Source: Bdellovibrionales bacterium
Lineage (GTDB): Bacteria > Bdellovibrionota > UBA1018 > CAIMNF01
Assembly: GCA_947462765.1 (NCBI GenBank)
Contig: CANHQK010000007.1
Location: 1,438 to 65,437, forward strand
Length of the DNA: 64,000 nucleotides
Direction: 5' to 3'
In this document: positions 1 through 64,000 of the stretch, piece by piece
How positions within the stretch are numbered: the stretch's first letter is position 1
Layout of the letters: each line of letters starts with the position of its first letter
The notes under the pieces: model-generated
Told to the model about the DNA's origin: nothing
Database searches by the model: none
Seen by the model: only the letters and a program-made list of their open reading frames with translations
Translations under genes and position numbers: made by a program

Positions 1-42
1 GACCCTGCTCAGCGTAATTTTTGCCCCTCACACCTGAGGGGC

Positions 43-2025
43 ATGAAGGTTGCTTCGTGTCCGGCCGTGCAATTCATCAATCGTCACGAAGCGGGTGTTC
101 TCTTGGCGCGTCAGATTCCTGGCGCTAAATTCGAAAAACAAAAAACGCGGGTGCTCGCGCTCCCACGGGGTGGGGTTCCTGTTGCAGCACCCATTGCCAG
201 GAAACTCAGAGTTCCTTTGGAGCTGTGTTTGGTCCGGAAAATCGGCTCGCCCAGGAATCCGGAGTTCGCAGTCGGGGCGCTCGTGGAGGACGGGACCCTG
301 TTCCTCAATCCGGGATGGGAGGTGGCGATCAGCGCTCCGGAGCTCAGAGATGAGCGTGATCGTGAGAACGCCAGAATTGAAGAGCAAAAAAAGCTTTACC
401 GTTCCGGGGGAGGTTTACCCGATTGTCTCGGTTACACAGTGGTTCTGGTGGATGACGGTATGGCTACGGGCGCGACCATGTGCGCGGCTGTTCGCGCGTT
501 GAAACAACTCGGGGCTCTCGAGGTCGTGGTTGCTGTACCGGTTTGTTCAGATGCGGCGGGCGATGCCGTCCGATCGGAAGGCGCCGGACTGATTGCATTG
601 GTCGAATCGGATCACTTGATGTCGGTCGGACAGTGGTACCGCGACTTCTCGCAAGTCGAGGATGAGGAGGTGGTGTCCCTGCTCGAGTCCGAACCGCCAC
701 CGCCACCCTCGAGCCATCCCGGGAACGGATTGAGGAAGATGGTTCACACCCTGGCCGACCTTCTGCAACCCATGGAGCGGGATGAGGACCTTGCGCCGCT
801 GGTCCATCATTTTCGCGACCGGAAGATCGTCATGCTCGGAGAGAGCACTCATGGAACTTCGGAGTTCTACCGGATTCGTGATCGCTTGACGCGGATCCTG
901 ATCGGCCTGGAGGGGTTCTCATTCGTGGCATTCGAGGGCGACTGGCCCGAACTCGCCCGACTCCACCGCTATGTCCGACAAGGAAAGGGCCGGAGTGCCC
1001 GGGCCGTCATGCAAGGATTCAAGCGTTGGCCGAATTGGATGTGGGCCAACCGCGAGATGGCTGATTTCGTAGAGGGGCTCCGCAATTCGGACGCCTTGAG
1101 GTCTGCGGGAGTCCACGGACTCGACCTCTATTCACTCTTCGAGTCGATGGATCGTGTTTTGGATTATGTGAAATCGGTGAACCCCTTCCTCGCGAATGCA
1201 TTGAAAAGACGCTACGCCTGCTTCGATCCGTATGAGCGCGATGAGATCGCTTACGCCCGTTCGCTCAGGAGGATACCGGAAGGCTGTGCGGCAGAGGCGG
1301 TGGCGAATCTCGAAGATGTGCTCAAAATGCGACTTCAAGACATTGAACGGGACGAGGACTGGTTCGATGCGACCCAGAATGCAAGGATTGTCGTCAATGC
1401 GGAGAACTATTACCGGGCGTTGTTGAACGGGGATGCGGCTTCTTGGAACGTGCGGGACTCCCATATGGTCGACACCCTCGATCTTCTGATCGAAAAGAGC
1501 GAGCAGGACGGGCGGGGAGGAAAGGGGGTGGTCTGGGCGCACAACACTCACGTAGGGGATTATCGTGCGACAGACATGGAGGACGAGGGCTATGTCAATC
1601 TCGGCGGACTTGCACGCAGACTGTATGGAGATTCCGCGGTGGGGCTCATTGGCATCGGAACCTGGTCCGGGAAGACCCTTGCCGCCTCGACCTGGGGAGG
1701 ACGGGAACAGGCGGTCTCCCTGCCTCCCGCCCCTCATGGCACCCTCGAAGCTTGCTTTCACGAGGCGTTGAAGATTCGGAGAATGAGACAAGGGTTCGTC
1801 ATTCCCGGACCCGCGGAGCGCGAAGCGCTTGCAGAGGTGATCGGTCACCGTGCAGTCGGTGTGGTGGCGCCGCCTCATCAGGAGGGACGATCGACCTATG
1901 TGCCCACTTCTTTTTCCCGACGCTACGACGCGTTCATTTTCATCGACGAAACCACCGCGCTGAATTCCTTGCATGCCCCTGTCGGGACCGGATTGTTTCC
2001 CGGAACCTGGCCCGCGGGAACCTGA
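43..2025 (+). CDS. Fusion protein: N-terminal phosphoribosyltransferase-like domain plus C-terminal erythromycin-esterase-family (Ere/ChaN-like) domain
   Basis: 660-aa ORF. N-terminus has a PRTase type-I signature (VVLVDDGMATGATM) and the 'LALPRGGVPVAA' pattern of small predicted PRTases. C-terminal half has Ere-family motifs (VVWAHNTHVGDY, DLYSLFESMDRV). Confidence 0.6.
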   Translation: MKVASCPAVQFINRHEAGVLLARQIPGAKFEKQKTRVLALPRGGVPVAAPIARKLRVPLELCLVRKIGSPRNPEFAVGALVEDGTLFLNPGWEVAISAPELRDERDRENARIEEQKKLYRSGGGLPDCLGYTVVLVDDGMATGATMCAAVRALKQLGALEVVVAVPVCSDAAGDAVRSEGAGLIALVESDHLMSVGQWYRDFSQVEDEEVVSLLESEPPPPPSSHPGNGLRKMVHTLADLLQPMERDEDLAPLVHHFRDRKIVMLGESTHGTSEFYRIRDRLTRILIGLEGFSFVAFEGDWPELARLHRYVRQGKGRSARAVMQGFKRWPNWMWANREMADFVEGLRNSDALRSAGVHGLDLYSLFESMDRVLDYVKSVNPFLANALKRRYACFDPYERDEIAYARSLRRIPEGCAAEAVANLEDVLKMRLQDIERDEDWFDATQNARIVVNAENYYRALLNGDAASWNVRDSHMVDTLDLLIEKSEQDGRGGKGVVWAHNTHVGDYRATDMEDEGYVNLGGLARRLYGDSAVGLIGIGTWSGKTLAASTWGGREQAVSLPPAPHGTLEACFHEALKIRRMRQGFVIPGPAEREALAEVIGHRAVGVVAPPHQEGRSTYVPTSFSRRYDAFIFIDETTALNSLHAPVGTGLFPGTWPAGT

Positions 2026-2923
2026 GGGGCGCCGGATCCCGCAGAATGCCGGGATTGTCCCGGACTGGCGGCTCAAGTCGATTACCCTCGCCGGAGAGCC
2101 CGGCATGGAAACTGCTCTAAGGAGATCACCGGCGCCGAAAGGCGAAGGTAGAAAGGAAGCGACACCCGATTCGAACTCCAGTGGGTGGAAGTCCCATCGC
2201 AGAGGTTGTCCAGTGACTGCGAAGCAGTGTCCGGTTCGGACGGAGGTGACTCCGGGACGGGTCGGCCATCAAAAAGGTCCCGCCGGGTTCCGATGCGGAA
2301 TCCGCAATGCAAACAGGGGATCAGCGCAAGTCCAGGTTGCAGCGTAAGCGAACTTCAAATGAAACCCATCAAGGTCACCCGGTCCCGCAAGGCCGATGTG
2401 ATCAGAAGTGCCGAACGGAGCCTGAAACTCCGTGAAGGCCATACTCCGGATGAGAGGACTGGATGATTGCAGTCCGGAGACTTCAAGATGGCGGATGAAG
2501 GCGACATGGCTTGAAGGAGTGAGAACCAAGGTGCGGAACGACTTGAGGACGGTTTGGGGGGCTTCCCTCCATTCCTATGCTTCAAGCCGGACAGCGAGGT
2601 CGAAAAGCGTCGAGGGCCGGCCCAGCAAAAGCCGGTCGGAGCGAGGACCTCAGGAGCAGTCGGAAAGACAGGGTCGCACTCCCTGATATCAGGAGTGTAG
2701 ACGGAGCGCGCCAACCGTGATGGACCCGGGGTATGCCGGAAGCCGGCTTAAGCCGGGGAAAGTCACGGGAATGCGGTTCCATCGAAATGACCAGCTCCCG
2801 GTGCCGTAACGGGGAAAACCCGATGTGCGGTCGAAAAACAGGCGGGGGGTGGAAACGGCGACGAAAGTCGCACGCGCCACCCCCTTCCCTCCTAGGCTGA
2901 TTCAGGGTAGATTGACCCCACTT

Positions 2924-4480
2924 ATGACTCAGCCTTCCACGACCGTTCTGAAAGAGCGTTCCCGTCTTGCCGAACTTGGCGGGGGACAAGCCCGGATCGA
3001 GAAACAGCACCAATCCGGAAAACTCACCGCCCGGGAACGGATCGATCTCTTACTCGATCCCGGAAGTTTCGTGGAGCTCGACAAATTCGTCACCCACCGC
3101 TGCACAGACTTCGGGATGCAGGACCAGAAGTTTCTCGGGGACGGTGTCGTCACCGGCTACGGAACCATCGCAGGCCGCAAGGTTTGTGTATTCTCCCAAG
3201 ACTTCACTGTTTTCGGAGGTTCTCTTTCGGGTGCCCATGCTGCGAAGATCTGCAAGGTCATGGATCTCGCTCTCAAGACCGGAGTGCCCCTGATCGGTCT
3301 CAATGATTCCGGCGGAGCCCGGATCCAAGAAGGGGTGGAGTCCCTCGGTGGATATGCCGAGATCTTCTGGCGTAACGTCCAGGCCAGCGGGGTGATTCCG
3401 CAAATCAGCCTCATTCTCGGACCCTGTGCCGGCGGCGCCGTTTACTCTCCCGCGATGACCGATTTCATCGCCATGGTCGAGGGCTCATCCTACATGTTTG
3501 TGACGGGTCCCGATGTCATCAAGACCGTCACCCACGAGGAAGTCACCAAAGAAGACCTCGGTGGTGCCGAGACCCATGCCTCCACGAGTGGCGTGTGTCA
3601 GTTGGTTTATCCGGATGAGCGGGCCATGTTCGAGGGTGCGCGCCGTCTACTCGGCTTCCTGCCATCGAACAATCTTGATCCAGCTCCGCGCAAAAAGTCG
3701 AATGACGCGAACGACCGGATCTGTGCGCGTATCCGTGAGGTCCTTCCCGATGTCTCGACCAAACCCTACGACATGAGGAATATCATCGAAGACGTCGTCG
3801 ATTATGGCGAATTCCTCGAAGTGCATGCGACCTATGCTGCCAATATCGTCGTCGGATTCGCCCGTCTCGGCGGTCAGTCGGTCGGGATTGTCGGCAATCA
3901 GCCTGCCCATCTTGCCGGATGTCTCGATATCGCCGCATCATCGAAAGCGGCCCGATTCGTTCGCTTCTGTGATGCCTTCAATATTCCGCTCGTGACTTTC
4001 GTCGATGTCCCCGGGTTTCTTCCCGGTACTGCCCAGGAGTACGGCGGGATCATCCGTCACGGCGCCAAGCTCCTTTATGCTTTTGCCGAGGCGACTGTTC
4101 CGAAGCTCACGGTGATCACCCGCAAGGCCTATGGCGGGGCTTATGATGTGATGGCATCGAAGCACATTCGCGCCGATCTGAATCTGGCCTTTCCCGATGC
4201 CGAGATCGCAGTGATGGGCCCTGAAGGGGCGATCAATATCCTCTACCGCAAGGAAATCCAGGAGGCGGAGTCCAAGGGGACTCTCGAGTCCACTCGCGCA
4301 GGGCTGGTGGCTCACTATAAAGAGACCTTCGCCAATCCTTACAAGGCAGCCGAGCTCGGCTACCTTGACGAGGTGATCGAGCCCGAGCTGACCCGAACCC
4401 GGTTGATCCAGGGCCTGTCATTGTTGGCCGGGAAGCGCGAAGCGGGTCCGAAGCGCAAACACGGCAACATTCCGCTCTGA
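2924..4480 (+). CDS. pccB: Acyl-CoA carboxylase carboxyltransferase subunit (propionyl-CoA carboxylase beta chain / methylmalonyl-CoA carboxyltransferase)
   Basis: Strong family signature in translation ([20 protein letters not shown], two carboxyltransferase halves, ends KRKHGNIPL). Start moved to the internal ATG at 2924 (MTQPSTTV); the upstream 100 nt of the ORF is Arg-rich leader. Confidence 0.9.
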
Positions 4481-4493
4481 ACGGGAGGCATCG

Positions 4494-6041
4494 ATGAAAT
4501 TCCAGGTAAAACCCAGGGACCCAGTTCTTATTGCCAATCGGGGAGAGATCGCCATCCGGATCGCCCGGACTGCGCGCATGCTCGGATTTCCGACCGTGGC
4601 GGTGTATTCCGAAGCTGACCGGTATTCCGAGCACGTGAAGGCCTGCGACCGTGCGGAGTTCATCGGAGCTCCCGAGCCGAAGTCGAGTTACCTCGTGGCA
4701 GATAAAATCATCGCAGCCGCAAAGAAGCACGGAGCGAAGTACATCCATCCAGGTTACGGATTTCTCTCCGAACGTCCCCACTTTGTTGAAGCAGTGGAAG
4801 CGGCAGGGCTCGTTTTTGTCGGACCTTCGGCCGAATGCATGCGCGTGATGGGTGACAAGATCGAAGCCCGGAGAACCGTGGATCGTCTCGGCGTGCCTCG
4901 AGTGCCCGGCAGCCCCGGTGCGGTGAAGAATGCCGAGGAGGCCCTCGCCTTCGCCGAGAAGGTGAAGTTCCCCGTATTGCTGAAGGCTGCAGCCGGTGGT
5001 GGGGGCAAGGGCATGCGTCGGGTCGACAGCGCTCCTGAGCTGATGGCGGCTTTCGAGTCCGCCTCGCGCGAGGCATTGAGCGCATTCGGCGATGGCTCGA
5101 TGTATGTCGAAAAATACATCCTTGAGCCACACCATGTGGAGATCCAGGTGTTCGGCGACGGCAAGGGCGGAGGCATCCACCTCGGGGAACGCGAGTGTTC
5201 CATTCAACGTCGGCATCAAAAAGTGTGGGAGGAGTCCCCGGCTCCGATTCTCGAGACCCATCCCGAAACCCGCGCCAAGATGTTCGAGTGTGCGGTCAGG
5301 ATCACCCGTGAAATCCGCTATGCGGGAGCTGGAACTTTTGAATTCATCGTCGATGGGGAAGGCGAGTTCTACTTTTTGGAGATGAACACCCGCCTTCAGG
5401 TGGAGCATCCCGTGACCGAGTGGGTGACCGGTCTCGATTTGGTGGGGATGCAATTGTTGCTCGCCTCCGGGGAGCTCGAGCTCCCGAAGCAGGACTCCAT
5501 CACCCGGAACGGTTCCGCCATCGAAGTCCGCATTTATGCCGAGGATCCGGAGACCTTTCTTCCGGCACCCGGGAAAATGGGCCGGATTGTCCAGCCGAAC
5601 GGTCCCTTTCTCCGGTGGGACTCCGCTTTTGAGACCCAAGGAGAAGTGGCGATGTTCTACGATCCGATGATCGCCAAGCTTTCGGTTTGGGGACGCAATC
5701 GCGATGAAGCGGTCGCTCGCATGCGGGTGGCCCTCGATGAATTGTCGATCGAGGCTCCGAAGAGCTCCTCGGGCGAACTCAAGGGTTCTCTCAGAACCAA
5801 TGTCACCTTTCTTCAACGATTGGTCCGGTGTGCCGATGTGATCGCAGGTCGGACCACCACCGACTTGATTCCGCGGAATCCGAATTTGACCCGGCCTCAG
5901 GAAGATGGAGAGACCGACCTGGACACCGCTCTTGCGCTCGCGCTCTTGCGTCTGACCGAAGGGAGCGATTCGGTTGAGCCGGCTTCGGGTGAGGGTTCAG
6001 GAGCCTGGAATATGCGCTCCAAATGGGAGGCGCTCAGATGA
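4494..6041 (+). CDS. accC: Biotin carboxylase subunit of acyl-CoA carboxylase
   Basis: MKFQVKPRDPVLIANRGEIAIRIARTARMLG opening, ATP-grasp motifs and a biotin carboxylase C-terminal domain (MIAKLSVWGRNRDEA). 515 aa with a C-terminal linker. Confidence 0.9.
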   Translation: MKFQVKPRDPVLIANRGEIAIRIARTARMLGFPTVAVYSEADRYSEHVKACDRAEFIGAPEPKSSYLVADKIIAAAKKHGAKYIHPGYGFLSERPHFVEAVEAAGLVFVGPSAECMRVMGDKIEARRTVDRLGVPRVPGSPGAVKNAEEALAFAEKVKFPVLLKAAAGGGGKGMRRVDSAPELMAAFESASREALSAFGDGSMYVEKYILEPHHVEIQVFGDGKGGGIHLGERECSIQRRHQKVWEESPAPILETHPETRAKMFECAVRITREIRYAGAGTFEFIVDGEGEFYFLEMNTRLQVEHPVTEWVTGLDLVGMQLLLASGELELPKQDSITRNGSAIEVRIYAEDPETFLPAPGKMGRIVQPNGPFLRWDSAFETQGEVAMFYDPMIAKLSVWGRNRDEAVARMRVALDELSIEAPKSSSGELKGSLRTNVTFLQRLVRCADVIAGRTTTDLIPRNPNLTRPQEDGETDLDTALALALLRLTEGSDSVEPASGEGSGAWNMRSKWEALR

Positions 6042-6559
6042 TCAAGGGACGCGTCGGTAATTTGAGCTTGGAGTTTTTGGGCAGTCCGACCGGACGATCC
6101 GGGGAGGCGGAACTCCGCCTTGAGAACGGAACCGTAGAGCGAGTCTCCTGGTTGCGTGATGATCAGGGGATCTGGATCGAGACTGCACGGGGATGTTACG
6201 GTTTTGATGTCCGGAAAACCCCGCAGGAGGACGGCCCGCCCAGGTACGAGGTCCTCAATCGACGGAGGGCCCGGGTGGTCTCCGGCTTGGCTTTTTTGCG
6301 AACCGGAGAAACCGTGGATGCGGCGGGCGGCCAGAAAAAGAAAAAAGGCGCTCGCCTCAAGTCCCAGATGCCGGGCAAGATCGTTCGGGTGCTGGTGAAA
6401 GCCGGTGAGCCGGTGAAGAAGGGACAGCCCCTCCTTGTCATGGAAGCCATGAAAATGGAGAACGAGATCAAATCGCCCCAGGATGGTGCTGTTCGTGAAG
6501 TCCGCGTGACAGAAGGTCAGGCGGTCGAGACCGGCGCCGAATTGCTCAGTTTCGTTTGA
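6038..6559 (+). CDS. Biotin carboxyl carrier protein (biotinyl/lipoyl domain)
   Basis: C-terminal biotinylation motif EAMKMENEI. Start is ATGA-overlapped with the accC stop (cagATGAtc), so this is a separate coupled gene, not a frameshift. Confidence 0.8.
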   Translation: MIKGRVGNLSLEFLGSPTGRSGEAELRLENGTVERVSWLRDDQGIWIETARGCYGFDVRKTPQEDGPPRYEVLNRRRARVVSGLAFLRTGETVDAAGGQKKKKGARLKSQMPGKIVRVLVKAGEPVKKGQPLLVMEAMKMENEIKSPQDGAVREVRVTEGQAVETGAELLSFV

Positions 6560-7229
6560 CGTTCGATAGAAGTATTTCGCGGTTCTCGATGACTTGGAAA
6601 CCCGGTACAGGATCGAAGATTTTTGAGACCATGAATCGGGCTAGGGCCTCGGCAGGTGTACCCCTGAGGCGGTGAAGCGGACCCCGAAGGAGGGGCGTGA
6701 GGAGCGGTAAGGTCAATTGTCCCAGTCGCTCAGCCGGGCGAAAATCCTTCCGTGCTCCCAACAGTAACCCAGGTCGGAACACGGTGACTGATGGAATCCC
6801 GATCTCTTTGAGCGCCGCCTCTGTCTCCCCTTTTGTCCGGAGATAGAAGTTGATCGATCCTGGATCTGCACCCGAACTCGAGATCAGGATCAAACGAGGC
6901 ACTCCCCGTTTTTTTGCCCAGTTCGCGAGATCGAGTATGGCGTCGCGATCAATGTCTTGAAACGCCTCGCGGCTTCCCGCTTTTTTGATTGTGGTGCCCA
7001 AGCAACACAGGACGGCATCGCAGGAAAATTCGGGAAGGTGATCGAAACGGGGAAACTCGGGCCGCCAGGGATGCAGATGGAGCCTCGGATGTTCGATCGA
7101 TGGACGCCCCCGCAGGGGAGCGTGGACTTCCCGGAATCGCTGATCAGCCAGGAGGATGCGTAGGACGGCCTGACCGGTCAGACCGCTCCCCCCGACCAAA
7201 AGTACGCGGAGCTCACTGACCGAGAACAT
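6546..7229 (-). CDS. NAD(P)-binding domain protein (atypical SDR / HTATIP2-YraR-like)
   Basis: Rossmann motif VLLVGGSGLTGQAV near the N-terminus. Start chosen at internal Met (MFSVSELR). Confidence 0.6.
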   Translation of the reverse strand: MFSVSELRVLLVGGSGLTGQAVLRILLADQRFREVHAPLRGRPSIEHPRLHLHPWRPEFPRFDHLPEFSCDAVLCCLGTTIKKAGSREAFQDIDRDAILDLANWAKKRGVPRLILISSSGADPGSINFYLRTKGETEAALKEIGIPSVTVFRPGLLLGARKDFRPAERLGQLTLPLLTPLLRGPLHRLRGTPAEALARFMVSKIFDPVPGFQVIENREILLSNVKRN

Positions 7230-8112
7230 CGCTATTGTGGATCGGCACGCCAAGGTTCCTCGGGTGCAGTCGACAAGGATCGGCAGGATGACAGAGGGCA
7301 TGCCGCGCTTGTTCCGCGGCATTTTTCATCAAATCTCCAGTGGCCATCGAAGGCAGGTAGCCTCCCCACTGAATCTCGGACACACATCCTGTACTGGCCC
7401 GGCTGTAAGGATTGAGAGGCCAACCCCCGGACCCGTGCCAGGTCCCTGCTCGGGTCTGGAAATAATAGTCACAGAAGCAGTGTGGGCAATGAGGGCGGGC
7501 ATGGACCAGTCGACAGGAGCCGATTCCGTTTCTCATCAGCACCGAGTTGAGTTCTGAATCGTCCAGCACCAGGGCCTGATCCCGCATGCGCCGATACTCC
7601 GCTTCCGATCCGTCATTCGGACCGAGCGGGAGCTCACGTGCCAAGTCGGGATTGAAACGGGCGCAAGATGCAGGGACCGCCTGAGGAAGGGGTGTCGGGG
7701 TCTGTGCCGGAGGAGAGGGTTGAGGCGTTGGAGTCGGCTTGGGTGCTGAAGGAGAAATGCCCACAGAGCCGCCGTTCTTACACGGCTTGCTCGGATCTTC
7801 CCGATCACGGTCGTTGCAACCCATATCTCTGATACCGCGATCTTCCGGTCCTTTCGGGTCGGTCGAGGCGGGGCTACGCGGAGGCGCTGCGGGCTGTGGT
7901 GCTGGCTGAGCCACAATTGGAAGGGCTGCCGGCTTGGAAGGCTGAGGAGCGGGTGCCCTCGTTCCGGACGAAACCGCCTGACCGCTCTTTTGAACGGAGG
8001 CCTTACCCCGCCTCAGTGACATTCCGTGAGAATCGATGGCCAAAACAGCGAGCAGGATACCGATGATTGTCCCCATAACCCCGAACCTTTCCTCCTGAAC
8101 AGGATAAGACAT
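7213..8112 (-). CDS. Hypothetical membrane-anchored protein with Pro-rich linker and Cys-rich C-terminal domain
   Basis: N-terminal TM helix (GVMGTIIGILLAVLAI), long PxP/TPTP linker and a C-terminal domain with roughly 10 Cys. AT-rich promoter region upstream. No recognisable family. Confidence 0.4.
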   Translation of the reverse strand: MSYPVQEERFGVMGTIIGILLAVLAIDSHGMSLRRGKASVQKSGQAVSSGTRAPAPQPSKPAALPIVAQPAPQPAAPPRSPASTDPKGPEDRGIRDMGCNDRDREDPSKPCKNGGSVGISPSAPKPTPTPQPSPPAQTPTPLPQAVPASCARFNPDLARELPLGPNDGSEAEYRRMRDQALVLDDSELNSVLMRNGIGSCRLVHARPHCPHCFCDYYFQTRAGTWHGSGGWPLNPYSRASTGCVSEIQWGGYLPSMATGDLMKNAAEQARHALCHPADPCRLHPRNLGVPIHNSDVLGQ

Positions 8113-8224
8113 CTGGGGCCGGAACGGGAGTGACGACCCATTAATCCTTGAAAATCTACCGGGGTCATTGAGTTGATAATATTTATTGATTTTTTATGTA
8201 ATTAATCGTAATGTCCGCACCACT

Positions 8225-8617
8225 ATGAAATATAAAACAAATGCTTTCTGGGTTTTTGTAGCCCTTCCCTTGCTCGCCACCGAGGCGAACGCTTATCGAT
8301 TGCAGTGTTCCGGTACCGAGCCCTTTTGGGGCATCCAGGTCGAGGAGAAATCCATCGCTGTGAATCTGGGCGTTGATAAAAGTGTCCGCTATTTTGGACT
8401 GAAAACCCGCGAATCTGCAGGGATGAGTGCGGGTTACTCCTTCAAGATCGAGGCCTCCCGTGGGCGGGGAGCTCAGCGCGTTTCATTGGCCATTCTTCGT
8501 GATTCTGCGGATCAATGCAGTGATGGGATGAGCGACCGGGCCTATCCGTATCATATTCAAGCTGATGTGGACGGCATGCTCCTCACGGGTTGCTGTTCGA
8601 TCAGCGAGACCAAGTGA
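8225..8617 (+). CDS. Small secreted hypothetical protein
   Basis: Signal peptide MKYKTNAFWVFVALPLLATEANA. Divergent from the 7213-8112 gene across an AT-rich spacer. Confidence 0.5.
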   Translation: MKYKTNAFWVFVALPLLATEANAYRLQCSGTEPFWGIQVEEKSIAVNLGVDKSVRYFGLKTRESAGMSAGYSFKIEASRGRGAQRVSLAILRDSADQCSDGMSDRAYPYHIQADVDGMLLTGCCSISETK

Positions 8618-8624
8618 TTCTGAT

Positions 8625-9560
8625 TTATTCTGATTCCTGAAACCGCTCGGTCCCGAACACGGGGATCTGGCGGTTTCCTTTTCTACCGGGATGGAGTTCC
8701 CATTGGTGTGCACAGTTTTTAGAGCAGGTCAGTCCTTTTACCGGACTGGCTGAGCATTCAGGGCAGATCGTCATGGGGTGGTCGCATCTGGCGCACTCGA
8801 TTTTTACGTCTGCCGGCTGTCCGCAATGAGGGCAAAGCGTATAGGTTTTTGATGGTTTCAGGTTCTGGTCCACCGCGACCCGCTGATCAAATACAAAACA
8901 CTCCCCCTCGAATTTTTCATTAGGATGGCGCTCGAGGTAGTTCAGAATCCCTCCTTCGAGTTGATAGACATTCGAATACCCGTCACGCTCGAGGTCGAGA
9001 ATCCCTTTTTCACAGCGGATTCCACCTGTGCAGAATATGAGCATTTTCTGATCTTTTCTGATCCCTTGCTTCTCGATGTAGTCAGGAAAATCAGTGAATT
9101 TTTCGATGTTCGGATTCAGGGCTCCTCGAAAGGTCCCGATCCGGTACTCGTACCAGTTCCGGGTATCGATCAGAACGGCATCTGGTTCCTCCTCTAAGAC
9201 ACGATTCCATTCTTCGGGTGACAGGTGGCGGTTCCTTCCGTTGGGTGGCATCATGCCCGGAATCCCGGTCGTGCAGATCTCCTCGCGCACCTTGACCTTG
9301 TAACGTCGGAAAGGGGGGTGCTCGCTTTCTGAGTCCTTGAAACGGATTCCCGGACAATTGAACCGTTCGATGATCCACTGCTTGAATCGGTTGAGGTTTT
9401 CAACGGAGGGAGAAGAACAGGTGGTGTTGATGCCCTCGGGGCCGAGAATGAGCAAACCTTGGATTCCAAGTTCTTTGGCCCGGTTCTCAATCTCGAGTTT
9501 CAGGGTGTCGAGTCCGGTGAGAGGCATGAAATGGTAAAAGGCTGAAATAGAATGGGGCAT
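8625..9560 (-). CDS. trhO: Rhodanese-domain tRNA U34 hydroxylase (YceA/TrhO family) with C-terminal Cys-rich zinc-ribbon tail
   Basis: SAFYHF...LGPEGIN...CTGGIRCEKG rhodanese active-site loop. C-terminus has CPHCG...CARCDHPMTICPEC. Start set at MPHSISAFYHF. Confidence 0.8.
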   Translation of the reverse strand: MPHSISAFYHFMPLTGLDTLKLEIENRAKELGIQGLLILGPEGINTTCSSPSVENLNRFKQWIIERFNCPGIRFKDSESEHPPFRRYKVKVREEICTTGIPGMMPPNGRNRHLSPEEWNRVLEEEPDAVLIDTRNWYEYRIGTFRGALNPNIEKFTDFPDYIEKQGIRKDQKMLIFCTGGIRCEKGILDLERDGYSNVYQLEGGILNYLERHPNEKFEGECFVFDQRVAVDQNLKPSKTYTLCPHCGQPADVKIECARCDHPMTICPECSASPVKGLTCSKNCAHQWELHPGRKGNRQIPVFGTERFQESE

Positions 9561-9716
9561 GGAACACTCCTCTCCGGGCTCCAAACCCGGTGGTTGGTTT
9601 CAAGCCCTGCAATATGCCGGAGTTTTCTAGGTGGATCCAGGGTTTTTGCGAAATGCCGACCAAAACAGTCTGTCTTAAAGGTCTTCAGTCCTGCCTGAAT
9701 GCCTCCGACACGACAA

Positions 9717-10160
9717 ATGATGAAGATCCTGACTTTGCTGATGGTGAGTTCTGTTGTGTTGGCCTGGTTTGTGACCCCCGCTCGGGCGAGCTCTGTGGAT
9801 GTAAAATCCTGTCTGAGGCAAGCCCTTTCAAAAGAGCACCCTCTTTATCAAGTGCCAGAGTTCGAGGGCAAGGATGGTTACTCCAGGTACCTGGTACTCC
9901 TCTGTAATGGAACCGCGGCCAAGGATCTTTACTCGGCAATCAAGGACCCGGCGGCCCCCGGGGAGTGGTCGGGAAAGACCCGGGGCGAGGTGAAGTTTTT
10001 TGGTGAGACGGGCGGGGATTCAGCCTGCTACCACATCACGCGGAATCAAGAAGGCGATCCGGTGAGCGAGTACAATTGCTCGATCCGACTCAGTATCGCC
10101 ACACGGCTCCTCGGAAAGACCCAGACCGGAGAGATGACTTCCTTCAGAGTGAAGGAGTGA
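9717..10160 (+). CDS. Secreted hypothetical protein
   Basis: Signal peptide MMKILTLLMVSSVVLAWFVTPARA, mature domain of about 125 aa with 4 Cys. Confidence 0.5.
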   Translation: MMKILTLLMVSSVVLAWFVTPARASSVDVKSCLRQALSKEHPLYQVPEFEGKDGYSRYLVLLCNGTAAKDLYSAIKDPAAPGEWSGKTRGEVKFFGETGGDSACYHITRNQEGDPVSEYNCSIRLSIATRLLGKTQTGEMTSFRVKE

Positions 10161-11352
10161 GGCGGATTTTCTTCCGCATCTTCACCTGACCGTTGACGTC
10201 ACGGGCTTGAAGTTCCCAATGGCTTCCTGTCTTTTCAAGCATGGTGAACCCGAATCCCGGGATCAGGGTGGATTCCTTGAGAAGGGTTCCGTCCACTTCG
10301 GTTCCCGTCGGAGTTTGTCTCGGGTTCTTGATCAGCTCTGTTCCACTGTTTCCAACGACCACTTGGAGTGCCCGTCCGTCCTCGAATGAGGAGAGGTGGA
10401 AAAGATGCCAGTGCCCGGCGAAAATCAGCTTCACACCGGGTACAGGACCGACTGGATCATGGGTTTCCTCGCCCCAAAGTGGACGATGGGTCAAAAGCAC
10501 ATCGGAATTCAGTTTGAGGGATCTCAAGGCCCGTAGCCTCTCTGCTTGGACCTGTTTGAGTGATGTATCGAGCACAGCCAATCGCAGAGTGGAGAAGGGA
10601 ATCAGATAGGGCTCAGGCTCTTCGATGCAAACAGGATTGTAGGGATTCGGATCCAGAAGGCGGAAAAACCCCTCTCCCGCACGGGTGCAGGACTCGTGGT
10701 TCCCTCGGACGAAAATCCAAGGCGCCCGGGTCAGCAGTGCTCTCGCCGGAGTCAGAAAGTCCGCGTTCCAGGAGGCGAAGGTGTCGCCTGATGGAAAACT
10801 CTCACAACCCTTGGCGCCGTTCGGACAGGCCGACTCGCGGTACAAGTAGTCTCCGGTGTGGATGACGAGGTCCGGATTCAGTCGTGCAGCGGCTTCTGCG
10901 ATCTTCTGGAATGGCCACGCGTCCGGATTCGAGCAGTCCTGGATCCAGGCCGGATTGCCCTTCTTGGTTTTGACCCGGCATCCGGTATCCCCGATGATCA
11001 CAATCCTCTCCGGCGTGTTCATGGGCAGTGAAAGCAATTGCCCGTCGATTTCCGCCTTCCGGACAGAGCGATCAAGAACCGTCTCACAAATTCGGATTTC
11101 GAACTCCGGACGATCCTGGTGTCCGATCCTGGCCTGGAGGGGAACCTCCTTCGAATCCGCTTTCAAAACGGGGCAGGATGGATCCCGGGTCAGGTGACGG
11201 ACGACCACCGTCCCGTTCGGACCCAGTGCGACCCAGCTGAGAGGCTGTCCCAGATCCGATTCGGAGGACTTTCGAACACTCGCACAAGAGAGAATCAGTG
11301 AAACCATTGGAACAAGGACGAGAGTGCGTAAGGAGATCATCTGTACTTTCAT
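10144..11352 (-). CDS. Calcineurin-like metallophosphoesterase lipoprotein
   Basis: Motifs VIHTGDYLY and FVRGNHES. Lipobox LILSC after signal peptide MKVQMISLRTLVLVPMVS. Start trimmed from the long ORF to that Met. Confidence 0.8.
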   Translation of the reverse strand: MKVQMISLRTLVLVPMVSLILSCASVRKSSESDLGQPLSWVALGPNGTVVVRHLTRDPSCPVLKADSKEVPLQARIGHQDRPEFEIRICETVLDRSVRKAEIDGQLLSLPMNTPERIVIIGDTGCRVKTKKGNPAWIQDCSNPDAWPFQKIAEAAARLNPDLVIHTGDYLYRESACPNGAKGCESFPSGDTFASWNADFLTPARALLTRAPWIFVRGNHESCTRAGEGFFRLLDPNPYNPVCIEEPEPYLIPFSTLRLAVLDTSLKQVQAERLRALRSLKLNSDVLLTHRPLWGEETHDPVGPVPGVKLIFAGHWHLFHLSSFEDGRALQVVVGNSGTELIKNPRQTPTGTEVDGTLLKESTLIPGFGFTMLEKTGSHWELQARDVNGQVKMRKKIRLTPSL

Positions 11353-11387
11353 GGGCCCACCCATCGTATCGGAATCCCGGGAAGGGG

Positions 11388-12323
11388 TCATCTGGAGTTT
11401 CTTTCTTTGAAGACGCCGCCAGCGATGCCCTGGATCGGATCTCCCGGACGGGCCTGGAGCAGGCGCTTCTGTGCGATGAGGCAATATTCGGGGTGACGCT
11501 CGATTCCGATGAAGTCCCGCTTGAGTTTCCGGCACACGACCGCAGTGGTACCGCTCCCCAGAAAGGGATCGAGCACGAGTTGTCCTTCTTCACTGCTCGC
11601 CAGAATCAATTTCGCGAGCAGTTTCTCGCTCTTCTGTGTTGGATGATCCGTGTTTTCGGGCATGGACCAAAAAGGGATCGTGATGTCGGTCCAGAGGTTC
11701 GAAGGAGCGGTGTCACGGAAACTCCCCTCGGCACCAGATTCCCAGTCTTTCGGTGCACCTGATCCGTCCCGGTAGGGAGCCACCACCCTCCGACGGAGCC
11801 TGACTCGTTCCGGATGGAACGTGTACCGGTCCGAAACCGTGCAAAACCAGATGTCCTCACTGCAGTTCTTCCAGTTGCCTTGGGCCCCTCGACCCTTCTC
11901 TCTCTCCCAGGTGATCCGGTTCCGGATGCGGAAATGCTTCCCTGCGATCGAGGGAATCGACACGGAGGTTTTCCAGTCCCCGCAGATGTAAACAGTCGCT
12001 GATGGTTTCAGTTTTGGAATCAGGGCGCTGATCACCTCATCGAGGTAGTGGGCATAATCATCGATCGACCGCTCTTTGAAGGTCCATCCACCGAAGTTCT
12101 TGTCGAGGTTGTAGGGAGGGTCCAGAAAAAGCAGATCCACAGCGCCGTCAGCGATTCCCTTCAGCGCAGACTCGAAATCACCCAGGACTATGCGGTTCCG
12201 GTGGGAGGACTTCAGACGCGAGGCGGAAATCAAGCCCCTCTTCAGACGAGGAATTTCGTCGGATTCCACGAAGAGCGTTCGATTCCGGGGCGCGCGGGTT
12301 TTCTGGTGGTTTCTCATTCCCAT
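11388..12323 (-). CDS. Beta-class DNA amino-methyltransferase (N6-adenine or N4-cytosine), solitary
   Basis: Motif IV DPPY near the N-terminus followed later by motif I (DPFLGSGTT), the beta-class order. No restriction endonuclease candidate nearby. Confidence 0.85.
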   Translation of the reverse strand: MGMRNHQKTRAPRNRTLFVESDEIPRLKRGLISASRLKSSHRNRIVLGDFESALKGIADGAVDLLFLDPPYNLDKNFGGWTFKERSIDDYAHYLDEVISALIPKLKPSATVYICGDWKTSVSIPSIAGKHFRIRNRITWEREKGRGAQGNWKNCSEDIWFCTVSDRYTFHPERVRLRRRVVAPYRDGSGAPKDWESGAEGSFRDTAPSNLWTDITIPFWSMPENTDHPTQKSEKLLAKLILASSEEGQLVLDPFLGSGTTAVVCRKLKRDFIGIERHPEYCLIAQKRLLQARPGDPIQGIAGGVFKERNSR

Positions 12324-13891
12324 TCGATCGTCGCGGGGGGCTTGGAGGTGATGTCGTAAGTCACTCGATTGATACCCCGTACCTCATTGCAAATCCGGGT
12401 CGAAACACGTCCGAGAAATCCGAGATCGAAGGGATAGAAATCCGCGGTCATTCCATCCTGGCTCGTGACAGCGCGGAGGGCCACGACCTTGGCATGGGTC
12501 CGACCGTCGCCCTGCACGCCGACGGTTTTCACCGGAAGCAAAACGGCCATGGCCTGCCAGATCTTGGGATAGAGGCCTTCTTCCCGTAGCATCTGGATGA
12601 AAATCTCATCTGCAGCACGGAGGAGATCGGCGTTCTCTTTGTTCACTTCACCGATGATCCGGACGGCCAATCCCGGCCCGGGAAAAGGATGCCGGGAGAT
12701 GAAGCTTTCCGGAACTCCGAGCGTGCGTCCGATTTCCCTGACCTCATCCTTGAACAGGTCCCGGAAGGGCTCGATGAGCTGGAATCGCAGGTCCTTCGGC
12801 AGCCCCCCCACATTGTGGTGGGACTTGATGGTGTGCGAGTGGGAGGTTCCAGTGCCTGACTGTGGGGCGGGAGAGCTTTCAATGACATCCGGATAAAGTG
12901 TGCCTTGAACGAGAAAGGCGGGCTTCACGCCGATGAGGCTCTCAATTTCGGTGGCTGCATCATCAAAGACTCCGATGAACTCGGCTCCGATGATTTTGCG
13001 CTTTTTCTCCGGATCCTCGACCCCTGCGAGTTTCTTAAGAAAACGCTCTTCCGCATTCACCCGCATCACGGGCAAATGCAGTCCTTCGGTGAATAGCTTC
13101 ATCACCCGATCGCCTTCTTGATAACGGAGCAGCCCGGTGTCGACAAAAACGCAGTGGAGCCGGTCGCCGATCGCACGATGAACCAAAGTGGCGGCCACAG
13201 TCGAATCCACCCCGCCCGAAAGGGCACAGAGCACGTGGGCGTCTTCGGGCACATTCGCCCGGATTTTGGCAATCTGCTCTTCGATCACGGAACTCATCTT
13301 CCAGTCGGCCTCCAGTCGGGCACAGCCTTGCAAAAAATTGCGCAGGATTTGAATCCCATGTTCGGTGTGGGTCACTTCAGGGTGCAGTTGGAGTCCATGC
13401 CAAGCGCGGGACTCATGAGAGATCCCTGCAACCGCTCCCTCGACGCTTTCAGCAGACAGACGATAACCGGCCGGAAGGCGCGTGGTCTCATCACCATGGG
13501 ACATCCAGGCTTCGAACTCACGGATTCCCGAGAACAATGGGGATTCGCCGAGCGTGCGCACTTTCATCCGTCCGTATTCGCGTTTGTGAGCCGGGCGGAT
13601 CTCACCATGTCCCTGTTGGACCATGAGCTGCATCCCGTAACAGATCCCGAGCATGGGTAAGTTCGATTCCGCGATATAGTCGAAGAATCCCTCAGCGGGT
13701 TGCGGGCTTCCCGTTTCATAGACCGAGGCGGGGCCACCGGACAGGATCACGGCCTGGGGCCCAAATTCACGGATTCTCGAAAGCGGGGCGCTCCCCGGCA
13801 ATACGAAGGAGTAGTATCCGAGCTCCCGCATCCTGCGGGCAATGAGCTGGGTGAACTGGGAGCCGAAATCGAGAATCAGGATTTTGTTCAT
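12314..13891 (-). CDS. guaA: GMP synthase (glutamine-hydrolysing)
   Basis: MNKILILDFGSQFTQLIARR opening, GATase plus ATP-pyrophosphatase domains, ends EWE. Confidence 0.95.
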   Translation of the reverse strand: MNKILILDFGSQFTQLIARRMRELGYYSFVLPGSAPLSRIREFGPQAVILSGGPASVYETGSPQPAEGFFDYIAESNLPMLGICYGMQLMVQQGHGEIRPAHKREYGRMKVRTLGESPLFSGIREFEAWMSHGDETTRLPAGYRLSAESVEGAVAGISHESRAWHGLQLHPEVTHTEHGIQILRNFLQGCARLEADWKMSSVIEEQIAKIRANVPEDAHVLCALSGGVDSTVAATLVHRAIGDRLHCVFVDTGLLRYQEGDRVMKLFTEGLHLPVMRVNAEERFLKKLAGVEDPEKKRKIIGAEFIGVFDDAATEIESLIGVKPAFLVQGTLYPDVIESSPAPQSGTGTSHSHTIKSHHNVGGLPKDLRFQLIEPFRDLFKDEVREIGRTLGVPESFISRHPFPGPGLAVRIIGEVNKENADLLRAADEIFIQMLREEGLYPKIWQAMAVLLPVKTVGVQGDGRTHAKVVALRAVTSQDGMTADFYPFDLGFLGRVSTRICNEVRGINRVTYDITSKPPATIEWE

Positions 13892-13898
13892 GCGTTCC

Positions 13899-15380
13899 TC
13901 AGCTGTTGGTCCGGTAGTTCGGGGCTTCTTTGGTGATCACGATGTCGTGCGGATGGGACTCAGCGAGCCCGGAATTCGAAATGCGGACCATTCTCGCCTT
14001 TTGCCAGAGATCAGGGATCGAGGCCGCGCCCACATATCCCATTCCGGAGCGGAGTCCCCCCATCATCTGATGGACGTTGAAGGAGAGGCTGCCCCGGTAA
14101 GGAACCCGCCCTTCGATTCCCTCAGGCACGAGTTTTCCGGCATCCTCCACACTGGCTTGGAAATAACGGTCCTTGGATCCGTGCGCTTGAGCCATGGCTC
14201 CGAGAGAGCCCATGCCCCGGTACATTTTGAAGGAGCGCCCTTGGAAGTGCAGAATCTCACCCGGCGACTCGTCCGTTCCCGCGAACAGGGATCCGATCAT
14301 CACAGCCGAGGCACCGCACGCCAGGGCCTTGGTGACATCGCCCGAAAGCTTGATTCCACCGTCTGCAATGATGGTGGCACCTTTTTCTTTCGCCGCTTTC
14401 GCACATTCCTGGATGGCATAGAGCTGGGGAACTCCGACTCCCGAAACCACCCGGGTGGTACAGATCGAACCCGGACCGATGCCGACTTTCACCACATCCG
14501 CACCGGCCTCCAGCAGGGCCAGGGTTCCCTCGCGGGTTGCGACATTGCCTCCGATGATCTCGATGCGATCGCCATACCGGTCACGGAAGTGTTTCACTGC
14601 GGTGAGTACGCCCTTGGAGTGTCCGTGTGCGGAGTCCACACAAAGGAGGTCCACACCGGCTTCCACAAGAGCATCAGCCCGACGAAAAGCCTCTTCTCCG
14701 ACGCCTACCGCAGCACCGACCACGAGGCGCCCGTACCGGTCTTTGTTCGCTTGCGGGTAATCGCGTTGTTTTTGAATGTCTTTGATGGTGATCAAGCCCT
14801 TCAAAAATCCGTTTCCGTCAACCACAGGGAGTTTCTCAACCCGGTGTTTGCGGAGGATTTCTTTGGCCTCAGCCAGGGTGGTTCCTTCAGGTGCGGTGAT
14901 GAGTGGAGCTCGGGTCATCCGGCTGCCCACCGAGGCGGTAAAGTCCTCCTCAAAGCGGAGGTCGCGGTTGGTCAGGATACCGAGCAACTGCTTTCCCTGA
15001 GGGGTGGTTCGCGTGACCGGAACCCCGGAGATCTTGTAGAGGGACATGAGCTCGCGCACCCGGGATAGGGGTTCGTCCTCACCGATCGTGATCGGATCGA
15101 GGATCATGCCCCATTCGCTCTTCTTGACTTTCTCGACCTCGAAAGCCTGGTCCTGGATGGTGAGATTCTTATGGAGTATGCCCAGCCCGCCCTCTTGGGC
15201 CATGACGATCGCGGTCCGGCTCTCGGTCACCGTATCCATTGCAGCGGATAGGATGGGGATGTTCAGGGTGATCTTCGGAGTGAAGGGGACGCGTGTGGAC
15301 ACTTGCGAAGGAAGCACCTCCGAGTAGCCGGGAAGCAAAAGCACGTCATCGAAAGTCAGGGCTTCAATGGGAGAAAGCAT
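13899..15380 (-). CDS. guaB: IMP dehydrogenase
   Basis: [25 protein letters not shown] opening, CBS pair and catalytic [11 protein letters not shown] loop. Confidence 0.95.
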
Positions 15381-15488
15381 AGGACTCCTTGGTGGGGGGT
15401 GAGGTGGCTCAAACAGTAGCAGAAAAGTCCGGTTTTGTTAATCCGAAACCGTTGGAAAGAGGGGGGTGCGCGTGTATGCTGAGCCGGC

Positions 15489-17072
15489 ATGAAATCCTTC
15501 GTCACGCGCTCAAAAATTCCGGTCAAAGAATTCTATGGTCCCGAGGATTTGCCAGCCGATCTCTCGGCGCGACTGGCGGCACCCGGCCAGTACCCGTTCA
15601 CCCGGGGGGTCCAGAAAACAATGTACCGCGGACGGCTTTGGACGATGCGCCAATACGCCGGGTTCGGAACGGCGGAGGAGTCGAACCGCCGCTATCACTA
15701 CCTTTTATCCCAAGGAACCATGGGATTGTCGGTCGCTTTCGATCTGCCGACCCAGTTGGGATATGATCCGGACCATGCACGATCCAAGGGTGAGGTCGGG
15801 AAAGTCGGAGTTTCCATCTCCACTCTCGACGAGATGCGCACCCTGTTCAAAGGGATTCCGCTTGCGGACGTATCGACTTCCATGACGATCAATGCGACCG
15901 CTCCGATCCTCCTTGCGTTCTACACGGTACTGGCCGAGGAGCAAGGGGCGAAAATCGATGGGTTGCGTGGGACCGTCCAGAATGATGTCTTGAAGGAATA
16001 CATCGCGCGGGGGAATTACATTTATCCGCCTCAAGGCGCGCTCCGGATCATCACCGACATGTTCGATTGGTGTTCGAAAAACACCCCCAAGTGGAATCCG
16101 ATCAGTATTTCGGGTTACCACATCCGTGAGGCCGGATCGGACGCGATCCAGGAGTTGGCATTCACGTTTGCCAATGCCATCGCTTATGTCGAGTCGGCTG
16201 TGAAAGCGGGTCTTGATGTCGATGCCTTCGCGGGCCAGCTCAGTTTCTTTTTCAATGTGCACAATGACTTTTTCGAGGAGATCGCAAAGTTCCGTGCTGC
16301 CCGAAGGATTTGGGCCCGCCTCATGCAAGAGCGTTTCGGCGCAAAAGATCCTCGTTCCCAGATGCTCCGATTTCATTCCCAGACGGCCGGCTCGACCCTG
16401 ACCGCTCAGCAGCCCGAGAATAACGTGGTACGGGTTGCGGTTCAGGCCCTTGCTTCGGTACTGGGGGGCACTCAGTCGCTCCACACCAACTCCATGGATG
16501 AAGCGCTTGCGCTTCCGAGCGAGTCGGCTGCTCTGATCGCACTCCGGACCCAGCAGGTCATCGCTTCTGAAACCAATGTCACCCAGACTGTGGATCCATT
16601 GGCAGGAAGTTACTTTGTCGAGTCTCTCACTGCACGGATCGAAGAGGGGGTCTGGAAGTACCTTTCCGAAATTGAGGCCAAGGGTGGAACGGTTTCCTGC
16701 ATTGAAAGTGGCTACATTCAGAATGAGATCCTGAACTCGGCCTACGATGATCAAAAGCGAATGGATTCGAAAGAGCTCGAGGTGGTGGGGGTGAACGTCC
16801 ACCAGGAATCCGGGTCCTCGAAAAAAATCGAGATTCTCAAGGTCCCCGCCGAGCTCGAGACCAGGGCGATCGAGCGCATTCGTGCGTACCGGGCAAAGCG
16901 TTCTGAAGGGCGGGTCCGTGATGCGCTACGTTCTCTGTCGGATGGTGCCAAAGGTGAAGCGAACCTCATGGCTCTCGTCCATCAATGCGTGAAGAGCGAA
17001 TGCACGCTGGGTGAGATTTCGGACGCGCTCCGCGGAGTATTCGGTGAATATCAGGAGTATTCGGGGTTCTGA
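15489..17072 (+). CDS. Methylmalonyl-CoA mutase family, catalytic (N-terminal TIM-barrel) subunit without B12-binding domain
   Basis: FTRGVQKTMYRGRLWTMRQYAGFGTAEESNRRYHYLLSQGTMGLSVAFDLPTQLGYDPDH. 527 aa, ends before the cobalamin-binding domain. Confidence 0.85.
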   Translation: MKSFVTRSKIPVKEFYGPEDLPADLSARLAAPGQYPFTRGVQKTMYRGRLWTMRQYAGFGTAEESNRRYHYLLSQGTMGLSVAFDLPTQLGYDPDHARSKGEVGKVGVSISTLDEMRTLFKGIPLADVSTSMTINATAPILLAFYTVLAEEQGAKIDGLRGTVQNDVLKEYIARGNYIYPPQGALRIITDMFDWCSKNTPKWNPISISGYHIREAGSDAIQELAFTFANAIAYVESAVKAGLDVDAFAGQLSFFFNVHNDFFEEIAKFRAARRIWARLMQERFGAKDPRSQMLRFHSQTAGSTLTAQQPENNVVRVAVQALASVLGGTQSLHTNSMDEALALPSESAALIALRTQQVIASETNVTQTVDPLAGSYFVESLTARIEEGVWKYLSEIEAKGGTVSCIESGYIQNEILNSAYDDQKRMDSKELEVVGVNVHQESGSSKKIEILKVPAELETRAIERIRAYRAKRSEGRVRDALRSLSDGAKGEANLMALVHQCVKSECTLGEISDALRGVFGEYQEYSGF

Positions 17073-17512
17073 TGAGCAAGCCGGGGCCGAAGCCATTCTA
17101 TCATGAGGGAATTCGTTTCGAGTGTCAGGGGTCGGGCAAGTGTTGCACCTCCCGAGGCTCCTACGGTTATGTTTACCTCACTCTCGAGGATCGCAAGCGT
17201 TTCGCCGAGTACTTCGGTCTTTCGACCTCCCAGTTCACCCGGCAGTATTGCGATACCAAGGACGGGCACTTCTTTTTGAAAGATCCTCCCGAGGCTTCGG
17301 GTGATTGTATCTTCCTGGTGGACGGCAATCGCTGTGGCACCTACGAAGCGCGCCCGGGACAGTGCCGGACCTGGCCCTTCTGGCCCGAGAATATGAAGGC
17401 CAAAATCTGGCGTCGGGAGATCGCTGCATTCTGTCCGGGGGTCGGAAAAGGCAAGCTTCACACCCGCGAAGAAATCGAGGAAATCCTCAAGCAGTCCAAT
17501 CCTGAGGAGTGA
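17072..17512 (+). CDS. YkgJ-family (UPF0153) Cys-cluster protein
   Basis: CQGSGKCCTSRGSYGYVYL...C. Start overlaps the mutase stop (TGATG). Confidence 0.6.
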   Translation: MSKPGPKPFYHEGIRFECQGSGKCCTSRGSYGYVYLTLEDRKRFAEYFGLSTSQFTRQYCDTKDGHFFLKDPPEASGDCIFLVDGNRCGTYEARPGQCRTWPFWPENMKAKIWRREIAAFCPGVGKGKLHTREEIEEILKQSNPEE

Positions 17513-17825
17513 GCGGAGCGAGCCCGTAGCGGGCCCTGGCCTGATCACACCGGGGATTCGGTTCTCCGTTCTCGAAGGACGCGGTGAAGTCCCGACAGGG
17601 TGTGGGGCGGCTTTCATAAATGGTGCATCCCACTTCTTTTCCGATCTCGCCCCCGAGCGCGATGCATCGGGGACGTTCCGGATCGGGAGCATGCTTCATG
17701 TTTGCGCGGAAATCATTGAGACGCTCGGTGTATTGCTCGGGAACAGGCTCGGCCCAATAGAACGAAACCCTGAAGGTTCCGCAACAGGCGCCACAGGTCA
17801 GACAAGGGTGGGGAGTCGGGCTCAT
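17487..17825 (-). CDS. YkgJ-family (UPF0153) Cys-cluster protein, second paralog
   Basis: CLTCGACCGTFRVSFYW motif. Convergent with and overlapping the 3' end of the previous gene. Confidence 0.5.
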   Translation of the reverse strand: MSPTPHPCLTCGACCGTFRVSFYWAEPVPEQYTERLNDFRANMKHAPDPERPRCIALGGEIGKEVGCTIYESRPTPCRDFTASFENGEPNPRCDQARARYGLAPLTPQDWTA

Positions 17826-17828
17826 GGT

Positions 17829-18911
17829 TCAATTGAAGCGATCTTGGATGAATCGGGCGGTTTCCGGGGCTCCGATCCTGGCTAAGCGTTCTTTCGGGCT
17901 CAGGCTCTCGGAAGCGAGTCGGATGCGTTGACGGGCGGCTCGAATCCTATCGATGGACGGTGTCAGAGCTTCGGGCTTCATTCGTCCGTCTTTCAAGGCC
18001 TTCCGGATCGATTCCATGGCAATCAAAGCGGCTGACTCGGAACGGTAGCAGAGGATATCGCAGCCCGCTTCGAGGGCGCGGAGAGGTGCCTCTTCAGCGC
18101 CGTAATTTTTGGTGATGGCTCCCATTTCCATGTCATCGCTCGTAATGATGCCGGTATAGCCGATTTCCTCGCGCAAGTACCGTTTGAGAAAAGTCGGAGA
18201 GAGCGTTCCCGGATTCACCGGGTCAAGATGGGGAAGGAGAATGTGTGCACTCATGAGAAAGCGACATCCCGCGAGGATCGCTTCACGGAACGGATGCCAC
18301 TCGCGCTCACGCAAGGTCTCGAGCGGGGTGTGGACAGTCGGAAGCGATTCATGCGAATCCAGGTGGGTGTCACCGTGCCCCGGAAAATGCTTGATACAGG
18401 GCTCGACCCCTTCTTCAAGGTGGCCTCGAACCACGGCGCATGCCATTCGTGTCACCCGGTCGGGGGTGTCGCCGTACGCGCGATCACCGATCACAGGATT
18501 GGCGGGGTTGGTGTTCACGTCACAAACAGGGGAGAAATTGAGTTGCAGGCCCGCCGCATGGAGCTCCCGGGCTTGCATCCGGGTGAGCTCATGGGCAAGT
18601 TCCGGGGAGTCCCGTTCTCCCACCTTGCGGGCCGTAGGAAGCAGGGTGAAGCCGCTGCGGAACCTCTGAACCCGACCGCCTTCCTGATCGACAGAGATCA
18701 GCGCCGGCGCTGTGAGTCCCGCTTCGCGGGTGCGAGCCTGGATTTCATCGGTCAAAGCGAGGAGCTGCTCGGGAGACTCGTAGTTCTGGGCAAAAAAGAT
18801 GAAAAGCGAGGGACGCTCGGTCCGGATCGTGGCCAAGGTCTCGGAAGAAATTGTCTTTCCGGCGAAGCCCATCATCACCAGTTCTGATACATCAAATTCA
18901 GCGGAATGCAT
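17829..18911 (-). CDS. nagZ: Beta-N-acetylhexosaminidase (GH3)
   Basis: GH3 motifs including KHFPGHGDT. Start placed at MHSAEFDV. Confidence 0.85.
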   Translation of the reverse strand: MHSAEFDVSELVMMGFAGKTISSETLATIRTERPSLFIFFAQNYESPEQLLALTDEIQARTREAGLTAPALISVDQEGGRVQRFRSGFTLLPTARKVGERDSPELAHELTRMQARELHAAGLQLNFSPVCDVNTNPANPVIGDRAYGDTPDRVTRMACAVVRGHLEEGVEPCIKHFPGHGDTHLDSHESLPTVHTPLETLREREWHPFREAILAGCRFLMSAHILLPHLDPVNPGTLSPTFLKRYLREEIGYTGIITSDDMEMGAITKNYGAEEAPLRALEAGCDILCYRSESAALIAMESIRKALKDGRMKPEALTPSIDRIRAARQRIRLASESLSPKERLARIGAPETARFIQDRFN

Positions 18912-18921
18912 GGTTCCCAGT

Positions 18922-19683
18922 TTATTGAGGTTCCTCACGGCTTAGCAAGTGGAATGACAAGAGTGTCAGCGCCAGGGGGGTGGCCCCCCAAAACAGGATC
19001 CAGGGCGCCTCGAGAAGATAATCTTTTCCTTGTTGGAGCAATCGGCCCCAGGTCTCGTGTTCAGGCGCGGGCTGGAGTCCGAGAAAACTCAAGGACGTCT
19101 CGAGCAAAATGAGTCTCAGGGCCAGAAATGGCAGAATCGCCCGGAGCATTCGGAGCAGTTCCGGTTGGTAGTGCCGGAACCAGAGATGATAGGGGCCCGC
19201 CCCCAGGGCCACTGCCGACAGAATATAGGGTTCGAAGCGCAGATGGCGGAGTTGGCTCTCGAAGAAGCGGGTCAAAGTCGGTACCGCCAGTAAAAGTGCG
19301 CCGATGAGGAAGGTTCCGGATGTATCCGGCAGGAAGATTCCGAGAGCAAGGGCGATCAGGAATCCCGGAATTGACCCGAGAAAGTCGAGAAATGCACGCA
19401 ATGCGAATTCCAATCTGGAGCTTTTCAGTAGTGCGACTGAAGACAAGATCAGCGATAGCAGGATGCAGAAGAGACCCACCGGGAGCATGATGCGGACCGA
19501 TTGTCCGGCGGCCACTGCGACCAGTTCTCGGCAGGAGCGCCCGAATGCATCGAATCCGGGTGAAAGGGCCACCTCCAGCCTGTGGACTTCGATCCGGTCA
19601 CGCTGAAGAAAGGCCAAACAAGCCGATGAGCCGAAAGTCGAGAGCCAGATCCATGAGGATACCCGGAGCGGTTCCAGTTTCAC
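18922..19683 (-). CDS. ABC transporter permease (DppC/OppC-like)
   Basis: Multi-TM, EAA-type loop. GTG start at 19683 overlaps the upstream permease stop (GTGA). The annotated longer ORF is an N-terminal over-extension. Confidence 0.7.
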   Translation of the reverse strand: MKLEPLRVSSWIWLSTFGSSACLAFLQRDRIEVHRLEVALSPGFDAFGRSCRELVAVAAGQSVRIMLPVGLFCILLSLILSSVALLKSSRLEFALRAFLDFLGSIPGFLIALALGIFLPDTSGTFLIGALLLAVPTLTRFFESQLRHLRFEPYILSAVALGAGPYHLWFRHYQPELLRMLRAILPFLALRLILLETSLSFLGLQPAPEHETWGRLLQQGKDYLLEAPWILFWGATPLALTLLSFHLLSREEPQ

Positions 19684-20513
19684 TTGTGTCTTGGCTCCCA
19701 CAGGTTTTGCAGCCACATGCCGAGTTGTTGCGAGAGCAGGGTCAGTAAGGTGGCTGTTAGGATGCAGGCTTCGATGACCGGGTAGTCCCGGCTCAATATG
19801 GAATCCGCGAGGAGACTTCCTATACCCCTCCATTGAAACAGCACCTCTACGATCAGACTTCCGTTCAGCAAAGTCCCGAGTTGAGTCCCGAAGTAAAGCA
19901 GAAGAGAGCCGGAGACGGGGGCTAATAATGCCCTGAAAAAGACACGATCTTCGGGAAAACCGAGCGCGCGCGCGCCAGCCACCGGACTCCTCGGAAGGAA
20001 TCCGTCTAGCTTTCTCGAGACCGCACGGTACCAGAAGCCGGACAGGTGAAAGGATAGGGTCAGAGCAGGGAGAAAGGGGTTCGGTAGGGGCAGATTGCGT
20101 AGCAGGACAGGTCCGATCACGAACAAAGGCAGGGATGCCGACAGCAGAGAGAAGCCTTGGGTGAACCGGCGACTGGACGGATGACGGAAGTGCAGATAGG
20201 CCAGTCCGAGCGCCCAAGGTATGCTCAGGAACAGGGTCAGGAGTGTCAGAGAACCCGACTTTCCGATTGCCTCAAAGAGGAGGGTTCCGAGAGGTGGCTG
20301 CTTCACGAGGGATTGCATCGAGGGTTTGGAAAAGATCCTGTCCCAGGGGGTCCCGTTCAGATCCATTCTGGTGCGCAACTCCACAGGATCGATTTTCACC
20401 AGGGACTCGTGAACAAGAAAGTCCACTGGGTCTCCCGGTAAAAGATAAATCGCTGATCGCGAAACGCCCCACACGAGTGCAATCACGATCAGGATCCTGA
20501 AAAAAGCACTCAT
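19680..20513 (-). CDS. ABC transporter permease (DppB/OppB-like)
   Basis: MSAFFRILIVIALVWGVSRSAIYLLPGDPVDF opening, EAA loop (PRSPVAGARALGFPEDRV). Confidence 0.8.
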   Translation of the reverse strand: MSAFFRILIVIALVWGVSRSAIYLLPGDPVDFLVHESLVKIDPVELRTRMDLNGTPWDRIFSKPSMQSLVKQPPLGTLLFEAIGKSGSLTLLTLFLSIPWALGLAYLHFRHPSSRRFTQGFSLLSASLPLFVIGPVLLRNLPLPNPFLPALTLSFHLSGFWYRAVSRKLDGFLPRSPVAGARALGFPEDRVFFRALLAPVSGSLLLYFGTQLGTLLNGSLIVEVLFQWRGIGSLLADSILSRDYPVIEACILTATLLTLLSQQLGMWLQNLWEPRHK

Positions 20514-21223
20514 GGTTGGAGCGAGGCCTCCGCTTTTTCACGCGTAGTCAGGAGTACCGTTTTGCCGAGAGCGGGAACCTCGACCTTGACCGCGTCACCT
20601 TTCGGAGTCACCCACCAGAACGCGATGATGCGGTTGAATTCGATCCGCAGTTTCCGAGTCTTCGTTTCTTTTGCGAACTCGTCCGGTTTCATCTCGTAGG
20701 CGCTTCCACGGAACACTGGGATTTGGTCATCCACCTGGTCCTCGACAATCGACTGGAACTCGATCGGTTGGACCCCCGAGATCCGCTTGGCATTCTTGTG
20801 GATCCAGACCGGAAAAAAGGAGGAGAAAAAAAGCTTGGGGACCATTTCAGCCCGGAGGGGGCGGTTCTGCCGGATCCCCACTTTCGATTTGATCGAGAAC
20901 ACCTTCCCGTTGGAGGAGACCGTCCCGTCGATGATCTTTTCCTCACCGTTCACCTGGGTCCGGAAGTTGTAGAAAAGGGGCTCGAGAAGTGGCGAATTTT
21001 TGGCGGTCGCGCCGAGGTTCTCGCTCCGGATGCGCTTCCCCTCCCGGATCCACTTATTCACTTGAATTTTGGCCCGATCTCCCTTCGTTTCGGCTTTTTC
21101 GTTATAGTAAGACTGTGGGGTGCCGCCTTCCGACTCGATGTACCAATTGTCCCAGAGCACATCTGCATGAGCGGAAGTGAGGGGCAAAATCAGTGCGAGG
21201 AGAAGCTGGCGGGAAATTGACAT
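20510..21223 (-). CDS. Secreted hypothetical protein (first gene of the permease operon)
   Basis: Signal peptide MSISRQLLLALILPLTSAHA. Stop overlaps the permease start (ATGA). Confidence 0.5.
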   Translation of the reverse strand: MSISRQLLLALILPLTSAHADVLWDNWYIESEGGTPQSYYNEKAETKGDRAKIQVNKWIREGKRIRSENLGATAKNSPLLEPLFYNFRTQVNGEEKIIDGTVSSNGKVFSIKSKVGIRQNRPLRAEMVPKLFFSSFFPVWIHKNAKRISGVQPIEFQSIVEDQVDDQIPVFRGSAYEMKPDEFAKETKTRKLRIEFNRIIAFWWVTPKGDAVKVEVPALGKTVLLTTREKAEASLQP

Positions 21224-21305
21224 GGGGAGCCTCCGGGGGAGTGGTTTCCGGTTCAGGCTAACTCATTTCAGTTATTAAGGAAAGATGCCGAAGAGCTGAC
21301 GGGAG

Positions 21306-22235
21306 ATGCACATGAATGCGTTGATCGAGTACCGCACATTGGTTCTGTATGCCGGCTACGCCTTGATCGGTTTAGCGACCTTCATCCTCGGGAACATGTT
21401 GCTTTCCGAGCAGGAGAACATGAATGCGAGCGAGAATCTCCGTCAACTCGACGGTAAGAAAACCTCGAACGACTTCGTACGGCTCACTCGCCCGTTTTTC
21501 TCGCAATACATCGTCCCGGCGATCCGGAGCAAATCTAGATTCGACGAAGCGAGGCTGAAATACAGGCGTAAAATCATTAGTGGCGGGCTGAAGGATGAAC
21601 TCACTGCCGACGAATTCATCGCGTTCAAGATCATGCTCGTGGTGGTATTTCCCATCGTGGGAGGGTTTGTTCGTGCGCTCGACCTCGCTGACATTCCGAA
21701 CTATGTGATGATCTTCCTCCCCGTCATCGGTTACTTCTATCCTGACTTCTGGGTGAACGGCCGGATCAAGGTCCGTCATGCCCAAGTGATCAAGTCCATG
21801 CCCTTCGTCGTGGATCTGCTCGCCTTGTCTACCGAAGCGGGCCTGGACTTCATCGGAGCGATCCAGAAAGTGGTCGAAAAAGCCGCACCCGGTCCATTCA
21901 TCGATGAGATGGAACAGGTTCTGAAGGAGATCAAGGTCGGGTCATCCCGCTCGGAGGCTCTTCGGGAGATGGCCTTCCGGATCAATCTCCAGGAGGTCAA
22001 TTCTTTTGTCGCGGTCCTCTGTTCGGCCGATCAAATGGGGGCATCGATCGGCAAAGTTCTTCGCCAGCAGTCGGATCAGATCCGGACCCTTCGTTTCGTG
22101 CGAGCCGAGAAGGCGGGTGCGCTTGCCACACAAAAACTGATGTTTCCGACCTTTGCACTGATTCTACCTGCGATTCTCATCATGATGCTGATGCCGTTCG
22201 GACTGCAGGCCTACATGAACGGGGGAGGCGGCTGA
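21306..22235 (+). CDS. Tad/Flp pilus assembly inner-membrane platform protein (TadB/TadC-like, T2SS-F domain)
   Basis: GspF-like domain (FVVDLLALSTEAGLDFIGAIQKV...SRSEALREMA) with TM segments at both ends. Confidence 0.75.
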   Translation: MHMNALIEYRTLVLYAGYALIGLATFILGNMLLSEQENMNASENLRQLDGKKTSNDFVRLTRPFFSQYIVPAIRSKSRFDEARLKYRRKIISGGLKDELTADEFIAFKIMLVVVFPIVGGFVRALDLADIPNYVMIFLPVIGYFYPDFWVNGRIKVRHAQVIKSMPFVVDLLALSTEAGLDFIGAIQKVVEKAAPGPFIDEMEQVLKEIKVGSSRSEALREMAFRINLQEVNSFVAVLCSADQMGASIGKVLRQQSDQIRTLRFVRAEKAGALATQKLMFPTFALILPAILIMMLMPFGLQAYMNGGGG

Positions 22236-22600
22236 TGCGCGTACTCCGGATCGTCCGCCAGCAAGATGGAGCGGTGGTGGCCCACCGGGCCCGCATCGCG
22301 GACGGTTTCTTGAGTCGTTTGAGAGGTCTGATCGGAACCACGAGGTTTACCGAGGGGGAAGGTTTGCTCTTTCCCCGGTGTAACAGCATTCATATGTGGA
22401 TGATGAGCATCCCGATCGATGCTGTTTTTCTGGGTAAGTGTGAGGCGGGTTGGAGAGTGCTCAGTACTCATCCGAGTCTGAAGCCCTGGAAGATCCTTCC
22501 AGTGGGTAATGGTAAAGCGGAGGATGTTCTCGAACTTCCTGTCGGGACCGTCGAGCGCCTCAAGATCCGTCACGGGGAGGTGTTATGCATCGTCTCGTGA
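22235..22600 (+). CDS. DUF192 (COG1430) family protein
   Basis: CNSIHMWMMSIPIDAVFL...VLELPVGT matches the DUF192 core (SIHTFGM.F.IDv.FLd). Overlaps the upstream stop. Confidence 0.55.
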   Translation: MRVLRIVRQQDGAVVAHRARIADGFLSRLRGLIGTTRFTEGEGLLFPRCNSIHMWMMSIPIDAVFLGKCEAGWRVLSTHPSLKPWKILPVGNGKAEDVLELPVGTVERLKIRHGEVLCIVS

Positions 22601-24252
22601 TTGTTGCAGGTCCGAACCGCGGGAGTGCATTCTCTCTGATCGAGGGAGAGAACACGATCGGCCGCCAGATGGATAACCATATCGTGCTCACCTCTTCGAA
22701 AGTATCCAAGCGGCACTGCGCGCTACTGGTTACCACGCAAGAGGTCATTTTGAGAGATGAGGGAAGCACCAACGGGACTTTTGTCAATGGTGCACTCTCC
22801 CGACGGCACACCATGAAACCCGGTGACAAGCTCGGTGTCGGAGAGTTTGTTCTGGAACTCGTACGTTCCGGGGTGCCCGCCCAGGTCTCGACGGGGCAGA
22901 CCGGATCGTTTTCCAATCCGCTCGACAGCGGGATGCTCCCTTCGAATCCGTTTGATCTCTCCGGTGGAGCCGGAGCCCTGGCTCTGCCGGGAGCCGCAAC
23001 CGCTCCGCTGAGATCCGGACCGGCTAACCTTCAGGAAGCCACTTTCGATGATCTCGCTCCGAAACAGGAGCTGCCCGAGGACCTTCCTGGCAAGCTCAAA
23101 TTCCTGTTCGAGGGCAAGATCATGCCCACATTCTATGGCATGCTGATGAAGAGTGAGCTCGGCAATATCCTCGCCGGCTTGCTCGGTATTGCCCTTTTGA
23201 TCTCTGTGTTCGCGTCGGTGATGCCCATGGAGAACATGGCCGAGCAGGGGATCCAGCGGGAAGCCAAAATACGCGGAACCGTCCTGGCTCGCGAGGTAGC
23301 GGATCGTTACGCTCCCCATTTCGTCAACCATACCGAATCACAAATCGATTTTTCGCTCCTCACGCAAGAGGAGAGCATCAAGATCGTCGCGCTCCTCAAC
23401 ATGGACCTCAACATCGTGGCTCCCCAGGCCCGTCTGGGGCAGTTGTTTTCAGTCGGTGGGGAGGCTGCCTTCGCCCGGAAAATGGTCAAGGAATACCGCG
23501 AGGGCCGTGAAAAAGGCGGCGGTATGTTTCTCGATGCCCACACCTATGTGCACATCGAGCCCATCAAGGCAGCGGATCCCCGGACCTACGCCAATGAGGT
23601 GGTCGCCCTTGCGCTCGTATCCATCGATTTTTCGCGCAATATGGTCACCGCTGGAGGCCTCGAAATCGCCTATGGCTCGGCCATCATTTATACGGCCATC
23701 ATCGGCCTGATTTTTTACTTCATCCTGTTGCGTCTGATCCAGAAGCCCTACGAGGTCATGAACGATGACCTCGACCAGGTGTTGAGGGGAGAGATTCCGA
23801 GGGTCACCAAGGAGTTCAAGCTGGGTCATCTCGAGAAGCTCTGGGACAACGTCAATGCCGCTGTTCAGAGGATGGGAAAGGGAGACTCCTCTGTAGAGGA
23901 GGGGACCGTGCTTTGGGATCAGGAATTCGCACCCTGGTTGGCGGTCGCGGAAGCCGGTCAAATGGGACTGATCGGCTTTGACGCCAATCTGATCATGGTG
24001 ACCGTGAACCCGTTTTTTTCGGATTTAAGTGGCATCCGAGGTGATTCGGTGGGGCAGACCCTGTCCCAAGTCGGTGATCAAGCCATGATTTCACTGGTGA
24101 CCGAGATGAAAAGCGGTGCGGAGCGCTCCGGTAGCCGGACCACTTCCGATAAGTTCGAGTTTCAGGGGATCGACTATTCGGTCGTCGCCACCCTGGTCGG
24201 TCCGAAAGACCAGGCCGGGATCGCCCTCCTGTTCAGAAAGAAGGAGTCCTGA
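22585..24252 (+). CDS. FHA-domain membrane protein (N-terminal FHA, Pro/Ala linker, TM helix, extracytoplasmic domain)
   Basis: FHA motif GRQMDNHIVL...SKRHCALL...LRDEGSTNGTFVNG. TM segment GLLGIALLISVFASV. Confidence 0.8.
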   Translation: MHRLVIVAGPNRGSAFSLIEGENTIGRQMDNHIVLTSSKVSKRHCALLVTTQEVILRDEGSTNGTFVNGALSRRHTMKPGDKLGVGEFVLELVRSGVPAQVSTGQTGSFSNPLDSGMLPSNPFDLSGGAGALALPGAATAPLRSGPANLQEATFDDLAPKQELPEDLPGKLKFLFEGKIMPTFYGMLMKSELGNILAGLLGIALLISVFASVMPMENMAEQGIQREAKIRGTVLAREVADRYAPHFVNHTESQIDFSLLTQEESIKIVALLNMDLNIVAPQARLGQLFSVGGEAAFARKMVKEYREGREKGGGMFLDAHTYVHIEPIKAADPRTYANEVVALALVSIDFSRNMVTAGGLEIAYGSAIIYTAIIGLIFYFILLRLIQKPYEVMNDDLDQVLRGEIPRVTKEFKLGHLEKLWDNVNAAVQRMGKGDSSVEEGTVLWDQEFAPWLAVAEAGQMGLIGFDANLIMVTVNPFFSDLSGIRGDSVGQTLSQVGDQAMISLVTEMKSGAERSGSRTTSDKFEFQGIDYSVVATLVGPKDQAGIALLFRKKES

Positions 24253-24255
24253 TCC

Positions 24256-25311
24256 ATGATCCGCGACAAGGTCTTCCGATTCAATAAAGCCGAGGTTCCC
24301 CGCCAAGCGGGCGAATTCGCGCGCTTGCGAGTCGTCAAGGGCCCGGATCTCGGAGCGACCTTCGTGGTGAAGGAGTCCTCGTTCACGGTAGGGCGCGGCG
24401 AGACGGTCGACATCATCCTGGCCGACCCGAAAGCCTCGCGGAGTCATGCTCGGATTGAGTTCACCCACGAGGGGTGGTTGGTGAGCGACCTGGGTTCGGC
24501 AAACGGCGTCTTTTTCTCGGGAGAGTTCGTCCGGAAGTTCAAATTGAAGAGCGGGGACCACTTCACCATAGGTGACAGCGTCCTCGAGTTCCTGATGAGT
24601 CGCGAGTCGGATCGCGCTCTCATGGCCCCTGTCAAAGAGAATCAAGATATCGAGCGTCTTGATGTGGCCCTCGCGCAACAGAAGGTCAGGGTCAAGAACA
24701 TTTCGAAGCCGGTTGCCGGGGTTCAGAAAAAAAAGCAGGAAAAGCGTAGTCCGTTGCTTCTCGTGGTGATCGGTCTCGGTGTCGCGGGCTACCTTTATCC
24801 TGATGAGGCGAGGCCACTCCTTGAGGATTTCGGTCTCGGCATGGTGGCGGATTTTCTTCCGGAAACTCCCAAGTCGAAATCCGGTAAGGCGAAAAAAGCA
24901 GGCAAGGATGGCGAGAAAAAAGATGCCGAGGTCCGCGAGGTCGCCTCATTGGCCCCTTCTGAAGTGTCCCGTGAGGTCGAAAAAACCGCCGACCAACACT
25001 TCGCGCTCGGCTTCAGGGAGTATACGGCTGGAAACTACGTCCGCGCCAAAGAAGCCTTCGAACTCGCCCTTCAGGTCAACCCTCACCATGGCCGCGCAAG
25101 GTATTACCTGATGCATTCCGAGCACGAGAACCGCGAGGAGATTCGGAAGATCATCGAGTCGGCGCGAATCGCCCGGGAATTCGGCAGGACCAGAAAGGCC
25201 ATCGGTCTTTATGAAACAGCCATCCGGCATCTTTATTTCGACAGGGAAAACCCGTTGTATATCGAATGTGAGGCAGCCTTGAAAGAGCTGAAGAAGGTGG
25301 AGTCTCAATGA
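24256..25311 (+). CDS. FHA-domain membrane protein with C-terminal TPR-like region
   Basis: FHA motif GRGETVDIIL...SRSHARIEF...VSDLGSANGVFFSG. TM segment LLLVVIGLGVAGYLY. Lys-rich segment and a helical TPR-like tail. Confidence 0.8.
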   Translation: MIRDKVFRFNKAEVPRQAGEFARLRVVKGPDLGATFVVKESSFTVGRGETVDIILADPKASRSHARIEFTHEGWLVSDLGSANGVFFSGEFVRKFKLKSGDHFTIGDSVLEFLMSRESDRALMAPVKENQDIERLDVALAQQKVRVKNISKPVAGVQKKKQEKRSPLLLVVIGLGVAGYLYPDEARPLLEDFGLGMVADFLPETPKSKSGKAKKAGKDGEKKDAEVREVASLAPSEVSREVEKTADQHFALGFREYTAGNYVRAKEAFELALQVNPHHGRARYYLMHSEHENREEIRKIIESARIAREFGRTRKAIGLYETAIRHLYFDRENPLYIECEAALKELKKVESQ

Positions 25312-27563
25312 GCGGGTCTTTACGTTTGGAAGTATTTCAAAATGGCGAGCTCCTCCGGACCATCCCTTTCGACGGACAGGAGCTCTGGTTCGGGCGTGAC
25401 GAGGATTGCTCAGTCCGGCTGGATGATCGAGCGATTTCGCGTAAGCACGCGCTGATCCGTTCCACATCGAACGGGATTGAATTCGAGAAGAAATCGAAAT
25501 TCGGCATGGTCCGACTGAACGGCAAGGAGACCGATCATGCCCTGATCCAGGGGGGCGAACGTCTGGAGCTCGGCTCCTTTGAGATCCGTTTTGTCAAAGA
25601 GGGTGCCGTTCTTACGAAGCAAGTCCAGGAGGTTCAGACAACAGCTGCGGTGGCGATGACTGAGCCTGCTCTCACCGAGCCGGTGATCACCGAACCGGAA
25701 GCCGAAGAAGCTTCCGCTCCCGCCGAAAACGATCCTTTCGCAACCCCTGCCTCACAAGAGGATGGATTTCAAGCCGAGACGGCGGATCCGTTCCAGACGC
25801 CTGAGAGTGAGCCAGTCTCCTCGGGCGCCACCCGTAGTTTTGATTTCGCCGAAGTCGATCAGGATGGCGCCACCCGCGTCTTTAAGAGTCCCTCGAGGAC
25901 CATGAAGCCGATCCTCGAGTTCGGCGATGGAACGGCCAGTATGGGCTTTTACGAGATCGCCGATCCCGAGATCGCGATTGGTCGATCCCAAAAGTGCCAT
26001 GTGGTGCTCGAAGACAAGCGCTCTTCCCGCAAGCATGCGTTGATCATTGAGCGAGGGAAAAAGTATTTCCTGAAGGACCTCGGCTCGGCCAACGGTACCC
26101 TGCTCAATGGAGAGCGGGTGGATGAGCAGGAGCTACACAGTGGAGATGTCATCCGGATCGGTGACACCCAGTTCACCTTCAAGATGGTCCAAAGCGACTA
26201 TGAGCAGAAAAAAGCGGAGTTTTTCCAGGTTCCTCAAGAGCCCGAGCCCCCCGTGATGGCGGATGGATTTCCAGCTGCAGTTTCGCAGGCGCCTGTAGCT
26301 ACCATGTCTTCTCCGGCCATGGGAGGGATGTTCCCGGCATATTCCCAGGAAGTGTCGCATTCCGGGCCTGAAATTGCCGAGCCCATCGCAACCCCGGACT
26401 TCACCGTTCCCGAGGAGGAGACCCAAAGCATTCTCGGGAAACTCATCCAGCGGTACCGGATGCTCAATACCAAGCAGCAGGTGATCTACGGCCTGGTGGT
26501 TTTGGCGGGGATTTATTTTATTTTTGACGAGCCTCCCCCTGCGGTCAAAGCGGTAGACCCGGTGGCGGAGCAAAAAAAGGCTCAGAAGAAAGCCGAGAAA
26601 AAGCCAGGGGGTGGAGTCACCTACGAGATGTTGACCAAGGACCAGAAGGACTATGTCGATGCCCAGTATGATCTCGCCTTCGAACATTACAAGAATCGGG
26701 ATTATGATAAATCCCTTTTCGAGCTCGACAAGATTTTCAAGATCGTTCAGGAGCACAAGCGGGCGCGTGAAATTGAAACCTATGCCCGGGAGGCCAAGAG
26801 GAGGCTGGAAGCGCAGGAAGAGGACCGGAAGCGGAAGGAGCAGGAGCGCCAGGCCCGCCTCAAACTCGAAGAGCTACTGAGCCGTTCTGGAAGTCTGATG
26901 GACGAGGGTCGATACAAAGAGGCGGAGGAATTGTTCCCAGAAATTGAGATTCTCGAGCCCGAGAACGCGGCGGTATCGGCATGGAGGAAAAAGATCCTCG
27001 AAGAATCGGAGAAAAAGAAAGCCGAAGAGGAGATCCGGCAACGGCTCGGGGCCATCCTTGCCAAAGCCAAGGTAGACGCGGAAACCGCCGAGGGTCTTTT
27101 CAAGGAAAAGCGCTATGTGGATGCACTCGAAATCCTGGATGAGGTGGTCGAGCGTCAGGATCTGGACCCGAAATTCGTCAAGTCGATTGAGGGCAGGATC
27201 AAGGATATCGAGAAAGTCATGGCATCCGAACGCGATCCCCATATCGAAAACGGCAAGCGTCTTGAGGCAGATGGAAAGCTGGGAGAGGCGCATCGTGAAT
27301 ATAAAATGGCGATTTCCATCGATCCATCCGACAGCGAAGGTCCTGCCGGAATCAAGAGGATCCAAGGACAATTGAATTCGATGGCCAAGGCGATCTATTC
27401 TGACGGAGTGATCGCCGAGGGTTTCGGGGATTACGACGTCGCCGAAAAGAAGTACAGAGAGGTCATCGAAACGGTGCCCAGTGATAACTCTTATCACGTC
27501 AAAGCCAAGGCGAGGCTGAAGGTGTTCTCAACCCTGCGCAAGGTGCAGGAGGGCGGACGATGA
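25308..27563 (+). CDS. Tandem-FHA membrane protein with coiled-coil/TPR C-terminus
   Basis: Two FHA domains (GRDEDCSVRL..SRKHALI and GRSQKCHVVL..SRKHALI..DLGSANGTLLNG). TM segment VIYGLVVLAGIYFIF. Long Glu/Lys coiled coil. Start overlaps the previous stop. Confidence 0.8.
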   Translation: MSGSLRLEVFQNGELLRTIPFDGQELWFGRDEDCSVRLDDRAISRKHALIRSTSNGIEFEKKSKFGMVRLNGKETDHALIQGGERLELGSFEIRFVKEGAVLTKQVQEVQTTAAVAMTEPALTEPVITEPEAEEASAPAENDPFATPASQEDGFQAETADPFQTPESEPVSSGATRSFDFAEVDQDGATRVFKSPSRTMKPILEFGDGTASMGFYEIADPEIAIGRSQKCHVVLEDKRSSRKHALIIERGKKYFLKDLGSANGTLLNGERVDEQELHSGDVIRIGDTQFTFKMVQSDYEQKKAEFFQVPQEPEPPVMADGFPAAVSQAPVATMSSPAMGGMFPAYSQEVSHSGPEIAEPIATPDFTVPEEETQSILGKLIQRYRMLNTKQQVIYGLVVLAGIYFIFDEPPPAVKAVDPVAEQKKAQKKAEKKPGGGVTYEMLTKDQKDYVDAQYDLAFEHYKNRDYDKSLFELDKIFKIVQEHKRAREIETYAREAKRRLEAQEEDRKRKEQERQARLKLEELLSRSGSLMDEGRYKEAEELFPEIEILEPENAAVSAWRKKILEESEKKKAEEEIRQRLGAILAKAKVDAETAEGLFKEKRYVDALEILDEVVERQDLDPKFVKSIEGRIKDIEKVMASERDPHIENGKRLEADGKLGEAHREYKMAISIDPSDSEGPAGIKRIQGQLNSMAKAIYSDGVIAEGFGDYDVAEKKYREVIETVPSDNSYHVKAKARLKVFSTLRKVQEGGR

Positions 27564-28288
27564 CAGCTGGAAGCCGTTCGCGGATTCCGCTCAGCTTTGC
27601 CGAGGGGTTTCAGACTCAGGGGGATACGCCTGTACAAGAGGACTACTTCGAGTTGAATCCTGAGAGAGGAATTTACATCTTGGCTGACGGGTTCGGCGGA
27701 TCCCTCGGTGCACGAGCGGCTGAAACCGTGGTGAAATCCGTTCGTCAGTACCTCGAGCATGAAGCAGGGGACCTCGATGCAACCATGCCTTTTGAGCTTC
27801 GTCCCTATTATTCCCTGGCCGGCAACGTGCTGTTCAATGCGGTCGCATTTGCAAACCAGAAAATCATGGAGATGAATCGGGGTCGGAACTGGCAGGACTC
27901 GGGGGGTGCTAGTTTGGTGGCAGGCTACCTCGAAGGCCGACTGCTGTCGGTGGCTCGCGTGGGCGCTTGTCGCTTGAGGCTCAAGCGGGGCGGCCAGGTG
28001 AAAGAGCTGATTCCCGCGAGGAGTCTTCTCAGGCAAACCGATCCGATGAGTGAGGAAGGTCCGGGCGATTCCGTGCCACTGATGAGTTTCGGCACATCCC
28101 GGTCGCTCGAGCCCGAGATGACAGAACTCGAGCTCAGGTCCGGAGATCAAGTGTTCTTTGAGACCGGTGGTGTACGTCAAGCCTGGCGTCAAAAGATCCA
28201 CGCCCTCAATGATCCTCATGGACTCAAAGGGCTTCTGGATTCCCTTGAATCCCCGGGGAATGCGTCGATGATTTGGCTCGGCTTTTAA
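27560..28288 (+). CDS. PP2C-family (PPM) Ser/Thr protein phosphatase
   Basis: Metal-binding motif GIYILADGFGGSLGARAAE. Overlaps the previous stop (ATGA). Confidence 0.8.
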   Translation: MTAGSRSRIPLSFAEGFQTQGDTPVQEDYFELNPERGIYILADGFGGSLGARAAETVVKSVRQYLEHEAGDLDATMPFELRPYYSLAGNVLFNAVAFANQKIMEMNRGRNWQDSGGASLVAGYLEGRLLSVARVGACRLRLKRGGQVKELIPARSLLRQTDPMSEEGPGDSVPLMSFGTSRSLEPEMTELELRSGDQVFFETGGVRQAWRQKIHALNDPHGLKGLLDSLESPGNASMIWLGF

Positions 28289-28309
28289 TTATACGAACCC
28301 TGTGTAACA

Positions 28310-28519
28310 ATGTACACAGGGGGTCTCTTGAGCCAGAAAAGGAAGTCCGGACAAGCAGTCGTCGAATACATCGTGCTCCTGACCATGGTTGTCGGGATCA
28401 TGGTCGCTTTTTTGCGGGCAGTGAACGGTTCTTTCAATAAAGCGGTGCCGAGGATGGGGGGAGCCATCGAGCGGCAATTGCGTACCGGGGCCGCTTCTGC
28501 AGGAGTGTGGAGAAAGTGA
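28310..28519 (+). CDS. Flp-family type IVb prepilin
   Basis: Short leader, then G|QAVVEYIVLLTMVVGIMVA (Glu+5/Tyr+6 after the predicted cleavage). 69 aa. Confidence 0.6.
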   Translation: MYTGGLLSQKRKSGQAVVEYIVLLTMVVGIMVAFLRAVNGSFNKAVPRMGGAIERQLRTGAASAGVWRK

Positions 28520-28794
28520 AGAGGAGCGACCTGGGGCAGGCCGTGGTCGAGTACATCATCCTGCTAGCAATCCTGGTCGGGCTTTACGGAGCGATGATTC
28601 GTCAGCTGGGTGAACGGGAAGTGTTCAAAAAGATGCAAAAGCCCCTGACGAAGGACTTTGCTGCGACTTACCGTTACGGACATCCGAAGGCGAAAGGAAT
28701 GGACGACGGGGGACCTGTCAACATTCCGACGGTTCAGAGCAAAGGCTACGATGACCAGAACTTCAGGATTTTTTACAATCCGACGATAGAGTGA
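28507..28794 (+). CDS. Flp-like prepilin, second copy
   Basis: G|QAVVEYIILLAILVGLYGAM leader/hydrophobic segment. 95 aa. Confidence 0.6.
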   Translation: MEKVKRSDLGQAVVEYIILLAILVGLYGAMIRQLGEREVFKKMQKPLTKDFAATYRYGHPKAKGMDDGGPVNIPTVQSKGYDDQNFRIFYNPTIE

Positions 28795-29336
28795 GTGAGA
28801 TGAAGCGCGAAAACATTCAGAAAAACAAGGAGGGACAGGCGGTGATCGAGTTCATTCTCGGACTCTTGATCGTCATCTCTTTTTTCTTTTTCTATGTCAG
28901 ATTGAGTGCTGTTTTCGCGATCTCGAATTACATCCAGTATGCCACCTTCATGTCCGCGAGAACGCTCGCCTCCTCTGCAAAAGACCAAATGGTCCAGGAG
29001 GAGAACGCCAAACAGGTCCTCCAGTCGATGGTGAGTGGGAAGTTCAAAGGCCTGATCAAGCCCAAGTCTGGAGACGGGTTGTTTGTCGGAGCAGGGAACT
29101 ATTTCAACAGTCTCGGGCCCATTGAAGAGTGGAATCATGGAGCCTCTTATCAGTTTTCAGCCAAACTTTCATTCTATCCTTTCAGTGCGAACGACCAAGC
29201 GGTTCTGTTGGACCTGACCAGTGAGAGCTGGATGCCCCGCGACCGGAGCGAGGATGAGTGTGAGCGTGCCAAATCGAAGATCGAGGCTATGACCGGAGTT
29301 CAGAATGTCAAAGTGGAGTGGGACAATGGATGCTGA
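28791..29336 (+). CDS. TadE-like pseudopilin
   Basis: G|QAVIEFILGLLIVISFFFF class-III signal plus hydrophobic N-terminus. 181 aa. Confidence 0.6.
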   Translation: MSEMKRENIQKNKEGQAVIEFILGLLIVISFFFFYVRLSAVFAISNYIQYATFMSARTLASSAKDQMVQEENAKQVLQSMVSGKFKGLIKPKSGDGLFVGAGNYFNSLGPIEEWNHGASYQFSAKLSFYPFSANDQAVLLDLTSESWMPRDRSEDECERAKSKIEAMTGVQNVKVEWDNGC

Positions 29337-29850
29337 AGAAGGTCAGAGCATTTTGGAAGTCATCCTGTTCCTGCCGTTTTTGTTCATCCTGGTGGGGCTC
29401 TTGATCCGCATGAACACTGGCATCCAGATGGCCATCAATAATGCCCGTTATGCCAGAGCCCAGCTTTTTGTTCTGACCAACAACTCTCCCGAGTATCCGC
29501 GTCTCCAGCTTAGGAACAATCGTCTCGTGAAAAACGCGCACGACATGCTGGTCGTGGGAGTGTCCGATCCTGAGGCGATTGAGGAAGCGGCCTCTGACGG
29601 GGATATGCCGGCGATTCCCCAGGTCCAATCGATTGCCAACAAGAAGGCGCGTGGGAGCAGTGAACGGGGTGAAGTTAAGTCGCGGACGGAAATCCGGATC
29701 CGTGGAACCGCAGCGATCTGCACCCAGAGCAATTCGGTGACCAAGGGTACGCCGATCGACTCGTTGCAGGTCACGGCATTGGCAAACAAACGTTGGCCGT
29801 TCGGAAAAATGGCCTGTCAGTATGACGGGTCCTGGATCGGAGATCAGTGA
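29305..29850 (+). CDS. TadE/TadF-like pseudopilin
   Basis: G|QSILEVILFLPFLFILVGLL class-III signal. 181 aa. Confidence 0.55.
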   Translation: MSKWSGTMDAEEGQSILEVILFLPFLFILVGLLIRMNTGIQMAINNARYARAQLFVLTNNSPEYPRLQLRNNRLVKNAHDMLVVGVSDPEAIEEAASDGDMPAIPQVQSIANKKARGSSERGEVKSRTEIRIRGTAAICTQSNSVTKGTPIDSLQVTALANKRWPFGKMACQYDGSWIGDQ

Positions 29851-30710
29851 TGAATAGCAGGGCGATGACATTATCGTTGGTGATGGCCGGGATTGCGGTA
29901 TTCTTCGTGATGAGTTCCGTGTCGAGCATCGAGCAGAATGCCACCATGAAGTATGGCGACGAAGTGACCGTGCTCGTGGCAAAGCAAGATATCAGGGAAA
30001 TGGGAACGATTCTCGACTCCATGGTCGAGGCGAAATCCGTGCCGAGAAACTTCGTTGAGCCGACCGCGGTCAAGTTCGACGGAAAACTCGATGTCGAGTC
30101 GCCCGAGGGTGCTAGTGCCTATTCGGTTCAGTCCAAGCGGATTGTTGGAAACGTGGCGATTGTCGCAATCAAGAAGGGCGAGCAACTGACCCTGAATAAA
30201 ATCACCGAGCCGAGCATGAGGACCGGGTTGGCGCCCCAGGTGACACCCGGGAAGCGCGCTATTGCTGTTCCGATCGATGAGTCCACCAGTGTGGCCAAGC
30301 TGGTCAAGCCAGGTGACCGTGTAGATGTGATCGCCGTGGTCCAGTCGCCGGGCGTCGGTGGTAGGGAAGTGAAAACTGCCAAGACTGTTTTCCAGGATGT
30401 CGTGATTCTTGCAGTAGGTCGGTCGATTGCGAACAATGTCGCTCGCCGCGTTGATGTCGACATGTCCGGAACCGCCAGGGTCCGCTCCCTCACCGAATAC
30501 GACGGTTATAGTTCCATCACACTAGAGCTCGACCCTGCCCAGGCCCAGTTGGTGGCAGCCATCTATACTGACAATTCCAACCGTCTTATCCTGTCGCTCC
30601 GGAATAATGACGACGCGGACCGGGTGGCCATCAGCGCTCCTTCCAGGGCAACCGATGTGTTGACGGACAGCCAGCGTTTGCCGGCAAGCAACAGTGGAGG
30701 GCTGAAGTAA
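29847..30710 (+). CDS. cpaB: Flp pilus assembly protein CpaB/RcpC (SAF domain)
   Basis: N-terminal TM segment, then SAF-like VTVLVAKQDI...GNVAIVAIKKGEQLT. Confidence 0.75.
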   Translation: MMNSRAMTLSLVMAGIAVFFVMSSVSSIEQNATMKYGDEVTVLVAKQDIREMGTILDSMVEAKSVPRNFVEPTAVKFDGKLDVESPEGASAYSVQSKRIVGNVAIVAIKKGEQLTLNKITEPSMRTGLAPQVTPGKRAIAVPIDESTSVAKLVKPGDRVDVIAVVQSPGVGGREVKTAKTVFQDVVILAVGRSIANNVARRVDVDMSGTARVRSLTEYDGYSSITLELDPAQAQLVAAIYTDNSNRLILSLRNNDDADRVAISAPSRATDVLTDSQRLPASNSGGLK

Positions 30711-30711
30711 C

Positions 30712-32406
30712 ATGCTGAATGCTTCCGTTTGTCTTCTCCTCAGTTTGCTTTCATTCCCGGTCGATGCAATCGCCCAGCAGGAAGCGGTGTCCCCCACACC
30801 GGCTGAGGGCGAAGGTGAGGAAAAAAAAGAACGGAAGCGTCGGCGGGCGCCTGAAGAAAGGGCTGCATATACGCGCTCGAGGTATTCCGCCGACAGGAGT
30901 GAGGCCGAGGCCGACCGACGAGCCTTGCTGCTGACTGCAGGGGTCGACAAAACAGTCGATCTGGAGGCCTCACTGAAGATCACCGGAGACACGAGCCAAA
31001 AAGTCCTGATCGGGAATGTCTCGGTGGTGAAAGTCCTTCCTGTGATTATCGGAGATCGGAAGCAATTGATTTTCAAACCGGAAGGGGTCGGAGAGACCAA
31101 CGTCACGATCCGGGATGATTCCGGCAATGTCAGACTCATCTTCGAGGTGATCGTCGCACAGGCCAACCAGATCCGGAACCTCGAGCGGCTACGAGAGAAT
31201 CTGAAGGAAGTCGAAGGAATCACGATCAATATCGAGGAAAAGAACATCGTGCTCCGCGGGGAGGTGCTCACCACGTCTGATTTTAGCATGGTGAACAATG
31301 AGTTGTCGGGTGATCTCTACGGAAAAGAGGTCATCAACAAGGTGAGAATGTCACCGGTTACACTCAACTTTCTTGCCAAGAGGATTGAGCAGGACATCCA
31401 GGTTTTCGCTCCCACAGTGAGGGCCTCGGTCATCAACGGTAAAATCATTCTCGAAGGCACGGTCGATAGCGAAGGCATCAAACAGCGCGCTTACAACCGA
31501 GCCTACTATTATCTGCCCATGGTCCGATTCAAAGAAAACGTCGGGTCCGATCAGAACGTGATTGAAATGGAGCAGGATAAGAAAACCTTCATTCTCCAGT
31601 CTGATATCACTGTTCAGACCCCCCCTCCAAAAAGAGAGAGCAAGCTCGTCAGGATGACCGTGTATTTCGTCGAGTTGGGCAAGGACTTTTTGAAAGCTTT
31701 CGGTTTCAAGTGGCAGCCCGGTTTCGCATCGGACCCCAGTATCAGCGTCGGGCAGACTGCGACGGGTGGAGTGGGGACCAGCGGAGGAGGGTTCACATTC
31801 AGTGGTACGCTGACGTCACTGTTTCCGACCATCAGCGCCCCGCCCTCTAATGCGTCCTATGGAAGGATCATGAAGTCTGCGACCGTCATTGTGAAGAACC
31901 GTGAGGAGGGAGAAGTCCGTGACCAGGTCCAGGTGCCTACTCAGGCCTTGGGGCAGGGTGGGACTCAGGGTAACGGACCAGCAGTTCAGGTCGGCTTCCA
32001 CATCAAGATGACGCCTTCCATTCTTGAGGGGCAGGATGTCGACGTGAACGTGGATATCGAGCAGAGCAATCAGGTGGGAAAGGGTGTGAACGGCACCCCG
32101 ATCGTGGCCACTCACAAGGTAAAGACCCGGCTCTATCTCAAGTCCGGCGAGACGGCCGCATTGACCGCTGTGAACAAACAGGACGTCGCCACTTCCTTCA
32201 ATCGGGATGACGCCGCTCCCGGAGCATTCCAGCAATCACAAGGGGGGGCCCAGACCAAGCCCCTGTTCAGTTTTCAACGGTCTAAGAACATGTCGAAGTC
32301 GAGGGGACAGTTTGTGATCTTCGTGAACCCGCAAGTGATCGACAACGCCTCAGAGGGCACAGAGGATTTGAAGAAGAATTTCCGTATGACATCGAGCACT
32401 CGCTGA
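30712..32406 (+). CDS. cpaC: Tad secretin CpaC/RcpA
   Basis: Signal peptide, BON-like N-terminal repeats, C-terminal secretin domain ending GQFVIFVNPQVID. Confidence 0.85.
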   Translation: MLNASVCLLLSLLSFPVDAIAQQEAVSPTPAEGEGEEKKERKRRRAPEERAAYTRSRYSADRSEAEADRRALLLTAGVDKTVDLEASLKITGDTSQKVLIGNVSVVKVLPVIIGDRKQLIFKPEGVGETNVTIRDDSGNVRLIFEVIVAQANQIRNLERLRENLKEVEGITINIEEKNIVLRGEVLTTSDFSMVNNELSGDLYGKEVINKVRMSPVTLNFLAKRIEQDIQVFAPTVRASVINGKIILEGTVDSEGIKQRAYNRAYYYLPMVRFKENVGSDQNVIEMEQDKKTFILQSDITVQTPPPKRESKLVRMTVYFVELGKDFLKAFGFKWQPGFASDPSISVGQTATGGVGTSGGGFTFSGTLTSLFPTISAPPSNASYGRIMKSATVIVKNREEGEVRDQVQVPTQALGQGGTQGNGPAVQVGFHIKMTPSILEGQDVDVNVDIEQSNQVGKGVNGTPIVATHKVKTRLYLKSGETAALTAVNKQDVATSFNRDDAAPGAFQQSQGGAQTKPLFSFQRSKNMSKSRGQFVIFVNPQVIDNASEGTEDLKKNFRMTSSTR

Positions 32407-32424
32407 AGAAGGGACGGACGGAGC

Positions 32425-34578
32425 ATGGGACACATCATCGCAGTGGTGGGAGGAAAAGGAGGGGTCGGGAAAAGTGTTTTCGCCGCGAACCTCGCGATCG
32501 CCTATCAGATGAACTTCAAGCAGCGTTCCTTGATTCTCGATCTCGACTTCCAGAGTCTCGGTGATCAGAACATCATTCTCGGATTGAATCCCCCGAAGAC
32601 AATCGTGGATGTCAGCAAGGCCCAGGTCGGCACCTGGGATCCGAAGGCCATGACTCCTTTCCTTGCCAATTCACCGCAGGGCTTCAGCTTCATCGGTGCG
32701 CCCCGGGAAGCTGCGCTTGCCAAGGACATCGATCTGGATGGACTCGGAAAGTTTCTCAAAGCCGCAGTGGGTGTTTTTCCGTGGGTGGTGATTGATTGCG
32801 GCAACGGAACAGAACCCCATGCCCTGAAGGCCATGGAGCAGGCGAGTCTGATTTTCGTCGTGACCACTCCGGACGTGATCGTTCTCAACCAGACGCGAAG
32901 GATTCTCGGCAAGGTCCAGGAGCTTCTTTTTCCACAAGAAATGGTACAGGTGGTGGTGAACCGCTATTCACCTAACAATGTGATCAATCCCCAGATGATC
33001 CAGAAGAGCATCAATAAGGCACCCTATTTTGCCATTCCCGAGGATGCAGCCACCTGTGAAGCATCGCTGACCAAGAGTCAGCCTTTCACCATGGTCAATC
33101 CGGGGGCGGCTATTTCGAGAGCTTTCTCGGATTTGGTTCGTCGGATGGATCAGAGCAAAATGCTTGATCAGCTGGCTAAACTGAACAAGCCCACCGGGGT
33201 GGCGCAGAAGGTCGGTGCGGCAGCGGTGGCGCCGACCGATGGAGGCGGAGAAAGCGGAGGCGGTTTGCTGGCCCGCTCAAAGTCGGCTCCCACGGATCCC
33301 TGGACCAACATGAAGCTCAGGATTCACAAGGCACTCATCGATGTCGTGGACATGAAGAAGATGAATGCGGATGTTGCGGATGCCAAGCAACGCGAGGTAT
33401 TGCGCGAAAAAACTCAAAAAGCGATTCTCGATGTACTGGCAAAAGAGGATGTGTCGACCCTTTGTCCGACACGTGAACTCAGAGCCCAGCTTGTAAAGGA
33501 AGTTCTCGACGAAGCCTTGGGGCTCGGACCGCTCGAGGATCTTCTCGCGGATGAAACGGTGACTGAGATCATGGTCAATGCTCGGGACCAGATCTACGTG
33601 GAACAAGGCGGAAAGCCTGGCTTATCCAAAACAACTTTTTCGAGTGAGCAGCAGATGATGAATGTGATCGAGCGGATCGTCACGCCGCTCGGCAGACGGG
33701 TCGATGAAAAGACACCGTATGTGGATGCCCGACTTGCGGATGGCTCGCGGGTTCACGTGATCATCCCTCCGCTAGCGCTCAGGGGCCCCACCATCACAAT
33801 CCGAAAATTTCCCAAGAAAAGAATCGTGTCTGCGGACTTGGTGAAGTTCGGTTCGATGACACAGGAGATCGCGGATTTTCTGCGGGCTTGCGTCGAAGCC
33901 AAACTGAATATCGTGGTTTCGGGCGGAACGGGATCCGGTAAAACCACTTTGCTCAATGTTTTATCCAACTTCATTCCAGCGACCGAGCGGATCATCACCG
34001 TCGAGGATGCAGCCGAACTCCAGCTCGGGCAGGAGCACGTGGTCCGGCTCGAGACCCGTCCCAAAAACATCGAGGGCGAGGGTGAGGTATCCATCAGGGA
34101 TCTGATCAAGTGTTGTCTCCGGATGCGGCCTGACCGGATTGTGGTCGGGGAGTGTCGGGGTGGCGAAGCCCTCGACATGTTGCAGGCTATGAACACGGGT
34201 CACTCCGGCTCGTTGACCACGGTGCACGCCAACAATCCCAGGGAGTGTATCGGACGTCTTGAAACGCTGGTGATGATGGCCGGGATGGGACTTCCCCTCA
34301 AGGCCATCCGGGAAACCGTGGCCAGTGCGGTCAATCTGATCATTCAGCAGTCGCGTCTGACGGATGGTTCGCGGAAGGTGACCTATGTATCGGAGGTGCT
34401 CGGGATGCAGGGCGAAACCGTTACCATCCAGGACATCTTCATCTACAAGCAGGAAGGCTTGGACAAGAACCGTAAGATTATTGGCAGGTTCGTGCCGACT
34501 GGTTTCATTCCTAAATTCGTCGAAGAAATGGAAGCAAAAGGCATGAAAATCTCACGGGGACTTTTCGCGGTCAAATAA
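32425..34578 (+). CDS. Fused CpaE/TadZ-like MinD-type ATPase domain plus CpaF/TadA secretion ATPase
   Basis: N-terminal deviant Walker A AVVGGKGGVGKS (ParA/MinD/CpaE type). C-terminal TadA ATPase (VSGGTGSGKTTLLNVL, Asp/His boxes). 717 aa. Confidence 0.85.
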   Translation: MGHIIAVVGGKGGVGKSVFAANLAIAYQMNFKQRSLILDLDFQSLGDQNIILGLNPPKTIVDVSKAQVGTWDPKAMTPFLANSPQGFSFIGAPREAALAKDIDLDGLGKFLKAAVGVFPWVVIDCGNGTEPHALKAMEQASLIFVVTTPDVIVLNQTRRILGKVQELLFPQEMVQVVVNRYSPNNVINPQMIQKSINKAPYFAIPEDAATCEASLTKSQPFTMVNPGAAISRAFSDLVRRMDQSKMLDQLAKLNKPTGVAQKVGAAAVAPTDGGGESGGGLLARSKSAPTDPWTNMKLRIHKALIDVVDMKKMNADVADAKQREVLREKTQKAILDVLAKEDVSTLCPTRELRAQLVKEVLDEALGLGPLEDLLADETVTEIMVNARDQIYVEQGGKPGLSKTTFSSEQQMMNVIERIVTPLGRRVDEKTPYVDARLADGSRVHVIIPPLALRGPTITIRKFPKKRIVSADLVKFGSMTQEIADFLRACVEAKLNIVVSGGTGSGKTTLLNVLSNFIPATERIITVEDAAELQLGQEHVVRLETRPKNIEGEGEVSIRDLIKCCLRMRPDRIVVGECRGGEALDMLQAMNTGHSGSLTTVHANNPRECIGRLETLVMMAGMGLPLKAIRETVASAVNLIIQQSRLTDGSRKVTYVSEVLGMQGETVTIQDIFIYKQEGLDKNRKIIGRFVPTGFIPKFVEEMEAKGMKISRGLFAVK

Positions 34579-34596
34579 CCCCAGTATCATGGAGGA

Positions 34597-35472
34597 ATGA
34601 GTTTCGCGATTCCTCACTGGCTGCTCGGCCTCGTCGTGTTTGTCTCGGCGTTGCTGGTTGCTTATCAGTTTTCAGGACGGATTCTCGACTGGGTGAGATT
34701 CCACTCGATCGGAACGCGGGACTACATCGCCGACAAGCTCAAGCTGATGATGATCGATCTTCCACTCGAGAAGATCCTCATGTACCAGGTCGGGTTTTCA
34801 TTCGGTCTTGCCGGGCTCGTGTTTCTGGCTTGTTTACCGAATTTAAAGGCTGGCGGGGCATTGGGCGCGGTTGTCGCTGTTGCTGCTTGGTTTCTCCCCA
34901 AGCCGATCGTGAATGTCCTGTATCAGAAGCGCGTGGACCGTTTTGTCGAACAAATGGTGGATGGACTCGGTCTCATGTCGAACGGGATGCGATCGGGTCT
35001 CTCGGTCTCCCAAGCGATGGGTCTGGTGGCCCAGGAAATGCCCGATCCCATCAAATCCGAGTTCGAGTTGGTGCTCAATCAGAACAAGCTCGGTTCCTCT
35101 CTTGAATCGGCCTTCATCGATCTTTCGAAACGCGTGGTGGCGGACGAGGTCGAGATGTTCGTGACTTCCGTGGTCATTCTCAAGGAGACCGGGGGAAATT
35201 TGGCGGAAACCTTCGACACCATCACCACCTTGATCCGTGAAAGGATCAAAGTCGAGAACAAGATCAAGGCCATGACGGCATCCGCCTTTTGGCAAGGGAT
35301 GATCCTACTCGGAGTACCGCCATTCATGGGATTGACGCTTTCCCAGTCCGATCCCGAACTCATGAGGCCGATGTTCGAGACCTGGCTTGGCTGGGTCGGC
35401 CTCTCTACCGTGGCAATTTTGATGTTGGTAGCTTATTTTGTAATCAAGAAGGTGACAAAAATCGATGTCTGA
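34597..35472 (+). CDS. Tad/Flp pilus assembly platform protein (TadB/TadC-like)
   Basis: T2SS-F domain with 3-4 TM helices. Confidence 0.75.
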   Translation: MSFAIPHWLLGLVVFVSALLVAYQFSGRILDWVRFHSIGTRDYIADKLKLMMIDLPLEKILMYQVGFSFGLAGLVFLACLPNLKAGGALGAVVAVAAWFLPKPIVNVLYQKRVDRFVEQMVDGLGLMSNGMRSGLSVSQAMGLVAQEMPDPIKSEFELVLNQNKLGSSLESAFIDLSKRVVADEVEMFVTSVVILKETGGNLAETFDTITTLIRERIKVENKIKAMTASAFWQGMILLGVPPFMGLTLSQSDPELMRPMFETWLGWVGLSTVAILMLVAYFVIKKVTKIDV

Positions 35473-37174
35473 GGTGAGAAGAATGACCAGAGTCTTGATC
35501 TTGTTGGGCGCATTGTTGTCGGTATCCAGTGCTTTTGCACGGGCTGATGTGAGTCTTCGGAACGGTAATTTTTTTGTTTCTTTGAGAGACATTTCTTTTC
35601 CGGGAGGGATCGAGCCCAAGATTGAACGGGTCTACAATTCAAAGTCCGACTTCCACGGGATGTTCGGTTACAGCTGGGGAACTGAGTACGAAACGCGCCT
35701 TGGCTTCGATCCTGACGGCAGTCTGTTATTGACCGAGTACGGAGGGGGCGCGAATATCCGTTTCGTTCCAAAGACCTTCACGGCCAAAGATGTTGAGGAT
35801 GGGATCAAGAGTGTGGTCGAGTCCGCACAGAAGGCGGGGATGGTCACCAGTGCGAAGGGCCTGGAAGACTATCGTAAACGTCTGAGAGAGAGTTCTGAAT
35901 TCCGAGCCAAGCAATACGCGATTTTTGTCAATAAGGGGAGTCTCCAGAGAAAAGTGATCGCGGAGAATACCCAGTTCATTTCCACTGACTATCAGTATCA
36001 GTATCTGACCCGCGTGAAGGGCGGATATACCCGGGTGATGGAAGCGGGCATGATTCAGAAATTCAACGAAGCCGGACGCTTGGTGCAGATCATGGATCGG
36101 AACCGGAACTTCGTCAATTTCTCATACGATTCGAATGGGAAGATCGCCCAGATGATCGACAACCAGAATCGCAAGATGGTTTTCTCCTACAATCAGTTCG
36201 GCCTGGTCGAGCGGATCGTGGGTGAGAGCGGAAAGAAAGCCGAATTCAAGTATTCAAAAGAGGGATTTCTGGTCTACAGCAAAGATGATGCAGGCGTGGA
36301 GAATACGTTTAAGTACACCGCCGACCAGTACCGCAATCTTTCCGAGATCGGTTATCCCAATGATCGGAATGCCAAGGGCGAACCCAAGCGGATGGTGGTC
36401 GGTTATTATGGTCCGGAGAAGAACTCCAGCGTGAAGTCGGTGGTGAATCTGGATGGTACAGTGAACGAATATGAGTACGAACTCGCGGGGAAGACCCCGG
36501 GTTATTATTCGGTCCGTGTGGTGTTGAAAGACGCCTCCGGAGCGAAACTCAATGATTCGAAGTACGAGTATTTTTACAAAACGAAGCCCAGTGGCGAGGA
36601 GTTCACTTCCCGGATGGTGACCACCGTGGACGGCGAGAAAACCGAGACCGTCTACGACGAGAAGCTCGGCTATCCCTTGAAGATCACAGCCAACGGAAAA
36701 ACCACGACCATGGAATATGACTTGAAGGGCCGGATGACCCGTAAGGTCACCCCTCTTCACACCACCACGCTCACTTATGATCCGGTGGTGGGAAAGGTGT
36801 CCAAGGTTGTCAAAAAAGTGGCGAGCGGAACCGTGATCTGGAGCGAATTTGAATACGATAAAACCACGGGGAACCTCTTGGTGGCCCGGAATAGCGATAA
36901 AAAACTGGTGAAGCTGATCTATGATTCACAGGGGCGGATCAGCGCTCTCGTGGACCAGGCGGGCCGACAGCTCACCTTCAAGTACAACGAGCTCTCCAAG
37001 CCGGTCGAAATCCGGGATGCCAAGCTCGGAACGGTGCGATTCACCTATAAAAACAGTGGCGAAGTCGACAAGGTGGACAGCAACGGGGGTGCGGGGGTGT
37101 CGGTGGAGGTGATGCGCGCATTGCAAAGCCTGATCGATATCACCGCTCCAGCTGGTGTCACCATGTCGATTTGA
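35465..37174 (+). CDS. Secreted YD-repeat (RHS-repeat) protein
   Basis: Signal peptide MTRVLILLGALLSVSSAFA. Many YD-type repeats (e.g. GRLVQIMDRNRNFVNFSYDSNGKIAQMID, KMVFSYNQFGLVERIVGESGKK, TTTMEYDLKGRMTRKV). Start overlaps the upstream platform gene. Confidence 0.7.
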   Translation: MSEVRRMTRVLILLGALLSVSSAFARADVSLRNGNFFVSLRDISFPGGIEPKIERVYNSKSDFHGMFGYSWGTEYETRLGFDPDGSLLLTEYGGGANIRFVPKTFTAKDVEDGIKSVVESAQKAGMVTSAKGLEDYRKRLRESSEFRAKQYAIFVNKGSLQRKVIAENTQFISTDYQYQYLTRVKGGYTRVMEAGMIQKFNEAGRLVQIMDRNRNFVNFSYDSNGKIAQMIDNQNRKMVFSYNQFGLVERIVGESGKKAEFKYSKEGFLVYSKDDAGVENTFKYTADQYRNLSEIGYPNDRNAKGEPKRMVVGYYGPEKNSSVKSVVNLDGTVNEYEYELAGKTPGYYSVRVVLKDASGAKLNDSKYEYFYKTKPSGEEFTSRMVTTVDGEKTETVYDEKLGYPLKITANGKTTTMEYDLKGRMTRKVTPLHTTTLTYDPVVGKVSKVVKKVASGTVIWSEFEYDKTTGNLLVARNSDKKLVKLIYDSQGRISALVDQAGRQLTFKYNELSKPVEIRDAKLGTVRFTYKNSGEVDKVDSNGGAGVSVEVMRALQSLIDITAPAGVTMSI

Positions 37175-37194
37175 TCAACCGATTTTGTTTAATA

Positions 37195-37223
37195 TTGACC
37201 TCCGTTCTTGCGGCTGGTTAAAC
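37195..37223 (+). promoter_or_regulatory. Candidate sigma-70-type promoter (TTGACC-17 bp-TTAAAC)
   Basis: Hexamers with 17-bp spacing, about 20 nt upstream of the small peptide gene's RBS and ATG. Confidence 0.3.
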
Positions 37224-37245
37224 TGTGTGGAGAGGTAAGGTTTTC

Positions 37246-37458
37246 ATGAAACTGATTCTGGCTTTGAGCTTCCTTCTGGTCGGTACTCATTCGGCATTGG
37301 CTGCAGCAAACGCTGAGAACAAGTCGAGTACTTGTTGCAAGACCTGTGCGGTGGATCAGGGTGGCTGCTCACCGGATGCCGGCAATACGCCTGATCAGGC
37401 CGTGGTTCAGGCGGCTGACAAGGTTCAGATGCCAGGCGATTCCAGCGAGGGTAAGTGA
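37246..37458 (+). CDS. Small secreted Cys-containing peptide (70 aa)
   Basis: Signal peptide MKLILALSFLLVGTHSALA. Mature region has the CCKTC..C motif. Confidence 0.4.
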   Translation: MKLILALSFLLVGTHSALAAANAENKSSTCCKTCAVDQGGCSPDAGNTPDQAVVQAADKVQMPGDSSEGK

Positions 37459-37536
37459 GCTTTAGCCTCGTTTTTCGTTGAGTGACGCATGTGGTCTCCG
37501 CTAGGATAAGGGGGATTTCCCTAAATCTAGTGCGGA

Positions 37537-38505
37537 GTGTTGATGACGTCCAAGCTTGCCGAGTCCCGTTCTGATCAAGAGCGCCCCTTGCTTCCCTCTG
37601 AAGCGAGGCAGATTGCTCCCTTGCGGAAGCCCGAGTGGCTGAAGATCCGGCCCCCGGCCGGTGAGAATTATACCAAGATCAAGGGGCTTCTTAGGGAACG
37701 GGGTCTTCATACGGTTTGCGAGGAGGCTCATTGTCCGAACGTGGCCGAGTGTTGGGCGAGTGGTACCGCCACCTTCATGCTCGGGACCGAAGTCTGCACC
37801 CGGGCCTGCAGGTTCTGCGCTGTGAAGACTGCTCGGAGGCCTCCTCCTCTGGATCCCGAAGAGCCGTTCAAGATCGCTGAAGCGGTTGCAGCTTTGAAGT
37901 TGAAGTACGTGGTGCTCACCTCTGTGGACCGGGATGACCTGCCGGATGGCGGCGCTTCCCACTTTGCAACCACGATCCGGGAATTGAAGCGACTCGACTC
38001 AGGCCTCCTGGTGGAGGCTCTGGTTCCTGATTTTCGTGGAAATGGGGCGGATGTGGCCACCATCGTCGAGTCCGGATTGGACGTCTACGCTCACAATATC
38101 GAGACCGTGTACCGCTTGCAGTACCGGGTTCGCGATCCGCGCGCCGGATATGCGCAGAGTCTCGAAACGCTCCGCCTGGCCAAAGCCCATGCCGCATCCC
38201 GGGGGCAGGTGCTTCATACCAAAAGTGCGATCATGCTGGGACTCGGAGAAGAAGAACAGGAGATCCTGAAGGCGTTTTCCGACTTGCGTGAAGCAGGTGT
38301 GGATGTGCTCACTCTGGGGCAATACCTTCGCCCTTCATTGAGTCACTTGCCGGTCGAGCGCTACTATTCGCCTGAAGAGTTCGCCGCGCTTGAAAAACAG
38401 GCTCAAGCGGCCGGCTTCCTTTACGTGGCAGCGGGGCCCATGGTTCGCTCGAGCTATAAAGCCGCAGAGTTGTTCCTCGAAGGTTTGATCAGACAGAACA
38501 AATAA
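37537..38505 (+). CDS. lipA: Lipoyl synthase
   Basis: CPNVAECW and radical-SAM CRFCAV motifs. Confidence 0.9.
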
Positions 38506-38529
38506 GACCGGAAACACAAGGAGAGAAAC

Positions 38530-39738
38530 ATGGAATTCAGACTACCCGAACTTGGTGAAGGCGTGAACGAAGGTGAGTTGGTGAAGTGGAGAGTCAAGGA
38601 AGGGGAGACCGTCCGGGACGACCAGCCACTTTGCGAAGTCATGACCGACAAAGCCACCATCGAAATCCCCTCTCCGTTTTCGGGCACCATCCGCCAACTG
38701 GTGGCAAAAGAGGGTGAGGTGGTCAAAGTCCACCAACTGATGCTCGTGGCAGAAGTGAGCGGGGCGAAAGCCGCAGCTCCTGCTGCTGCCCATGCGCCCG
38801 CGCCGGCCGCAACTCCGGCTAAGCCCGCGAATCCGGCTCCGGTCGCGCCTGTCGCATCGAGCGAGGTACTGGCTTCGCCTGCCACCCGTAAAGCAGCACG
38901 TGAGAAGGGAATCGATCTCGGACGTGTCCGGGGCACTGGTCCTCATGGCCGGGTGCTTTTGGCGGATCTGGAGCAGTCTCTCTCTGCCGCTCCGGGCTCT
39001 TCCGGCAAGTCTTTCGTCGCCGGATCTGTCGAGCGGACCCCGATCCGCGGGATGCGGAAAAAGATCTCCGAGAAAATGCGCCAATCGAAAGACAAGGCCG
39101 CGCATTTCACCTATGTTGAAGAAGCCGATGCCACCGAGCTCGTCAAGTTGCGTGCGAAGGCCAAGCTGATTGCCGAGAAAAAAGGCATCAAGCTGACCTA
39201 TCTGCCGTTCATCCTGAAGGCCATGGTTGCGGCCCTGAAGCAACATCCCCGGATCAATTCCACCGTGGATGAGGCCGCTCAGGAGATCCTGACCCACCAC
39301 ACTTACAACATCTCTCTCTCGGTGCAAACCGAGGACGGTCTTACTGTCCCGGTGATCAAGCATGTCGAGCAGAAATCGATTTTCGAGCTCGCGCGCGAAA
39401 TCGCAGAGGTGGTGGATCGTGCACGCAAGAAGAAGCTCACCATGGAGGACTTCCAAGGGAGTACGATCACCCTGACCAATGCCGGTTCGATCGGTGGACT
39501 TTTTGCGACCCCGGTGATCAATCATCCGGAAGTTGCCATTCTGGGATTTAACAAGATTTTCCGCAAACCCGTGGTAGTGAACCGGAATGGTCGTGAGCGC
39601 CTGGCCATTCGCGACTGGACTTATTTTTCGATGAGTCTCGACCATCGGATCATCGACGGGGCGGAGGCGGCCGAGTTCATGAAGACCTTCATCGAGTACA
39701 TCGAAAATCCGGGGCTTTTGCTCCTTGAAACGCTCTGA
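38530..39738 (+). CDS. Dihydrolipoamide acyltransferase (E2) of a 2-oxoacid dehydrogenase complex
   Basis: Lipoyl domain (EVMTDKATIEIPS), Ala/Pro linker, E3-binding domain, catalytic DHRIIDGAEAAEF. Confidence 0.9.
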   Translation: MEFRLPELGEGVNEGELVKWRVKEGETVRDDQPLCEVMTDKATIEIPSPFSGTIRQLVAKEGEVVKVHQLMLVAEVSGAKAAAPAAAHAPAPAATPAKPANPAPVAPVASSEVLASPATRKAAREKGIDLGRVRGTGPHGRVLLADLEQSLSAAPGSSGKSFVAGSVERTPIRGMRKKISEKMRQSKDKAAHFTYVEEADATELVKLRAKAKLIAEKKGIKLTYLPFILKAMVAALKQHPRINSTVDEAAQEILTHHTYNISLSVQTEDGLTVPVIKHVEQKSIFELAREIAEVVDRARKKKLTMEDFQGSTITLTNAGSIGGLFATPVINHPEVAILGFNKIFRKPVVVNRNGRERLAIRDWTYFSMSLDHRIIDGAEAAEFMKTFIEYIENPGLLLLETL

Positions 39739-39755
39739 TCGGTCGGGAGACAAAA

Positions 39756-41168
39756 ATGAAAAATCATGATTGTGATGTGGTGGTCATCGGTGCTGGCCCT
39801 GCGGGGTATGTTTGCGCGATCCGGCTCGCCCAGCTCGGGAAAAAGGTTGTCGTGGTGGAACGGGCCCAGGTCGGAGGGGTTTGCCTCAATGTGGGCTGTA
39901 TTCCATCGAAAGCACTCATCCATGCGGGGAGCACCTTTGACAAGATCCGACACGCCGGCTCCATGGGAATCAGCGGGACCGATGCTGCCAAGCTCGACAT
40001 GAAGCAACTTCAGGGCTGGAAGGGTGAAGTGGTCAAGAAGCTCACAGGCGGTGTGGCGCAGCTTCTGAAGGCCAACGGCTGCAATCTGGTAGCCGGCGAT
40101 GCACGCTTTCTGTCTTCTTCCGAACTTTCCGTGAAAACGCCGGAAGGTGAGGATAGAGTCCGCTTCAAACAAGCCGTCATCGCCACGGGTTCGCGTCCGG
40201 CTGAGATCCCCGGTTTCGAAGTCGACCAGAAGCTTGTGCTCGACTCCACAGGCGGATTGGCACAGGATGCGGTGCCCGAAAGCCTCCTCTGCGTGGGCGG
40301 AGGATACATCGGTTTGGAGCTTGGAACCTTCTACGCGAAGGTCGGATCGAAGGTGACCGTTGTGGAAGCGGGACCTGCACTTCTCGGAATCGTTGATCCG
40401 GATCTGGTCAGAGTGGTTCAGAAGGGGCTCGAGAAGCGCGGAGTGAAGATCCAGACCTCCACTACAGTGAAGTCTGTAAAGAAGCTCCAGAACTCGGTGG
40501 AGGTGGTGTTTGCTTCTTCTTCGGGTGAGGTGAAAGAAAAGTTCGATCGGGTGCTCGTGACCATCGGGCGCACTCCCAATACTGCCGGGTTGGCTCTGGA
40601 AAAAGCCGGGGTGAAGATGGACTCCAAAGGCTTCATTCCGGTCGATGCCCAACGCCGGACTTCAGTCCCGAATATTTATGCTATCGGAGATGTCGCGGGA
40701 CAGCCGTTGCTCGCACACAAGGGCTCAAAAGAAGGAATGGTCGCTGCCGAGGCGATCGGAGGCATGAAAACGGTGTACGACGTTCGGGCAATGCCGGCAG
40801 TGATCTTCACTGATCCGGAGATCGCAACGGTCGGACTGACCGAGGTTGAGGCCAAGGCCAAGGGAATCGCTGTGAATGTTGGAGTCTTCCCGTTCGCTGC
40901 AAACGGACGGGCCCTTTCGGTCGGGGAGCCTGACGGGATGGTCAAGCTGGTGAGCGACGCAAAGAAGGGCACCTTGCTTGGGTGTCACATCGTCGGAGCT
41001 GAAGCTTCGAATCTCATTGCTGAGGCGACTCTCGCTATCGAGATGGGTGCACATGTCGAAGATCTGGCCCTGACAGTTCACGCTCATCCCACGCTTCCTG
41101 AAACCATCATGGAAGCGGCAGAGGTTGCCCTCGGACACCCGATCCATATTTTCAAGCCCAAGAAATGA
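39756..41168 (+). CDS. lpdA: Dihydrolipoyl dehydrogenase (E3)
   Basis: FAD motif VVVIGAGPAGY, redox disulfide GGVCLNVGCIPSK. Confidence 0.9.
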   Translation: MKNHDCDVVVIGAGPAGYVCAIRLAQLGKKVVVVERAQVGGVCLNVGCIPSKALIHAGSTFDKIRHAGSMGISGTDAAKLDMKQLQGWKGEVVKKLTGGVAQLLKANGCNLVAGDARFLSSSELSVKTPEGEDRVRFKQAVIATGSRPAEIPGFEVDQKLVLDSTGGLAQDAVPESLLCVGGGYIGLELGTFYAKVGSKVTVVEAGPALLGIVDPDLVRVVQKGLEKRGVKIQTSTTVKSVKKLQNSVEVVFASSSGEVKEKFDRVLVTIGRTPNTAGLALEKAGVKMDSKGFIPVDAQRRTSVPNIYAIGDVAGQPLLAHKGSKEGMVAAEAIGGMKTVYDVRAMPAVIFTDPEIATVGLTEVEAKAKGIAVNVGVFPFAANGRALSVGEPDGMVKLVSDAKKGTLLGCHIVGAEASNLIAEATLAIEMGAHVEDLALTVHAHPTLPETIMEAAEVALGHPIHIFKPKK

Positions 41169-41869
41169 GCGGTTTTGAGGTCTTGTCCCTTCCGGGCATC
41201 CGGAAGTTCTCCGAGGTGCATCGGCTGATGCTCGATCTCGTGGATCAACGGATTCGAGGGGAGATCCAGGATACTTTCATTTTTTGCGAACACCATCCGG
41301 TGATCACCCGCGGTCGTGGTTTGCAGTGGTCTTCCGCCAGGACTGAGCGTGCCATGCCTCCGCCTCTCGTACCCGCGGGAACGGACTACCTCGAGATCGA
41401 GAGGGGTGGGGATTTGACCTGGCACGGTCCAGGGCAGCTCGTGGTGTATCCGGTCATCGCACTCGGGGGAGAGGGACGATGGGGCGCTCTACTCGGGCGC
41501 GATATTGAAAAGTACGTGAGATTCCTGGAGGAGTGGTGGATCAGGGTTTTGGCTCAGGAAGGGATTGCCGCTCGAAGGGACCCGGCAGGTAGCGGGGTTT
41601 GGTCAGGTCGTCGCAAGCTTGCGTCGGTGGGGGTCGCAGTCAGGAAGTGGGTCACCTACCACGGCCTTGCAATGAATGTGGTGAACGAACTGGCTCCGTT
41701 CCGGGATTTTTCGCCTTGCGGATTCGGGGGTGAGGTGATGTCCCGAGTCGCTGATTTTCGAGGAATCGACCCGGGGCTCACCGGTTCGGATTGGCGTCAG
41801 TCTTGGGAGTCCCGATTGATCAGGGAACTTGAGGTCTGGGACGGAACCATCGATCAGCCAACCAAGTGA
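41165..41869 (+). CDS. lipB: Lipoyl(octanoyl) transferase
   Basis: FCEHHPVITRGRG motif. Overlaps the lpdA stop. Confidence 0.85.
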   Translation: MSGFEVLSLPGIRKFSEVHRLMLDLVDQRIRGEIQDTFIFCEHHPVITRGRGLQWSSARTERAMPPPLVPAGTDYLEIERGGDLTWHGPGQLVVYPVIALGGEGRWGALLGRDIEKYVRFLEEWWIRVLAQEGIAARRDPAGSGVWSGRRKLASVGVAVRKWVTYHGLAMNVVNELAPFRDFSPCGFGGEVMSRVADFRGIDPGLTGSDWRQSWESRLIRELEVWDGTIDQPTK

Positions 41870-42419
41870 GAATTGCTCCTCCGAGGACATCCCATACATA
41901 GTGTTGCTTGGTGGTCAGGGTCGAGAGGCAAATCAGGATGGCCCAACCAAAAAAAATCAAAAAGGCCCTTGGCCGGTCCCGGAACAGTAAGGTTGAGGTC
42001 AGCACCGAGCCTACGTGTAGACTCGGAAAACAGTTCAAGGGGGAGTCCCCGGTTCTTTGGAGCTCGAAAAGAAACCGGCTGAACGGATCAAGTTCCGGTG
42101 GCAATGGGAATCGGTCTCTGGGGTAAGTGGTCGGGTAGAGAATGAAAATGAGAGCGCTGGCAAGAAGCACCGCCAGGATGGATTTCACGTAGCGGTTCAA
42201 TGCCTCAGGGTGTCGGGTAAGGACGAAAGCCGAGATCAGCAAGGGGTATTCGCTCAGATAAATCCATATCGTTTCAGGGACGAAGGGAATGATTGAGTCG
42301 ATCCGGGTCAGCGGTAATTCGACGGGAGTGAATACGGGGTAATGATTGGGAATCAGGTAGAGGGGGGCGGCCAATCCGAACAGGGATAGCCCCCAGACTG
42401 CCTTGGTCCGAGTTTGCAT
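41820..42419 (-). CDS. PAP2-family membrane phosphatase
   Basis: PAP2 motifs SLHV and KQHYVWDVLGG, multi-TM. Confidence 0.7.
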   Translation of the reverse strand: MQTRTKAVWGLSLFGLAAPLYLIPNHYPVFTPVELPLTRIDSIIPFVPETIWIYLSEYPLLISAFVLTRHPEALNRYVKSILAVLLASALIFILYPTTYPRDRFPLPPELDPFSRFLFELQRTGDSPLNCFPSLHVGSVLTSTLLFRDRPRAFLIFFGWAILICLSTLTTKQHYVWDVLGGAILTWLADRWFRPRPQVP

Positions 42420-42599
42420 GTCTCATTACCCTATGCGGTTTTTTCTCCGGTCGCGACTGAAATTCTGTCTGGATTTTGGACAGCTGTCAGGTTCCATCGG
42501 AGGTGGGAAGTCGACCGTTGCGGAGGAGTTCCCCCATCGTGCAGGCGTTTCTCGAGAGGTGTCGGGGAGTTGCTGGGGTTCTGACTGCGGTGCTCGCCT

Positions 42600-42615
42600 T
42601 GGCACATCCTCTGCA
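42600..42615 (+). promoter_or_regulatory. Sigma-54 (-24/-12) promoter candidate: TGGCAC-N5-CTGCA
   Basis: TGGCACatcctCTGCA has exact consensus GG/GC spacing. It sits 64 nt upstream of the ATG at 42679; RBS GGAGGA at 42671. Confidence 0.5.
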
Positions 42616-42678
42616 AGGTTAGGAGGCAAGCGGTACGTCGAGTGGAAGTTGAGAGAATGAGAACAGTTCGGAGGACGT

Positions 42679-42864
42679 ATGAAAATCATCACTATTTTGG
42701 CCCTTTTTACAGCATTTGCATCTCCTGCCATCGGAGGGGTGGTTTCCAGTAAGCAATCTGGAAAAGCTCACTGCACCAAGAATGAACAGGATCAGCATTT
42801 CAAGTTGGCCGCAGGGTCGGGTGCTCAAGTGACCAAAGCGACCCATTCAGGGTCAGGCCGCTGA
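42679..42864 (+). CDS. Small secreted peptide (61 aa), paralog A
   Basis: Signal peptide MKIITILALFTAFASPAIG. Mature region ...SKQSGKAHCTKNEQD...GSGR. Good RBS. Confidence 0.45.
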   Translation: MKIITILALFTAFASPAIGGVVSSKQSGKAHCTKNEQDQHFKLAAGSGAQVTKATHSGSGR

Positions 42865-43036
42865 ACGACCAATCTTTAAGACAAGTCCATTGAGGTTTGG
42901 ATCGGGAAGTCGCCTGTCAAAAGCTTAGACAGCCGTCGGCTTCCCGGCTTCCTTTTTCTGAGTCTATTCAATGCGTTGAGCTGGTTAAGTGATTGTTATC
43001 AATAAACAATTAAGTGAGCCCACTCAAAACTGTGGT

Positions 43037-43052
43037 TGGCATGCTCTCTGCA
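43037..43052 (+). promoter_or_regulatory. Sigma-54 (-24/-12) promoter candidate: TGGCAT-N5-CTGCA
   Basis: TGGCATgctctCTGCA. Same spacing and same distance to the conserved downstream motif as the 42600 element. Confidence 0.5.
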
Positions 43053-43118
43053 AACTATCCGGGTAAGCGGTACGTTGAGCGAGAACGGGGATTTCCCCAC
43101 ACCACCCTTGGAGTGAAT

Positions 43119-43298
43119 ATGAAACTCATGACTTTGATCGCACTCTTGACCGCTTTCGCATCTCCCGCTTCGGCAGCCATCGTGGCGAGCAAACAATCCG
43201 GGAAAGCGCTCTGTTCGAAGAATCTCGCAGACCGGGTTCTGGCCTCGCTTGCTCCGGCCAAGGCCCGGGCGATTCAAAATGCAGGCTCCGGCCGGTAA
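43119..43298 (+). CDS. Small secreted peptide (59 aa), paralog B
   Basis: Signal peptide MKLMTLIALLTAFASPASA. Mature region ...SKQSGKALCSKNLAD...GSGR. Start taken at the internal ATG after RBS GGAGTG. Confidence 0.45.
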   Translation: MKLMTLIALLTAFASPASAAIVASKQSGKALCSKNLADRVLASLAPAKARAIQNAGSGR

Positions 43299-43311
43299 TG
43301 GCCGGGCAGGG

Positions 43312-43602
43312 TCATTTTTTCTGCTCTGAGCGCTCGATGATCTGCCTGAGGGCTTTCTGATCTTCCGGACTGATGTCCGCATCCAACTTGTGAAGTTCCT
43401 TCATGCGGGCTTCGAAACTGGCCTTGTACTCATCAGTGAGCAGTTTTGCCTGTTTCTCCGGATGGTACACTCCGGCAACCTTCACCCATTTCTCCACGTG
43501 ACGTGAGACCGTCACTCCTTGGATCTCGATCACATGGGAGAGCACCAGAACGATCAAAGCAAAAAGCGAGTATTTGAATACAGCCGAGATCAACGAGAAC
43601 AT
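43312..43602 (-). CDS. Small membrane protein, hypothetical
   Basis: N-terminal TM helix SLFALIVLVLSHVI followed by a charged helical tail. Confidence 0.4.
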   Translation of the reverse strand: MFSLISAVFKYSLFALIVLVLSHVIEIQGVTVSRHVEKWVKVAGVYHPEKQAKLLTDEYKASFEARMKELHKLDADISPEDQKALRQIIERSEQKK

Positions 43603-43611
43603 TCAAGGACC

Positions 43612-44022
43612 TCAGGCGGCTCCGCCGGCTTCCGATGGCTGGACAGTGGAAGTCACCAGGCTCTCGTGCAAGACCCGCATCACCTCATCTGTCTGGAAGG
43701 GCTTCACCACGTAATCTTTGGCTCCTGCCTGGATGGCTTCGGTCACCAGGTTTTCCTGGGTCATGGCTGATAGAATGACGATCCGCGCCTCGGGGTCGCG
43801 CTTCAGGATCACCCGTGTGGCGTCGATGCCATTCATTTTCGGCATCACCAGATCCATGATGACCAGATCCGGACGCGTCTCGAAATAGAGGCGGACGGCA
43901 TCATCGCCGTTTTCGGCCTCGCCCACCACCCGGTAGCCACGATTCTGAAGGATCTGCTTCAGCGTCTTGCGCACATAAGGAATATCATCGGCGATCAGAA
44001 CGGTTTTGAATGCATCCTTCAT
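43612..44022 (-). CDS. Single-domain response regulator (CheY-like receiver)
   Basis: VLIADDIPYVRK...DLVIMDLVMPKMNG...KPF. Start at MKDAFK. Confidence 0.85.
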   Translation of the reverse strand: MKDAFKTVLIADDIPYVRKTLKQILQNRGYRVVGEAENGDDAVRLYFETRPDLVIMDLVMPKMNGIDATRVILKRDPEARIVILSAMTQENLVTEAIQAGAKDYVVKPFQTDEVMRVLHESLVTSTVQPSEAGGAA

Positions 44023-44050
44023 TCGGCACCCCTCATTTATCATTGTAGGC

Positions 44051-45316
44051 TCATGAGGGGATTCTTTCAATGCTGACACTCTCGATTCTCCGTCGTGTCG
44101 CATCTTTGACGGTAAAACGAAGATTTCCGGCAGGAGTCTCAAAGTACAACTCATCTCCGGGTTCCGGGATGCGGGAAAATTGACGCAATAGGAAGCCGCC
44201 CAGGGTATCGTAGTCCCCCTCGGGGATCTCCAGTTGCAGTTCCTCGTTGATCTGAGTGATGGTCGCCCTGGCCTTGATGATCCAGGAGGTCTCGGAACTG
44301 GCTCGGATCAATTTCTTCTCCAGATCGTCCTCGTCTTCGAGATCTCCGACAATCTGCTCGAAAATATCCTCACGGGTCAGGATTCCGATAGCACCCCCGT
44401 ACTCATCCACCACGACCACCAGCTGAAAATCCTCTTCGATCATCCGGTTCAGGATCTCTTCAAGCTTCTGGTTTTCTGCGACATAGATGGCCGGCTTGAT
44501 GAATCGATCGATTCTCTGCCTGAGATCGGTTTGCCTGAAAATGGTGTGCAGTTCCAGCACCCCGATGATGTTGTCAATCCGCTCATCAAAAACAGGGATC
44601 CGGGAATGCTTTTTCTCCCGGTAGAGCTCGAAGGCTTCGAGGAGAGAACTTTGTTTCTCAATCGCATCCACTTGGACCAATGGAACCAGGCCGTCTTTGG
44701 CAATTCGATCACGGAACCGCAAGATCTTCCGGATCAGCCGTTTTTCATTCGACTTGATCTGGGTATCCCCCGAGTCCGAGGTGAGGAGTCCATGCAACTC
44801 GTCTTTCACGCTTTGCTTTTTCCCACTCCAGACCAGCTCCATGGGAGTGACGATCCGTGTGATCTGGGAAGTATAGAGCGTCATCAAGCGGATCAAGGGC
44901 GAAAGGATCTTCTGGGTGAGGAAAATCGGATAGGCTACTTTCGGAACGAGGATGTCCGCAAAACGCCGGTACATGAACTTGGGGATCAACTCTCCGAATA
45001 TGATCACAAGCAGGGAGCCGATCGCAGCTGCGTAGGCTTCACCGTGTTCGCCCATGAGTCTTCGGAACTCCAGCGTGAGGACGACAGAGGTGCCCATCAC
45101 GCAAGTGCTGGTCATAAGCAGGGTTGATGAGAGAATCCGATCCGGAGACTTGAGCAGTCGGAGGGCCAATTGTGCCCCCTTGTTTCCTTGCTTGCCTTTC
45201 CTTTTCAGTGCGAGCTTGTCTATCGAGAGAAGCGCCAGTTCGCTTCCTGAGTAAAATCCCTCGATCAGGATGAACATCAAAACGAGGGCAATGGTCGCGG
45301 GCGATAGTGCGATCAT
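44051..45316 (-). CDS. CNNM/CorC-HlyC family transporter (DUF21 + CBS pair + CorC_HlyC)
   Basis: N-terminal 4-TM DUF21, CBS pair, C-terminal CorC/HlyC domain. Confidence 0.85.
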   Translation of the reverse strand: MIALSPATIALVLMFILIEGFYSGSELALLSIDKLALKRKGKQGNKGAQLALRLLKSPDRILSSTLLMTSTCVMGTSVVLTLEFRRLMGEHGEAYAAAIGSLLVIIFGELIPKFMYRRFADILVPKVAYPIFLTQKILSPLIRLMTLYTSQITRIVTPMELVWSGKKQSVKDELHGLLTSDSGDTQIKSNEKRLIRKILRFRDRIAKDGLVPLVQVDAIEKQSSLLEAFELYREKKHSRIPVFDERIDNIIGVLELHTIFRQTDLRQRIDRFIKPAIYVAENQKLEEILNRMIEEDFQLVVVVDEYGGAIGILTREDIFEQIVGDLEDEDDLEKKLIRASSETSWIIKARATITQINEELQLEIPEGDYDTLGGFLLRQFSRIPEPGDELYFETPAGNLRFTVKDATRRRIESVSIERIPS

Positions 45317-46290
45317 TCCTCGAAGGCCTCCTCAATCAGAGTGTCGAGAATATCCTGGAGTGTGATCATGCCCGCGATCTTGCCATTCGCCCCGCGGGTG
45401 AAGGCCACCTGGATTTTCTTTGACTTCATTTTCCTGAAGAGCGCATCAATGGTGAGAGTCCCGGCCACCGTAAGGGGTTCATTGGCAAGTGTCATCACGT
45501 TCTCGCTCCGCATTTCAGGACGGACTTTGAGTTCGGCGAGATCTTTGGAGTTGATGACCCCGATAATGTCGTCTTTGGATTTGTCGTAGATGGGGATTCT
45601 CGAGTAGATCCTGTCTTTCAGGATGGTCATGGACGCTTGCTCGAGTGTGGCGCTCGACGGAACCGTGATGATCTTCCTGATTGGTGTTGCCAATTGCTCG
45701 ACGCGTGTGTCGTCCATTTCGAATACATTTTTAATCAGTTCGAGTTCGGTCTCGTGCAAATGACCGGTCTCGGCCTGTTCTTCGGCAATCACGATGAAGT
45801 CTTCCTCGTGCAATTGATGGAGTTCCTTGACCGGAGTAGCCGGGATGAAGAATCGGATGATTGCAACTACCGGGCGCATGAGGAGGTAGAGGGGATATAC
45901 GAGGGGAAGAAAGGTGGAAATGATCATCTGGTTCGCCTTGCTGGCGATCACTTTCGGGGTCAATTCACAAGCGATCAGCATGACCGGAGTCGTAATCAGG
46001 ATCCCGAGAAGCGTACTCATCTTCCAGTCGAGCTTCATCGGTTCCACAATCCGAGTGGTCAGAATGGTGGCAAGGGAGATGTTGACGATCTCGTTGAATA
46101 GCAAAATCGTGATCAGGAGTCCCATGGAGTCCTGGATCAGCGTCCGGATCCGCCGGAAGAGGGGTTCGGATTCGTCTTTGATCCGTTTGAGCTGGACGCG
46201 CGAAAGTGAAAAGAGTGCGATCTCACTCGAGGAGAGCACAAAGGAGCAACTGACCAAGAAAAAGCAAATGAGAGTGCTGGAAAGCGTCAT
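45313..46290 (-). CDS. CNNM family protein (DUF21 + CBS pair)
   Basis: Paralog of the adjacent gene but lacking the C-terminal CorC_HlyC domain. Stop/start overlap suggests an operon. Confidence 0.8.
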   Translation of the reverse strand: MTLSSTLICFFLVSCSFVLSSSEIALFSLSRVQLKRIKDESEPLFRRIRTLIQDSMGLLITILLFNEIVNISLATILTTRIVEPMKLDWKMSTLLGILITTPVMLIACELTPKVIASKANQMIISTFLPLVYPLYLLMRPVVAIIRFFIPATPVKELHQLHEEDFIVIAEEQAETGHLHETELELIKNVFEMDDTRVEQLATPIRKIITVPSSATLEQASMTILKDRIYSRIPIYDKSKDDIIGVINSKDLAELKVRPEMRSENVMTLANEPLTVAGTLTIDALFRKMKSKKIQVAFTRGANGKIAGMITLQDILDTLIEEAFEE

Positions 46291-46314
46291 GTTCCGGTTT
46301 TGTCATGAGGAAAG

Positions 46315-46339
46315 CCCGGGTCAATACGATTGACCCGGG
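46315..46339 (-). terminator. Hairpin downstream of lon (11-bp perfect stem CCCGGGTCAAT / ATTGACCCGGG, 3-nt loop)
   Basis: Located 30 nt after the lon stop on the minus strand. Followed by CUUUCCU rather than a clean U-run. Confidence 0.45.
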
Positions 46340-46368
46340 CTCCCTGGATTGAGTACAACCTGCCGGTT

Positions 46369-48849
46369 TTAAGCGGCACGCTTCGAGGATTTGGCAACCG
46401 CAGGTTCGGCTGCGGCAACCGGTTTCTGTTTCTTTGCTTTTACCGGGCGGGTCTCGTGAGTCTCGCCACCTGCACCGGGGAGGTTCCCTTCGATCGGGAA
46501 AACCTTTTCGGTCAAGGCCACTTCGAGCACTTCGTCGATGGATTTCACCGGAACGAAGTTGAGGTGCTTGCGGTACTCTTCGGGGATCTCTTCCAGATCT
46601 TTCCGGTTTTTCTCCGGAATGATGATGGTCTTGATTCCGTGTCTCATCGCGGCGAGGGATTTCTCCTTCAGTCCGCCGATCGGGAGTACCCGGCCGGTCA
46701 GGGTGATCTCACCGGTCATCGCCACATCCTTACGGACCGGGATTCCAGTCAAACGGGAGATCATGGCGGTGGCCATGGTGATCCCGGCTGAAGGGCCGTC
46801 CTTGGGGATGGCGCCCTGAGGGAAGTGGACATGGATGTCGGTTTCGCTCAGAACATCGGAGTTGATTCCGAAGTCCGCTGCGCGCCACCGGATCAGGCCG
46901 AGAGCGGCCTGGGCCGATTCCTTCATCACATCGCCGAGCTGGCCGGTGAGGAGCATGCCTCCCTTACCGCGGGTGGTTGCGGTCTCCACATAGAGGATTT
47001 CGCCACCTACCGAGGTCCAGGCGAGTCCGGTCGAAATGCCGACCTCATCCTTTTCCTGCTCGTCTTCGCGGGAGTAAACCGCTGGTCCGAGGAATTTGGC
47101 AACCAGTGCGGGATCGATCACGGTGGTGTCGGTCTTGCCTTCGGCCACCAGGCGAGCGGTTTTCCGGCAAACGGTTCCCACCAGGCGCTCGAGGTTCCGC
47201 AGCCCGGCTTCACGGGTGTAGTTCTCGACAATCGCACTGATCCCTGCATCGGTGAACTCGATTTGATCCGAGGTCAGACCATTCTCAAGGATCTGCTTTT
47301 CGATCAAATACTTGCGGGAAATGAAGTACTTCTCTTCCTGCGTGTATCCGGAAAGCTGGATCACTTCCATCCGGTCACGGAGGGGTGCCGGAATCTGCTC
47401 GAGTGCGTTACAAGTGGTGATGAACATGACATTGGTCAGGTCGATCGGCACATTGAGGTAGTGGTCGCGGAACGCGTAGTTCTGTTCCGGATCGAGAACC
47501 TCAAGCAATGCAGCCGAAGGATCGCCTTTGTAGTCGGTTCCCATTTTGTCGAGCTCGTCCAGGATGAAGACCGGGTTGTTGGTTCCCGCTTGCTTCAAGC
47601 CTTGAATGATACGACCGGGAAGTGCGCCCACATAGGTGCGGCGATGCCCGCGGATCTCGGCTTCATCCTTCACGCCCCCGAGGGAGATCCGGACGAATTC
47701 ACGTCCGAGCGCCTTGGCGATGGACTTACCGAGCGAGGTCTTACCGACACCCGGAGGACCCGAGAAGCACAGGATCGGCCCCTTCATGTTGTCCTTTTTC
47801 AGTTTACGGACCGCGAGGAATTCGATGATCCGTTCTTTGATCTTGTCGAGCTTGTAATGGTCGTCATCCAGGATCTCCATGGCGTGGTCGAGATCGAGAT
47901 TATCGACAGAGGCCTTACCCCAAGGGGTATCGGTCATCCACTCGATGTAAGTCCGCATCATGGAAGCTTCAGAACTCTCCGGATGCATGCGCTCGAGACG
48001 CTGAAGCTGTTTCATGGCTTCTTGCTCGACGTTCGCCGGCATCTTGGCGTTCATGATCTTCTCGCGAAGCTCGTTGATTTCTTCCGCTTTCGGATCGTTA
48101 TCGCCGAGTTCACTCTTGATCTGCTTCATCTGTTCGCGGAGGAAGTACTCCTTCTGCGATTTGCTGATCTCATCCTTGGTCTGAGACCGGATTTTGGCCT
48201 GAATGCTCAGGACTTCGGTCTCCTTGGTGAGGATCTCGTTGATCTTCTGGAGCTTCACGAATGGATCGTGGATTTCGAGCACATCCTGGGCCGTGCTGAC
48301 CTTCAGTCCGAGGTTGGAGGCGACGAGGTCCGCCATACGGCTTGGCTCGGTGATGTTCTCGAGAACCATCATGATGTCAGGGGCAAGAACCTTGCCGAGG
48401 CTGATCATCCGCTCGATCTGCTCCTTGATGGTGCGCATGAGGGCTTCGGACTCGGCCTTCTTTTCGTTGGCGACTTCCTGAACCTGTTCCACTTGCACTT
48501 CGTAAAACGGAGCGGTCTGGGTGAATTTTTTGACACGGGCTTTGCACAGGCCCTGGGTCAGGATTTTGATCCGACCGTCGGGGAGCTTGCGCATGCGCAT
48601 GATCATGGCGACGGTTCCGGTTTCGTAGATTCCGTCCGGAGTCGGTTGTTCGTCCGCGATGTTCTTCTGTGAAGAAAGAAAAATCAGGCGGTCGGTTTTG
48701 GAAAGCGCTTCTTCCACGCTACGGATGGAAGAATCACGACCCACGAATAAAGGAATGATCATATAGGGAAATACAACAATATCCCGTACAGGAAGCATCG
48801 GTAGTGTTTGTGGGATTTCAATCTGTTCGCCGTCGTAGTTAGTTACCAT
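46369..48849 (-). CDS. lon: ATP-dependent Lon protease
   Basis: LON N-terminal domain, AAA+ module (GPPGVGKTS), Ser-Lys protease domain (DGPSAG). Confidence 0.95.
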
Positions 48850-48943
48850 TTACCCTCCAACAGGTTGTACTCAAGGAACAGTTCGGAGAGCCGGGAGGAA
48901 TGCTTTAGGGATTTGTTTTTACTTTGTTTTTAAACCAAATCAG

Positions 48944-49951
48944 TCAAGTATTCTGATGGGCGGTGAGGTGATCCGCCAAGGCTTGCAGGGCCGGCGGGAG
49001 GGGGGCTTCAAAGCGGAGCTCCACACCCGTAACCGGATGCCGGAATCCGAGAATACGGGCGTGCAGGGCCTGCCCGGGAAGGGCTTTTACTGCGCGCTGG
49101 ATTTCGAGAGGGAGTTGCTTCCATTTGGCTTGAGTATCGGTGGGTGTCCCGTATACCGGGTCACCCAGCAAGGAATGGTGAAGGTGAGTGAGGTGGACGC
49201 GCACCTGATGCGTCCTCCCGGTCATGAGTCGGGCCTCGATCCAGCTGGCATAGGGGGATTTTCCCGCAACCGAATACTCGCTGATCTTTCGGAAAATCGA
49301 TACGGATTTTCGTCCATTTTCAACATTCACAGCCATTTTTTTGCGATCTTGCTGGCTTCTACCGATTGTCGATTCGAAGCGGAAATCCCCTTCCCAGCGT
49401 GGAGATCCGTAGCAGAATGCCCAATACCGTCTTTCGATATCGTGACGGGCGAAGAGAGCGGCGAGTCCCGAATGGGCAGCGTCTGTCTTACTGACCACCA
49501 GAGCTCCGCTCGTGTCCTTGTCGATCCGATGAACGATGCCCGGACGGAGCACTCCCCCGATGCCGCTCAGGTCCTTGATCCGGTACAGGAGCGCGTTCAC
49601 CAGCGTGCCTGACCCCTGGGTCTCCGAAGGGTGGACGGTGAGTCCGGGCTGCTTGTTCACGACCAGCAGATGTTCGTCTTCGAACAGGACGTCGAGGGGA
49701 ATGTTTTCCGGGAGGACATCCAAAGGGGCGGGTTCCGGGATCTCGATGATGATTTGAGTGCCGGGCTCCAGGCGGTCTTTGCCCCGTACGGGAATTCCAT
49801 TCGAGACCACCCGGTCGGATTCCATGAGTCGCTGGAGTTGCGAACGGGAGAGCGAAGGGGCCCCTTCCTCCTCTTCGAGGAGTGAAATCAGGGCTTTGTC
49901 AGCCCGTTCCGTCAGGTTCTCCGGGACGGTAATAGTCCACTTTCGACTCAT
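48944..49951 (-). CDS. rluD: RluA-family pseudouridine synthase with S4 domain (RluD-like)
   Basis: HRIDKDTSGALVVSKTD catalytic motif. Confidence 0.85.
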   Translation of the reverse strand: MSRKWTITVPENLTERADKALISLLEEEEGAPSLSRSQLQRLMESDRVVSNGIPVRGKDRLEPGTQIIIEIPEPAPLDVLPENIPLDVLFEDEHLLVVNKQPGLTVHPSETQGSGTLVNALLYRIKDLSGIGGVLRPGIVHRIDKDTSGALVVSKTDAAHSGLAALFARHDIERRYWAFCYGSPRWEGDFRFESTIGRSQQDRKKMAVNVENGRKSVSIFRKISEYSVAGKSPYASWIEARLMTGRTHQVRVHLTHLHHSLLGDPVYGTPTDTQAKWKQLPLEIQRAVKALPGQALHARILGFRHPVTGVELRFEAPLPPALQALADHLTAHQNT

Positions 49952-49953
49952 TT

Positions 49954-50640
49954 TCAGACTTTTTCGGGAGCAGAAGCTTTCATCCGGTCAAGGTAGTGAC
50001 GGGTCACCTGGTCGACGGGAAGTTTGAGTCGTTTACTGATTTGCTGTAAAAAGCCCCGAACATAAACAACGGCGGGGAGCTTGGTGAAGTTCTCTTCCTC
50101 AAGTGCATGCAGATAGGACCTTGAAATCCGGGTATAATCCGAAAGGTCTTCGAGCGTGATCCTCCGGGATTCCCGGATCTTCCTGAGCGCTGGGCCTGTC
50201 CAGGTTTCTTCGGGGCCGATCACCGCCACCTGCTCCGAGGCTACCGGTTCCCTGGTAGGGGTCACGGTTGCGGGACGTTCTCCACGGTTCAGGGTAAGAG
50301 AGGCCAGGCTCGCACTGGTGGACGCACTTGTCGGATTCGGCCAGTGGTCGGACACGGGATCGGACGAAGGTACCGGTGCGGTCGGGATTCCCTGGCTCAG
50401 TCCGTGCCCCTGATCGTAAGCACGCCGCTTCTCCGGATTGGAGAGCACGAGGTAGGCGTTCTCCACGTTCTTCAGCATCTGCTCGGTCTCGTCTCTCGAG
50501 AACACGCCATAATGAGCGATATTGTCCTTACCGTAAGCCGATTTCAACCGGAGGTAGGCGGAACGGATTTCCTGCGGAGTCGCGTCCGGTGTCAGCTCCA
50601 GAAGGTCATACAGGCTGAGGGGATCCTCGTTGAGGTGCAT
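49954..50640 (-). CDS. Hypothetical protein with J-domain-like N-terminus and C-terminal HTH (RodZ/DUF4115-like)
   Basis: LYDLLELTPDATPQEIRSAYLRLKSAY...EKRRAYDQ (J-like but lacking a clear HPD). C-terminal RITLEDLSDYTRISRSYLHALE. Confidence 0.45.
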   Translation of the reverse strand: MHLNEDPLSLYDLLELTPDATPQEIRSAYLRLKSAYGKDNIAHYGVFSRDETEQMLKNVENAYLVLSNPEKRRAYDQGHGLSQGIPTAPVPSSDPVSDHWPNPTSASTSASLASLTLNRGERPATVTPTREPVASEQVAVIGPEETWTGPALRKIRESRRITLEDLSDYTRISRSYLHALEEENFTKLPAVVYVRGFLQQISKRLKLPVDQVTRHYLDRMKASAPEKV

Positions 50641-50642
50641 AT

Positions 50643-51698
50643 TTATTCTGCAAGGGTATGTTCAATCCTGGCTTGTTTCAACAGATAATTGACAATTCGG
50701 TCGATGTGAATCGCGATCCTGGAGTGGGGATATTCGGCCAGAATCGGGCGCATTTTTCGAACCGACTGCCAGACGTTCGGTTCATATTCGATATAGCCGA
50801 GGTAATCGAGATCGATCCCGAAATACTTCTTGGCCACGCTCTTCATGGAAAAACCGACGTCCACATCGGTCTGGCTCCGGGTCTGGTTGATCACCAGCTT
50901 GGGTCGGAAATTCTTGATGGCATTCCGCAACTCGACCGCAAGTGCAGGGTTCTGGAAGTTGGTCTCGGTGAGGAGTTGTTGGGGGGATTGGATCCCGAGT
51001 GGATGATTCGGAGTCATGGCCGCTTCAATCAATGGGCGGATTGCTTCGAAGCGCGGGATCTCGAGCAGGCGGCTGTAGTAGCTCGCTTTGATAAAACGGT
51101 ACGCGTTCTCGATCGAGGTGGGTTCAGGTAGCGCAGTAATGATCCCGATCTCCGCATGATTGAAAAACTCGAGAGTATAGGCGCTGGTTCCGGCTCCAAG
51201 GTCCAGGATGACGAAGTGATGGTTCATCCGGTCGAGTGCTGCGAGAATATCCCTGATTTTTTCCCTCGAAATTTGAGTGATTTTAAGGTCGTCCTTGGCT
51301 CCTGCGATCATCTGGAGGTTCTGGAACTGGGTCTGCACGATGCAGTCTTTGAGTTCTGAAGCGGACCCGTTCAAAAAATCGGAGAGACACTTGGCGGGAG
51401 GAGCCTGACCCAGCACCGTATGGAGATTCGCGCCCCCGAGGTCGAGGTCGACCACGAGAGTGCTGTAACCCATTCGGGCCAAAGTGAAGGCCAGTGAGGA
51501 AGAGAGAAGGCTTTTACCGACGCCGCCCTTTCCGCCACCGATCGCCCAGATCTGCTGTTTCAAAAACGGACTCCTGGAGTTGAGTTGAGCGGCATGGGTC
51601 ATGGAGCGTGGGTCTTTCAGTGACATGTTCGTTTCCATCCTAGAAACCACCTGTCCTTTAAGCCTAAAATACAAGGGGTGATTGTCAAGGAAATCCAT
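50643..51698 (-). CDS. MinD/ParA-family P-loop ATPase
   Basis: Deviant Walker A GGGKGGVGKS. Confidence 0.7.
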   Translation of the reverse strand: MDFLDNHPLYFRLKGQVVSRMETNMSLKDPRSMTHAAQLNSRSPFLKQQIWAIGGGKGGVGKSLLSSSLAFTLARMGYSTLVVDLDLGGANLHTVLGQAPPAKCLSDFLNGSASELKDCIVQTQFQNLQMIAGAKDDLKITQISREKIRDILAALDRMNHHFVILDLGAGTSAYTLEFFNHAEIGIITALPEPTSIENAYRFIKASYYSRLLEIPRFEAIRPLIEAAMTPNHPLGIQSPQQLLTETNFQNPALAVELRNAIKNFRPKLVINQTRSQTDVDVGFSMKSVAKKYFGIDLDYLGYIEYEPNVWQSVRKMRPILAEYPHSRIAIHIDRIVNYLLKQARIEHTLAE

Positions 51699-51716
51699 CC
51701 GTTATACGATCGGACC

Positions 51717-52376
51717 ATGCAGAACCGTCCCTCACTGTCACCCTCTTGGCGCCTGCGCCTCAGGAATGATCTCCACCTCGGTAGGAAGATCTGGCACTGC
51801 GGGATGGGCGTGTTCATGGCTCTGGTTTACGGACTGGGTACATCGAAAAGCGTTTGCGTCGGACTCTTGTCGGTGGGACTCGCTTTTTTTCTGGCCGGGG
51901 AATATGCCCGGCTCAGATCCCCGCGATTGAATGCGGTTGCCATCAAATTGATGGGGCCCATCATGCGTTCTAGTGAAGTGAACCGCGTCAGCGGGACTCC
52001 CTTTTATGTGGGGTCGGTTCTTCTCTCGGTGGCCATTTTCCCTAAGCCCATTGCCATCCTTTCGATCTTATTCCTCGCCATAGGAGATCCGGTCTCCTCT
52101 ATTTTCGGCATCACTTGGGGACACAAGGGCCCCCGCTTCTCGAATGGAAAGTCATTGATCGGTACGGCCGCCGGAATGGGGATTTGTGCGGTGATCGCCT
52201 TCTTTTACCTGGTCTTCACAGGTGTTCCCGCTCTCGCCTCGGCGCTCACCGCCCTGGCTGGAGGCTTGGCGGGCGGAGGAGCCGAGATGATCCCGCTGGA
52301 GATTGACGACAATTTCTCGATCCCTCTCGTCAGCGGATTGGCATTGTGGGTGGCCTTCACAGTTTTCGGGATTTGA
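51717..52376 (+). CDS. CTP-dependent polyprenol/dolichol-kinase-like membrane protein (CTP_transf_1 superfamily)
   Basis: Multi-TM with C-terminal conserved basic/aromatic patch. Family assignment is tentative. Confidence 0.45.
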   Translation: MQNRPSLSPSWRLRLRNDLHLGRKIWHCGMGVFMALVYGLGTSKSVCVGLLSVGLAFFLAGEYARLRSPRLNAVAIKLMGPIMRSSEVNRVSGTPFYVGSVLLSVAIFPKPIAILSILFLAIGDPVSSIFGITWGHKGPRFSNGKSLIGTAAGMGICAVIAFFYLVFTGVPALASALTALAGGLAGGGAEMIPLEIDDNFSIPLVSGLALWVAFTVFGI

Positions 52377-54338
52377 ATGGAGTTGTTGAAACAGACCTCT
52401 CTCATCCTCGGCCTGGCGGCGCTCACTCTCGGAGTATGGACCTTGTTCCGACACTGGCGGAACAGGATCTCGGTTCTGTTCTCTTTCCTGTGCTTCCTGG
52501 TTTCTGTTTGGGCGCTCAGTTTTGTTTCTCACGCAACCCTCTTCGGGCGCCTGTCCTACGATATCCATCTGTTTTGTAATGTACTGCTCGCACCCACCGG
52601 GGTCCTGCTCATGTCGAGCTTTTTAGTCCGTAAAGTCGACGCGATCAGCCGTTTCCTGTTCCTGGCATCTCTTGCCGGTGGCTCGGTCTTGTGTTTCCTC
52701 ATTGCCTTTTCCCTGGGACAGGGCGAGATATTCCGGCTTGCCACCGGATTCTGGCCTTCATTCATCTTGGTTGAATACGTCCACCTGCTGGTGCTCGAGG
52801 CTCGGTGGATCACCAGGGGGGATGCGGGTCACATTCCCCCGGGCAGGAAAATGGTGCTCTATCTCGGTCCCATCGTCTCACTTGCATTTTGCACCTTCGA
52901 CCATATTCCTTTGATGGGCACTGTGATTCCCTCCATCGGCAATCTGCTGTTCGCGGTGTATCTCGGATTCGCAAGCCAGATCATCAATCCTAGGAAGCTC
53001 TTCGGGCTGGATTCCCTGGTTTCGAGGTTCCTCGCGGTTCTCACTTTGTCCCTGATCCTGACCGGGTTTTTCGCTCTTCTGTACAACACTATCAGCCGCT
53101 CTTTTCCCTTGTTCCTGCTCAATTCGTTCTTGATTTCCTTTGCGGTGCTCGCGCTCTGGAGCCCCCTCGTGACCTTCTTCCGCTTCATGGGCCGGAAGAT
53201 CTTTCCGCGCAAGCAGGATGAGGCCCGCGAGACCGTCGACCGATTCCGGATCCTCCTTTCAGCAGTCACTTCCCTGGAGGATCTGAAAGAGGGACTGAGA
53301 CAGTTCTTCTTGAAGACCTACCGTGCAGAGCGGGTCGAGATCACCTTGGATCCTTCTGGGATCTTGCTTCCTGAAACTGTGGAAGCCTACTGTCTTGAAC
53401 TCAGAGAAAAGGGCCTGCCTCCTGTCCTGCACCGGGTGATTTTGGAACAGGAAAGAGATGCCCTGTACACAAAAGAGGGACGCCGGGCTCTCGAGTTGAT
53501 CCTGGAGTACCTCGATGCAGGAGGGTTCGATGTAGTCCTTCCCGCCCATGTTTCTGAAAAAGTGGTGGCGCTCATCAGGATCCGGCTTTCATCAGGTCAC
53601 GCGCTCTCTGAAACGGGTTTTTTCCCTTTTCCGGGTGCTCCCGAGTTGATTGCCGAGCTGGCAGAGGGTACGTGTCGTCTGGCGCGGATCGGTGAGGCTC
53701 GTGAGCGAGAAAGGCTGATGTTGCTGGGTGAAATGGCTGCGGGACTGGCTCATGAGATCCGGAATCCCTTGGGCGCCATTCGTGGAGCGGCGGACCTCTT
53801 GCGGGAGCCCGGCCCCTTCGTCGATGTCATTCGGGACGAAACAGCCCGCTTGAACCGTCTGGTGGGGCAGTTCCTTGATTTCTCCAGGAATCCGCAAGAC
53901 GGGCGTCAGTGGGTCGATCTGTGCACCCTTCTCCCTCGCGCAATCCAGAATACCAACTTTCTAGTCCCTCCGGCCATTCGCCTCAGATTCGAGGGGCGCG
54001 AACTGCCGGTGTCAGTCGAGGTGGTGCCGGACTCGATCCAACAGGTGCTCTCCAATCTCATTCAGAATTCCGTCAAGGCGCTGGAGGGGGTTCGTGATGC
54101 CGAAATCATCGTGCGGGTCGAGCAGCAGGGTTTCTCGGTGACGGACAATGGAATCGGTATGAGTGACTCGGTGAGGTCGAGAGTGTTGGAACCGTTTTTC
54201 ACCTCATCCGTGGGTGGAACCGGTCTCGGCCTTTCCATTTGCGAGCGACTCATCCGCTTTGACCGTGGCTGGCTCAAGCTCGAATCGACTCCGGGGCAGG
54301 GGACCCGCGTGGAAGTGGGGTACCCGGATGCGCGATAA
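52377..54338 (+). CDS. Sensor histidine kinase with N-terminal multi-TM (7TMR-like) sensor
   Basis: About 8 TM helices, then HisKA (LAHEIRNPLGAI) and HATPase_c (GTGLGLSI). Confidence 0.85.
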   Translation: MELLKQTSLILGLAALTLGVWTLFRHWRNRISVLFSFLCFLVSVWALSFVSHATLFGRLSYDIHLFCNVLLAPTGVLLMSSFLVRKVDAISRFLFLASLAGGSVLCFLIAFSLGQGEIFRLATGFWPSFILVEYVHLLVLEARWITRGDAGHIPPGRKMVLYLGPIVSLAFCTFDHIPLMGTVIPSIGNLLFAVYLGFASQIINPRKLFGLDSLVSRFLAVLTLSLILTGFFALLYNTISRSFPLFLLNSFLISFAVLALWSPLVTFFRFMGRKIFPRKQDEARETVDRFRILLSAVTSLEDLKEGLRQFFLKTYRAERVEITLDPSGILLPETVEAYCLELREKGLPPVLHRVILEQERDALYTKEGRRALELILEYLDAGGFDVVLPAHVSEKVVALIRIRLSSGHALSETGFFPFPGAPELIAELAEGTCRLARIGEARERERLMLLGEMAAGLAHEIRNPLGAIRGAADLLREPGPFVDVIRDETARLNRLVGQFLDFSRNPQDGRQWVDLCTLLPRAIQNTNFLVPPAIRLRFEGRELPVSVEVVPDSIQQVLSNLIQNSVKALEGVRDAEIIVRVEQQGFSVTDNGIGMSDSVRSRVLEPFFTSSVGGTGLGLSICERLIRFDRGWLKLESTPGQGTRVEVGYPDAR

Positions 54339-55500
54339 AGTCGTGATCATCGATGATGAGGCGAACCTCAGGATGATCCTCGAGGCGACCTTGGTGCGTG
54401 CGGGGTACGATGCTGTCGCATTTCCCGGATTGGAAGAGGCGAAGAGTGTCATCGACACGGAGGATCTGGCGGCAGTCCTGACCGACCTCCAGATGCCCTC
54501 CCATGACGGGATGGCGGTCCTGCAATATTGCCATCAGTACACCCCCGATCTGCCCGTGATCCTCCTGACCGCTTATGGAACGGTAGAGAGGGCGGTTGCA
54601 GCACTCAAGGCCGGTGCTTTCGACTTCGTGGTCAAACCTTTCGATCATGGCGACCTTCTCCGCACCCTTGAAAAAGCCTGTCAAAATCGCCGATTCCGTC
54701 GTCGGGAACCGGCGCTCGAGATCATGAGTGCGGTGGGTGTCGGTCCGGTTCCCGTCCCGCTATTCGGTCAGGAGCCTTCGACTGTGCGCTTGAGGGAGGA
54801 GGTCGAAAGGATAGCGAAGACGGACTCGGCTGTCTGGATGTCCGGAGAGGTTGGTACGGGCAAACGATCGGTGGCCTATGAGATTCACCGTAAGTCCGAT
54901 CGTTCGCGGCATCCCTTCGTCCAGGTGTCATGCGCCACCTTGCCCCCGGTCTTCCAGTTGACGGAGCTGTTCGGTGTCGAAAAGGGGGCTAGCCCTGTGA
55001 ATTTGTTCAGCAAGCCAGGGGTCTTCGAGTTGGCCCAGGGAGGAACGCTCTTCATCGAGGAGATCGACAGCCTGTCGATCGAAGCCCAGAACGCGTTTTT
55101 CACCTTGCTTGAGACCGAGAGGTTCTCGAGAGTCGGAGGGGTCCGCCTGTTTCCTGCCGACTTCAGGATCATTGCGACCAGCTCGAAAAATCTCGATCTC
55201 GAGGTCCGGGACGGGGCATTCCATGTCGAACTTTATTACAAACTCACCGCTTCGATGCTGGAGCTCCTGCCACTCCGGAGCCGCACGGCGGATATCGAGA
55301 CGGATCTTCTGCCCTATTTTCTTTCGCGTGCTTGCCGACGCAGGGGGGTTCCATTGATGAACATCACTCCCGAGGCATTGGATGTTCTTCTCGGTCGATC
55401 ATGGCCGGGAAATCTTGGCGAACTCGAGCGTGCGATTCAGAGAGCGGTGGATCATGCCCGGGGAGATACACTCGGGATTCAGGATTTCTCGAGAGATTGA
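54328..55500 (+). CDS. NtrC-family response regulator (receiver + AAA+ sigma-54-interaction-like domain) with degenerate GAFTGA and no C-terminal HTH
   Basis: Receiver domain (VVIIDDE...DLQMP), Walker A GEVGTGKR, ELFGVEKGASPVN in place of ESELFGHEKGAFTGA, and SWPGNLGELE. Start overlaps the kinase stop. Confidence 0.85.
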   Translation: MRDKVVIIDDEANLRMILEATLVRAGYDAVAFPGLEEAKSVIDTEDLAAVLTDLQMPSHDGMAVLQYCHQYTPDLPVILLTAYGTVERAVAALKAGAFDFVVKPFDHGDLLRTLEKACQNRRFRRREPALEIMSAVGVGPVPVPLFGQEPSTVRLREEVERIAKTDSAVWMSGEVGTGKRSVAYEIHRKSDRSRHPFVQVSCATLPPVFQLTELFGVEKGASPVNLFSKPGVFELAQGGTLFIEEIDSLSIEAQNAFFTLLETERFSRVGGVRLFPADFRIIATSSKNLDLEVRDGAFHVELYYKLTASMLELLPLRSRTADIETDLLPYFLSRACRRRGVPLMNITPEALDVLLGRSWPGNLGELERAIQRAVDHARGDTLGIQDFSRD

Positions 55501-56378
55501 ACCCGTATCCGTCCGGAAGGCTCGAGCCTGACCCGTCCTGATTCGACCGCTTCTTGTAAGGCACGGGAAAACGCATTCCAATCTCCCGGACTCCAGTGCT
55601 CCTGCAGCATCGGAAGTCGGCACTCCCCGAACTCCGATTCAAGTCGGACCACCAGCCGATCGAAGGGGTGTTCGGGCAGAAGCGGGAACAGGATCGCTTG
55701 GGGGTCGAGGAGGCGGGGCCAAGTGTCGAGGAGGCTTCGGACTCCGTAGAAGGGTGAAGCAAAGGGATGACGATCCGGTTGCTCGCGTGACAGGAGTTTC
55801 TCGTTGCCGCTGAAGCAAGGATCCCCCGGGAATGCCGGTGTGGCGTAGAGATCGCGATCCCATCGCGAGGCCCATTGAGCCGTATTCAAGGTCCCGGACA
55901 CCGCAGCCCCCTCCACCACCCACACGGCCCGGGCCAGTCGTGCGATCAGCTGATTGCGCTCGTGGAATTGTCCGGGAAGGGGAGGGCTGCCGTCTGAAAA
56001 TGGAGATAAGAGCATTCCTCCTGCTTCGACGATTTCACTTTTCAGGCGGCCGGAACCGACCGGGTAGTCCACGTCGATCCCTGAGCCGAGGATGGCAAGG
56101 GTGCGGAGGCCCGCACGAAGGGCTGCGCGGTGAGCGGCCTCGTCGATTCCGCGCGCCAGTCCGGAAATCACTGTCAGGCCGGTGCCCCTCAATCCGTCCA
56201 CGATCTCATCGACCAGGCGGAGCGAGCGTCCCTGGGGCTTGCGTGTTCCGACAATGGAAAAACCGGTATCCGGCAAGGTCCGTAACCAGGCTTCCGGATC
56301 ATCCAAGCACTGGATTCGCCAAAGGGGGCGGAGATGTGGAGTCACAAACGGGGTGTGGCAGTAGGTGATCGAATCCAT
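55479..56378 (-). CDS. dprA: DNA processing protein DprA (Smf)
   Basis: GLARGIDEAAHRAAL Rossmann-like DprA core. Confidence 0.85.
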   Translation of the reverse strand: MDSITYCHTPFVTPHLRPLWRIQCLDDPEAWLRTLPDTGFSIVGTRKPQGRSLRLVDEIVDGLRGTGLTVISGLARGIDEAAHRAALRAGLRTLAILGSGIDVDYPVGSGRLKSEIVEAGGMLLSPFSDGSPPLPGQFHERNQLIARLARAVWVVEGAAVSGTLNTAQWASRWDRDLYATPAFPGDPCFSGNEKLLSREQPDRHPFASPFYGVRSLLDTWPRLLDPQAILFPLLPEHPFDRLVVRLESEFGECRLPMLQEHWSPGDWNAFSRALQEAVESGRVRLEPSGRIRVQSLEKS

Positions 56379-56429
56379 GCCCCGCCAGGATTCAAGAGCT
56401 GTGCCGGAGTGATGGGCAATGCCTCAGAC

Positions 56430-57194
56430 TTAGTGACTCAGGATCTGGCCGAGAAAGGCCCGGGTCCGTTCTTCAGAGGGAGCCTTGAAAATCTTTTCGG
56501 GGGATCCCTCTTCAATGATCCTGCCCTGGTCAAAGAAAATGATCCGATCGGCTACCTCGCGGGCAAATCCCATCTCATGGGTGACCACGATCATGGTCAT
56601 TCCCGAAAGGGCCAGCTCTTTCATAACGGCCAGCACCTCGTTCACCATTTCAGGGTCGAGTGCGGAAGTCGGCTCGTCAAACAACATCACTTTGGGTTGC
56701 ATGGCCAGAGCGCGGGCGATGGCCACACGTTGCTGCTGTCCCCCGGACAGACTGCCGGGATATTTGTTCGCTTGTTCAACAATTCCCACTCTTTTCAGAA
56801 GGTCGAGGGCGAGACGCTCGGCTGCATCCGGTTCCAGTTTCCGGACCTTGACCGGGGCGAGGGTGATGTTTTGAAGAACCGTCAGATGTGGAAAAAGATT
56901 GAAGTTTTGGAAAACCATCCCGACTTCGCGTCGGATGGTGTCGAGGTTGGCCCCGTCCTCGAGGCGGATGCCATCGATGACGATCTCGCCACGGTCGAAA
57001 CCTTCCAAGCGGTTCAGGGTGCGGATGAAGGTGCTCTTTCCGGACCCGGAGGGTCCGATGATCACCACCACTTCGCCCTTTTTTACAGTGAGATTGACGC
57101 CCTTCAGCGCCTCGAAGCTCTCGAAGGTCTTGAAAATATCCCGAGCAACGACAATGTCGACAGTCCGGTCGATGTTGGATTCGAATGGCGGCAT
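56430..57194 (-). CDS. Polar amino-acid ABC transporter ATP-binding protein
   Basis: Walker [10 protein letters not shown], signature [15 protein letters not shown], Walker [12 protein letters not shown]. Confidence 0.85.
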
Positions 57195-57285
57195 GGCAGC
57201 GGAGTTATCGCTTTTTTTCACTGAAAGCACAAGCGGAATTTTTTTCAATCAATCAGATTGAATAATTGAAAATCCGACTTAAACT

Positions 57286-58743
57286 GTGGCCATGATTGAA
57301 CTCGCGCGTTTTTCAAATCCAGGTCTCGGCTTGGCTGCCCTGTTGGCCTATTTTGTAAGTCTGCTCATCCTTGCGTTTTACCGAGCCCGTTCGGCCACCC
57401 TGTCGGATTATTACATCGGGAGCCATGATTCGACCTGGTGGCTCATCACTCTCGGAATGATCAGCGATTCGGTCTCAGGAGTGACTTTCGTCTCAGTGCC
57501 TGGATCGGTTTTTTCCCAGGAGTATTCCTATTTTCAGATCGTGCTCGGTTATTTCCTCGGATACCTGGTCATCACCACAGTGCTTCTGCCGCTCTACTAC
57601 CGGAGGAATCTGATTTCCATCTACTCCTACCTCGGCGAGCGCTTCGGCGTTCCCGCCCAGAAGACCGCCTCCTTGCTCTTCATCGCCTCGCGGACTTTCG
57701 GTTCAGCGGCCCGTCTCTACATCTCGGTCATGATCCTGCACCAATGCCTGCTCGGCGGATTGGGCCTCAGTCCGACAGTTTCATTTGCACTCGCGATGGC
57801 CCTGATTGTTCTCTATACCTACAAGGGCGGCATCAAGAGTCTGGTCTGGACCGAGGCCTATCAGTCTGTCATCCTTCTCGGTTCCGTCCTCTTCTTGTTT
57901 GTTGCTCTTTGGAAGTTTTCACCCGATCCGATGAAAGCGATCACAGCACCCCGGATCTTCTCATGGGACCCGATCAAGCCCGATTTCTTCCTGAAGTCCC
58001 TTTTTGGCGGCATGCTGATCACCAGCTCCATGAACGGACTCGATCAGAACATCATGCAAATGAACCTAAGTTGCCGGAGCCTCAAGGAAGCACAGAAAAA
58101 CATGTTTACGCTCGCATTTGTCATGGTCGCGGTGAATTTCGTCTTCATGGCTCTCGGAGCACTGACCCGGGAAGCCTATGCGACTGGAAATCTGGTTATT
58201 CCCACCTTGCCGGGCGGAGGTGTGGCGGCCGACCAGGTTTTGCCGGCACTGGCTCTCGGTAGCCTCGGTACGGGTGCGGCGATGATGTTTCTGATCGGCC
58301 TATCTGCCGCGACCTTTAGCAGCGCCGGCACCATCCTCCCTGCGATCGCGTCCTCGATCGAAATCGATTTGCTTCCTGAGCGCTTGAAGGACCGGATTCC
58401 TGTCCGTCTGATTCATGTTCTGGCCGCCGTGGTCATCCTGCTCTTGATCCTCGTGATCCATGCACTCGAAACCCGCTCGCTCATCGATCTGGTGCTTCGT
58501 TGCTCCGGCTATACATACGGTCCCTTGATTGGACTGTACGGCATCGGGATTTTCACCGCTTGGAGGCTTGAGTCCCGCCGGGTTCCCGCACTCTGTCTCG
58601 GAGCGATCGCCTTGACAGCCATCCTTGATTTGAACAGTGCCAGTTGGTTCTCCGGATACCGTCTGGGCGTAGAGTTGATTGCCGTCAATGCCATGCTGTT
58701 CTTGACTCTCGCGTTGGCCTTCGGGAAAAAGCGGAGCGTTTAG
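57286..58743 (+). CDS. Sodium:solute symporter family transporter
   Basis: About 13 TM helices, SSF N-terminal pattern DYYIGSHDSTWW. Confidence 0.8.
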   Translation: MAMIELARFSNPGLGLAALLAYFVSLLILAFYRARSATLSDYYIGSHDSTWWLITLGMISDSVSGVTFVSVPGSVFSQEYSYFQIVLGYFLGYLVITTVLLPLYYRRNLISIYSYLGERFGVPAQKTASLLFIASRTFGSAARLYISVMILHQCLLGGLGLSPTVSFALAMALIVLYTYKGGIKSLVWTEAYQSVILLGSVLFLFVALWKFSPDPMKAITAPRIFSWDPIKPDFFLKSLFGGMLITSSMNGLDQNIMQMNLSCRSLKEAQKNMFTLAFVMVAVNFVFMALGALTREAYATGNLVIPTLPGGGVAADQVLPALALGSLGTGAAMMFLIGLSAATFSSAGTILPAIASSIEIDLLPERLKDRIPVRLIHVLAAVVILLLILVIHALETRSLIDLVLRCSGYTYGPLIGLYGIGIFTAWRLESRRVPALCLGAIALTAILDLNSASWFSGYRLGVELIAVNAMLFLTLALAFGKKRSV

Positions 58744-60431
58744 AGAGTCTTCAGGAATTCGATCAAATCACGTTTTTCGGAGGGCGTGAACTTCTCACTG
58801 CCGTCCTCACGGGTGAAGATTTTTCTGTAATGCCCTTCATTCGAAAGGCCCGGGCGGGTCGTGTCGAAGAGGTGCTCTTTCGAGTCTCGGGCGGTCCGCC
58901 AGGCTACGGGTGTTTTCGATCCCACCGGGTATCCGACGCATTCCGGATCAAAATCCCTCGAAGGATCTTTCACTTCGCCCGAGTAGTAGGTCCTCGGCCG
59001 GCTGGACGGAGGGGTCATGAGCGCACAAAGGTTCGGAATGGAGTTGTTGTGGAAGTAGGGGAAGCGGGCGAAGATTCCGTCGAGCGGTGGTGGAACATAG
59101 CCCGCTTGTTCTTCGATCACGATATCGTATTGCTGAGAGAACCGAAGCGGATTCAGCGCTCTGGCCAATTCTCTCATGCCCTGGCGACGTCCAGGATCGG
59201 TGCCCACATCCTTGACCTTGGTTCGGGTGGGATACCGGATTCCGACCGTGGATCCGGCATTCGGTCCTTGCCAGCTCTTGTCATAGTGCCCGTGGCATCC
59301 GGCGCAGGACTCACGGTACATCCGTTCTCCCCTTCGGGCCCTTTCGGTTTCGATGGGATAGGCGGCCAGGAATTCTTCCCATTTCGGCGATCGAGTGGCG
59401 AACACTGCAGTGGTGAGGTCCTCGATGATCTCGCGGTTTTGCTCCATCCAATCCACGAGTTCCGGCAGATCGGCCCCGCGACCGATCTCGTTCCATAGAA
59501 AATTGGTGAAAATCGGATTGCCGGAAATCACGCTTCCGTCGGATAGCCAGCGGGTCTTGTACTTCACCGTCCACCACGGAGCCGGCTTGCTGTCTGCGAC
59601 CTCGGTTTCGAGTGGATTGGGGCGTGGACGGGCTGCACTCACGGGGTCCCGTTCGGCCCAGGGGGTTTCGGCACGCCGAGCGAGTGACAGGGCTACCTGG
59701 GCTAAAGAAGTATCAAGCCCCAGGGTTTCGGGCATCTTGAGTCCGACAGAGTCAATCCGCTCCCGGGTCTCGGCGTACATCCTGACCTCTTTGCGATTCG
59801 CTCCGGTCATGGAGCGGAACAGTTCCGGACTGATCCAGCGGGTGGCTTGTTTGCCATGGATAAAAAATGAATTCGCACGGGGAAAACGGTTGGTGAGGCC
59901 AAGCACCGGGCGTCCGAATAGGCTCGCCGAGTGACAGGCAGCGCAACTCAGGGTGACTCCTCGGACGCCGTTCCGTTCAATGAGTGAGACACCCATCGGC
60001 TGTTCCGGCCGGACACCCTTCGGGAAAGGAATCTCGCCCTCCACTTCGGGATAATCATGGAGCCCGAGCCATTTCCAGAATCCTTTGAAGTCCTTGAACT
60101 CCGACCCGAGAGAAAGAATGGACTTCATGAGTCCGAAAAGCGGGTCTCCGGGCTTGGAATCGAGCACGCGCAAGGCTTGCCGTTCCGGAACGAGTAGGCC
60201 GGTGATCTCGAGTGGATACTGAAGTGCGTGGAGCTTTCCTTTGCGGACTTTCTCCTCGAAAACAGCGTCGGGCCAGCCGTAGGGGTTCGGGCGTCCCGAC
60301 GGATCGATCTGTGCATTCGAGGACCAGTCCGGTTCGGGAGTTCTGATGTCAGCATGGACAGCAGCCGTCCAAGCCATACCCAGTACGACCCACAGCGATC
60401 CGATTCGATTCATGAAGCGGCGCACAATCAA
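58740..60431 (-). CDS. Secreted di-haem c-type cytochrome (possible peroxidase/oxidase-like)
   Basis: Signal peptide and two CxxCH motifs (CAACH, CAGCH). Confidence 0.6.
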   Translation of the reverse strand: MIVRRFMNRIGSLWVVLGMAWTAAVHADIRTPEPDWSSNAQIDPSGRPNPYGWPDAVFEEKVRKGKLHALQYPLEITGLLVPERQALRVLDSKPGDPLFGLMKSILSLGSEFKDFKGFWKWLGLHDYPEVEGEIPFPKGVRPEQPMGVSLIERNGVRGVTLSCAACHSASLFGRPVLGLTNRFPRANSFFIHGKQATRWISPELFRSMTGANRKEVRMYAETRERIDSVGLKMPETLGLDTSLAQVALSLARRAETPWAERDPVSAARPRPNPLETEVADSKPAPWWTVKYKTRWLSDGSVISGNPIFTNFLWNEIGRGADLPELVDWMEQNREIIEDLTTAVFATRSPKWEEFLAAYPIETERARRGERMYRESCAGCHGHYDKSWQGPNAGSTVGIRYPTRTKVKDVGTDPGRRQGMRELARALNPLRFSQQYDIVIEEQAGYVPPPLDGIFARFPYFHNNSIPNLCALMTPPSSRPRTYYSGEVKDPSRDFDPECVGYPVGSKTPVAWRTARDSKEHLFDTTRPGLSNEGHYRKIFTREDGSEKFTPSEKRDLIEFLKTL

Positions 60432-60514
60432 CCCCCCGTCCCCAAGGTTTTCCTATGTCGAAAACCGATTGTCAATGTGGCAATTTGACGTGTTTTGAGA
60501 GAAAACGTGGAGAA

Positions 60515-61411
60515 ATGAAGATCAAGGTCCAGCGTCTCGGAATCATCATCAAGCATCACCACAACGAAGCCGCTGCCCTTGCGCTCGAACTCGCCGATTT
60601 GCTCCTGAATCGCGGGTATCAGGTTTTTTTCTGTGACGAGAGCGCCAAGGTGCTCCGAACCCTCGGGCCCGAGCGTCTTCGGAAATTGAAGGTCGTGAAA
60701 AAGTCCGCCTTGGCCCGCAAGGTCGATCTGATCGTGGTTCTCGGAGGGGATGGGACCTATCTGAGTGCCGCAAGGCTCATGAAAGATGTGAGCATTCCCA
60801 TCCTGGGAATCAACATGGGGACCCTTGGTTTCCTGACCGAAGTACGTAAGGATGAACTCCATGATGTCATCCACCGGATCCTGAATACGGGATCCATTTC
60901 GATTTCCGAACGGGTCATGCTCGAGGTGAGTGTTGTCCGGAAGGGGAAGACTGTACTGAAGGATCTCGTGGTGAACGACGCGGTGGTTTCGAAAGGGGCC
61001 ATTGCAAGGATCATCGGGGTCAAAATCAATGTGAACGGCGAATGGGCCAATACGGTACGTGCCGACGGAATGATCATCAGCACACCCACCGGATCGACGG
61101 CATACTCGCTCGCAGCCGGGGGACCGATTGTCATGCCTCATCTGGGTTGCATGTTGATCACCCCCATCTGTCCTCATGGCCTCACTCAGCGGACTCTCGT
61201 GCTTCCCGACGATGTGAATGTCGAAATGACCCTGGAGTCGATGCCCGGTCATGTCTACCTGACCCTCGACGGCCAGAACGGTCTCGACCTGAAAGACGGG
61301 GACTTGATACGGATTTCGAGGTTCAAGAAACATAAGCTCAAAATCGTGACCGCACCCAATCGTGATTATTTTTCCCTGCTCAGGGAAAAACTCAACTTCG
61401 GAGGCAAATGA
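60515..61411 (+). CDS. nadK: NAD(+) kinase
   Basis: GGDGT motif. Conserved nadK-recN adjacency. Confidence 0.9.
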   Translation: MKIKVQRLGIIIKHHHNEAAALALELADLLLNRGYQVFFCDESAKVLRTLGPERLRKLKVVKKSALARKVDLIVVLGGDGTYLSAARLMKDVSIPILGINMGTLGFLTEVRKDELHDVIHRILNTGSISISERVMLEVSVVRKGKTVLKDLVVNDAVVSKGAIARIIGVKINVNGEWANTVRADGMIISTPTGSTAYSLAAGGPIVMPHLGCMLITPICPHGLTQRTLVLPDDVNVEMTLESMPGHVYLTLDGQNGLDLKDGDLIRISRFKKHKLKIVTAPNRDYFSLLREKLNFGGK

Positions 61412-63087
61412 TGATCCAGACCATCAAGATCCGTAACTTCGCATTGATCGAGAACGCCGAGATCCCCTTCGAGCGGGGGTTGAACATCCTGTCCGGAGAA
61501 ACAGGTGCGGGAAAGTCGATTGTTCTCGAGGCGATCTCGCTCTTGCTCGGTGGTCGCGCCAATAGCGAGACGATCAGGTCGGGAGCTGATGAAGCGGTGG
61601 TCGAGGGTTTTTTCGATATCGAACAACTTCCGTGGTTGAAAACCAGGCTCCAGGAAGTCGGAATCGAATGCGAAGGAAGCGACTTGCTGATCAAGCGTAC
61701 GGTCAGCAGAAGCGGGAAAAACCGGATTTTTCTGAACGGTCAGTTGGCGACTCTGAACATGCTCTCGATGGTTTGCGAGGATCTGATCGATCTTTGCGGG
61801 CAACATGAACACCAATCGCTTTTCAAATCAGGCGTACAGATCGCGCTTCTCGATAGGTTCTCCGGCATCGAAGATCTACAAAAGAAGGCCTCTGCCCAAT
61901 ACCGGAATACCCTCGCATTGCTCGAGGAATGGGAGTCCTTGAAGAAAAAGGAAGAGGAGCGGGTCCAGCGTCTTGCATTTTTACAATTCCAGCTCGAAGA
62001 ACTCGAGGCAGCCGCCCTGGTTCCCGGAGAGGATGAAGCTCTTGCGACCGAAAAACGCCTCCTTCAGTCGGTAGGACAACGGATCTCGCTTGCGACCCAG
62101 GTTCATGATGCTTTGGACGGTGAAGAGGGTGCCTTGAACGCGTTACGGATCGCTGCTTCGAAGGTGAAGGCTCTGAGTCAGATGGATGAGGGAGTCGAGC
62201 CCCTTCAGGCCTCGATCGAGCGGGCTCTGGCAGAGGTGGAGGACGCGGCCCAAGCGTCGAGAGCGTATTCTTCCCGGGCCGATATGAGCCCTGATCGCCT
62301 CGAGCAGGTCCAGGAACGACTCAGTCTGATCACCAATCTCAAACGGAAGTACGGAAACCTCCTGGATGAAATCATCTCGTATCAATTGAAGCTTCGCGAA
62401 GAAATCGATCTACTGACCCATCTGTCCACTCGACTCGACTCGCTCGAGCAGGAATACGGGGAAGAGCGCAAGATCGCCCTCAAGTTTTCGAAAGAGCTTT
62501 TCGAAAAACGGAAAAAAGGCTCAGAGGGACTCAGTAAGGCGGTCTCCAAGGAGTTGAAGGAGCTCCGGATGCAGGATGCGGAGGTCGGATTCGAACTCGG
62601 TTTCTCAGACGATCTCGCCTCCTGGGGCGCGGATTCCCTCGGTACGGTTGCCGAACTTCTGGTCCGGACGAACTTGGGTGAGGAGAAAAAGCCGATCCAA
62701 AAGATCGTCTCGGGGGGGGAATTGTCACGCTTGATGCTCGCAATCCGACGAGTCATTGCGGACAAGGGAGGGATCGGAGTGTACCTCTTTGACGAGATTG
62801 ATGCGGGTCTGGGAGGACAAACAGCCTTCACTGTCGGAAAAAAATTGAAGTCTGTCGCCGGTTACAACCAAGTCCTCTGTATCACCCATGTTCCTCAGGT
62901 CGCTTGTTTTGCCGACCACCACCTCTCGATCAGCAAGCAGTCCTCGAAGGGGCGAACGGTAACAGAGGTGAGATGTCTGAGTGATGTCGAAAGGCGTGAC
63001 GAGATCGCGCGGATGCTGGGATCCGAAAAGCTCACGGCTGCAGCCCTCAAGAATGCCAAAGACCTGATCGAGAGTGCCCGCGCTTAA
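61408..63087 (+). CDS. recN: DNA repair protein RecN
   Basis: N-terminal Walker A GETGAGKS, coiled coil, C-terminal signature/Walker B (LFDEIDAGLGG). Confidence 0.9.
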   Translation: MMIQTIKIRNFALIENAEIPFERGLNILSGETGAGKSIVLEAISLLLGGRANSETIRSGADEAVVEGFFDIEQLPWLKTRLQEVGIECEGSDLLIKRTVSRSGKNRIFLNGQLATLNMLSMVCEDLIDLCGQHEHQSLFKSGVQIALLDRFSGIEDLQKKASAQYRNTLALLEEWESLKKKEEERVQRLAFLQFQLEELEAAALVPGEDEALATEKRLLQSVGQRISLATQVHDALDGEEGALNALRIAASKVKALSQMDEGVEPLQASIERALAEVEDAAQASRAYSSRADMSPDRLEQVQERLSLITNLKRKYGNLLDEIISYQLKLREEIDLLTHLSTRLDSLEQEYGEERKIALKFSKELFEKRKKGSEGLSKAVSKELKELRMQDAEVGFELGFSDDLASWGADSLGTVAELLVRTNLGEEKKPIQKIVSGGELSRLMLAIRRVIADKGGIGVYLFDEIDAGLGGQTAFTVGKKLKSVAGYNQVLCITHVPQVACFADHHLSISKQSSKGRTVTEVRCLSDVERRDEIARMLGSEKLTAAALKNAKDLIESARA

Positions 63088-64000
63088 GGACAGCGGTACC
63101 ACTCGATTCGTGGGAGGGATCGACCGGCCGGAGTCTTCCAGACCCAGGTCGAGAGCCATCCTGGCACCACCGCTTCTAAAAGACGACACGATCTCTGTTG
63201 AAGTAGCTGTTGAATCGGCTCGTGTGTCGGCTCATCGGCTTTTCCGTCGAGGAGAACCTGTACCGGACCCGGCTGGGAGAGGTGCGCCCCGAGCTCTCCG
63301 GGATTCCCGAAGACCGTCAAGCGGTGAACCGGAAAAGTATAGTAAGGTGGGTTTCCCCGGTAGTCCCGGCTAGCGAGGACTGGAATATCCGGGTCGAGAT
63401 TGCGATGAGCCAAGAAGGGTGCCCCGAGGGTCCGCAACGAAGCCCCGTGCAGAGTCGAAATGGCGAACGCTGAAAGATTGAGCACAGCGAAGGGGATCCA
63501 CCAGATCGGGCGTGCCAATTTAAATGTGAAGTCTCTGAAATAAATCAGGGCCATGAATGGAATCCAGTTCAGGATCGGAAACAGGAAGCGGTACTCTTTG
63601 TTGGTGATCAGACAGTGAAGAGCGAAAAACGACACCATGAAAGACGAAAGGATCCACCCGTCTTCTTCTTTGGACTTCTTGAAAAATCCGAGGCTCCCGA
63701 TGAATAAGGGGACAGAAACCAACGGATTCAGCTCGAGGATCCACCTGAAATACATCCACCAAGGATAAGGGTTGTAACGGGCCGCAACTCCATCCACCAG
63801 GTTCACCTTGAAGTAAAGGTAGGGGCTCAGCACCCAGTTGCCGTACCCGATCCGGTCGAGCAGGACTCCGAGGACCACGGGCAGGGTAAATCCTCCAAGC
63901 AGGGCCAAATGGCTCTTGTTGAGTCTACCCGTGCGGAAGAGCAGGGCGATTCCGAGCCCGGCGAGCCCGAGAGCAATCTGATAGCGGGCCAGGAAGGCGA
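63084..64000 (-). CDS. Multi-TM membrane protein, possibly GT-C-fold glycosyltransferase; 5' end runs off the window
   Basis: Hydrophobic helices and an aromatic-rich loop (YNPYPWWMYFRWILE). The ORF is open to the window edge. Confidence 0.4.
   Translation of the reverse strand, partial: AFLARYQIALGLAGLGIALLFRTGRLNKSHLALLGGFTLPVVLGVLLDRIGYGNWVLSPYLYFKVNLVDGVAARYNPYPWWMYFRWILELNPLVSVPLFIGSLGFFKKSKEEDGWILSSFMVSFFALHCLITNKEYRFLFPILNWIPFMALIYFRDFTFKLARPIWWIPFAVLNLSAFAISTLHGASLRTLGAPFLAHRNLDPDIPVLASRDYRGNPPYYTFPVHRLTVFGNPGELGAHLSQPGPVQVLLDGKADEPTHEPIQQLLQQRSCRLLEAVVPGWLSTWVWKTPAGRSLPRIEWYRCP

Follow-up and report, generated by a model that had tools for sequence, protein, structure and literature searches.

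General features of the locus

The window analysed here is a 64-kb stretch of DNA from an uncultured freshwater Bdellovibrionota MAG. The ORF map of this window shows 16 co-directional, mostly overlapping genes at positions 21306-37458, all on the + strand. Up to the YD gene, neighbouring genes overlap by 4-32 nt or are separated by gaps of at most 21 nt. The original prediction was right about the orientation, the overlaps and the exact ORF coordinates, but its count of 17 genes is corrected to 16. Housekeeping genes surround the locus: ABC permeases and a divergently oriented gene for a secreted protein lie upstream, and lipA, E2, E3 and lipB downstream.

A complete Tad core was identified, comprising two platform proteins, a TadZ-TadA fusion ATPase, RcpC, a secretin, two Flp pilins and two TadE/F-like minor pilins. 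TadV/CpaA, TadD and TadG are absent from the locus, and no prepilin peptidase gene lies within it. The proposal of a Tad/Flp-type machine is backed by Pfam/NCBIfam matches to T2SSF (two genes), RcpC, Secretin and T2SSE. When each ORF was searched with profile HMMs, DUF192, FHA and RHS assignments were supported as well, while those of PP2C, Flp and TadE remained below threshold and needed other evidence.

Genes of the Tad core

The TadC-type inner-membrane platform protein (21306-22235; 309 aa, three predicted TM segments; Pfam T2SSF, E 1.1e-15) occupies the position of Bd0470 in Bdellovibrio bacteriovorus HD100, and its gene opens a six-gene series that mirrors the Bd0470-0475 operon. It is followed by a DUF192 protein of 121 aa that has no signal peptide (22235-22600; Pfam DUF192, E 9.9e-15), lies at the position of Bd0471 and shows weak PDB matches to 3m7a and 3pjy. 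The DUF192 gene is kept at the left edge of those related loci whose flank extends that far.

Four small genes encode the pilins. The Flp-type pilin 1 (28310-28519; 69 aa), at the position of flp1/bd0119, carries a class III signal (G/QAVVEY) and a hydrophobic helix, and gave no match in HMM searches. The Flp-type pilin 2 (28507-28794; 95 aa) has the same G/QAVVEY motif and an Flp1_like match of E 0.31 only. The TadE/F-like minor pilin 1 (28791-29336; 181 aa, G/QAVIEF motif) matches Pfam TadE over the whole 43-position profile, yet below threshold (E 0.042). The TadE/F-like minor pilin 2 (29305-29850; 181 aa) has a G/QSILEV motif and a TM segment, with no HMM match. These assignments had been made by eye; they stay below HMM thresholds and are supported by the motif with its hydrophobic stretch. 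A six-frame scan of the 64-kb window finds GQ[AS][IVL][IVL]E[YFV] exactly four times, each time at the N-terminus of one of these successive small ORFs and always with a hydrophobic stretch behind it.

RcpC/CpaB (29847-30710; 287 aa) has an N-terminal TM anchor (Pfam RcpC, E 1.3e-20; SAF, E 4e-4). The RcpA/CpaC-type secretin (30712-32406; 564 aa) has a signal peptide and Pfam matches to Secretin (E 1.9e-11), BON (E 1.1e-6) and T2SS-T3SS_pil_N (E 1.1e-4). The next gene encodes a TadZ-TadA (CpaE-CpaF) fusion ATPase (32425-34578; 717 aa; T2SSE, E 2.8e-63; CbiA, E 5.9e-15), in agreement with the fusion originally proposed. [quoted passage not shown] A receiver-like domain is missing from the N-terminus of the TadZ part, where the ParA-like domain begins at residue 3. 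The fusion is kept in 80 Bdellovibrionota loci with 58-97% identity. The TadB-type platform protein (34597-35472; 291 aa; Pfam T2SSF, E 8.5e-18) lies at the position of Bd0110.

FHA proteins and the PP2C-fold protein

The embedded FHA/PP2C-fold module was confirmed, with three FHA proteins identified by Pfam and the PP2C fold by profile and AF2 model. All three FHA proteins span the membrane and have intact pThr-binding residues, and two have periplasmic TPR regions. FHA1 (22585-24252; 555 aa; FHA, E 1.9e-15; Yop-YscD_cpl, E 1.6e-16) is a sensor-like membrane protein, with a cytoplasmic FHA domain (1-95), a linker, a TM segment (195-213), about 145 periplasmic residues, a second TM segment (360-385), a HAMP-like stretch and a PAS-like C-terminus. 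HAMP and PAS are assigned tentatively, as the HAMP_2 match (E 0.04) and the weak C-terminal PAS profile matches (E 0.035-1) are both below significance. This architecture is kept in 10 homologues, and from its sequence FHA1 looks like a transmembrane sensor.

FHA2 (24256-25311; 351 aa, pI 9.2; FHA, E 7.7e-16; TPR_2, E 1.9e-6) consists of a cytoplasmic FHA domain, one TM segment (about 166-182) and a periplasmic TPR region. It occupies the position of HD100 Bd0473 (386 aa, pI 9.3; PMC12034629). FHA3 (25308-27563; 751 aa, pI 5.1; FHA, E 1.1e-30 in two stretches; several TPR families) has two cytoplasmic FHA domains, one TM segment (about 392-407) and a periplasmic coiled-coil/TPR region, and its pThr-binding residues (GR, SxxH, NG) are conserved at ≥90%. 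FHA3 occupies the position of Bd0474, a 674-aa protein with two FHA domains and an extracytoplasmic TPR region that is required for post-attachment prey killing.

The PP2C-fold protein (27560-28288; 242 aa, pI 5.4) is cytoplasmic and lies where HD100 has Bd0475 (228 aa, pI 4.9), annotated as hypothetical. The Pfam search gave no match, and the NCBIfam Stp1 match (E 1e-10) scores below the cutoff of that model. The family profile, however, matches PDB tPphA (E 5.7e-24) and PppA (E 1.3e-11), and the AF2 model (pLDDT 91) aligns in Foldseek with tPphA (TM 0.80) and with the T6SS phosphatase PppA (TM 0.74), so the earlier PP2C call holds for the fold, though not at Pfam/NCBIfam thresholds. At the positions of tPphA R13, D193 and D231, the window protein has T23, G203 and G233. 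In the 36 sampled relatives of at least 49% identity, the equivalents of D193 and D231 are gone throughout and that of R13 in 35; more distant homologues retain them. The third-metal Asp (D119) is missing from the whole family. Because three catalytic residues are lost, the protein is probably a pseudophosphatase in the window's clade.

YD/RHS protein and small cysteine peptide

The YD gene (35465-37174) encodes a Bd0109-like secreted protein of 569 aa, or 563 aa from the ATG at 35483, which has a signal peptide for Sec export and forms a partial shell of DUF6531 and RHS/YD repeats (E 9e-17). In structure it is most similar to T6SS Rhs effectors. Only about 415 of its residues can be aligned with Rhs cores, which are about 1040 residues long, and therefore the shell cannot close; the NCBIfam RHS_core match is confined to positions 431-669 of the 1261-position profile. 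Neither the PxxxxDPxGL aspartyl-protease core nor a C-terminal variable domain was found in a search for both, and members of the family are uniformly about 560 aa long and lack variable tips. Compared with Rhs/YD polymorphic toxins and Tc BC cocoons, the protein corresponds to about 40% of a cocoon, lacking the aspartyl-protease core, the encapsulated toxin and the variable C-terminus.

The gap after the YD gene contains a sigma-70-like promoter match (TTGACC-18-TAAACT, 37195-37224), which is a consensus match only. The small ORF behind it (37246-37458; 70 aa) encodes a secreted Cys peptide whose signal peptide ends in ALA/AA and whose acidic, low-complexity mature part of about 50 aa contains CCKTC...GGC (four Cys). 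The peptide had been noticed in the original prediction; its true start is probably the ATG at 37246, which is preceded by GGAGAGG. In most of 57 loci examined, a small low-complexity ORF with a signal peptide and at least one Cys comes after the YD gene. The sequence of the peptide is conserved within the close clade only, with no detectable similarity beyond it, and it is likened to Bd0108 by position only.

Conservation and comparison with known systems

The best 120 homology-search matches are MAG proteins only. FHA/PP2C genes lie upstream in 42 of 46 informative Bdellovibrionota loci, so that their contiguity with the pilus genes is the common form in the phylum. TadB followed by YD was found downstream in 56/56 loci, and gene order is collinear in 41 of 44.

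The locus matches the HD100 tadC operon Bd0470-0475, the TAD operon Bd0119-0109 and the hit gene Bd0108 in its order of genes and in the domain architecture, length and pI of their products. The Tad system of HD100 is known to have a TadZA fusion, adjacency to the hit locus, no TadV, a separate tadC and FHA/TPR neighbours; it is needed for prey attachment and invasion, and RomR interacts with TadZ (bioRxiv 10.64898/2026.07.08.737194). The Bd0470-0475 operon encodes TadC, the FHA protein Bd0473, the 2xFHA-TM-TPR protein Bd0474 and the 228-aa Bd0475, and Bd0470 and Bd0474 mutants are unable to kill prey (PMC6561027, PMC12034629). Bd0109, an RHS protein that carries no toxin, binds Bd0108, a disordered CxxC protein (PMC3818213, PMC4267844). 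Both genomes share the order flp1, flp2, minor pilins, cpaB, secretin, TadZ-TadA fusion, tadB, RHS protein and small secreted Cys peptide, as well as the order tadC, two small or medium genes, FHA, 2xFHA-TM-TPR and a protein of about 230 aa. FHA2, FHA3 and the PP2C-fold protein are similar in size and pI to Bd0473, Bd0474 and Bd0475, and a prepilin peptidase is missing from the locus in both. In HD100, however, the two operons are about 350 gene numbers apart, whereas here they adjoin, the PP2C-fold gene and flp1 being 21 nt apart. The four-Cys peptide with its clade-restricted similarity and the apparent catalytic degeneration of the PP2C-fold protein also set the window apart. The same components having been published for HD100 (TadZA, the FHA operon, Bd0109 and Bd0108), the idea of a differently built device is not upheld, and a like locus with known function is largely described already.

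A relation to Myxococcus xanthus Kil (MXAN_3102-3108, MXAN_4648-4661), suggested earlier, is borne out. The Bdellovibrio Bd0110-0119/Bd0470 genes were placed in a Kil-like clade with a remark on FHA enrichment (Seef et al. 2021, PMC8460266). Both are Tad-derived machines, the Kil machine being used in predation, with FHA and FHA-TPR genes adjoining platform genes (MXAN_4648 and 4649 ahead of KilH and KilG; KilD), a secretin with pil_N, BON and Secretin domains (the same three are given by InterPro for KilC), and no TadD, RcpB or TadG. The Kil hallmark is missing, though: the KilF ATPase carries an N-terminal FHA domain, whereas the N-terminal partner of the window ATPase is TadZ. Kil also differs in having its own prepilin peptidase (KilA) and genes split into two clusters, and RHS, Bd0108-like peptide, DUF192 and PP2C-fold genes are not listed for it.

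The canonical Tad/Cpa pili (Aggregatibacter tad, Caulobacter cpa) share Flp, TadE/F, RcpC/CpaB, RcpA/CpaC, TadZ/CpaE, TadA/CpaF, TadB and TadC with the window. In contrast to them, the window locus has TadZ fused to TadA and devoid of the receiver-like domain, lacks TadV/CpaA, TadD and TadG, and adds the FHA, PP2C-fold, DUF192, RHS and small-peptide genes. The T6SS of P. aeruginosa (PpkA, PppA, Fha1) likewise has FHA and PP2C-fold proteins within the operon of an envelope-spanning machine, but the window locus has no linked kinase, three membrane-anchored FHA proteins instead of one soluble protein, and a PP2C-fold protein stripped of catalytic residues in its clade.

Function of the locus

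We consider it very likely that the locus is a Bdellovibrionota predatory Tad (type IVc) pilus system, in which three units of HD100 adjoin to form a single operon-like cluster. A plain Flp pilus for adhesion or biofilm formation, with the FHA genes as chance neighbours or general regulators, would fit the standard Tad core genes and an organism known as an uncultured MAG only. That reading is improbable, given that the FHA/PP2C genes overlap their neighbours and are collinear with the pilus genes throughout a phylum of predators, that the predatory system of Bdellovibrio is reported to have the TadZA fusion and the YD gene, and that Bd0470, Bd0474, rcpA and tadZA, at homologue positions in HD100, are needed for predation. 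Even smaller is the chance of a contact-killing device with the YD/RHS protein as cargo or toxin and the Cys peptide as partner or immunity factor. Polymorphic toxins typically carry RHS/YD repeats, and the signal peptide and the small following gene resemble a toxin-immunity pair, in line with the structural matches to T6SS Rhs effectors. The truncated shell, the missing protease core and variable domain, the partial RHS_core coverage and the uniform family length argue against it, and the Cys peptide is itself secreted, unlike a cytoplasmic immunity protein. Bd0109, moreover, is reported as probably required for viability whatever the growth mode, and it binds Bd0108 (PMC3818213, PMC4267844). 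The cargo reading of the original prediction is not supported; the protein is a partial RHS shell like Bd0109, with neither protease core nor toxin.

A T6SS-like Thr-phosphorylation switch of kinase, FHA and PP2C, through which contact would fire the machine and in which the PP2C is an active eraser here too, is doubtful. The pThr-binding residues of the FHA domains and the proximity of the PP2C fold to PppA speak for it, and the analogy has been put forward for Kil (Seef et al. 2021, PMC8460266). Pfam, on the other hand, identified no Hanks kinase in the window, no kinase catalytic-loop motif was found in any of 84 related loci, and the PP2C-fold protein lacks the three catalytic equivalents in the window, two of them in all close relatives sampled, and D119 family-wide.

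In the predatory Tad system favoured here, Flp pili would be polymerised through the secretin, after cleavage of the prepilins by a peptidase whose gene lies outside the locus (PilD in HD100, according to the literature). By analogy with HD100 and Myxococcus, the machine may assemble at the prey-invading pole via the TadZ part of the ATPase, and is predicted to mediate lasting prey attachment and invasion in the MAG. The RHS half-shell and Cys peptide would act as a periplasmic regulator of pilus state, as proposed for Bd0109/Bd0108, and not as delivered cargo. We infer that a scaffold or signalling module across the envelope is made up of the FHA-TM-TPR proteins, and that it may relay the state of the periplasm (contact, or the status of pilus or secretin) to the platform and ATPase in the cytoplasm via pThr-dependent FHA binding. 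The kinase would be encoded elsewhere.

The locus is a real but largely known system. New are the absence of a linked Hanks kinase from any locus and the PP2C fold of the protein at the Bd0475 position, which has lost three catalytic residues in the window's clade and is there probably a pseudophosphatase. It may partner FHA2, as a possible erasing phosphatase in most of the phylum and more likely as a non-catalytic binder in the window's clade. Also new is the resemblance of FHA1 to a transmembrane sensor; because of its periplasmic domain and HAMP/PAS-like parts, FHA1 would be the likeliest sensor of the module.

Organization of the locus and its Tad core

The locus comprises 16 ORFs, all on the forward strand between positions 21306 and 37458, with overlaps of 4–32 nt or a spacing of at most 21 nt. 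The sole wider spacing (50–71 nt) lies upstream of the last small ORF. The original prediction had described 17 co-directional, mostly overlapping genes; the shared direction and the overlaps were verified, and the gene count was corrected to 16. Profile-HMM searches against Pfam and NCBIfam supported most of the labels given to these genes, with the PP2C, Flp and TadE labels scoring below standard thresholds. Together with the fold and motif evidence described below, these searches confirm a Tad-type machine with embedded FHA and PP2C-fold genes.

T2SSF domains (Pfam) were identified in both platform genes, the TadC-type gene (21306–22235) and the TadB-type gene (34597–35472). The second gene of the locus encodes a 121-aa protein with a DUF192 domain (Pfam), a domain for which a literature search in the context of pilus systems gave nothing useful. 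The RcpC/CpaB protein contains RcpC (Pfam, E 1.3e-20) and SAF domains, and the secretin protein contains Secretin, BON and T2SS-T3SS_pil_N domains (Pfam).

The 717-aa ATPase (TadZA, 32425–34578) shows the CpaE-CpaF fusion that had been proposed, with a ParA/MinD part and a CpaF part in a single ORF. Residues 1–241 are CbiA/ParA/MinD-like (MinD match, E 6e-15), and residues 256–704 match solved Caulobacter CpaF structures (E 3e-125). The C-terminal domain matches T2SSE (Pfam, E 2.8e-63), and the match to the TadA family TIGR03819 (NCBIfam, E 1.9e-97) reaches 326.5 bits, below the 373-bit cutoff. The protein carries the deviant Walker A motif GGKGGVGKS; a deviant Walker A has also been described for TadZA of Bdellovibrio bacteriovorus HD100 (bioRxiv 10.64898/2026.07.08.737194).

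The class III signal motif GQ[AS][IVL][IVL]E[YFV] was found four times in a six-frame translation of the whole window, and all four matches are the N-termini of four consecutive small ORFs at 28310–29850. The Flp and TadE labels of these candidate pilin ORFs are assigned because of this motif; their Pfam scores are weak (TadE, E 0.04; Flp1_like, E 0.3). Among the scanned ORFs of the 64-kb window, neither a peptidase A24 domain of a prepilin peptidase (TadV/CpaA) nor TadD or TadG was detected. Rfam and tRNA scans of the window returned zero matches, and a sigma-70 promoter scan gave 9 matches, not above the 6.8 ± 3.1 in shuffled sequence.

FHA proteins

Downstream of the TadC gene, three consecutive proteins, FHA1 (22585–24252), FHA2 (24256–25311) and FHA3 (25308–27563), carry four FHA domains in total, two of them in FHA3 (Pfam). 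All three are predicted membrane proteins. In the FHA family alignments, the pThr-binding residues GR, SxxH and NG are conserved at 90% or more. FHA2 (351 aa, pI 9.2) has an FHA-TM-TPR order and FHA3 (751 aa, pI 5.1) a 2xFHA-TM-TPR order, with TPR detected by Pfam in both. FHA2 and FHA3 are predicted to be bitopic, with cytoplasmic FHA domains and periplasmic TPR/coiled-coil regions.

FHA1 (555 aa) is built differently. It consists of an FHA domain (residues 1–95), a linker, a first TM segment (195–213), an inter-TM domain of about 145 aa, a second TM segment (360–385), a HAMP-like stretch and, at the C-terminus, a domain of about 125 aa. An enzymatic output domain, kinase or other, is missing from this layout. 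The HAMP-like stretch matches HAMP_2 below significance (E 0.04), and the PDB profile matches of the C-terminal domain are all weak (E 0.035–1) and are to PAS domains only, so that the HAMP and PAS assignments are tentative. With its periplasmic inter-TM domain and HAMP/PAS-like parts FHA1 looks sensor-like, and this layout is kept in ten homologues, down to 24% identity.

A PP2C-fold protein with clade-specific loss of catalytic residues

The PP2C-fold protein (27560–28288; 242 aa, pI 5.4) has no Pfam match and matches NCBIfam Stp1 below cutoff (E 1.3e-10). The PP2C label was nevertheless upheld at the level of fold. A profile built from 24 homologues matches the full length of tPphA, a PP2C phosphatase (E 5.7e-24), and also PppA, the phosphatase of the T6SS (E 1.3e-11). 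The AlphaFold2 model (pLDDT 91) superimposes on tPphA with a TM-score of 0.80 and on PppA with 0.74.

The family consensus keeps the equivalents of tPphA D18 (vqeD) and D34-G35 (adGfGG); the counterparts of D193 (tdg) and D231 (dN) are kept more weakly. The third-metal Asp (D119) is missing across the whole family. The window protein retains D28, D43 and G44, but has T23, G203 and G233 in place of tPphA R13, D193 and D231. We take D193 and D231 to be metal M1 ligands and R13 to be the phosphate binder, as is established for PPM structures. The combination of binuclear metal ligands and phosphate-binding Arg that characterizes a catalytically competent PP2C is thus incomplete in the window protein.

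This loss is shared by close relatives. Among sampled relatives with at least 49% identity, both Asp residues are missing in 36 of 36 and the Arg in 35 of 36. Among six distant database homologues, both Asp residues are kept in four, three of which also keep the Arg. The motif-8 Asp is likewise kept in most of the distant loci (e.g., L017, L021, L024, L028, L030 and L045), with the Arg and the DN motif retained as well in several of them. At the same locus position, the residues are lost in the window and the related loci L008, L011 and L012, versus kept in L017, L021, L024, L030 and others. Because the equivalents of R13, D193 and D231 are lost, the protein of the window clade is inferred to be a pseudophosphatase, and the 32 invariant columns in alignment A3 suggest that it is under strong purifying selection. 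The canonical and degenerate forms in different clades offer a natural active/degenerate pair for biochemistry.

A Ser/Thr kinase linked to these genes was also considered. In the T6SS threonine phosphorylation pathway, the kinase is encoded with the FHA and PP2C genes, whereas the window locus has none. No Pkinase domain of a Hanks-type kinase was found in the scanned ORFs of the window (Pfam), and the HRDxKxxN...DFG catalytic-loop motif is absent from the window and from all 84 related loci (regex search). A linked kinase was rejected for the window and these loci.

YD protein and small Cys peptide

The YD protein (35465–37174) contains DUF6531 and RHS/YD repeats (Pfam/NCBIfam). Its AlphaFold2 model (pLDDT 87) has four parts: the N-terminal beta domain (DUF6531) leads into a segment of three helices, followed by about 18 beta-hairpins and a C-terminal helix. 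The protein is therefore a partial, toxin-less shell, as has been argued for Bd0109 of HD100. A YD cocoon that closes, with a PxxxxDPxGL protease core inside and a toxin at the C-terminus, was not found. The proposal of a YD-repeat cargo is unsupported, and a role of the protein as toxin or cargo was rejected.

The last ORF of the locus (37246–37458) encodes a small Cys peptide with a signal peptide followed by an acidic, low-complexity mature part of about 50 aa containing CCKTC...GGC. Its start is most likely the ATG at 37246, after GGAGAGG. A sigma-70-like match, TTGACC-18-TAAACT (37195–37224; a consensus match only), and a strong GGAGAGG RBS (37229–37246) lie upstream of this ORF, hinting that it may have its own promoter. 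With its signal peptide, acidic low-complexity mature sequence and C-K-T-C motif, the peptide is a candidate counterpart of HD100 Bd0108.

A radical SAM gene (37537–38505) lies directly downstream of the peptide, which raised the possibility of a radical-SAM-modified Cxxx-repeat peptide. The match to the corresponding target family, TIGR04117, is far below cutoff (E 0.0017), and the neighbor is a bona fide lipoyl synthase (LIAS_N and Radical_SAM). This possibility was rejected, and the juxtaposition looks coincidental because the downstream gene is an ordinary lipA in a housekeeping block.

Flanking regions

Both flanks of the locus consist of housekeeping genes. The downstream flank encodes lipA, 2-oxoacid dehydrogenase E2 and E3, and lipB. 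The divergent upstream flank encodes a secreted protein without family match, ABC permeases and a GH3 hydrolase. The first of these, a 237-aa signal-peptide protein (20510–21223, reverse strand) directly upstream of the locus, had no tblastn relative in the fetched related loci, whose flanks seldom reach that position.

Several other features were observed in the window. At 6–18 kb downstream of the locus, further regulatory or positioning genes encode a stand-alone receiver protein (43612–44154, reverse strand), a second ParA/MinD-like ATPase (50643–51698, reverse strand), and a histidine kinase together with a response regulator of the sigma-54 activator type (52377–55500, forward strand). 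Upstream, an unusual 660-aa fusion of phosphoribosyltransferase and erythromycin-esterase-like domains is encoded at 43–2025 (forward strand), and the G+C content dips to 0.52 at 8001–10000, against approximately 0.57–0.59 in the 2-kb windows on either side. An N6/N4 DNA methylase that looks solitary (11388–12323, reverse strand) adjoins a metallophosphoesterase, and no restriction partner was found among the neighboring ORFs scanned.

Conservation of the locus across Bdellovibrionota

An exact copy of the window ATPase protein occurs on freshwater metagenome contigs. By this protein, the closest genomes (97% identity) are MAGs from ponds and lakes that carry the labels Bdellovibrio sp. ZAP7, Bdellovibrionales or Oligoflexia. 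The TadZ-TadA fusion was retrieved from 80 species-level genomes (58–97% identity), a set that does not include B. bacteriovorus; all but a few are labelled as Bdellovibrionota lineages. Two loci with a complete Bdellovibrionota-type tad/YD cluster, L043 (JAGTJX010000001.1) and L068 (JBBRLF010000160.1), stem from MAGs whose labels read Lysobacteraceae and candidate division WWE3, and these contigs are probably mis-binned or mislabelled. Homology searches with the YD proteins of the window and of L039 returned only MAG-derived sequences among the best 120 matches, and the primers published for HD100 had no match in any fetched locus.

All window proteins were compared with the fetched related loci by tblastn. 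The order FHA1-FHA2-FHA3-PP2C-fold-Flp1-Flp2-TadE1-TadE2-RcpC-secretin-TadZA-TadB-YD is collinear in 41 of the 44 loci with at least nine markers, and the three others are edge artefacts; the window order recurs among Bdellovibrionota tad loci. Of the 46 loci whose flank is long enough, 42 carry the FHA and PP2C genes on the upstream side. The other four are L039, L058 and L076, which apparently have an HD100-like split arrangement, and L082, which has FHA genes and no PP2C match. In L039 (1–5200), the ORFs upstream of flp1 are mostly on the opposite strand and the FHA/PP2C block is absent there. TadC and DUF192 are found at the left edge of every locus whose 10-kb flank extends to them. On the downstream side, TadB is followed by YD in all 56 loci. 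After YD, a small ORF (approximately 60–105 aa) comes next in most of the 57 loci inspected; it has a signal peptide, low complexity and at least one Cys, and its sequence is kept among close relatives only.

Comparison with B. bacteriovorus HD100 and with Kil

In HD100, the TAD operon bd0109-bd0119 encodes Flp1 (bd0119), Flp2 (bd0118), minor pilins, CpaB (Bd0113), the secretin (Bd0112), the ATPase (Bd0111), TadB (Bd0110) and Bd0109 (PMC5430801; PMC8460266 supplement). Bd0111 combines TadZ and TadA in a single protein and binds RomR, a polarity hub, through its TadZ-linker part; the Tad machine is needed for lasting attachment, prey remodelling and invasion (bioRxiv 10.64898/2026.07.08.737194). 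The same study reports that HD100 lacks TadV, that Flp1 is processed by PilD, and that TadC is encoded apart, with FHA, TPR and other regulatory genes nearby. Bd0109 is a Sec-exported RHS/YD protein and a binding partner of Bd0108, an intrinsically disordered, small secreted protein with CxxC, mutation of which leads to host-independent growth (PMC3818213, PMC4267844). The tadC gene (Bd0470) is the first of the operon Bd0470-0475, which further encodes the FHA protein Bd0473 (386 aa, pI 9.3), Bd0474 with a cytoplasmic pair of FHA domains plus an extracytoplasmic TPR domain (674 aa, pI 5.8), and the "hypothetical" protein Bd0475 (228 aa, pI 4.9), a predicted Bd0473 binder (PMC6561027, PMC12034629). 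Bd0470 mutants do not attach to prey, and Bd0474 mutants attach without killing or rounding prey (PMC6561027, PMC12034629). For the HD100 proteins, the pair Bd0475-Bd0473 gave an ipTM of 0.60 and the pair Bd0109-Bd0108 one of 0.79. HD100 also has a tad locus 2 and further RHS genes (Bd1292, Bd3309).

The first six genes of the locus, encoding TadC (309 aa), DUF192 (121 aa), FHA1 (555 aa), FHA2, FHA3 and the PP2C-fold protein, reproduce the Bd0470-0475 series. Besides this tadC-operon architecture, the window shares with HD100 the TadZA fusion, a toxin-less signal-peptide RHS/YD protein encoded directly after tadB (as Bd0109), and the lack of TadV. HD100 has the split form, whereas in the window the tadC operon, the TAD operon and the hit gene are contiguous, the commoner arrangement in the phylum. 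Because its genes reproduce the published HD100 series, we regard the window locus as these three units in one piece, a correspondence drawn from architecture, gene order, size and pI and not from reciprocal best hits.

The original prediction had suggested a Kil-like contact apparatus, after the Tad-like predation apparatus of Myxococcus. A relation to Kil has been published for the Bdellovibrio proteins, with Bd0110-0113, Bd0115, Bd0117, Bd0119 and Bd0470 described as homologues of KilG, F, C, B, L/M, K and H (Seef et al., PMC8460266). The kil clusters are rich in FHA proteins, namely MXAN_3104, KilD (FHA and TPR), MXAN_4648 (FHA and TPR) and MXAN_4649 (FHA), of which the last two are encoded just before KilH and KilG (PMC8460266). 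Kil and the window thus share FHA or FHA-TPR genes adjoining platform genes. Kil has a short secretin that lacks an N0 domain, and the Pfam set listed for KilC (pil_N, BON, Secretin) is also that of the window secretin. However, the hallmark of Kil is KilF with an N-terminal FHA fusion; the 717-aa window ATPase has no FHA match (Pfam) and lacks this hallmark because its fusion partner is TadZ. The window also has an RHS protein, a Bd0108-like small secreted peptide, DUF192 and a PP2C-fold gene, all of which are absent from the published Kil gene table. On the Kil-like relation the original prediction was partly right. The window locus would work like Kil and stands evolutionarily near it, as a member of the Bdellovibrio-type branch rather than of Kil proper. 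The suggested novelty was not sustained, since the same parts are already in the HD100 literature, and the locus reveals no new kind of system.

Proposed mechanism and significance

Extrapolating from work on HD100 and Kil, the machine would build Flp pili at the invasive pole, where it would be positioned via TadZ, prepilins would be processed by a peptidase encoded elsewhere, and the machine would be needed for durable prey attachment and entry. The FHA-TM-TPR trio may form a trans-envelope scaffold or signalling layer that couples platform and ATPase to the state of the periplasm via pThr-dependent FHA contacts, with FHA1 as the candidate sensor. The PP2C-fold protein may partner FHA2, as an eraser in most lineages and a non-catalytic binder in the window clade, and the kinase would be unlinked to the locus. 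The RHS half-shell and the Cys peptide may modulate the pilus state in the periplasm.

It is possible, if on balance rather doubtful, that the TadC/DUF192/three FHA-TM/PP2C-fold block forms an integral, probably ancestral component of the predatory Tad machine throughout Bdellovibrionota and acts as a trans-envelope contact sensor. FHA1 would sense in the periplasm by means of its inter-TM domain and HAMP/PAS-like parts, the TPR regions of FHA2 and FHA3 would bridge to the secretin side, and in the window clade a dead PP2C would bind a pThr site or FHA, with no linked kinase.

The information added here is modest: operon contiguity across the phylum, the PP2C fold, now assigned to the protein at the Bd0475 position, with its clade-specific catalytic decay, FHA1 with its sensor-like layout, and the lack of a linked kinase. 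Prey attachment and entry by Bdellovibrio depend centrally on the Tad machine, whose accessory genes are Bd0471-0475, Bd0108 and Bd0109. In the window and about 80 related loci, the FHA block and the pilus/hit block form physically one unit in most of the phylum, which argues that they are one functional machine and supports testing them together. If the proposed reading is true, the PP2C-fold protein would be a pseudophosphatase adaptor in a bacterial nanomachine with no linked kinase.

Follow-up and report, generated by a model that had tools for sequence, protein, structure and literature searches.

The question addressed here is how prey contact is coupled to the firing of Tad/Kil machines in Bdellovibrio and Myxococcus. 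Regulators with FHA and TPR domains encoded beside tadC are already in print (Duncan 2019, PMC6561027; PMC12034629; bioRxiv 10.64898/2026.07.08.737194), and papers from 2019 to 2026 have repeatedly pointed to FHA proteins as candidates but have offered no mechanism. In Bdellovibrio bacteriovorus, a Bd0474::tn mutant still attached to prey but neither killed nor rounded it (PMC6561027), a two-hybrid assay showed the periplasmic domain of Bd0474 to bind Bd0075, a TPR protein, and binding between the FHA protein Bd0473 and Bd0475 was predicted by AlphaFold-Multimer with an ipTM of 0.604 (PMC12034629). Bd0475 itself is still labelled ‘hypothetical’ in the B. bacteriovorus literature (PMC6561027; PMC12034629; bioRxiv 10.64898/2026.07.08.737194), where we found no mention of a phosphatase fold or a missing kinase for its operon. 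The second closely related system is the predatory Tad-like Kil machine of Myxococcus xanthus, likewise enriched in FHA proteins (Seef 2021, PMC8460266): an FHA and an FHA+TPR gene (MXAN_4648, MXAN_4649) lie directly upstream of the gene for KilH, the orthologue of TadC; KilD, an FHA+TPR protein, is needed for killing and clusters at prey contacts; and the authors of that study also proposed a T6SS-like phospho-cascade (PMC8460266).

The window, as we call the whole 64-kb stretch of DNA analysed here, carries at positions 22585-28288 four consecutive + strand genes for three FHA proteins (FHA1, FHA2, FHA3) and a PP2C-like protein, set within a Tad operon:

21306..22235, + strand: TadC-type inner-membrane platform protein with three TM segments (Pfam T2SSF, E=1.1e-15)
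22235..22600, + strand: small DUF192 (COG1430) protein, between tadC and FHA1 (Pfam DUF192, E=9.9e-15)
22585..24252, + strand: FHA1, 555 aa (Pfam FHA, E=1.9e-15)
24256..25311, + strand: FHA2, 351 aa (Pfam FHA, E=7.7e-16; TPR_2, E=1.9e-6)
25308..27563, + strand: FHA3, 751 aa (Pfam FHA, E=1.1e-30, in two stretches; several TPR families)
27560..28288, + strand: PP2C-fold protein with a degenerate metal site, 242 aa (profile, AF2, Foldseek)
27761..27805, + strand: aa 68-82 of the PP2C-like protein, EAGDLDATMPFELRP, an invariant exposed loop (D71, A74, T75, P77 and F78 in 81/81 sequences)
28310..28519, + strand: Flp-type prepilin, 69 aa, directly 3’ of the PP2C-like gene (KSG/QAVVEY motif, then a hydrophobic helix)
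28507-28794, 28791-29336 and 29305-29850, + strand: three more pilin/pseudopilin genes (each with an N-terminal G-Q-A/S-x-x-E-[YFV] motif and a TM helix)
29847-30710, + strand: RcpC (Pfam RcpC)
30712-32406, + strand: secretin RcpA (Pfam Secretin)
32425-34578, + strand: TadZ-TadA fusion (Pfam CbiA/ParA and T2SSE; NCBIfam TadA-family and MinD matches)
34597-35472, + strand: TadB (Pfam T2SSF)
35465..37174, + strand: secreted, Bd0109-like YD/RHS-repeat protein, last gene of the conserved block (Pfam RHS_repeat, DUF6531; signal-peptide-like N-terminus)

Within the module the genes overlap or are separated by gaps of at most 4 bases, with TadC and DUF192 upstream and the pilin genes downstream, and the overlaps imply co-translation. 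Promoter-like sites (9 versus 7.0 ± 2.8 in shuffled sequence) were little different from expectation, as were terminator-like sites (30 versus 18.0 ± 4.6), which fall inside genes and are uninformative on operon structure. The parts of a Tad/Flp machine are all present, namely the TadB and TadC platform (Pfam T2SSF twice), the TadA ATPase (T2SSE), RcpA, RcpC (Secretin and RcpC matches) and Flp and TadE/F pilins (pilin motifs); a dedicated TadV/CpaA prepilin peptidase, present in 47 related loci, was not detected in the 64-kb window by phmmer with the TadV-like ORFs of loci L022 and L024.

The block TadC-DUF192-FHA1-FHA2-FHA3-PP2C-like-Flp-TadE-TadE-RcpC-RcpA-TadZA-TadB-RHS is found in 80 Bdellovibrionota loci, with identities as low as about 30%. 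Its first gene, tadC, has orthologues 51-98% identical at the same position in related loci, and the DUF192 gene holds its place in essentially every related locus that reaches that far; further downstream, the Flp-type small ORF is conserved in loci L001-L014, the order of the three pilin/pseudopilin genes is kept and the YD/RHS-repeat gene is syntenic. The four genes are a conserved accessory module of the Bdellovibrionota Tad (Kil-like) pilus operon, ancestral and no add-on. Gene order and domain architectures also match published descriptions of B. bacteriovorus Bd0470-Bd0475 (PMC6561027, PMC12034629): the tadC operon there, part of a TadZA-type Tad system as well, comprises TadC, two genes, an FHA protein of about 386 aa, a 674-aa protein with tandem FHA, TM and TPR, and a small acidic protein of 228 aa. 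By gene order, size and architecture, not by sequence, TadC, FHA2, FHA3 and the PP2C-like protein are counterparts of Bd0470, Bd0473, Bd0474 and Bd0475, respectively, and any orthology of the four-gene module to Bd0472-Bd0475 is judged in this way; the 120 matches listed in protein-database searches seeded with the PP2C-like protein and TadC of a ‘Bdellovibrio sp.’ locus were MAG proteins only, with no B. bacteriovorus entry among them. In strain HD100 the tadC block lies apart from the main tad locus, whereas the two are contiguous here and in most MAGs.

Pfam FHA (PF00498) scores of 57.5, 58.7 and 106.3 bits for FHA1, FHA2 and FHA3, against a gathering cut-off of 20.7, bear out a sequence-only reading of the locus in finding three FHA genes, the third with a tandem, so that the three inner-membrane proteins carry four FHA domains altogether. 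FHA2 consists of a cytoplasmic canonical FHA domain (aa 25-112), a single TM segment (about 165-182; conserved in 62/62) whose K/R-rich N-flank (KKKQEKR) indicates an N-in topology, and an extracytoplasmic TPR part. FHA3 has tandem FHA domains (aa about 8-96 and 215-292) with acidic T-rich linkers, a single TM segment (about 392-408; conserved in 72/72) and an extracytoplasmic part of about 340 aa with TPR repeats and coiled coil. The description of all three as single-pass proteins with cytoplasmic FHA and extracytoplasmic TPR or coiled-coil parts thus fits these two, in agreement with published Bd0474 (PMC12034629), but fails for FHA1, in which a cytoplasmic canonical FHA domain (aa 6-94) is followed by two TM segments, both conserved among orthologues (aa 195-213 and 359-377), that enclose an extracytoplasmic segment of about 145 aa and precede a 175-aa C-terminal part. 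The latter gave weak HAMP-like and PAS-like matches only (HAMP_2, E=0.026; PAS/LOV, E about 0.01-0.2).

The phospho-Thr pocket motifs (Gly-Arg, Ser-x-x-His, Ser/Thr-x-Asn-Gly) are complete in FHA1, FHA2 and the second FHA3 domain (aa 215-292), and invariant in 59-70 orthologues at about 30% overall identity: G26-R27, S41/H44 and S61/N63 of FHA1 in 59/60 sequences, G46-R47, S61/H64 and S81/N83 of FHA2 in 61-62/62. Only the first FHA3 domain deviates, keeping GR, SxxH and the Ser while a conserved F65 replaces Asn, such that the Arg/Ser/Asn residues put forward earlier as decisive are found in three of four domains. The nearest relatives of known structure are true pThr binders (GarA/OdhI, Rv1747, FhaA, EmbR), and FhaB, OdhI and GltG give the domains better scores than the T6SS TagH model does, none of them reaching its cut-off. 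Judged by their residues, three of the four FHA domains look like genuine phospho-Thr readers, and the strict selection on the pockets suggests that phospho-Thr reading is probably real.

For the PP2C-like protein, no Pfam match was obtained even at E=10, and the NCBIfam Stp1_PP2C match (E=1.3e-10, 41 bits) did not reach the cut-off of 230. Its family profile finds PDB tPphA at E=2e-16, and its AF2 model (pLDDT 90.5) is matched by Foldseek to tPphA (E=1.8e-16, TM 0.79), PppA (TM 0.72), MspP, PstP and Stp1; taken together, these matches show the protein to be a real PP2C-fold homologue (beta-sandwich). Its active site is another matter. Mapped to tPphA by sequence and profile alignment, it keeps only D28 and D43/G44 (tPphA D18 and D34/G35, motif 1/2) and lacks the other four of the six signature catalytic residues: the phosphate-binding R13 is T23 (Arg at the equivalent site in 39/81 sequences), the M3 Asp D119 (motif 5, GDSR) is A136 (Asp in 0/80 orthologues), and the M1 Asp residues D193 (motif 8) and D231 (motif 11) are G203 and G233. 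Across the family, the motif 1/2 residues D28, D43 and G44 are conserved in 76-80/81 sequences and the M1 Asp pair is intact in 46/79 orthologues, having been lost at least about six times from a probably intact ancestral state, with the phosphate-binding Arg lost alongside. Beside the lost positions, no conserved compensating acidic residue was found in the window protein's clade, and degeneracy did not correlate with the FHA3 His/Asn variant or with TadV presence. In PP2Cs, every coordinating Asp is essential by mutation (PMC3375153); removal of the M3 Asp inactivates tPphA-type and human PPMs (PMC3375153, PMC8567228), and its mutation alone (PPM1A D146A, PPM1H D288A) yields inactive, substrate-trapping proteins (PMC8567228). 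In view of the missing residues, the window protein is most likely a pseudophosphatase, although single-metal or otherwise unconventional catalysis may occur. Of the ‘PP2C phosphatase’ proposed earlier, the fold has thus been confirmed, whereas the role of eraser finds no support in this genome.

The invariant T75 loop sits between helices 48-68 and 86-106 and has a mean pLDDT of 58 for residues 71-80; its conservation makes it a candidate docking or phospho-acceptor site. Further candidate acceptors, besides T75 (D-x-[DE]-A-T-[LM]-P-F), are two other conserved cytoplasmic Thr residues, T189 in the FHA3 linker and T408 of FHA1. A common pT-x-x-F ligand motif was considered and kept as a lead only, since orthologues keep the +3 Phe after T75 of the PP2C-like protein and T408 of FHA1 but not after T189 of FHA3. 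Assignment of D-L-D-A-T to HAD motif I (DxDxT) was rejected: half of the orthologues have Glu for the second Asp, and the motif lies in a loop of a PP2C fold.

The absence of a Ser/Thr kinase from the locus, also noted from the bare sequence, was upheld by every approach. The Hanks catalytic-loop motif occurs in none of the six frames of the window, Pkinase, STAS and RsbW had no Pfam match in the about 57 ORFs scanned, and phmmer with the PknB and PrkC kinase domains, run with a positive control, had no match with E under 1, either in the window or in the 80 related loci; nor does any of the 80 related genomes have a Hanks kinase gene closer than about 10 kb to the gene. A partner-switching (RsbW/STAS) writer was likewise discarded, such domains being absent from the window's Pfam matches.

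To accommodate these observations, we propose a phospho-Thr-dependent trans-envelope accessory platform of a predatory Tad machine, with a remote kinase and a non-catalytic PP2C partner, a model to which we would give about even chances. Here, the cytoplasmic FHA domains of FHA1, FHA2 and FHA3 would bind phospho-threonine, while the TPR/coiled-coil parts of FHA2 and FHA3 and the sensor-like loop of FHA1 would reach into the periplasm, and the platform would couple prey-contact events to Tad assembly or firing. The writer of the marks would be a kinase whose gene lies outside the locus. Since the fold and the M2-side residues are retained, the PP2C-like protein, presumably unable to hydrolyse phosphate efficiently in this organism, would most likely be a partner of the FHA proteins without catalysis of its own. 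It would then either bind or shield a phospho-site, in the manner of a natural substrate trap, or serve as an FHA ligand itself. Domain identities, residue states, topology signals, synteny and the lack of a local kinase are observed; phospho-dependence, the remote kinase and the non-catalytic role are parts of the model that we infer, as is its link to a post-attachment step, carried over from work on B. bacteriovorus through synteny rather than sequence. A bolder version casts the protein as a natural substrate-trapping pseudophosphatase that caps phospho-Thr against FHA domains or presents a phosphorylated T75 loop, forming a hydrolysis-free, kinase-remote switch that licenses Tad firing after prey contact; this we put forward tentatively, as rather unlikely in its entirety.

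A competing view is that the FHA proteins are purely structural, forming a phospho-independent Tad ring or connector like SctD/PrgH or GltG, with the PP2C-like protein as scaffold and no need for a kinase. Related machines indeed employ FHA domains without known phosphorylation, as in SctD/PrgH and in predictions for GltG (PMC11761067); Pfam Yop-YscD_cpl matches all three FHA proteins, the best NCBIfam match of FHA3 is GltG (99 bits, below the 650 cut-off), with which it shares a tandem FHA-TM-periplasmic layout (PMC11761067), and the F65 pocket and the lack of a kinase in all 80 loci would be in line with this view as well. The strict invariance of Arg, Ser, His and Asn in three domains of very divergent orthologues, however, would be difficult to account for if no phosphopeptides were bound, FhaB, OdhI and GarA outscore SctD, and the retained PP2C-family partner points to phospho-chemistry, at least ancestrally, so that we consider a purely structural role possible but on balance rather doubtful.

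Two further explanations concern the PP2C-like protein. It might be an active PP2C that erases the marks read by the FHA proteins in a T6SS-like PpkA/PppA/Fha checkpoint with the kinase elsewhere, a notion fed by the fold with PppA among its structural neighbours, the canonical FHA pockets, and the many M1-intact orthologues that pass the Pfam PP2C_2 or SpoIIE models; with the M1 pair kept in 46/79, it may hold in those lineages. For the window protein it appears improbable, given the missing equivalents of Arg13, D119, D193 and D231, the lack of a compensating acidic residue in its clade, an M3 Asp present in no orthologue and the failure to match Pfam. Conversely, repeated catalytic-residue losses and variable replacements at positions 136, 203 and 233 could be read as relaxed selection only, leaving a decaying, functionless relic in this clade. 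Such decay seems very improbable: the reading frame is intact and shares 4 bases with that of FHA3, members of clade L001-L014 are still 51-93% identical to the window protein, 35 positions, D28, D43-G47 and the T75 loop among them, are conserved in degenerate as well as intact orthologues, and mean pairwise identity is 0.46 in the degenerate versus 0.51 in the intact group. Judging from these alignments, the PP2C-like protein is still under selection.

New in the present analysis is that the sixth operon gene, ‘hypothetical’ in HD100 and equated with ours by order and architecture, has a PP2C fold; that this protein never has a full three-metal site and its predicted catalysis was lost repeatedly; that the FHA pockets are under strict selection; that a kinase is local in none of the 80 related loci; and that there are three candidate Thr marks. 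If the non-catalytic reading is true, bacteria would offer a clear case of a PPM pseudoenzyme that plays a conserved part in a nanomachine, and B. bacteriovorus, being genetically tractable, could be used for testing it; if the substrate-trap reading is true, a bacterial pseudoenzyme would be central to a secretion/pilus checkpoint.

Compared with the systems described so far, the M. xanthus Kil machine differs in that FHA is fused to the ATPase KilF, whereas TadZA here is without an FHA domain, in that KilD is predicted to be cytoplasmic, and in that the Kil clusters as listed contain no PP2C-like gene. With the T6SS PpkA/PppA/Fha1 (TagH) pathway our locus shares an FHA reader and a PP2C-family protein encoded with a contact-firing, envelope-spanning nanomachine, yet it has no kinase at the locus, a degenerate PP2C, and three FHA proteins anchored in the membrane where the pathway has a single soluble one; no T6SS genes were found among the window's Pfam matches, and scores against the TagH/Fha1 model TIGR03354 (30-78 bits) stay below the cut-off of 120. 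The low TagH scores, a PP2C fold nearer to tPphA than to PppA, the ancestral synteny and the FHA genes flanking the Kil TadC gene together indicate that the T6SS-checkpoint likeness is one of functional analogy rather than of membership, and the idea of an Fha module grafted from a T6SS onto Tad has to be abandoned.

The closest FHA sequence relatives (FhaB/Rv0019c, FhaA, GarA) lead to the mycobacterial FhaA/FhaB-PstP-PknA/PknB operon, which also co-encodes membrane-anchored FHA proteins and a PP2C; there, however, the kinases are part of the operon, PstP is an active three-metal enzyme, and cell-wall growth is controlled, not a pilus. GltG/GltJ of the Myxococcus Agl-Glt machinery and SctD (YscD/PrgH) of the T3SS have in common with our proteins a cytoplasmic FHA domain (tandem in GltG), one TM segment and a long periplasmic part that joins an inner-membrane machine to the outer envelope, and Bd0075, the partner in HD100, has a GYF-like domain as GltJ does. 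Their periplasmic parts are TonB-C-like (GltG) or ring-building (SctD) and not TPR, and scores against the SctD model TIGR02500 (23-27 bits, cut-off 86) and the GltG model NF033760 (30-99 bits, cut-off 650) remain far below the cut-offs. The FHA domains of SctD are not known to have a pThr pocket. As regards the PP2C fold without metal ligands, the PPM pseudophosphatases and traps TAB1, PHLPP2, PPM1A D146A and PPM1H D288A are the nearest parallel, loss of the motif-5 Asp in PPMs resulting in tight substrate binding without turnover (PMC8567228, PMC12002173); these are eukaryotic or engineered proteins, whereas the loss seen here arose naturally and repeatedly in bacteria and is linked to a pilus operon.

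The genes for the three FHA proteins and the PP2C-like protein sit within a single dense run of plus-strand genes that extends from tadC to a YD/RHS gene:

21306-22235, plus strand: TadC
22235-22600, plus strand: DUF192 protein (COG1430)
22585-24252, plus strand: FHA1
24256-25311, plus strand: FHA2
25308-27563, plus strand: FHA3
27560-28288, plus strand: PP2C-like protein, 242 aa
28310-28519, plus strand: Flp-type prepilin, 69 aa, with a KSG/QAVVEY motif
28507-29850, plus strand: three further pilin or pseudopilin genes
29847-35472, plus strand: RcpC, secretin RcpA, TadZ-TadA fusion and TadB
35465-37174, plus strand: secreted YD/RHS-repeat protein

Since adjacent genes overlap or are only a few bases apart, the run is most simply one operon; a scan for consensus promoters and terminators added no information on operon structure. 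The Flp prepilin gene, overlooked by ORF lists that use a long minimum length, occupies the seeming gap 3' of the PP2C-like gene and extends into the beginning of the following pilin ORF; its counterpart is kept as a 71-94 aa ORF in L001-L014, related Tad loci from other genomes. The DUF192 gene between tadC and FHA1 is kept in essentially all related loci. TadZ-TadA (32425-34578, plus strand) is one 717-aa protein composed of a ParA/MinD-like TadZ part and the TadA ATPase. After the YD/RHS gene comes an ORF for a 77-aa protein with a signal peptide (37225-37458, plus strand), and the two resemble Bd0109/Bd0108, the 'host interaction locus' pair through which B. bacteriovorus regulates its use of pili. 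In 47 of the 80 related loci, a multi-TM ORF of ~190 aa with a GAGDVKLLMA motif, a candidate TadV/CpaA-type prepilin peptidase, separates the PP2C-like gene from the pilins (e.g., L022:11200-11766 and L024:11246-11839); it found no match in the whole 64 kb window nor in the window's clade. A calcineurin-like metallophosphoesterase that adjoins an N6/N4 DNA methylase (10144-12383, minus strand), upstream of guaA and guaB, is unrelated to the Tad locus.

The 242-aa protein is a PP2C-fold protein despite the lack of any Pfam match, even at E = 10. NCBIfam Stp1_PP2C matched it at E = 1.3e-10, far under the family cut-off; a profile of 27 homologues matched tPphA, a solved reference PP2C, at E = 2e-16, as well as Stp1, PstP and PppA; and the AF2 model (pLDDT 90.5) superimposed on tPphA with a TM-score of 0.79 and on the T6SS phosphatase PppA with 0.72. 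Mapping of residues to tPphA by HMMER alignment and family alignments showed that D18 (here D28) and D34/G35 (D43/G44) are retained, while R13 is replaced by T23, D119 of the GDSR motif, which serves the third metal, by A136, D193 of motif 8 by G203 and D231 of motif 11 by G233. In PP2C enzymes, three metals are held by five conserved Asp residues, the mutation of which abolishes activity (PMC3375153, PMC12088040), and PPM1A and PPM1H become inactive substrate traps when they lack just the motif-5 Asp (PMC8567228). With catalytic residues gone whose published Asp mutants are inactive, the window protein is predicted to be a pseudophosphatase. The sequence-only reading, which had called it a PP2C phosphatase, was thus right about the fold but probably not about phosphatase activity.

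To place this in context, one genome per species was scanned, and the PP2C-like protein had 85 relatives there (the closest 93% identical); the 80 loci retained have record titles of Bdellovibrio, Bdellovibrionales, Bdellovibrionia, Oligoflexia or Bacteriovoracaceae save for a few mislabelled MAGs. The order TadC-DUF192-FHA1-FHA2-FHA3-PP2C-like-pilins-RcpC-RcpA-TadZA-TadB-RHS was found wherever the locus was long enough for a verdict, so that the module is ancestral to this Tad system; the earlier notion of a T6SS-type checkpoint grafted onto it is not supported. The motif-5 Asp is missing in all 80 orthologues, where the motif reads G-x-C (Cys in 76), whereas the Asp pair of the M1 metal site is complete in 46/79. 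Fitch parsimony on a neighbour-joining tree gives, as a rough estimate, an ancestrally intact M1 pair and at least six losses; orthologues that lost the Asp pair tend to have lost the Arg as well (Fisher p = 4e-7, without correction for phylogeny). Asp-retaining orthologues pass Pfam models, and public pipelines call them PrpC or SpoIIE-family phosphatases; the window belongs to a large clade, made up of L001-L014 and a few others, whose members have lost the entire site. Judged from the alignments, the protein is conserved despite this site loss: 35 positions are common to the intact and degenerate groups, including D28, D43-G47 and the T75 loop, and the loop D71-x-x-A74-T75-x-P77-F78 is invariant in 81/81 sequences. 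Placed between the first two helices, this loop has low confidence in the AF2 model, consistent with an exposed flexible element.

Pfam detected one FHA domain each in FHA1 (E = 1.9e-15) and FHA2 (7.7e-16) and two in FHA3 (1.1e-30), with TPR repeats present in FHA2 and FHA3. FHA2 and FHA3 each have a single hydrophobic segment, present in every orthologue, with a K/R-rich N-flank, which places the FHA domains in the cytoplasm and the TPR parts outside; the same topology was predicted for Bd0474 of B. bacteriovorus (PMC12034629). For these two proteins the proposed single-pass architecture with cytoplasmic FHA thus stands, but FHA1 has two conserved TM segments with ~145 aa in between, followed by a C-terminal part of 175 aa with weak similarity to HAMP_2 (E = 0.026) and PAS/LOV (E ~0.01-0.2). 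A sensor-like reading of FHA1 is tentative, as structure prediction without an alignment reached a pLDDT of 37 only.

Pocket residues were counted on aligned orthologues from the 80 related genomes, with an overall identity of only ~30%. The Gly-Arg, Ser-x-x-His and Ser-x-Asn-Gly motifs are kept in 59/60 FHA1 and 61-62/62 FHA2 sequences, and the pocket of the second FHA3 domain in 70/72, 28 sequences having Asn in place of His; the first FHA3 domain retains GR, SxxH and the Ser and has a conserved Phe at the Asn position. The best solved relatives found with an FHA1-orthologue profile are GarA/OdhI, Rv1747, FhaA and EmbR, all genuine phospho-Thr binders. With near-invariant motifs in FHA1, FHA2 and the second FHA3 domain and with such relatives, the loss of Arg/Ser/Asn that would speak against phospho-Thr recognition was not seen. 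The main rival explanation gives the FHA proteins a structural, phospho-independent role of the kind found in SctD and modelled for GltG (PMC11761067). It draws support from the Myxococcus gliding protein GltG being the best NCBIfam match of FHA3, but the pocket residues are strictly conserved, which speaks against it. The GltG layout is tandem FHA-TM-periplasmic extension, and Bd0075, the HD100 partner of the FHA3 counterpart, resembles GltJ in having a cytoplasmic GYF-like domain; by analogy, the FHA/GYF pair may be a design shared across predatory machines.

That the locus lacks a Ser/Thr kinase was borne out. No Hanks catalytic-loop pattern, Gly-loop or APE motif occurs in any of the six reading frames of the 64 kb window, Pfam found no Pkinase and no STAS or RsbW partner-switching parts among ~57 ORFs scanned, and phmmer with the kinase domains of PknB and PrkC (which detect each other at E = 5e-81) had no hit with E below 1, either in the window or in the 80 loci. 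Having no local kinase is thus a conserved trait of the system. In the window, genes of kinase type are limited to one pair, 24 kb downstream (52377-55500, plus strand), for a HisKA/HATPase_c histidine kinase and, after it, a sigma-54 response regulator.

In the phospho-dependent mechanism we infer, FHA1-FHA3 would form a trans-envelope accessory platform of a predatory Tad machine, whose periplasmic TPR or sensor parts would touch periplasmic or outer-membrane partners, as Bd0474 does with Bd0075, while the cytoplasmic FHA domains would bind phospho-Thr marks left by a kinase whose gene lies elsewhere. The conserved cytoplasmic threonines T75 of the PP2C-like protein (81/81), T189 of FHA3 (70/72) and T408 of FHA1 (51/60) are candidates for such marks. 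In the linker ahead of the second FHA domain of FHA3 (aa 173-192), a GATR[SV]F motif is duplicated in this genome; T189 is the second Thr of the duplicated motif, preceded by Asp at -3 and followed by Lys or Arg at +1. The PP2C-like protein would ancestrally have been a two-metal, probably slow enzyme, and in this lineage a non-catalytic partner that may cap or trap a phospho-site or serve as FHA ligand via the T75 loop. Taken together, the observation behind the sequence-only reading was partly confirmed and its interpretation partly supported.

In B. bacteriovorus, the organism in which clear experiments on this module are possible, tadC is Bd0470, the first gene of the operon Bd0470-Bd0475, which includes the FHA protein Bd0473 (386 aa), Bd0474 (674 aa; two cytoplasmic FHA domains, a TM segment and an extracytoplasmic TPR domain) and the 'hypothetical protein' Bd0475 (228 aa) (PMC12034629). 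Compared by description only, Bd0473-Bd0475 match FHA2, FHA3 and the PP2C-like protein in order, size and architecture. A Bd0474 transposon mutant attached to prey without killing or rounding it and was complemented in trans (PMC6561027); in two-hybrid tests the Bd0474 C-terminal domain binds Bd0075, a TPR protein, and Bd0473-Bd0475 binding was predicted by AlphaFold-Multimer (ipTM 0.604) (PMC12034629). A 2026 preprint on the Bdellovibrio Tad machine describes FHA, TPR, PilZ and histidine-kinase genes near tad, especially tadC, together with a TadZA fusion and the absence of TadV (10.64898/2026.07.08.737194). The window TadZA is the same hybrid, devoid of an FHA domain and in this different from Myxococcus KilF, and the missing TadV echoes the absence reported for HD100 (10.64898/2026.07.08.737194). 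In Myxococcus, FHA and FHA+TPR genes immediately precede the gene for the TadC orthologue KilH, KilD, an FHA+TPR protein, marks contacts with prey, and the authors proposed a T6SS-like phospho-cascade (PMC8460266). The Bdellovibrio Tad and Myxococcus Kil papers cited mention no phosphatase or kinase in this context. That FHA proteins adjoin Tad/Kil genes is already known; the phylum-wide lack of a local kinase at the module, the PP2C-fold identity of the operon's sixth gene, and the universal absence of the third metal site with recurrent catalytic loss in this family appear to be new.

Follow-up and report, generated by a model that had tools for sequence, protein, structure and literature searches.

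It was already known in 1992 that the mutations allowing Bdellovibrio to grow without prey fall in its hit locus. To our knowledge, no structure of Bd0109, a product of this locus in B. bacteriovorus HD100, has been solved. Bd0109 possesses a signal peptide with a SignalP site at AFA/LV and is periplasmic in E. coli; attempts to delete its gene failed, also when the cells grew independently of prey, and fluorescent fusions were invisible in Bdellovibrio, the authors leaving an external location open (Capeness et al. 2013, PMC3818213). It binds Bd0108 directly, with a low affinity (Kd about 45 µM), and has been hypothesised to encapsulate or bind this disordered protein (Prehna et al. 2014, PMC4267844). 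Both genes are co-transcribed with bd0110-0111 (PMC3818213, PMC4267844, PMC5430801), piliation is altered in bd0108 mutants (PMC3818213, PMC4267844), and the flp genes, unlike bd0109, are deletable (PMC5430801, PMC3818213). The published model of Bd0109, itself speculative, was framed around type IVa (PilA) pili; synteny points instead to a Tad/Flp machine.

A Tad-like machine used in predation has been described in Myxococcus xanthus as the Kil pilus (Seef et al. 2021, PMC8460266; PMC12075869). Kil-type systems are devoid of TadD, RcpB and TadG, and their hallmark is the presence of many FHA proteins (PMC8460266). Bd0110, Bd0111 and Bd0113 are the listed orthologues of KilG, KilF and KilB (PMC8460266; PMC12075869), while neither Bd0109 nor Bd0108 has a listed counterpart in Kil (PMC12075869). 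A complete Rhs barrel comprises 40 YD hairpins together with a DUF6531 plug, the N-terminal plug of Tse5, and a DPXG protease plug (PMC10684867).

Gene order and reading frame

The stretch of DNA analysed here (the window, 64,000 nucleotides, ~55-57% GC) belongs to an uncultured freshwater Bdellovibrio-like predator, a lineage other than B. bacteriovorus. The YD gene closes the series of large genes in a Kil-like Tad/Flp pilus operon (Table 1) that shares with the Kil pilus the Flp pilins, CpaB, the secretin, a TadA-type ATPase, platform proteins and multiple FHA proteins. The ATPase is fused to TadZ, as in loci L009-L013, whereas that of Kil is fused to an FHA domain (PMC8460266). Orthologues of the pilin and pseudopilin ORFs match Pfam Flp1_like and TadE in L009, L010 and L012. 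Directly upstream lies a Kil-like accessory block (21306-28288, + strand) of FHA, PP2C and TadC genes that is missing from the B. bacteriovorus locus. The YD protein and its small partner look like a Bdellovibrionota-specific addition.

Table 1. Features of the pilus operon, the YD protein and the downstream ORF, in window coordinates
Feature	Position	Strand	Basis
Second T2SSF (TadC-like)	21306-22235	+	Pfam T2SSF
Three FHA or FHA-TPR proteins	22585-27563	+	Pfam FHA, Yop-YscD_cpl, TPR
PP2C-like protein	27560-28288	+	PP2C_2 match on orthologue in JGI contig
Two Flp-like pilins	28310-28519, 28507-28794	+	G-Q-A-V-V/I-E-Y/F-I prepilin motifs in translations
Two TadE-like pseudopilins	28791-29336, 29305-29850	+	Prepilin motifs read from translations
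CpaB/RcpC, ~Bd0113	29847-30710	+	Pfam RcpC, TIGR03177
Secretin (CpaC/RcpA-like), ~Bd0112	30712-32406	+	Pfam Secretin, BON, T2SS-T3SS_pil_N
TadZ(CpaE)::TadA(CpaF) fusion ATPase, ~Bd0111	32425-34578	+	CbiA/ParA residues 3-236, T2SSE 365-647; TIGR03819
TadB/C-type platform protein (T2SSF), ~Bd0110	34597-35472	+	Pfam T2SSF, E=8.5e-18
Bd0109-type toxin-less YD protein gene	35483-37174	+	563 aa from likely start; longest ORF from 35465
Sec-type signal peptide, MTRVLILLGALLSVSSAFA/RA/DV	35483-35545	+	Read from sequence; residues 11-20 low pLDDT
N-terminal beta domain, DUF6531 (N-terminal plug of Rhs shells)	35546-35770	+	Pfam; model strands, residues 30-96
Three-helix insert between plug and repeats, residues 101-150	35783-35932	+	AlphaFold2, pLDDT ~85-87
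YD-repeat beta-spiral, residues 164-533	35972-37081	+	Model: 33 strands, ~16 hairpins
Conserved C-terminal amphipathic helix and tail P-A-G-V-T-M-S-I-COOH	37091-37171	+	Model helix 537-557
Small secreted low-complexity Cys-motif (CCKTC) protein, 70 aa	37246-37458	+	ORF and ribosome-binding site

The gene order is that of the bd0119–bd0108 hit locus and is the same on a B. bacteriovorus chromosome (L013). A single-protein contig search reached only relatives at ≥61% identity; B. bacteriovorus was found by way of primer-derived peptides and of two further searches, one among representatives and one for homologues. Bd0109 itself was recognised as protein P0374 through exact primer-derived peptides; the HD100 primers have no exact match in L011-L013, and these loci are therefore from other strains or species, their identification relying on P0374. 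The window protein aligns collinearly with P0374 (residues 1-557 with 1-545, E=1e-87) at 32% identity and 52% positives, and a profile of the window family matches Bd0109-like representatives end to end. On these comparisons the YD gene is the orthologue of B. bacteriovorus Bd0109, an already described protein, and its finding a rediscovery; any function would be carried over by orthology and synteny at only 32% identity. The closest relatives come from metagenome-assembled genomes, one of them labelled Bdellovibrio sp. ZAP7. To note, the known hit-locus arrangement had gone unrecognised in the first-pass annotation.

The two proteins resemble each other in size (551 residues for Bd0109, 563 here), in a Sec leader ending in AFA, and in the order of their parts, the N-terminal domain leading into ~13-16 YD repeats and these into a C-terminal helix and tail, without protease or toxin. 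The Bd0109 tail, PATAELYL, follows the same pattern as that of the window protein. Likewise, bd0109 comes directly after tadB (bd0110), where the Flp/Tad operon ends. It precedes a gene for a small secreted CxxC protein, a position occupied in the window by a candidate counterpart. The two small proteins differ: 70 residues with CCKTC in the window, against 101 residues with a CPEC-type motif (Cys56/59) for Bd0108.

The YD ORF is a real, conserved gene. In its longest form (35465-37174, + strand) it is 569 codons long and overlaps the TadB/C gene by 8 nt, from which translational coupling had initially been proposed. Several pieces of evidence favour instead a start at ATG 35483. The ATG at 35465 falls within the conserved final codons of TadB/C (ATC GAT GTx TGA, I-D-V-stop), and in L001-L004 third-base changes that are silent for TadB/C change the putative second YD codon (S/F/C). 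In locus L009, the equivalent ATG meets a stop after 5 codons, and the called homologues are 563 residues long, beginning with MTRVLILL. ATG 35483 is itself preceded by GAGGTGA and lies 10 nt beyond the TadB/C stop. It is thus the likely true start, and the overlap is probably an artefact of taking the longest ORF. A 10-nt gap still represents tight operon packing, but the corresponding gap is of 20-110 nt in other lineages. Rfam at its gathering threshold gave no match between 20000 and 42000, and a promoter and terminator scan of 27400-38000 found nothing above chance; a promoter-like site ahead of the small ORF (37195-37224) is within chance expectation.

Architecture of the YD protein

As the first-pass annotation had it, the protein is a short, secreted YD/RHS-repeat protein. 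Pfam RHS_repeat (E=8.7e-17), the TIGR YD_repeat_2x model (E=1.2e-15) and DUF6531 (PF20148, E=1.5e-12) all match it, and its N-terminus is a classical Sec leader (MTRVLILLGALLSVSSAFA/RA) rather than a class III prepilin leader (G/xxxxE). This leader argues against the earlier suggestion of a tip adhesin in the pilin sense. Neither a lipobox nor a cysteine is present in the window protein. RHS_repeat and DUF6531 are the only families found with Pfam and NCBIfam, to the exclusion of TadD pilotin, RcpB and TadG. The pilin-like (PapG) fold once proposed for the Bd0109 N-terminus (Capeness et al., PMC3818213) is superseded by the assignment to DUF6531, the Rhs N-terminal plug. Many of the invariant residues of the family are located in this domain.

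The absence of an RHS core and of a C-terminal toxin, also proposed from the outset, was borne out. The NCBIfam RHS_core model, whose cut-off is 2000 bits, reaches 41.9 bits and covers the repeats alone, and no toxin domain was found by Pfam or NCBIfam. The DPxG[LIVM] motif occurs nowhere in the protein, which consequently has no Rhs aspartyl-protease core. Devoid of protease plug and toxin, it would therefore be unable to cleave itself or to carry a toxin.

The AlphaFold2 monomer is a confident model (pLDDT 87.6, pTM 0.80) with 33 strands and a C-terminal helix; the helix occupies the position that the protease plug and toxin have in Rhs proteins. Invariant residues of this helix and tail are L550, I553, P556, G558 and V559. 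Foldseek searches with the model retrieved RhsA, Rhs cores, teneurins and TcB/TcC (best E 2.6e-25), these Rhs, Tc and teneurin shells being the sole fold matches, with a low global TM of only 0.2-0.42. According to the model, the protein amounts to a shortened Rhs shell, with roughly 40% of the complete 40-hairpin barrel. Its helices might fill the putative cup, in which case no binding chamber would be left.

The best fold and sequence matches are the Rhs/YD polymorphic toxins (RhsA 7q97, Tse5 8cp6, cores 8qjb-d), which share the spiral of YD beta-hairpins and the DUF6531 plug. They differ by their ~40 hairpins, against ~16 in the window protein, and by the DPXG-x18/19-DPXG protease plug that the latter lacks. 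Unlike them, the window protein has no toxin, no immunity gene and no PAAR/VgrG/T6SS context, and bears a Sec signal peptide instead. Where the C-terminus of Rhs toxins is variable, the window family exhibits a conserved helix and tail, followed by an ORF for a secreted low-complexity protein. The repeat fold is also that of the Tc BC cocoon (YenB/YenC2, 4igl; TcdB2-TccC3) and of the teneurin YD shells, and with it comes the idea of a YD sheet that encloses or binds an unfolded polypeptide (PMC4267844). Tc and teneurin shells are, however, closed and several-fold larger, and their cargo is covalently attached before autoproteolysis, whereas the candidate cargo in the window is encoded by another gene and bears a signal peptide itself. 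The first-pass guess of a shell-like component agrees with the published Bd0109 hypothesis (PMC4267844).

Conservation and the downstream ORF

A family search yielded 4394 matches at E<1e-30. They include ~145 separate clusters at 50% identity, all of 540-600 residues and sharing one end-to-end architecture. With a dN/dS of ~0.03 (versus L001 and L003), the gene is under strong purifying selection. The neighbourhoods of about 90 related loci were compared, the position of TadB/C being scored by bins of YD identity. The TadB/C gene lies directly upstream in 58 of the 59 informative loci at ≥40% identity (16/16 at ≥60%, 7/7 at 46-59%, 35/36 at 40-45%), and in 62 of 74 overall. Synteny with tad genes is kept across lineages down to 32% identity. 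As the downstream genes vary between lineages, the linkage is to the tad genes, as initially claimed. Neither observation named beforehand as speaking against the first-pass reading was made: RHS_repeat matches exist, and the close relatives are all linked to tad genes. A more distant sister branch with this architecture adjoins not tad genes but WD40, CHAT or TIR genes, and has no secretin nearby; it is a modest addition of the present work.

The ORF at 37246-37458, noted previously as a possible immunity gene, does exist, but its immunity-like character has to be abandoned. Its product has its own signal peptide, a CxxC motif (CKTC) and a low-complexity tail, and AlphaFold2 predicts it to be disordered (pLDDT 51). 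These features suggest a secreted partner and not a cytoplasmic immunity protein. The ORF is kept in L001-L004 and L014, with a dN/dS of 0.07-0.11. A small secreted ORF follows the YD gene in 56 of 61 tad-linked loci; once low complexity is added as a criterion, the count is 50 of 61, against 2.2% of random control positions. Cysteine is present in 51 of the 53 unique sequences. BLASTP detected no similarity between the window product and genuine Bd0108, so that only its position, its composition and its CxxC motif would make it an analogue of the latter. A second modest addition is that a Bd0108-like partner appears near-universal although unrecognisable by sequence.

Possible roles of the pair

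The explanation that accounts best for these observations, and that we consider rather probable, is that the Bd0109 orthologue is a Sec-exported YD cup paired with a Bd0108 analogue and tuning the pilus. The cup, located in the periplasm or else at the envelope, would form a binding chamber for the disordered partner. Whether the pair is bound or free would then tune pilus extrusion and retraction, and through them the predator's choice between attack and growth. Starting from the observed architecture, orthology, operon position, conserved two-gene pair and purifying selection, we infer the geometry of the cup, its location in the window organism and the regulatory logic. A purely regulatory role leaves the lethality of the bd0109 deletion unexplained.

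That lethality could be accommodated by a structural or assembly factor of the envelope, a beta-rich periplasmic protein whose C-terminal tail would dock on the secretin or CpaB and replace TadD or RcpB; its loss might leave a mislocalised, toxic secretin, and bd0109 would be undeletable where flp is deletable. Kil-type systems indeed lack TadD, RcpB and TadG (PMC8460266), the position at the operon end beside the platform gene is invariant, and the C-terminal helix with its hydrophobic-ending tail is strongly conserved. We nevertheless regard this role as unlikely: the protein has no homology to a known pilotin or Rcp protein and neither lipobox nor cysteine, the sister branch of the same architecture has no secretin in its vicinity, and both the conserved disordered partner and the measured Bd0108-Bd0109 binding (PMC4267844) would be left unexplained. 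The YD protein might also serve the Tad/Kil machine as a surface adhesin or be a substrate that it secretes: after Sec export it would pass through the secretin or ride the pilus non-covalently, with its YD sheet binding a carbohydrate or protein of the prey envelope. Its signal peptide and operon membership would suit this, as would the hypervariability of the partner ORF at a prey interface. Teneurin and WapA-type YD proteins act at cell surfaces, and the fold is common to extracellular teneurins; the invisible fluorescent fusions left an external location open (PMC3818213). We know of no secretion of folded cargo by Tad pili, however, and the YD protein has no prepilin leader; a dN/dS of 0.03 is unlike that of typical adhesins in contact with prey or hosts. 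The bd0109 gene is undeletable even in prey-independent growth, where prey adhesion is irrelevant (PMC3818213), and the predicted pilus tip complexes of Bdellovibrio are minor pilins (PMC12075869). An adhesin or substrate thus seems to us just as improbable as an assembly factor. As for a decayed Rhs-toxin remnant lying beside tad genes by accident, the short length and the lack of core, toxin and immunity gene might evoke it, but the uniform clusters, the strong purifying selection, the conserved N- and C-termini and the persistent synteny make it scarcely conceivable, and it was rejected.

Alongside the favoured reading of a pilus-tuning YD cup, the family-wide data invite a broader proposal, to which we give slightly less than even credence. 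In Bdellovibrionota, essentially every Kil-type Tad pilus may come with a conserved module of two genes, one for a mini-Rhs cup and the other for a secreted disordered protein that contains Cys and is hypervariable. Bd0108, described as restricted to a Bdellovibrio subgroup and reported absent in e.g. sp. ZAP7, would then have diverged past sequence recognition rather than be missing, and the sister branch would have been recruited beside WD40/CHAT/TIR conflict-type genes in other bacteria. If this is true, a fast-evolving partner facing a slowly evolving YD protein would suggest that the pair takes part in recognition or in an arms race where predator and prey meet. The window shows in any case that the pair is not peculiar to B. 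bacteriovorus: the YD gene is a deeply conserved last gene of the predatory Tad/Kil operon, and a secreted, disordered protein with Cys is nearly always encoded after it. Many natural sequence variants are thereby available for structural work and partner swaps, and the pair deserves study within the Tad/Kil machine and not solely as a regulator of type IVa pili.

Identity of the YD gene and its place in the tad operon

As the gene order of the window resembles that of the B. bacteriovorus hit locus (bd0119-bd0108), this lead was tested. According to Capeness et al. 2013 (PMC3818213), Bd0109 carries YD/RHS repeats and a Sec leader (cleavage AFA-LV); its gene is co-transcribed with bd0110-bd0111, the protein binds Bd0108, and deletion was attempted without success. 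The expression primers of that study specify LVDMKNANYS at the mature N-terminus and PATAELYL at the C-terminus. Family members with near-identical termini were found by profile search among 1.84 billion cluster representatives, and a second homologue search found both peptides exactly in named B. bacteriovorus proteins, namely P0374 (UniRef Q68VD7, "rhs family"). The window YD protein is collinear with P0374 from end to end (32% identity, 52% positives, E=1e-87). In the B. bacteriovorus chromosome L013 (CP168971.1), the genes stand in the same order: two for Flp, three small ORFs, then CpaB, secretin, TadZ::TadA (738 aa), TadB, and the YD protein (550 aa). Bd0108 comes next, as a secreted ORF of 96 aa carrying the motif CPEC. 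Judging from this alignment and the same gene order, the window gene is the orthologue of Bd0109 in another lineage, its closest relatives (92-93% identity) being found in freshwater MAGs, one of them labelled Bdellovibrio sp. ZAP7. It therefore encodes an already described hit-locus protein, which the first-pass annotation failed to recognise.

That annotation otherwise described the ORF, its domains, and its tad neighbours correctly, the overlap discussed below excepted. Its signal-peptide, YD/RHS-repeat protein without toxin or core is borne out by Pfam matches to RHS_repeat (E=8.7e-17) and DUF6531 (E=1.5e-12) and by the NCBIfam match YD_repeat_2x; the NCBIfam RHS_core match is partial, covering the repeats only, with 41.9 bits for a cut-off of 2000. 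A motif scan of the protein found no DPxG[LIVM], which means that it lacks the Rhs aspartyl-protease core; no toxin domain was found in the protein, and its N-terminus is a classical Sec leader.

The proposed 8-nt overlap with the last tad gene is probably wrong. ATG 35465 sits within the conserved last TadB/C codons (ATC GAT GTx TGA), in which substitutions are silent for TadB/C yet alter the putative YD codon. Locus L009 has a stop five codons after the equivalent ATG, and homologues are called as 563 aa beginning with MTRVLILL. The start is likely ATG 35483, preceded by GAGGTGA and 10 nt past the TadB/C stop; this gap is 20-110 nt in other lineages.

Features of the YD protein (residues in the 563-aa numbering) and of its neighbourhood (window positions)
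Feature	Position	Strand	Remark
Second T2SSF (TadC-like) platform gene, three FHA or FHA-TPR proteins, PP2C-like protein	21306-28288	+	directly upstream of pilin genes
Two Flp-like pilins, two TadE-like ORFs	28310-29850	+	upstream of YD gene
CpaB/RcpC, then secretin, TadZ::TadA fusion ATPase, TadB/C platform protein		+	upstream, up to YD gene
TadZ::TadA, single gene	32425-34578	+	TadZ/CpaE-like ParA/MinD domain, residues 3-236; TadA/CpaF T2SSE, 365-647
YD gene, longest ORF	35465-37174	+	569 aa
70-aa ORF	37246-37458	+	downstream of YD gene
Housekeeping genes lipA, E2, E3, lipB			downstream of 70-aa ORF
YD protein: signal peptide	residues 1-21		
N-terminal beta domain (DUF6531)	residues 22-96		
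Three helices	residues 101-150		
33 strands, about 16 YD hairpins	residues 164-533		
Helix, then conserved tail	residues 537-557		

The TadC-like/FHA block and the pilin genes form one consolidated Kil-like cluster in the window, whereas in L013 FHA genes are absent from the equivalent position and tadC (Bd0470) is located elsewhere. The TadZ::TadA fusion (714-768 aa) occurs in every related locus, B. bacteriovorus Bd0111 included, while Myxococcus KilF is reported to be FHA-fused. No prepilin peptidase (Peptidase_A24/TadV) is encoded between the Flp and TadE-like genes of the window, in agreement with a published statement that Bdellovibrio genomes lack TadV; one is present at this place in 45%-identity lineages (L009:2361-2933 and a JGI contig).

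Fold of the YD protein

The AlphaFold2 model, based on a 66-sequence alignment, is confident (pLDDT 87.6, pTM 0.80). Foldseek matches it solely to Rhs effectors, Rhs cores, teneurins, and Tc BC cocoons; the E-values, down to 2.6e-25, together with global TM-scores of just 0.2-0.42, indicate a shared repeat fold without the overall form of a complete cocoon. The complete Rhs barrel of Tse5 has 40 hairpins, an N-terminal DUF6531 plug, and a C-terminal plug with DPXG-x19-DPXG (González-Magaña et al. 2023; PMC10684867). By comparison, the YD protein retains the N-terminal plug and about 40% of the hairpins, with a conserved amphipathic helix and a tail in place of the protease plug and toxin. This plug assignment supersedes an earlier "pilin-like" idea for the N-terminus. 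No member of the YD family has a solved structure.

The tail, encoded together with the helix at window 37091-37171, reads P-A-[GT]-[VA]-x-[LM]-x-[ILF]-COOH family-wide, Bd0109 included even at 32% identity. Hydrophobic, free, and following the amphipathic helix, it could serve for docking, by strand addition or as a PDZ-type ligand.

Linkage to tad genes and the putative small secreted partner

The YD gene follows TadZ::TadA and TadB/C in all 13 loci inspected gene by gene, the genes further downstream being variable. Linkage was scored over 93 loci (L001-L093, 80 from a metagenome scan), counting loci that extend ≥1 kb upstream and binning by identity to the YD protein of the window or of B. 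bacteriovorus. TadB/C lies directly upstream in 16/16 loci at ≥60% identity, 7/7 at 46-59%, 35/36 at 40-45%, and 4/15 below 40%. The tad linkage proposed at first pass thus extends to relatives: close and moderately distant ones are strictly linked, and the distant sister branch alone is not. Avidan et al. 2017 (PMC5430801) already counted bd0109-bd0113 as a syntenic core of the TAD operon. Two clusters are split: L007 (CAIKYX010000050.1) has TadB/C and the YD protein with no TadZ::TadA, secretin, or CpaB upstream, and L011 (CAYMBJ010000005.1) keeps together only TadZ::TadA, TadB/C, the YD protein, and the small ORF. TadB/C, YD, and small ORF are hence the minimal unit staying together.

The ORF at 37246-37458, raised at first pass as a candidate immunity-like ORF, is nothing of the kind: it has a ribosome-binding site, a predicted signal peptide (…THSALA-AANAEN), a Cys cluster that includes a CxxC (CCKTC), and a tail that is acidic and rich in Gly/Ser, and its single-sequence AF2 model reaches a pLDDT of 51. 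Bd0108 is secreted, 101 aa long, and intrinsically disordered, with a CxxC (C56/C59) that forms a disulfide; its N-terminal half binds Bd0109 with a Kd of about 45 uM (PMC4267844). Among the 61 tad-linked loci whose downstream sequence is long enough, 56 have a signal-peptide small ORF that begins ≤330 nt after the YD gene; in 50/61 its mature part is also ≥70% A/G/S/T/P/K/E/D/Q/N, vs 2.2% of 1480 random control positions. Cys is present in 51 of 53 unique sequences, and a dN/dS of 0.07-0.11 for the small ORF points to purifying selection. A putative, cryptic Bd0108-like partner is near-universal after tad-linked YD genes. Small ORFs of different loci could not be aligned, and that of the window has no BLASTP similarity to genuine Bd0108. 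In recent literature bd0108 is restricted to a Bdellovibrio subgroup and absent from sp. ZAP7 (PMC12428579; PMC11870529), a 2025 preprint finding it missing from sp. ZAP7 and several other genomes. L003, labelled sp. ZAP7, has a small ORF (L003:11783-11998) exactly at the bd0108 position, of 70-71 aa, secreted type, and CCKTC motif like that of the window, which suggests a partner diverged past BLAST recognition rather than lost. In L028, L044, L050, L049, and L012, the sole partner Cys lies at the predicted cleavage site (…VAFG-C, …TMA-C, …AFA-C) and resembles a lipobox, which may make the partner a lipoprotein in these loci, unlike in the window and B. bacteriovorus, where the Cys motif is internal.

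The loci without tad linkage belong to a divergent branch (L073, L080, L082, L087/L088, L075, also L068, L070, and L078 from the metagenome; ≤39-45% identity), which shares the N-terminal motif and the ~560-aa signal-peptide, DUF6531, and short YD architecture. Its neighbours are giant WD40 proteins (1500-1600 aa, overlapping stop/start), CHAT protease, TPR, TIR, or an FGE-sulfatase-domain protein, a company that resembles conflict or signalling systems; these loci have no small secreted ORF after the YD gene.

Proposed role

A decayed Rhs remnant is excluded by purifying selection on the YD gene (dN/dS about 0.03) and by conserved tad synteny. A secretin-dependent substrate or adhesin is an unlikely alternative. 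An envelope assembly factor standing in for the missing TadD/RcpB would account for lethality via secretin toxicity; we regard it as improbable too. In the best-supported reading, the Bd0109 orthologue would be a Sec-exported, toxin-less mini-Rhs of presumed cup geometry, made together with the Kil-type Tad/Flp pilus; it would act jointly with the secreted disordered protein, and whatever state the two are in would influence pilus extrusion/retraction and the attack/growth decision. The presumed cup may be a chamber for the disordered ligand, a mechanism likewise inferred by Prehna et al. (PMC4267844). For B. bacteriovorus, published work covers binding, co-transcription, the piliation phenotype of bd0108 mutants, and the unsuccessful deletion of bd0109; the present analysis adds orthology, architecture, pair conservation, and selective constraint.

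The initial interpretation as a toxin-less, tad-linked, shell-like YD-repeat protein is partly right, though it misread the small ORF and missed the hit-locus identity. With Bd0109 itself already known, the value added is comparative: strict tad linkage across about 60 diverse loci, the near-universal, putative cryptic partner, the DUF6531 plug assignment, and a sister branch in another genomic context. Seef et al. (PMC8460266) give Bd0110, Bd0111, and Bd0113 as Kil orthologues and no counterpart for Bd0109 or Bd0108; the YD protein and its partner therefore look like a Bdellovibrionota-specific addition to a Kil-type machine.
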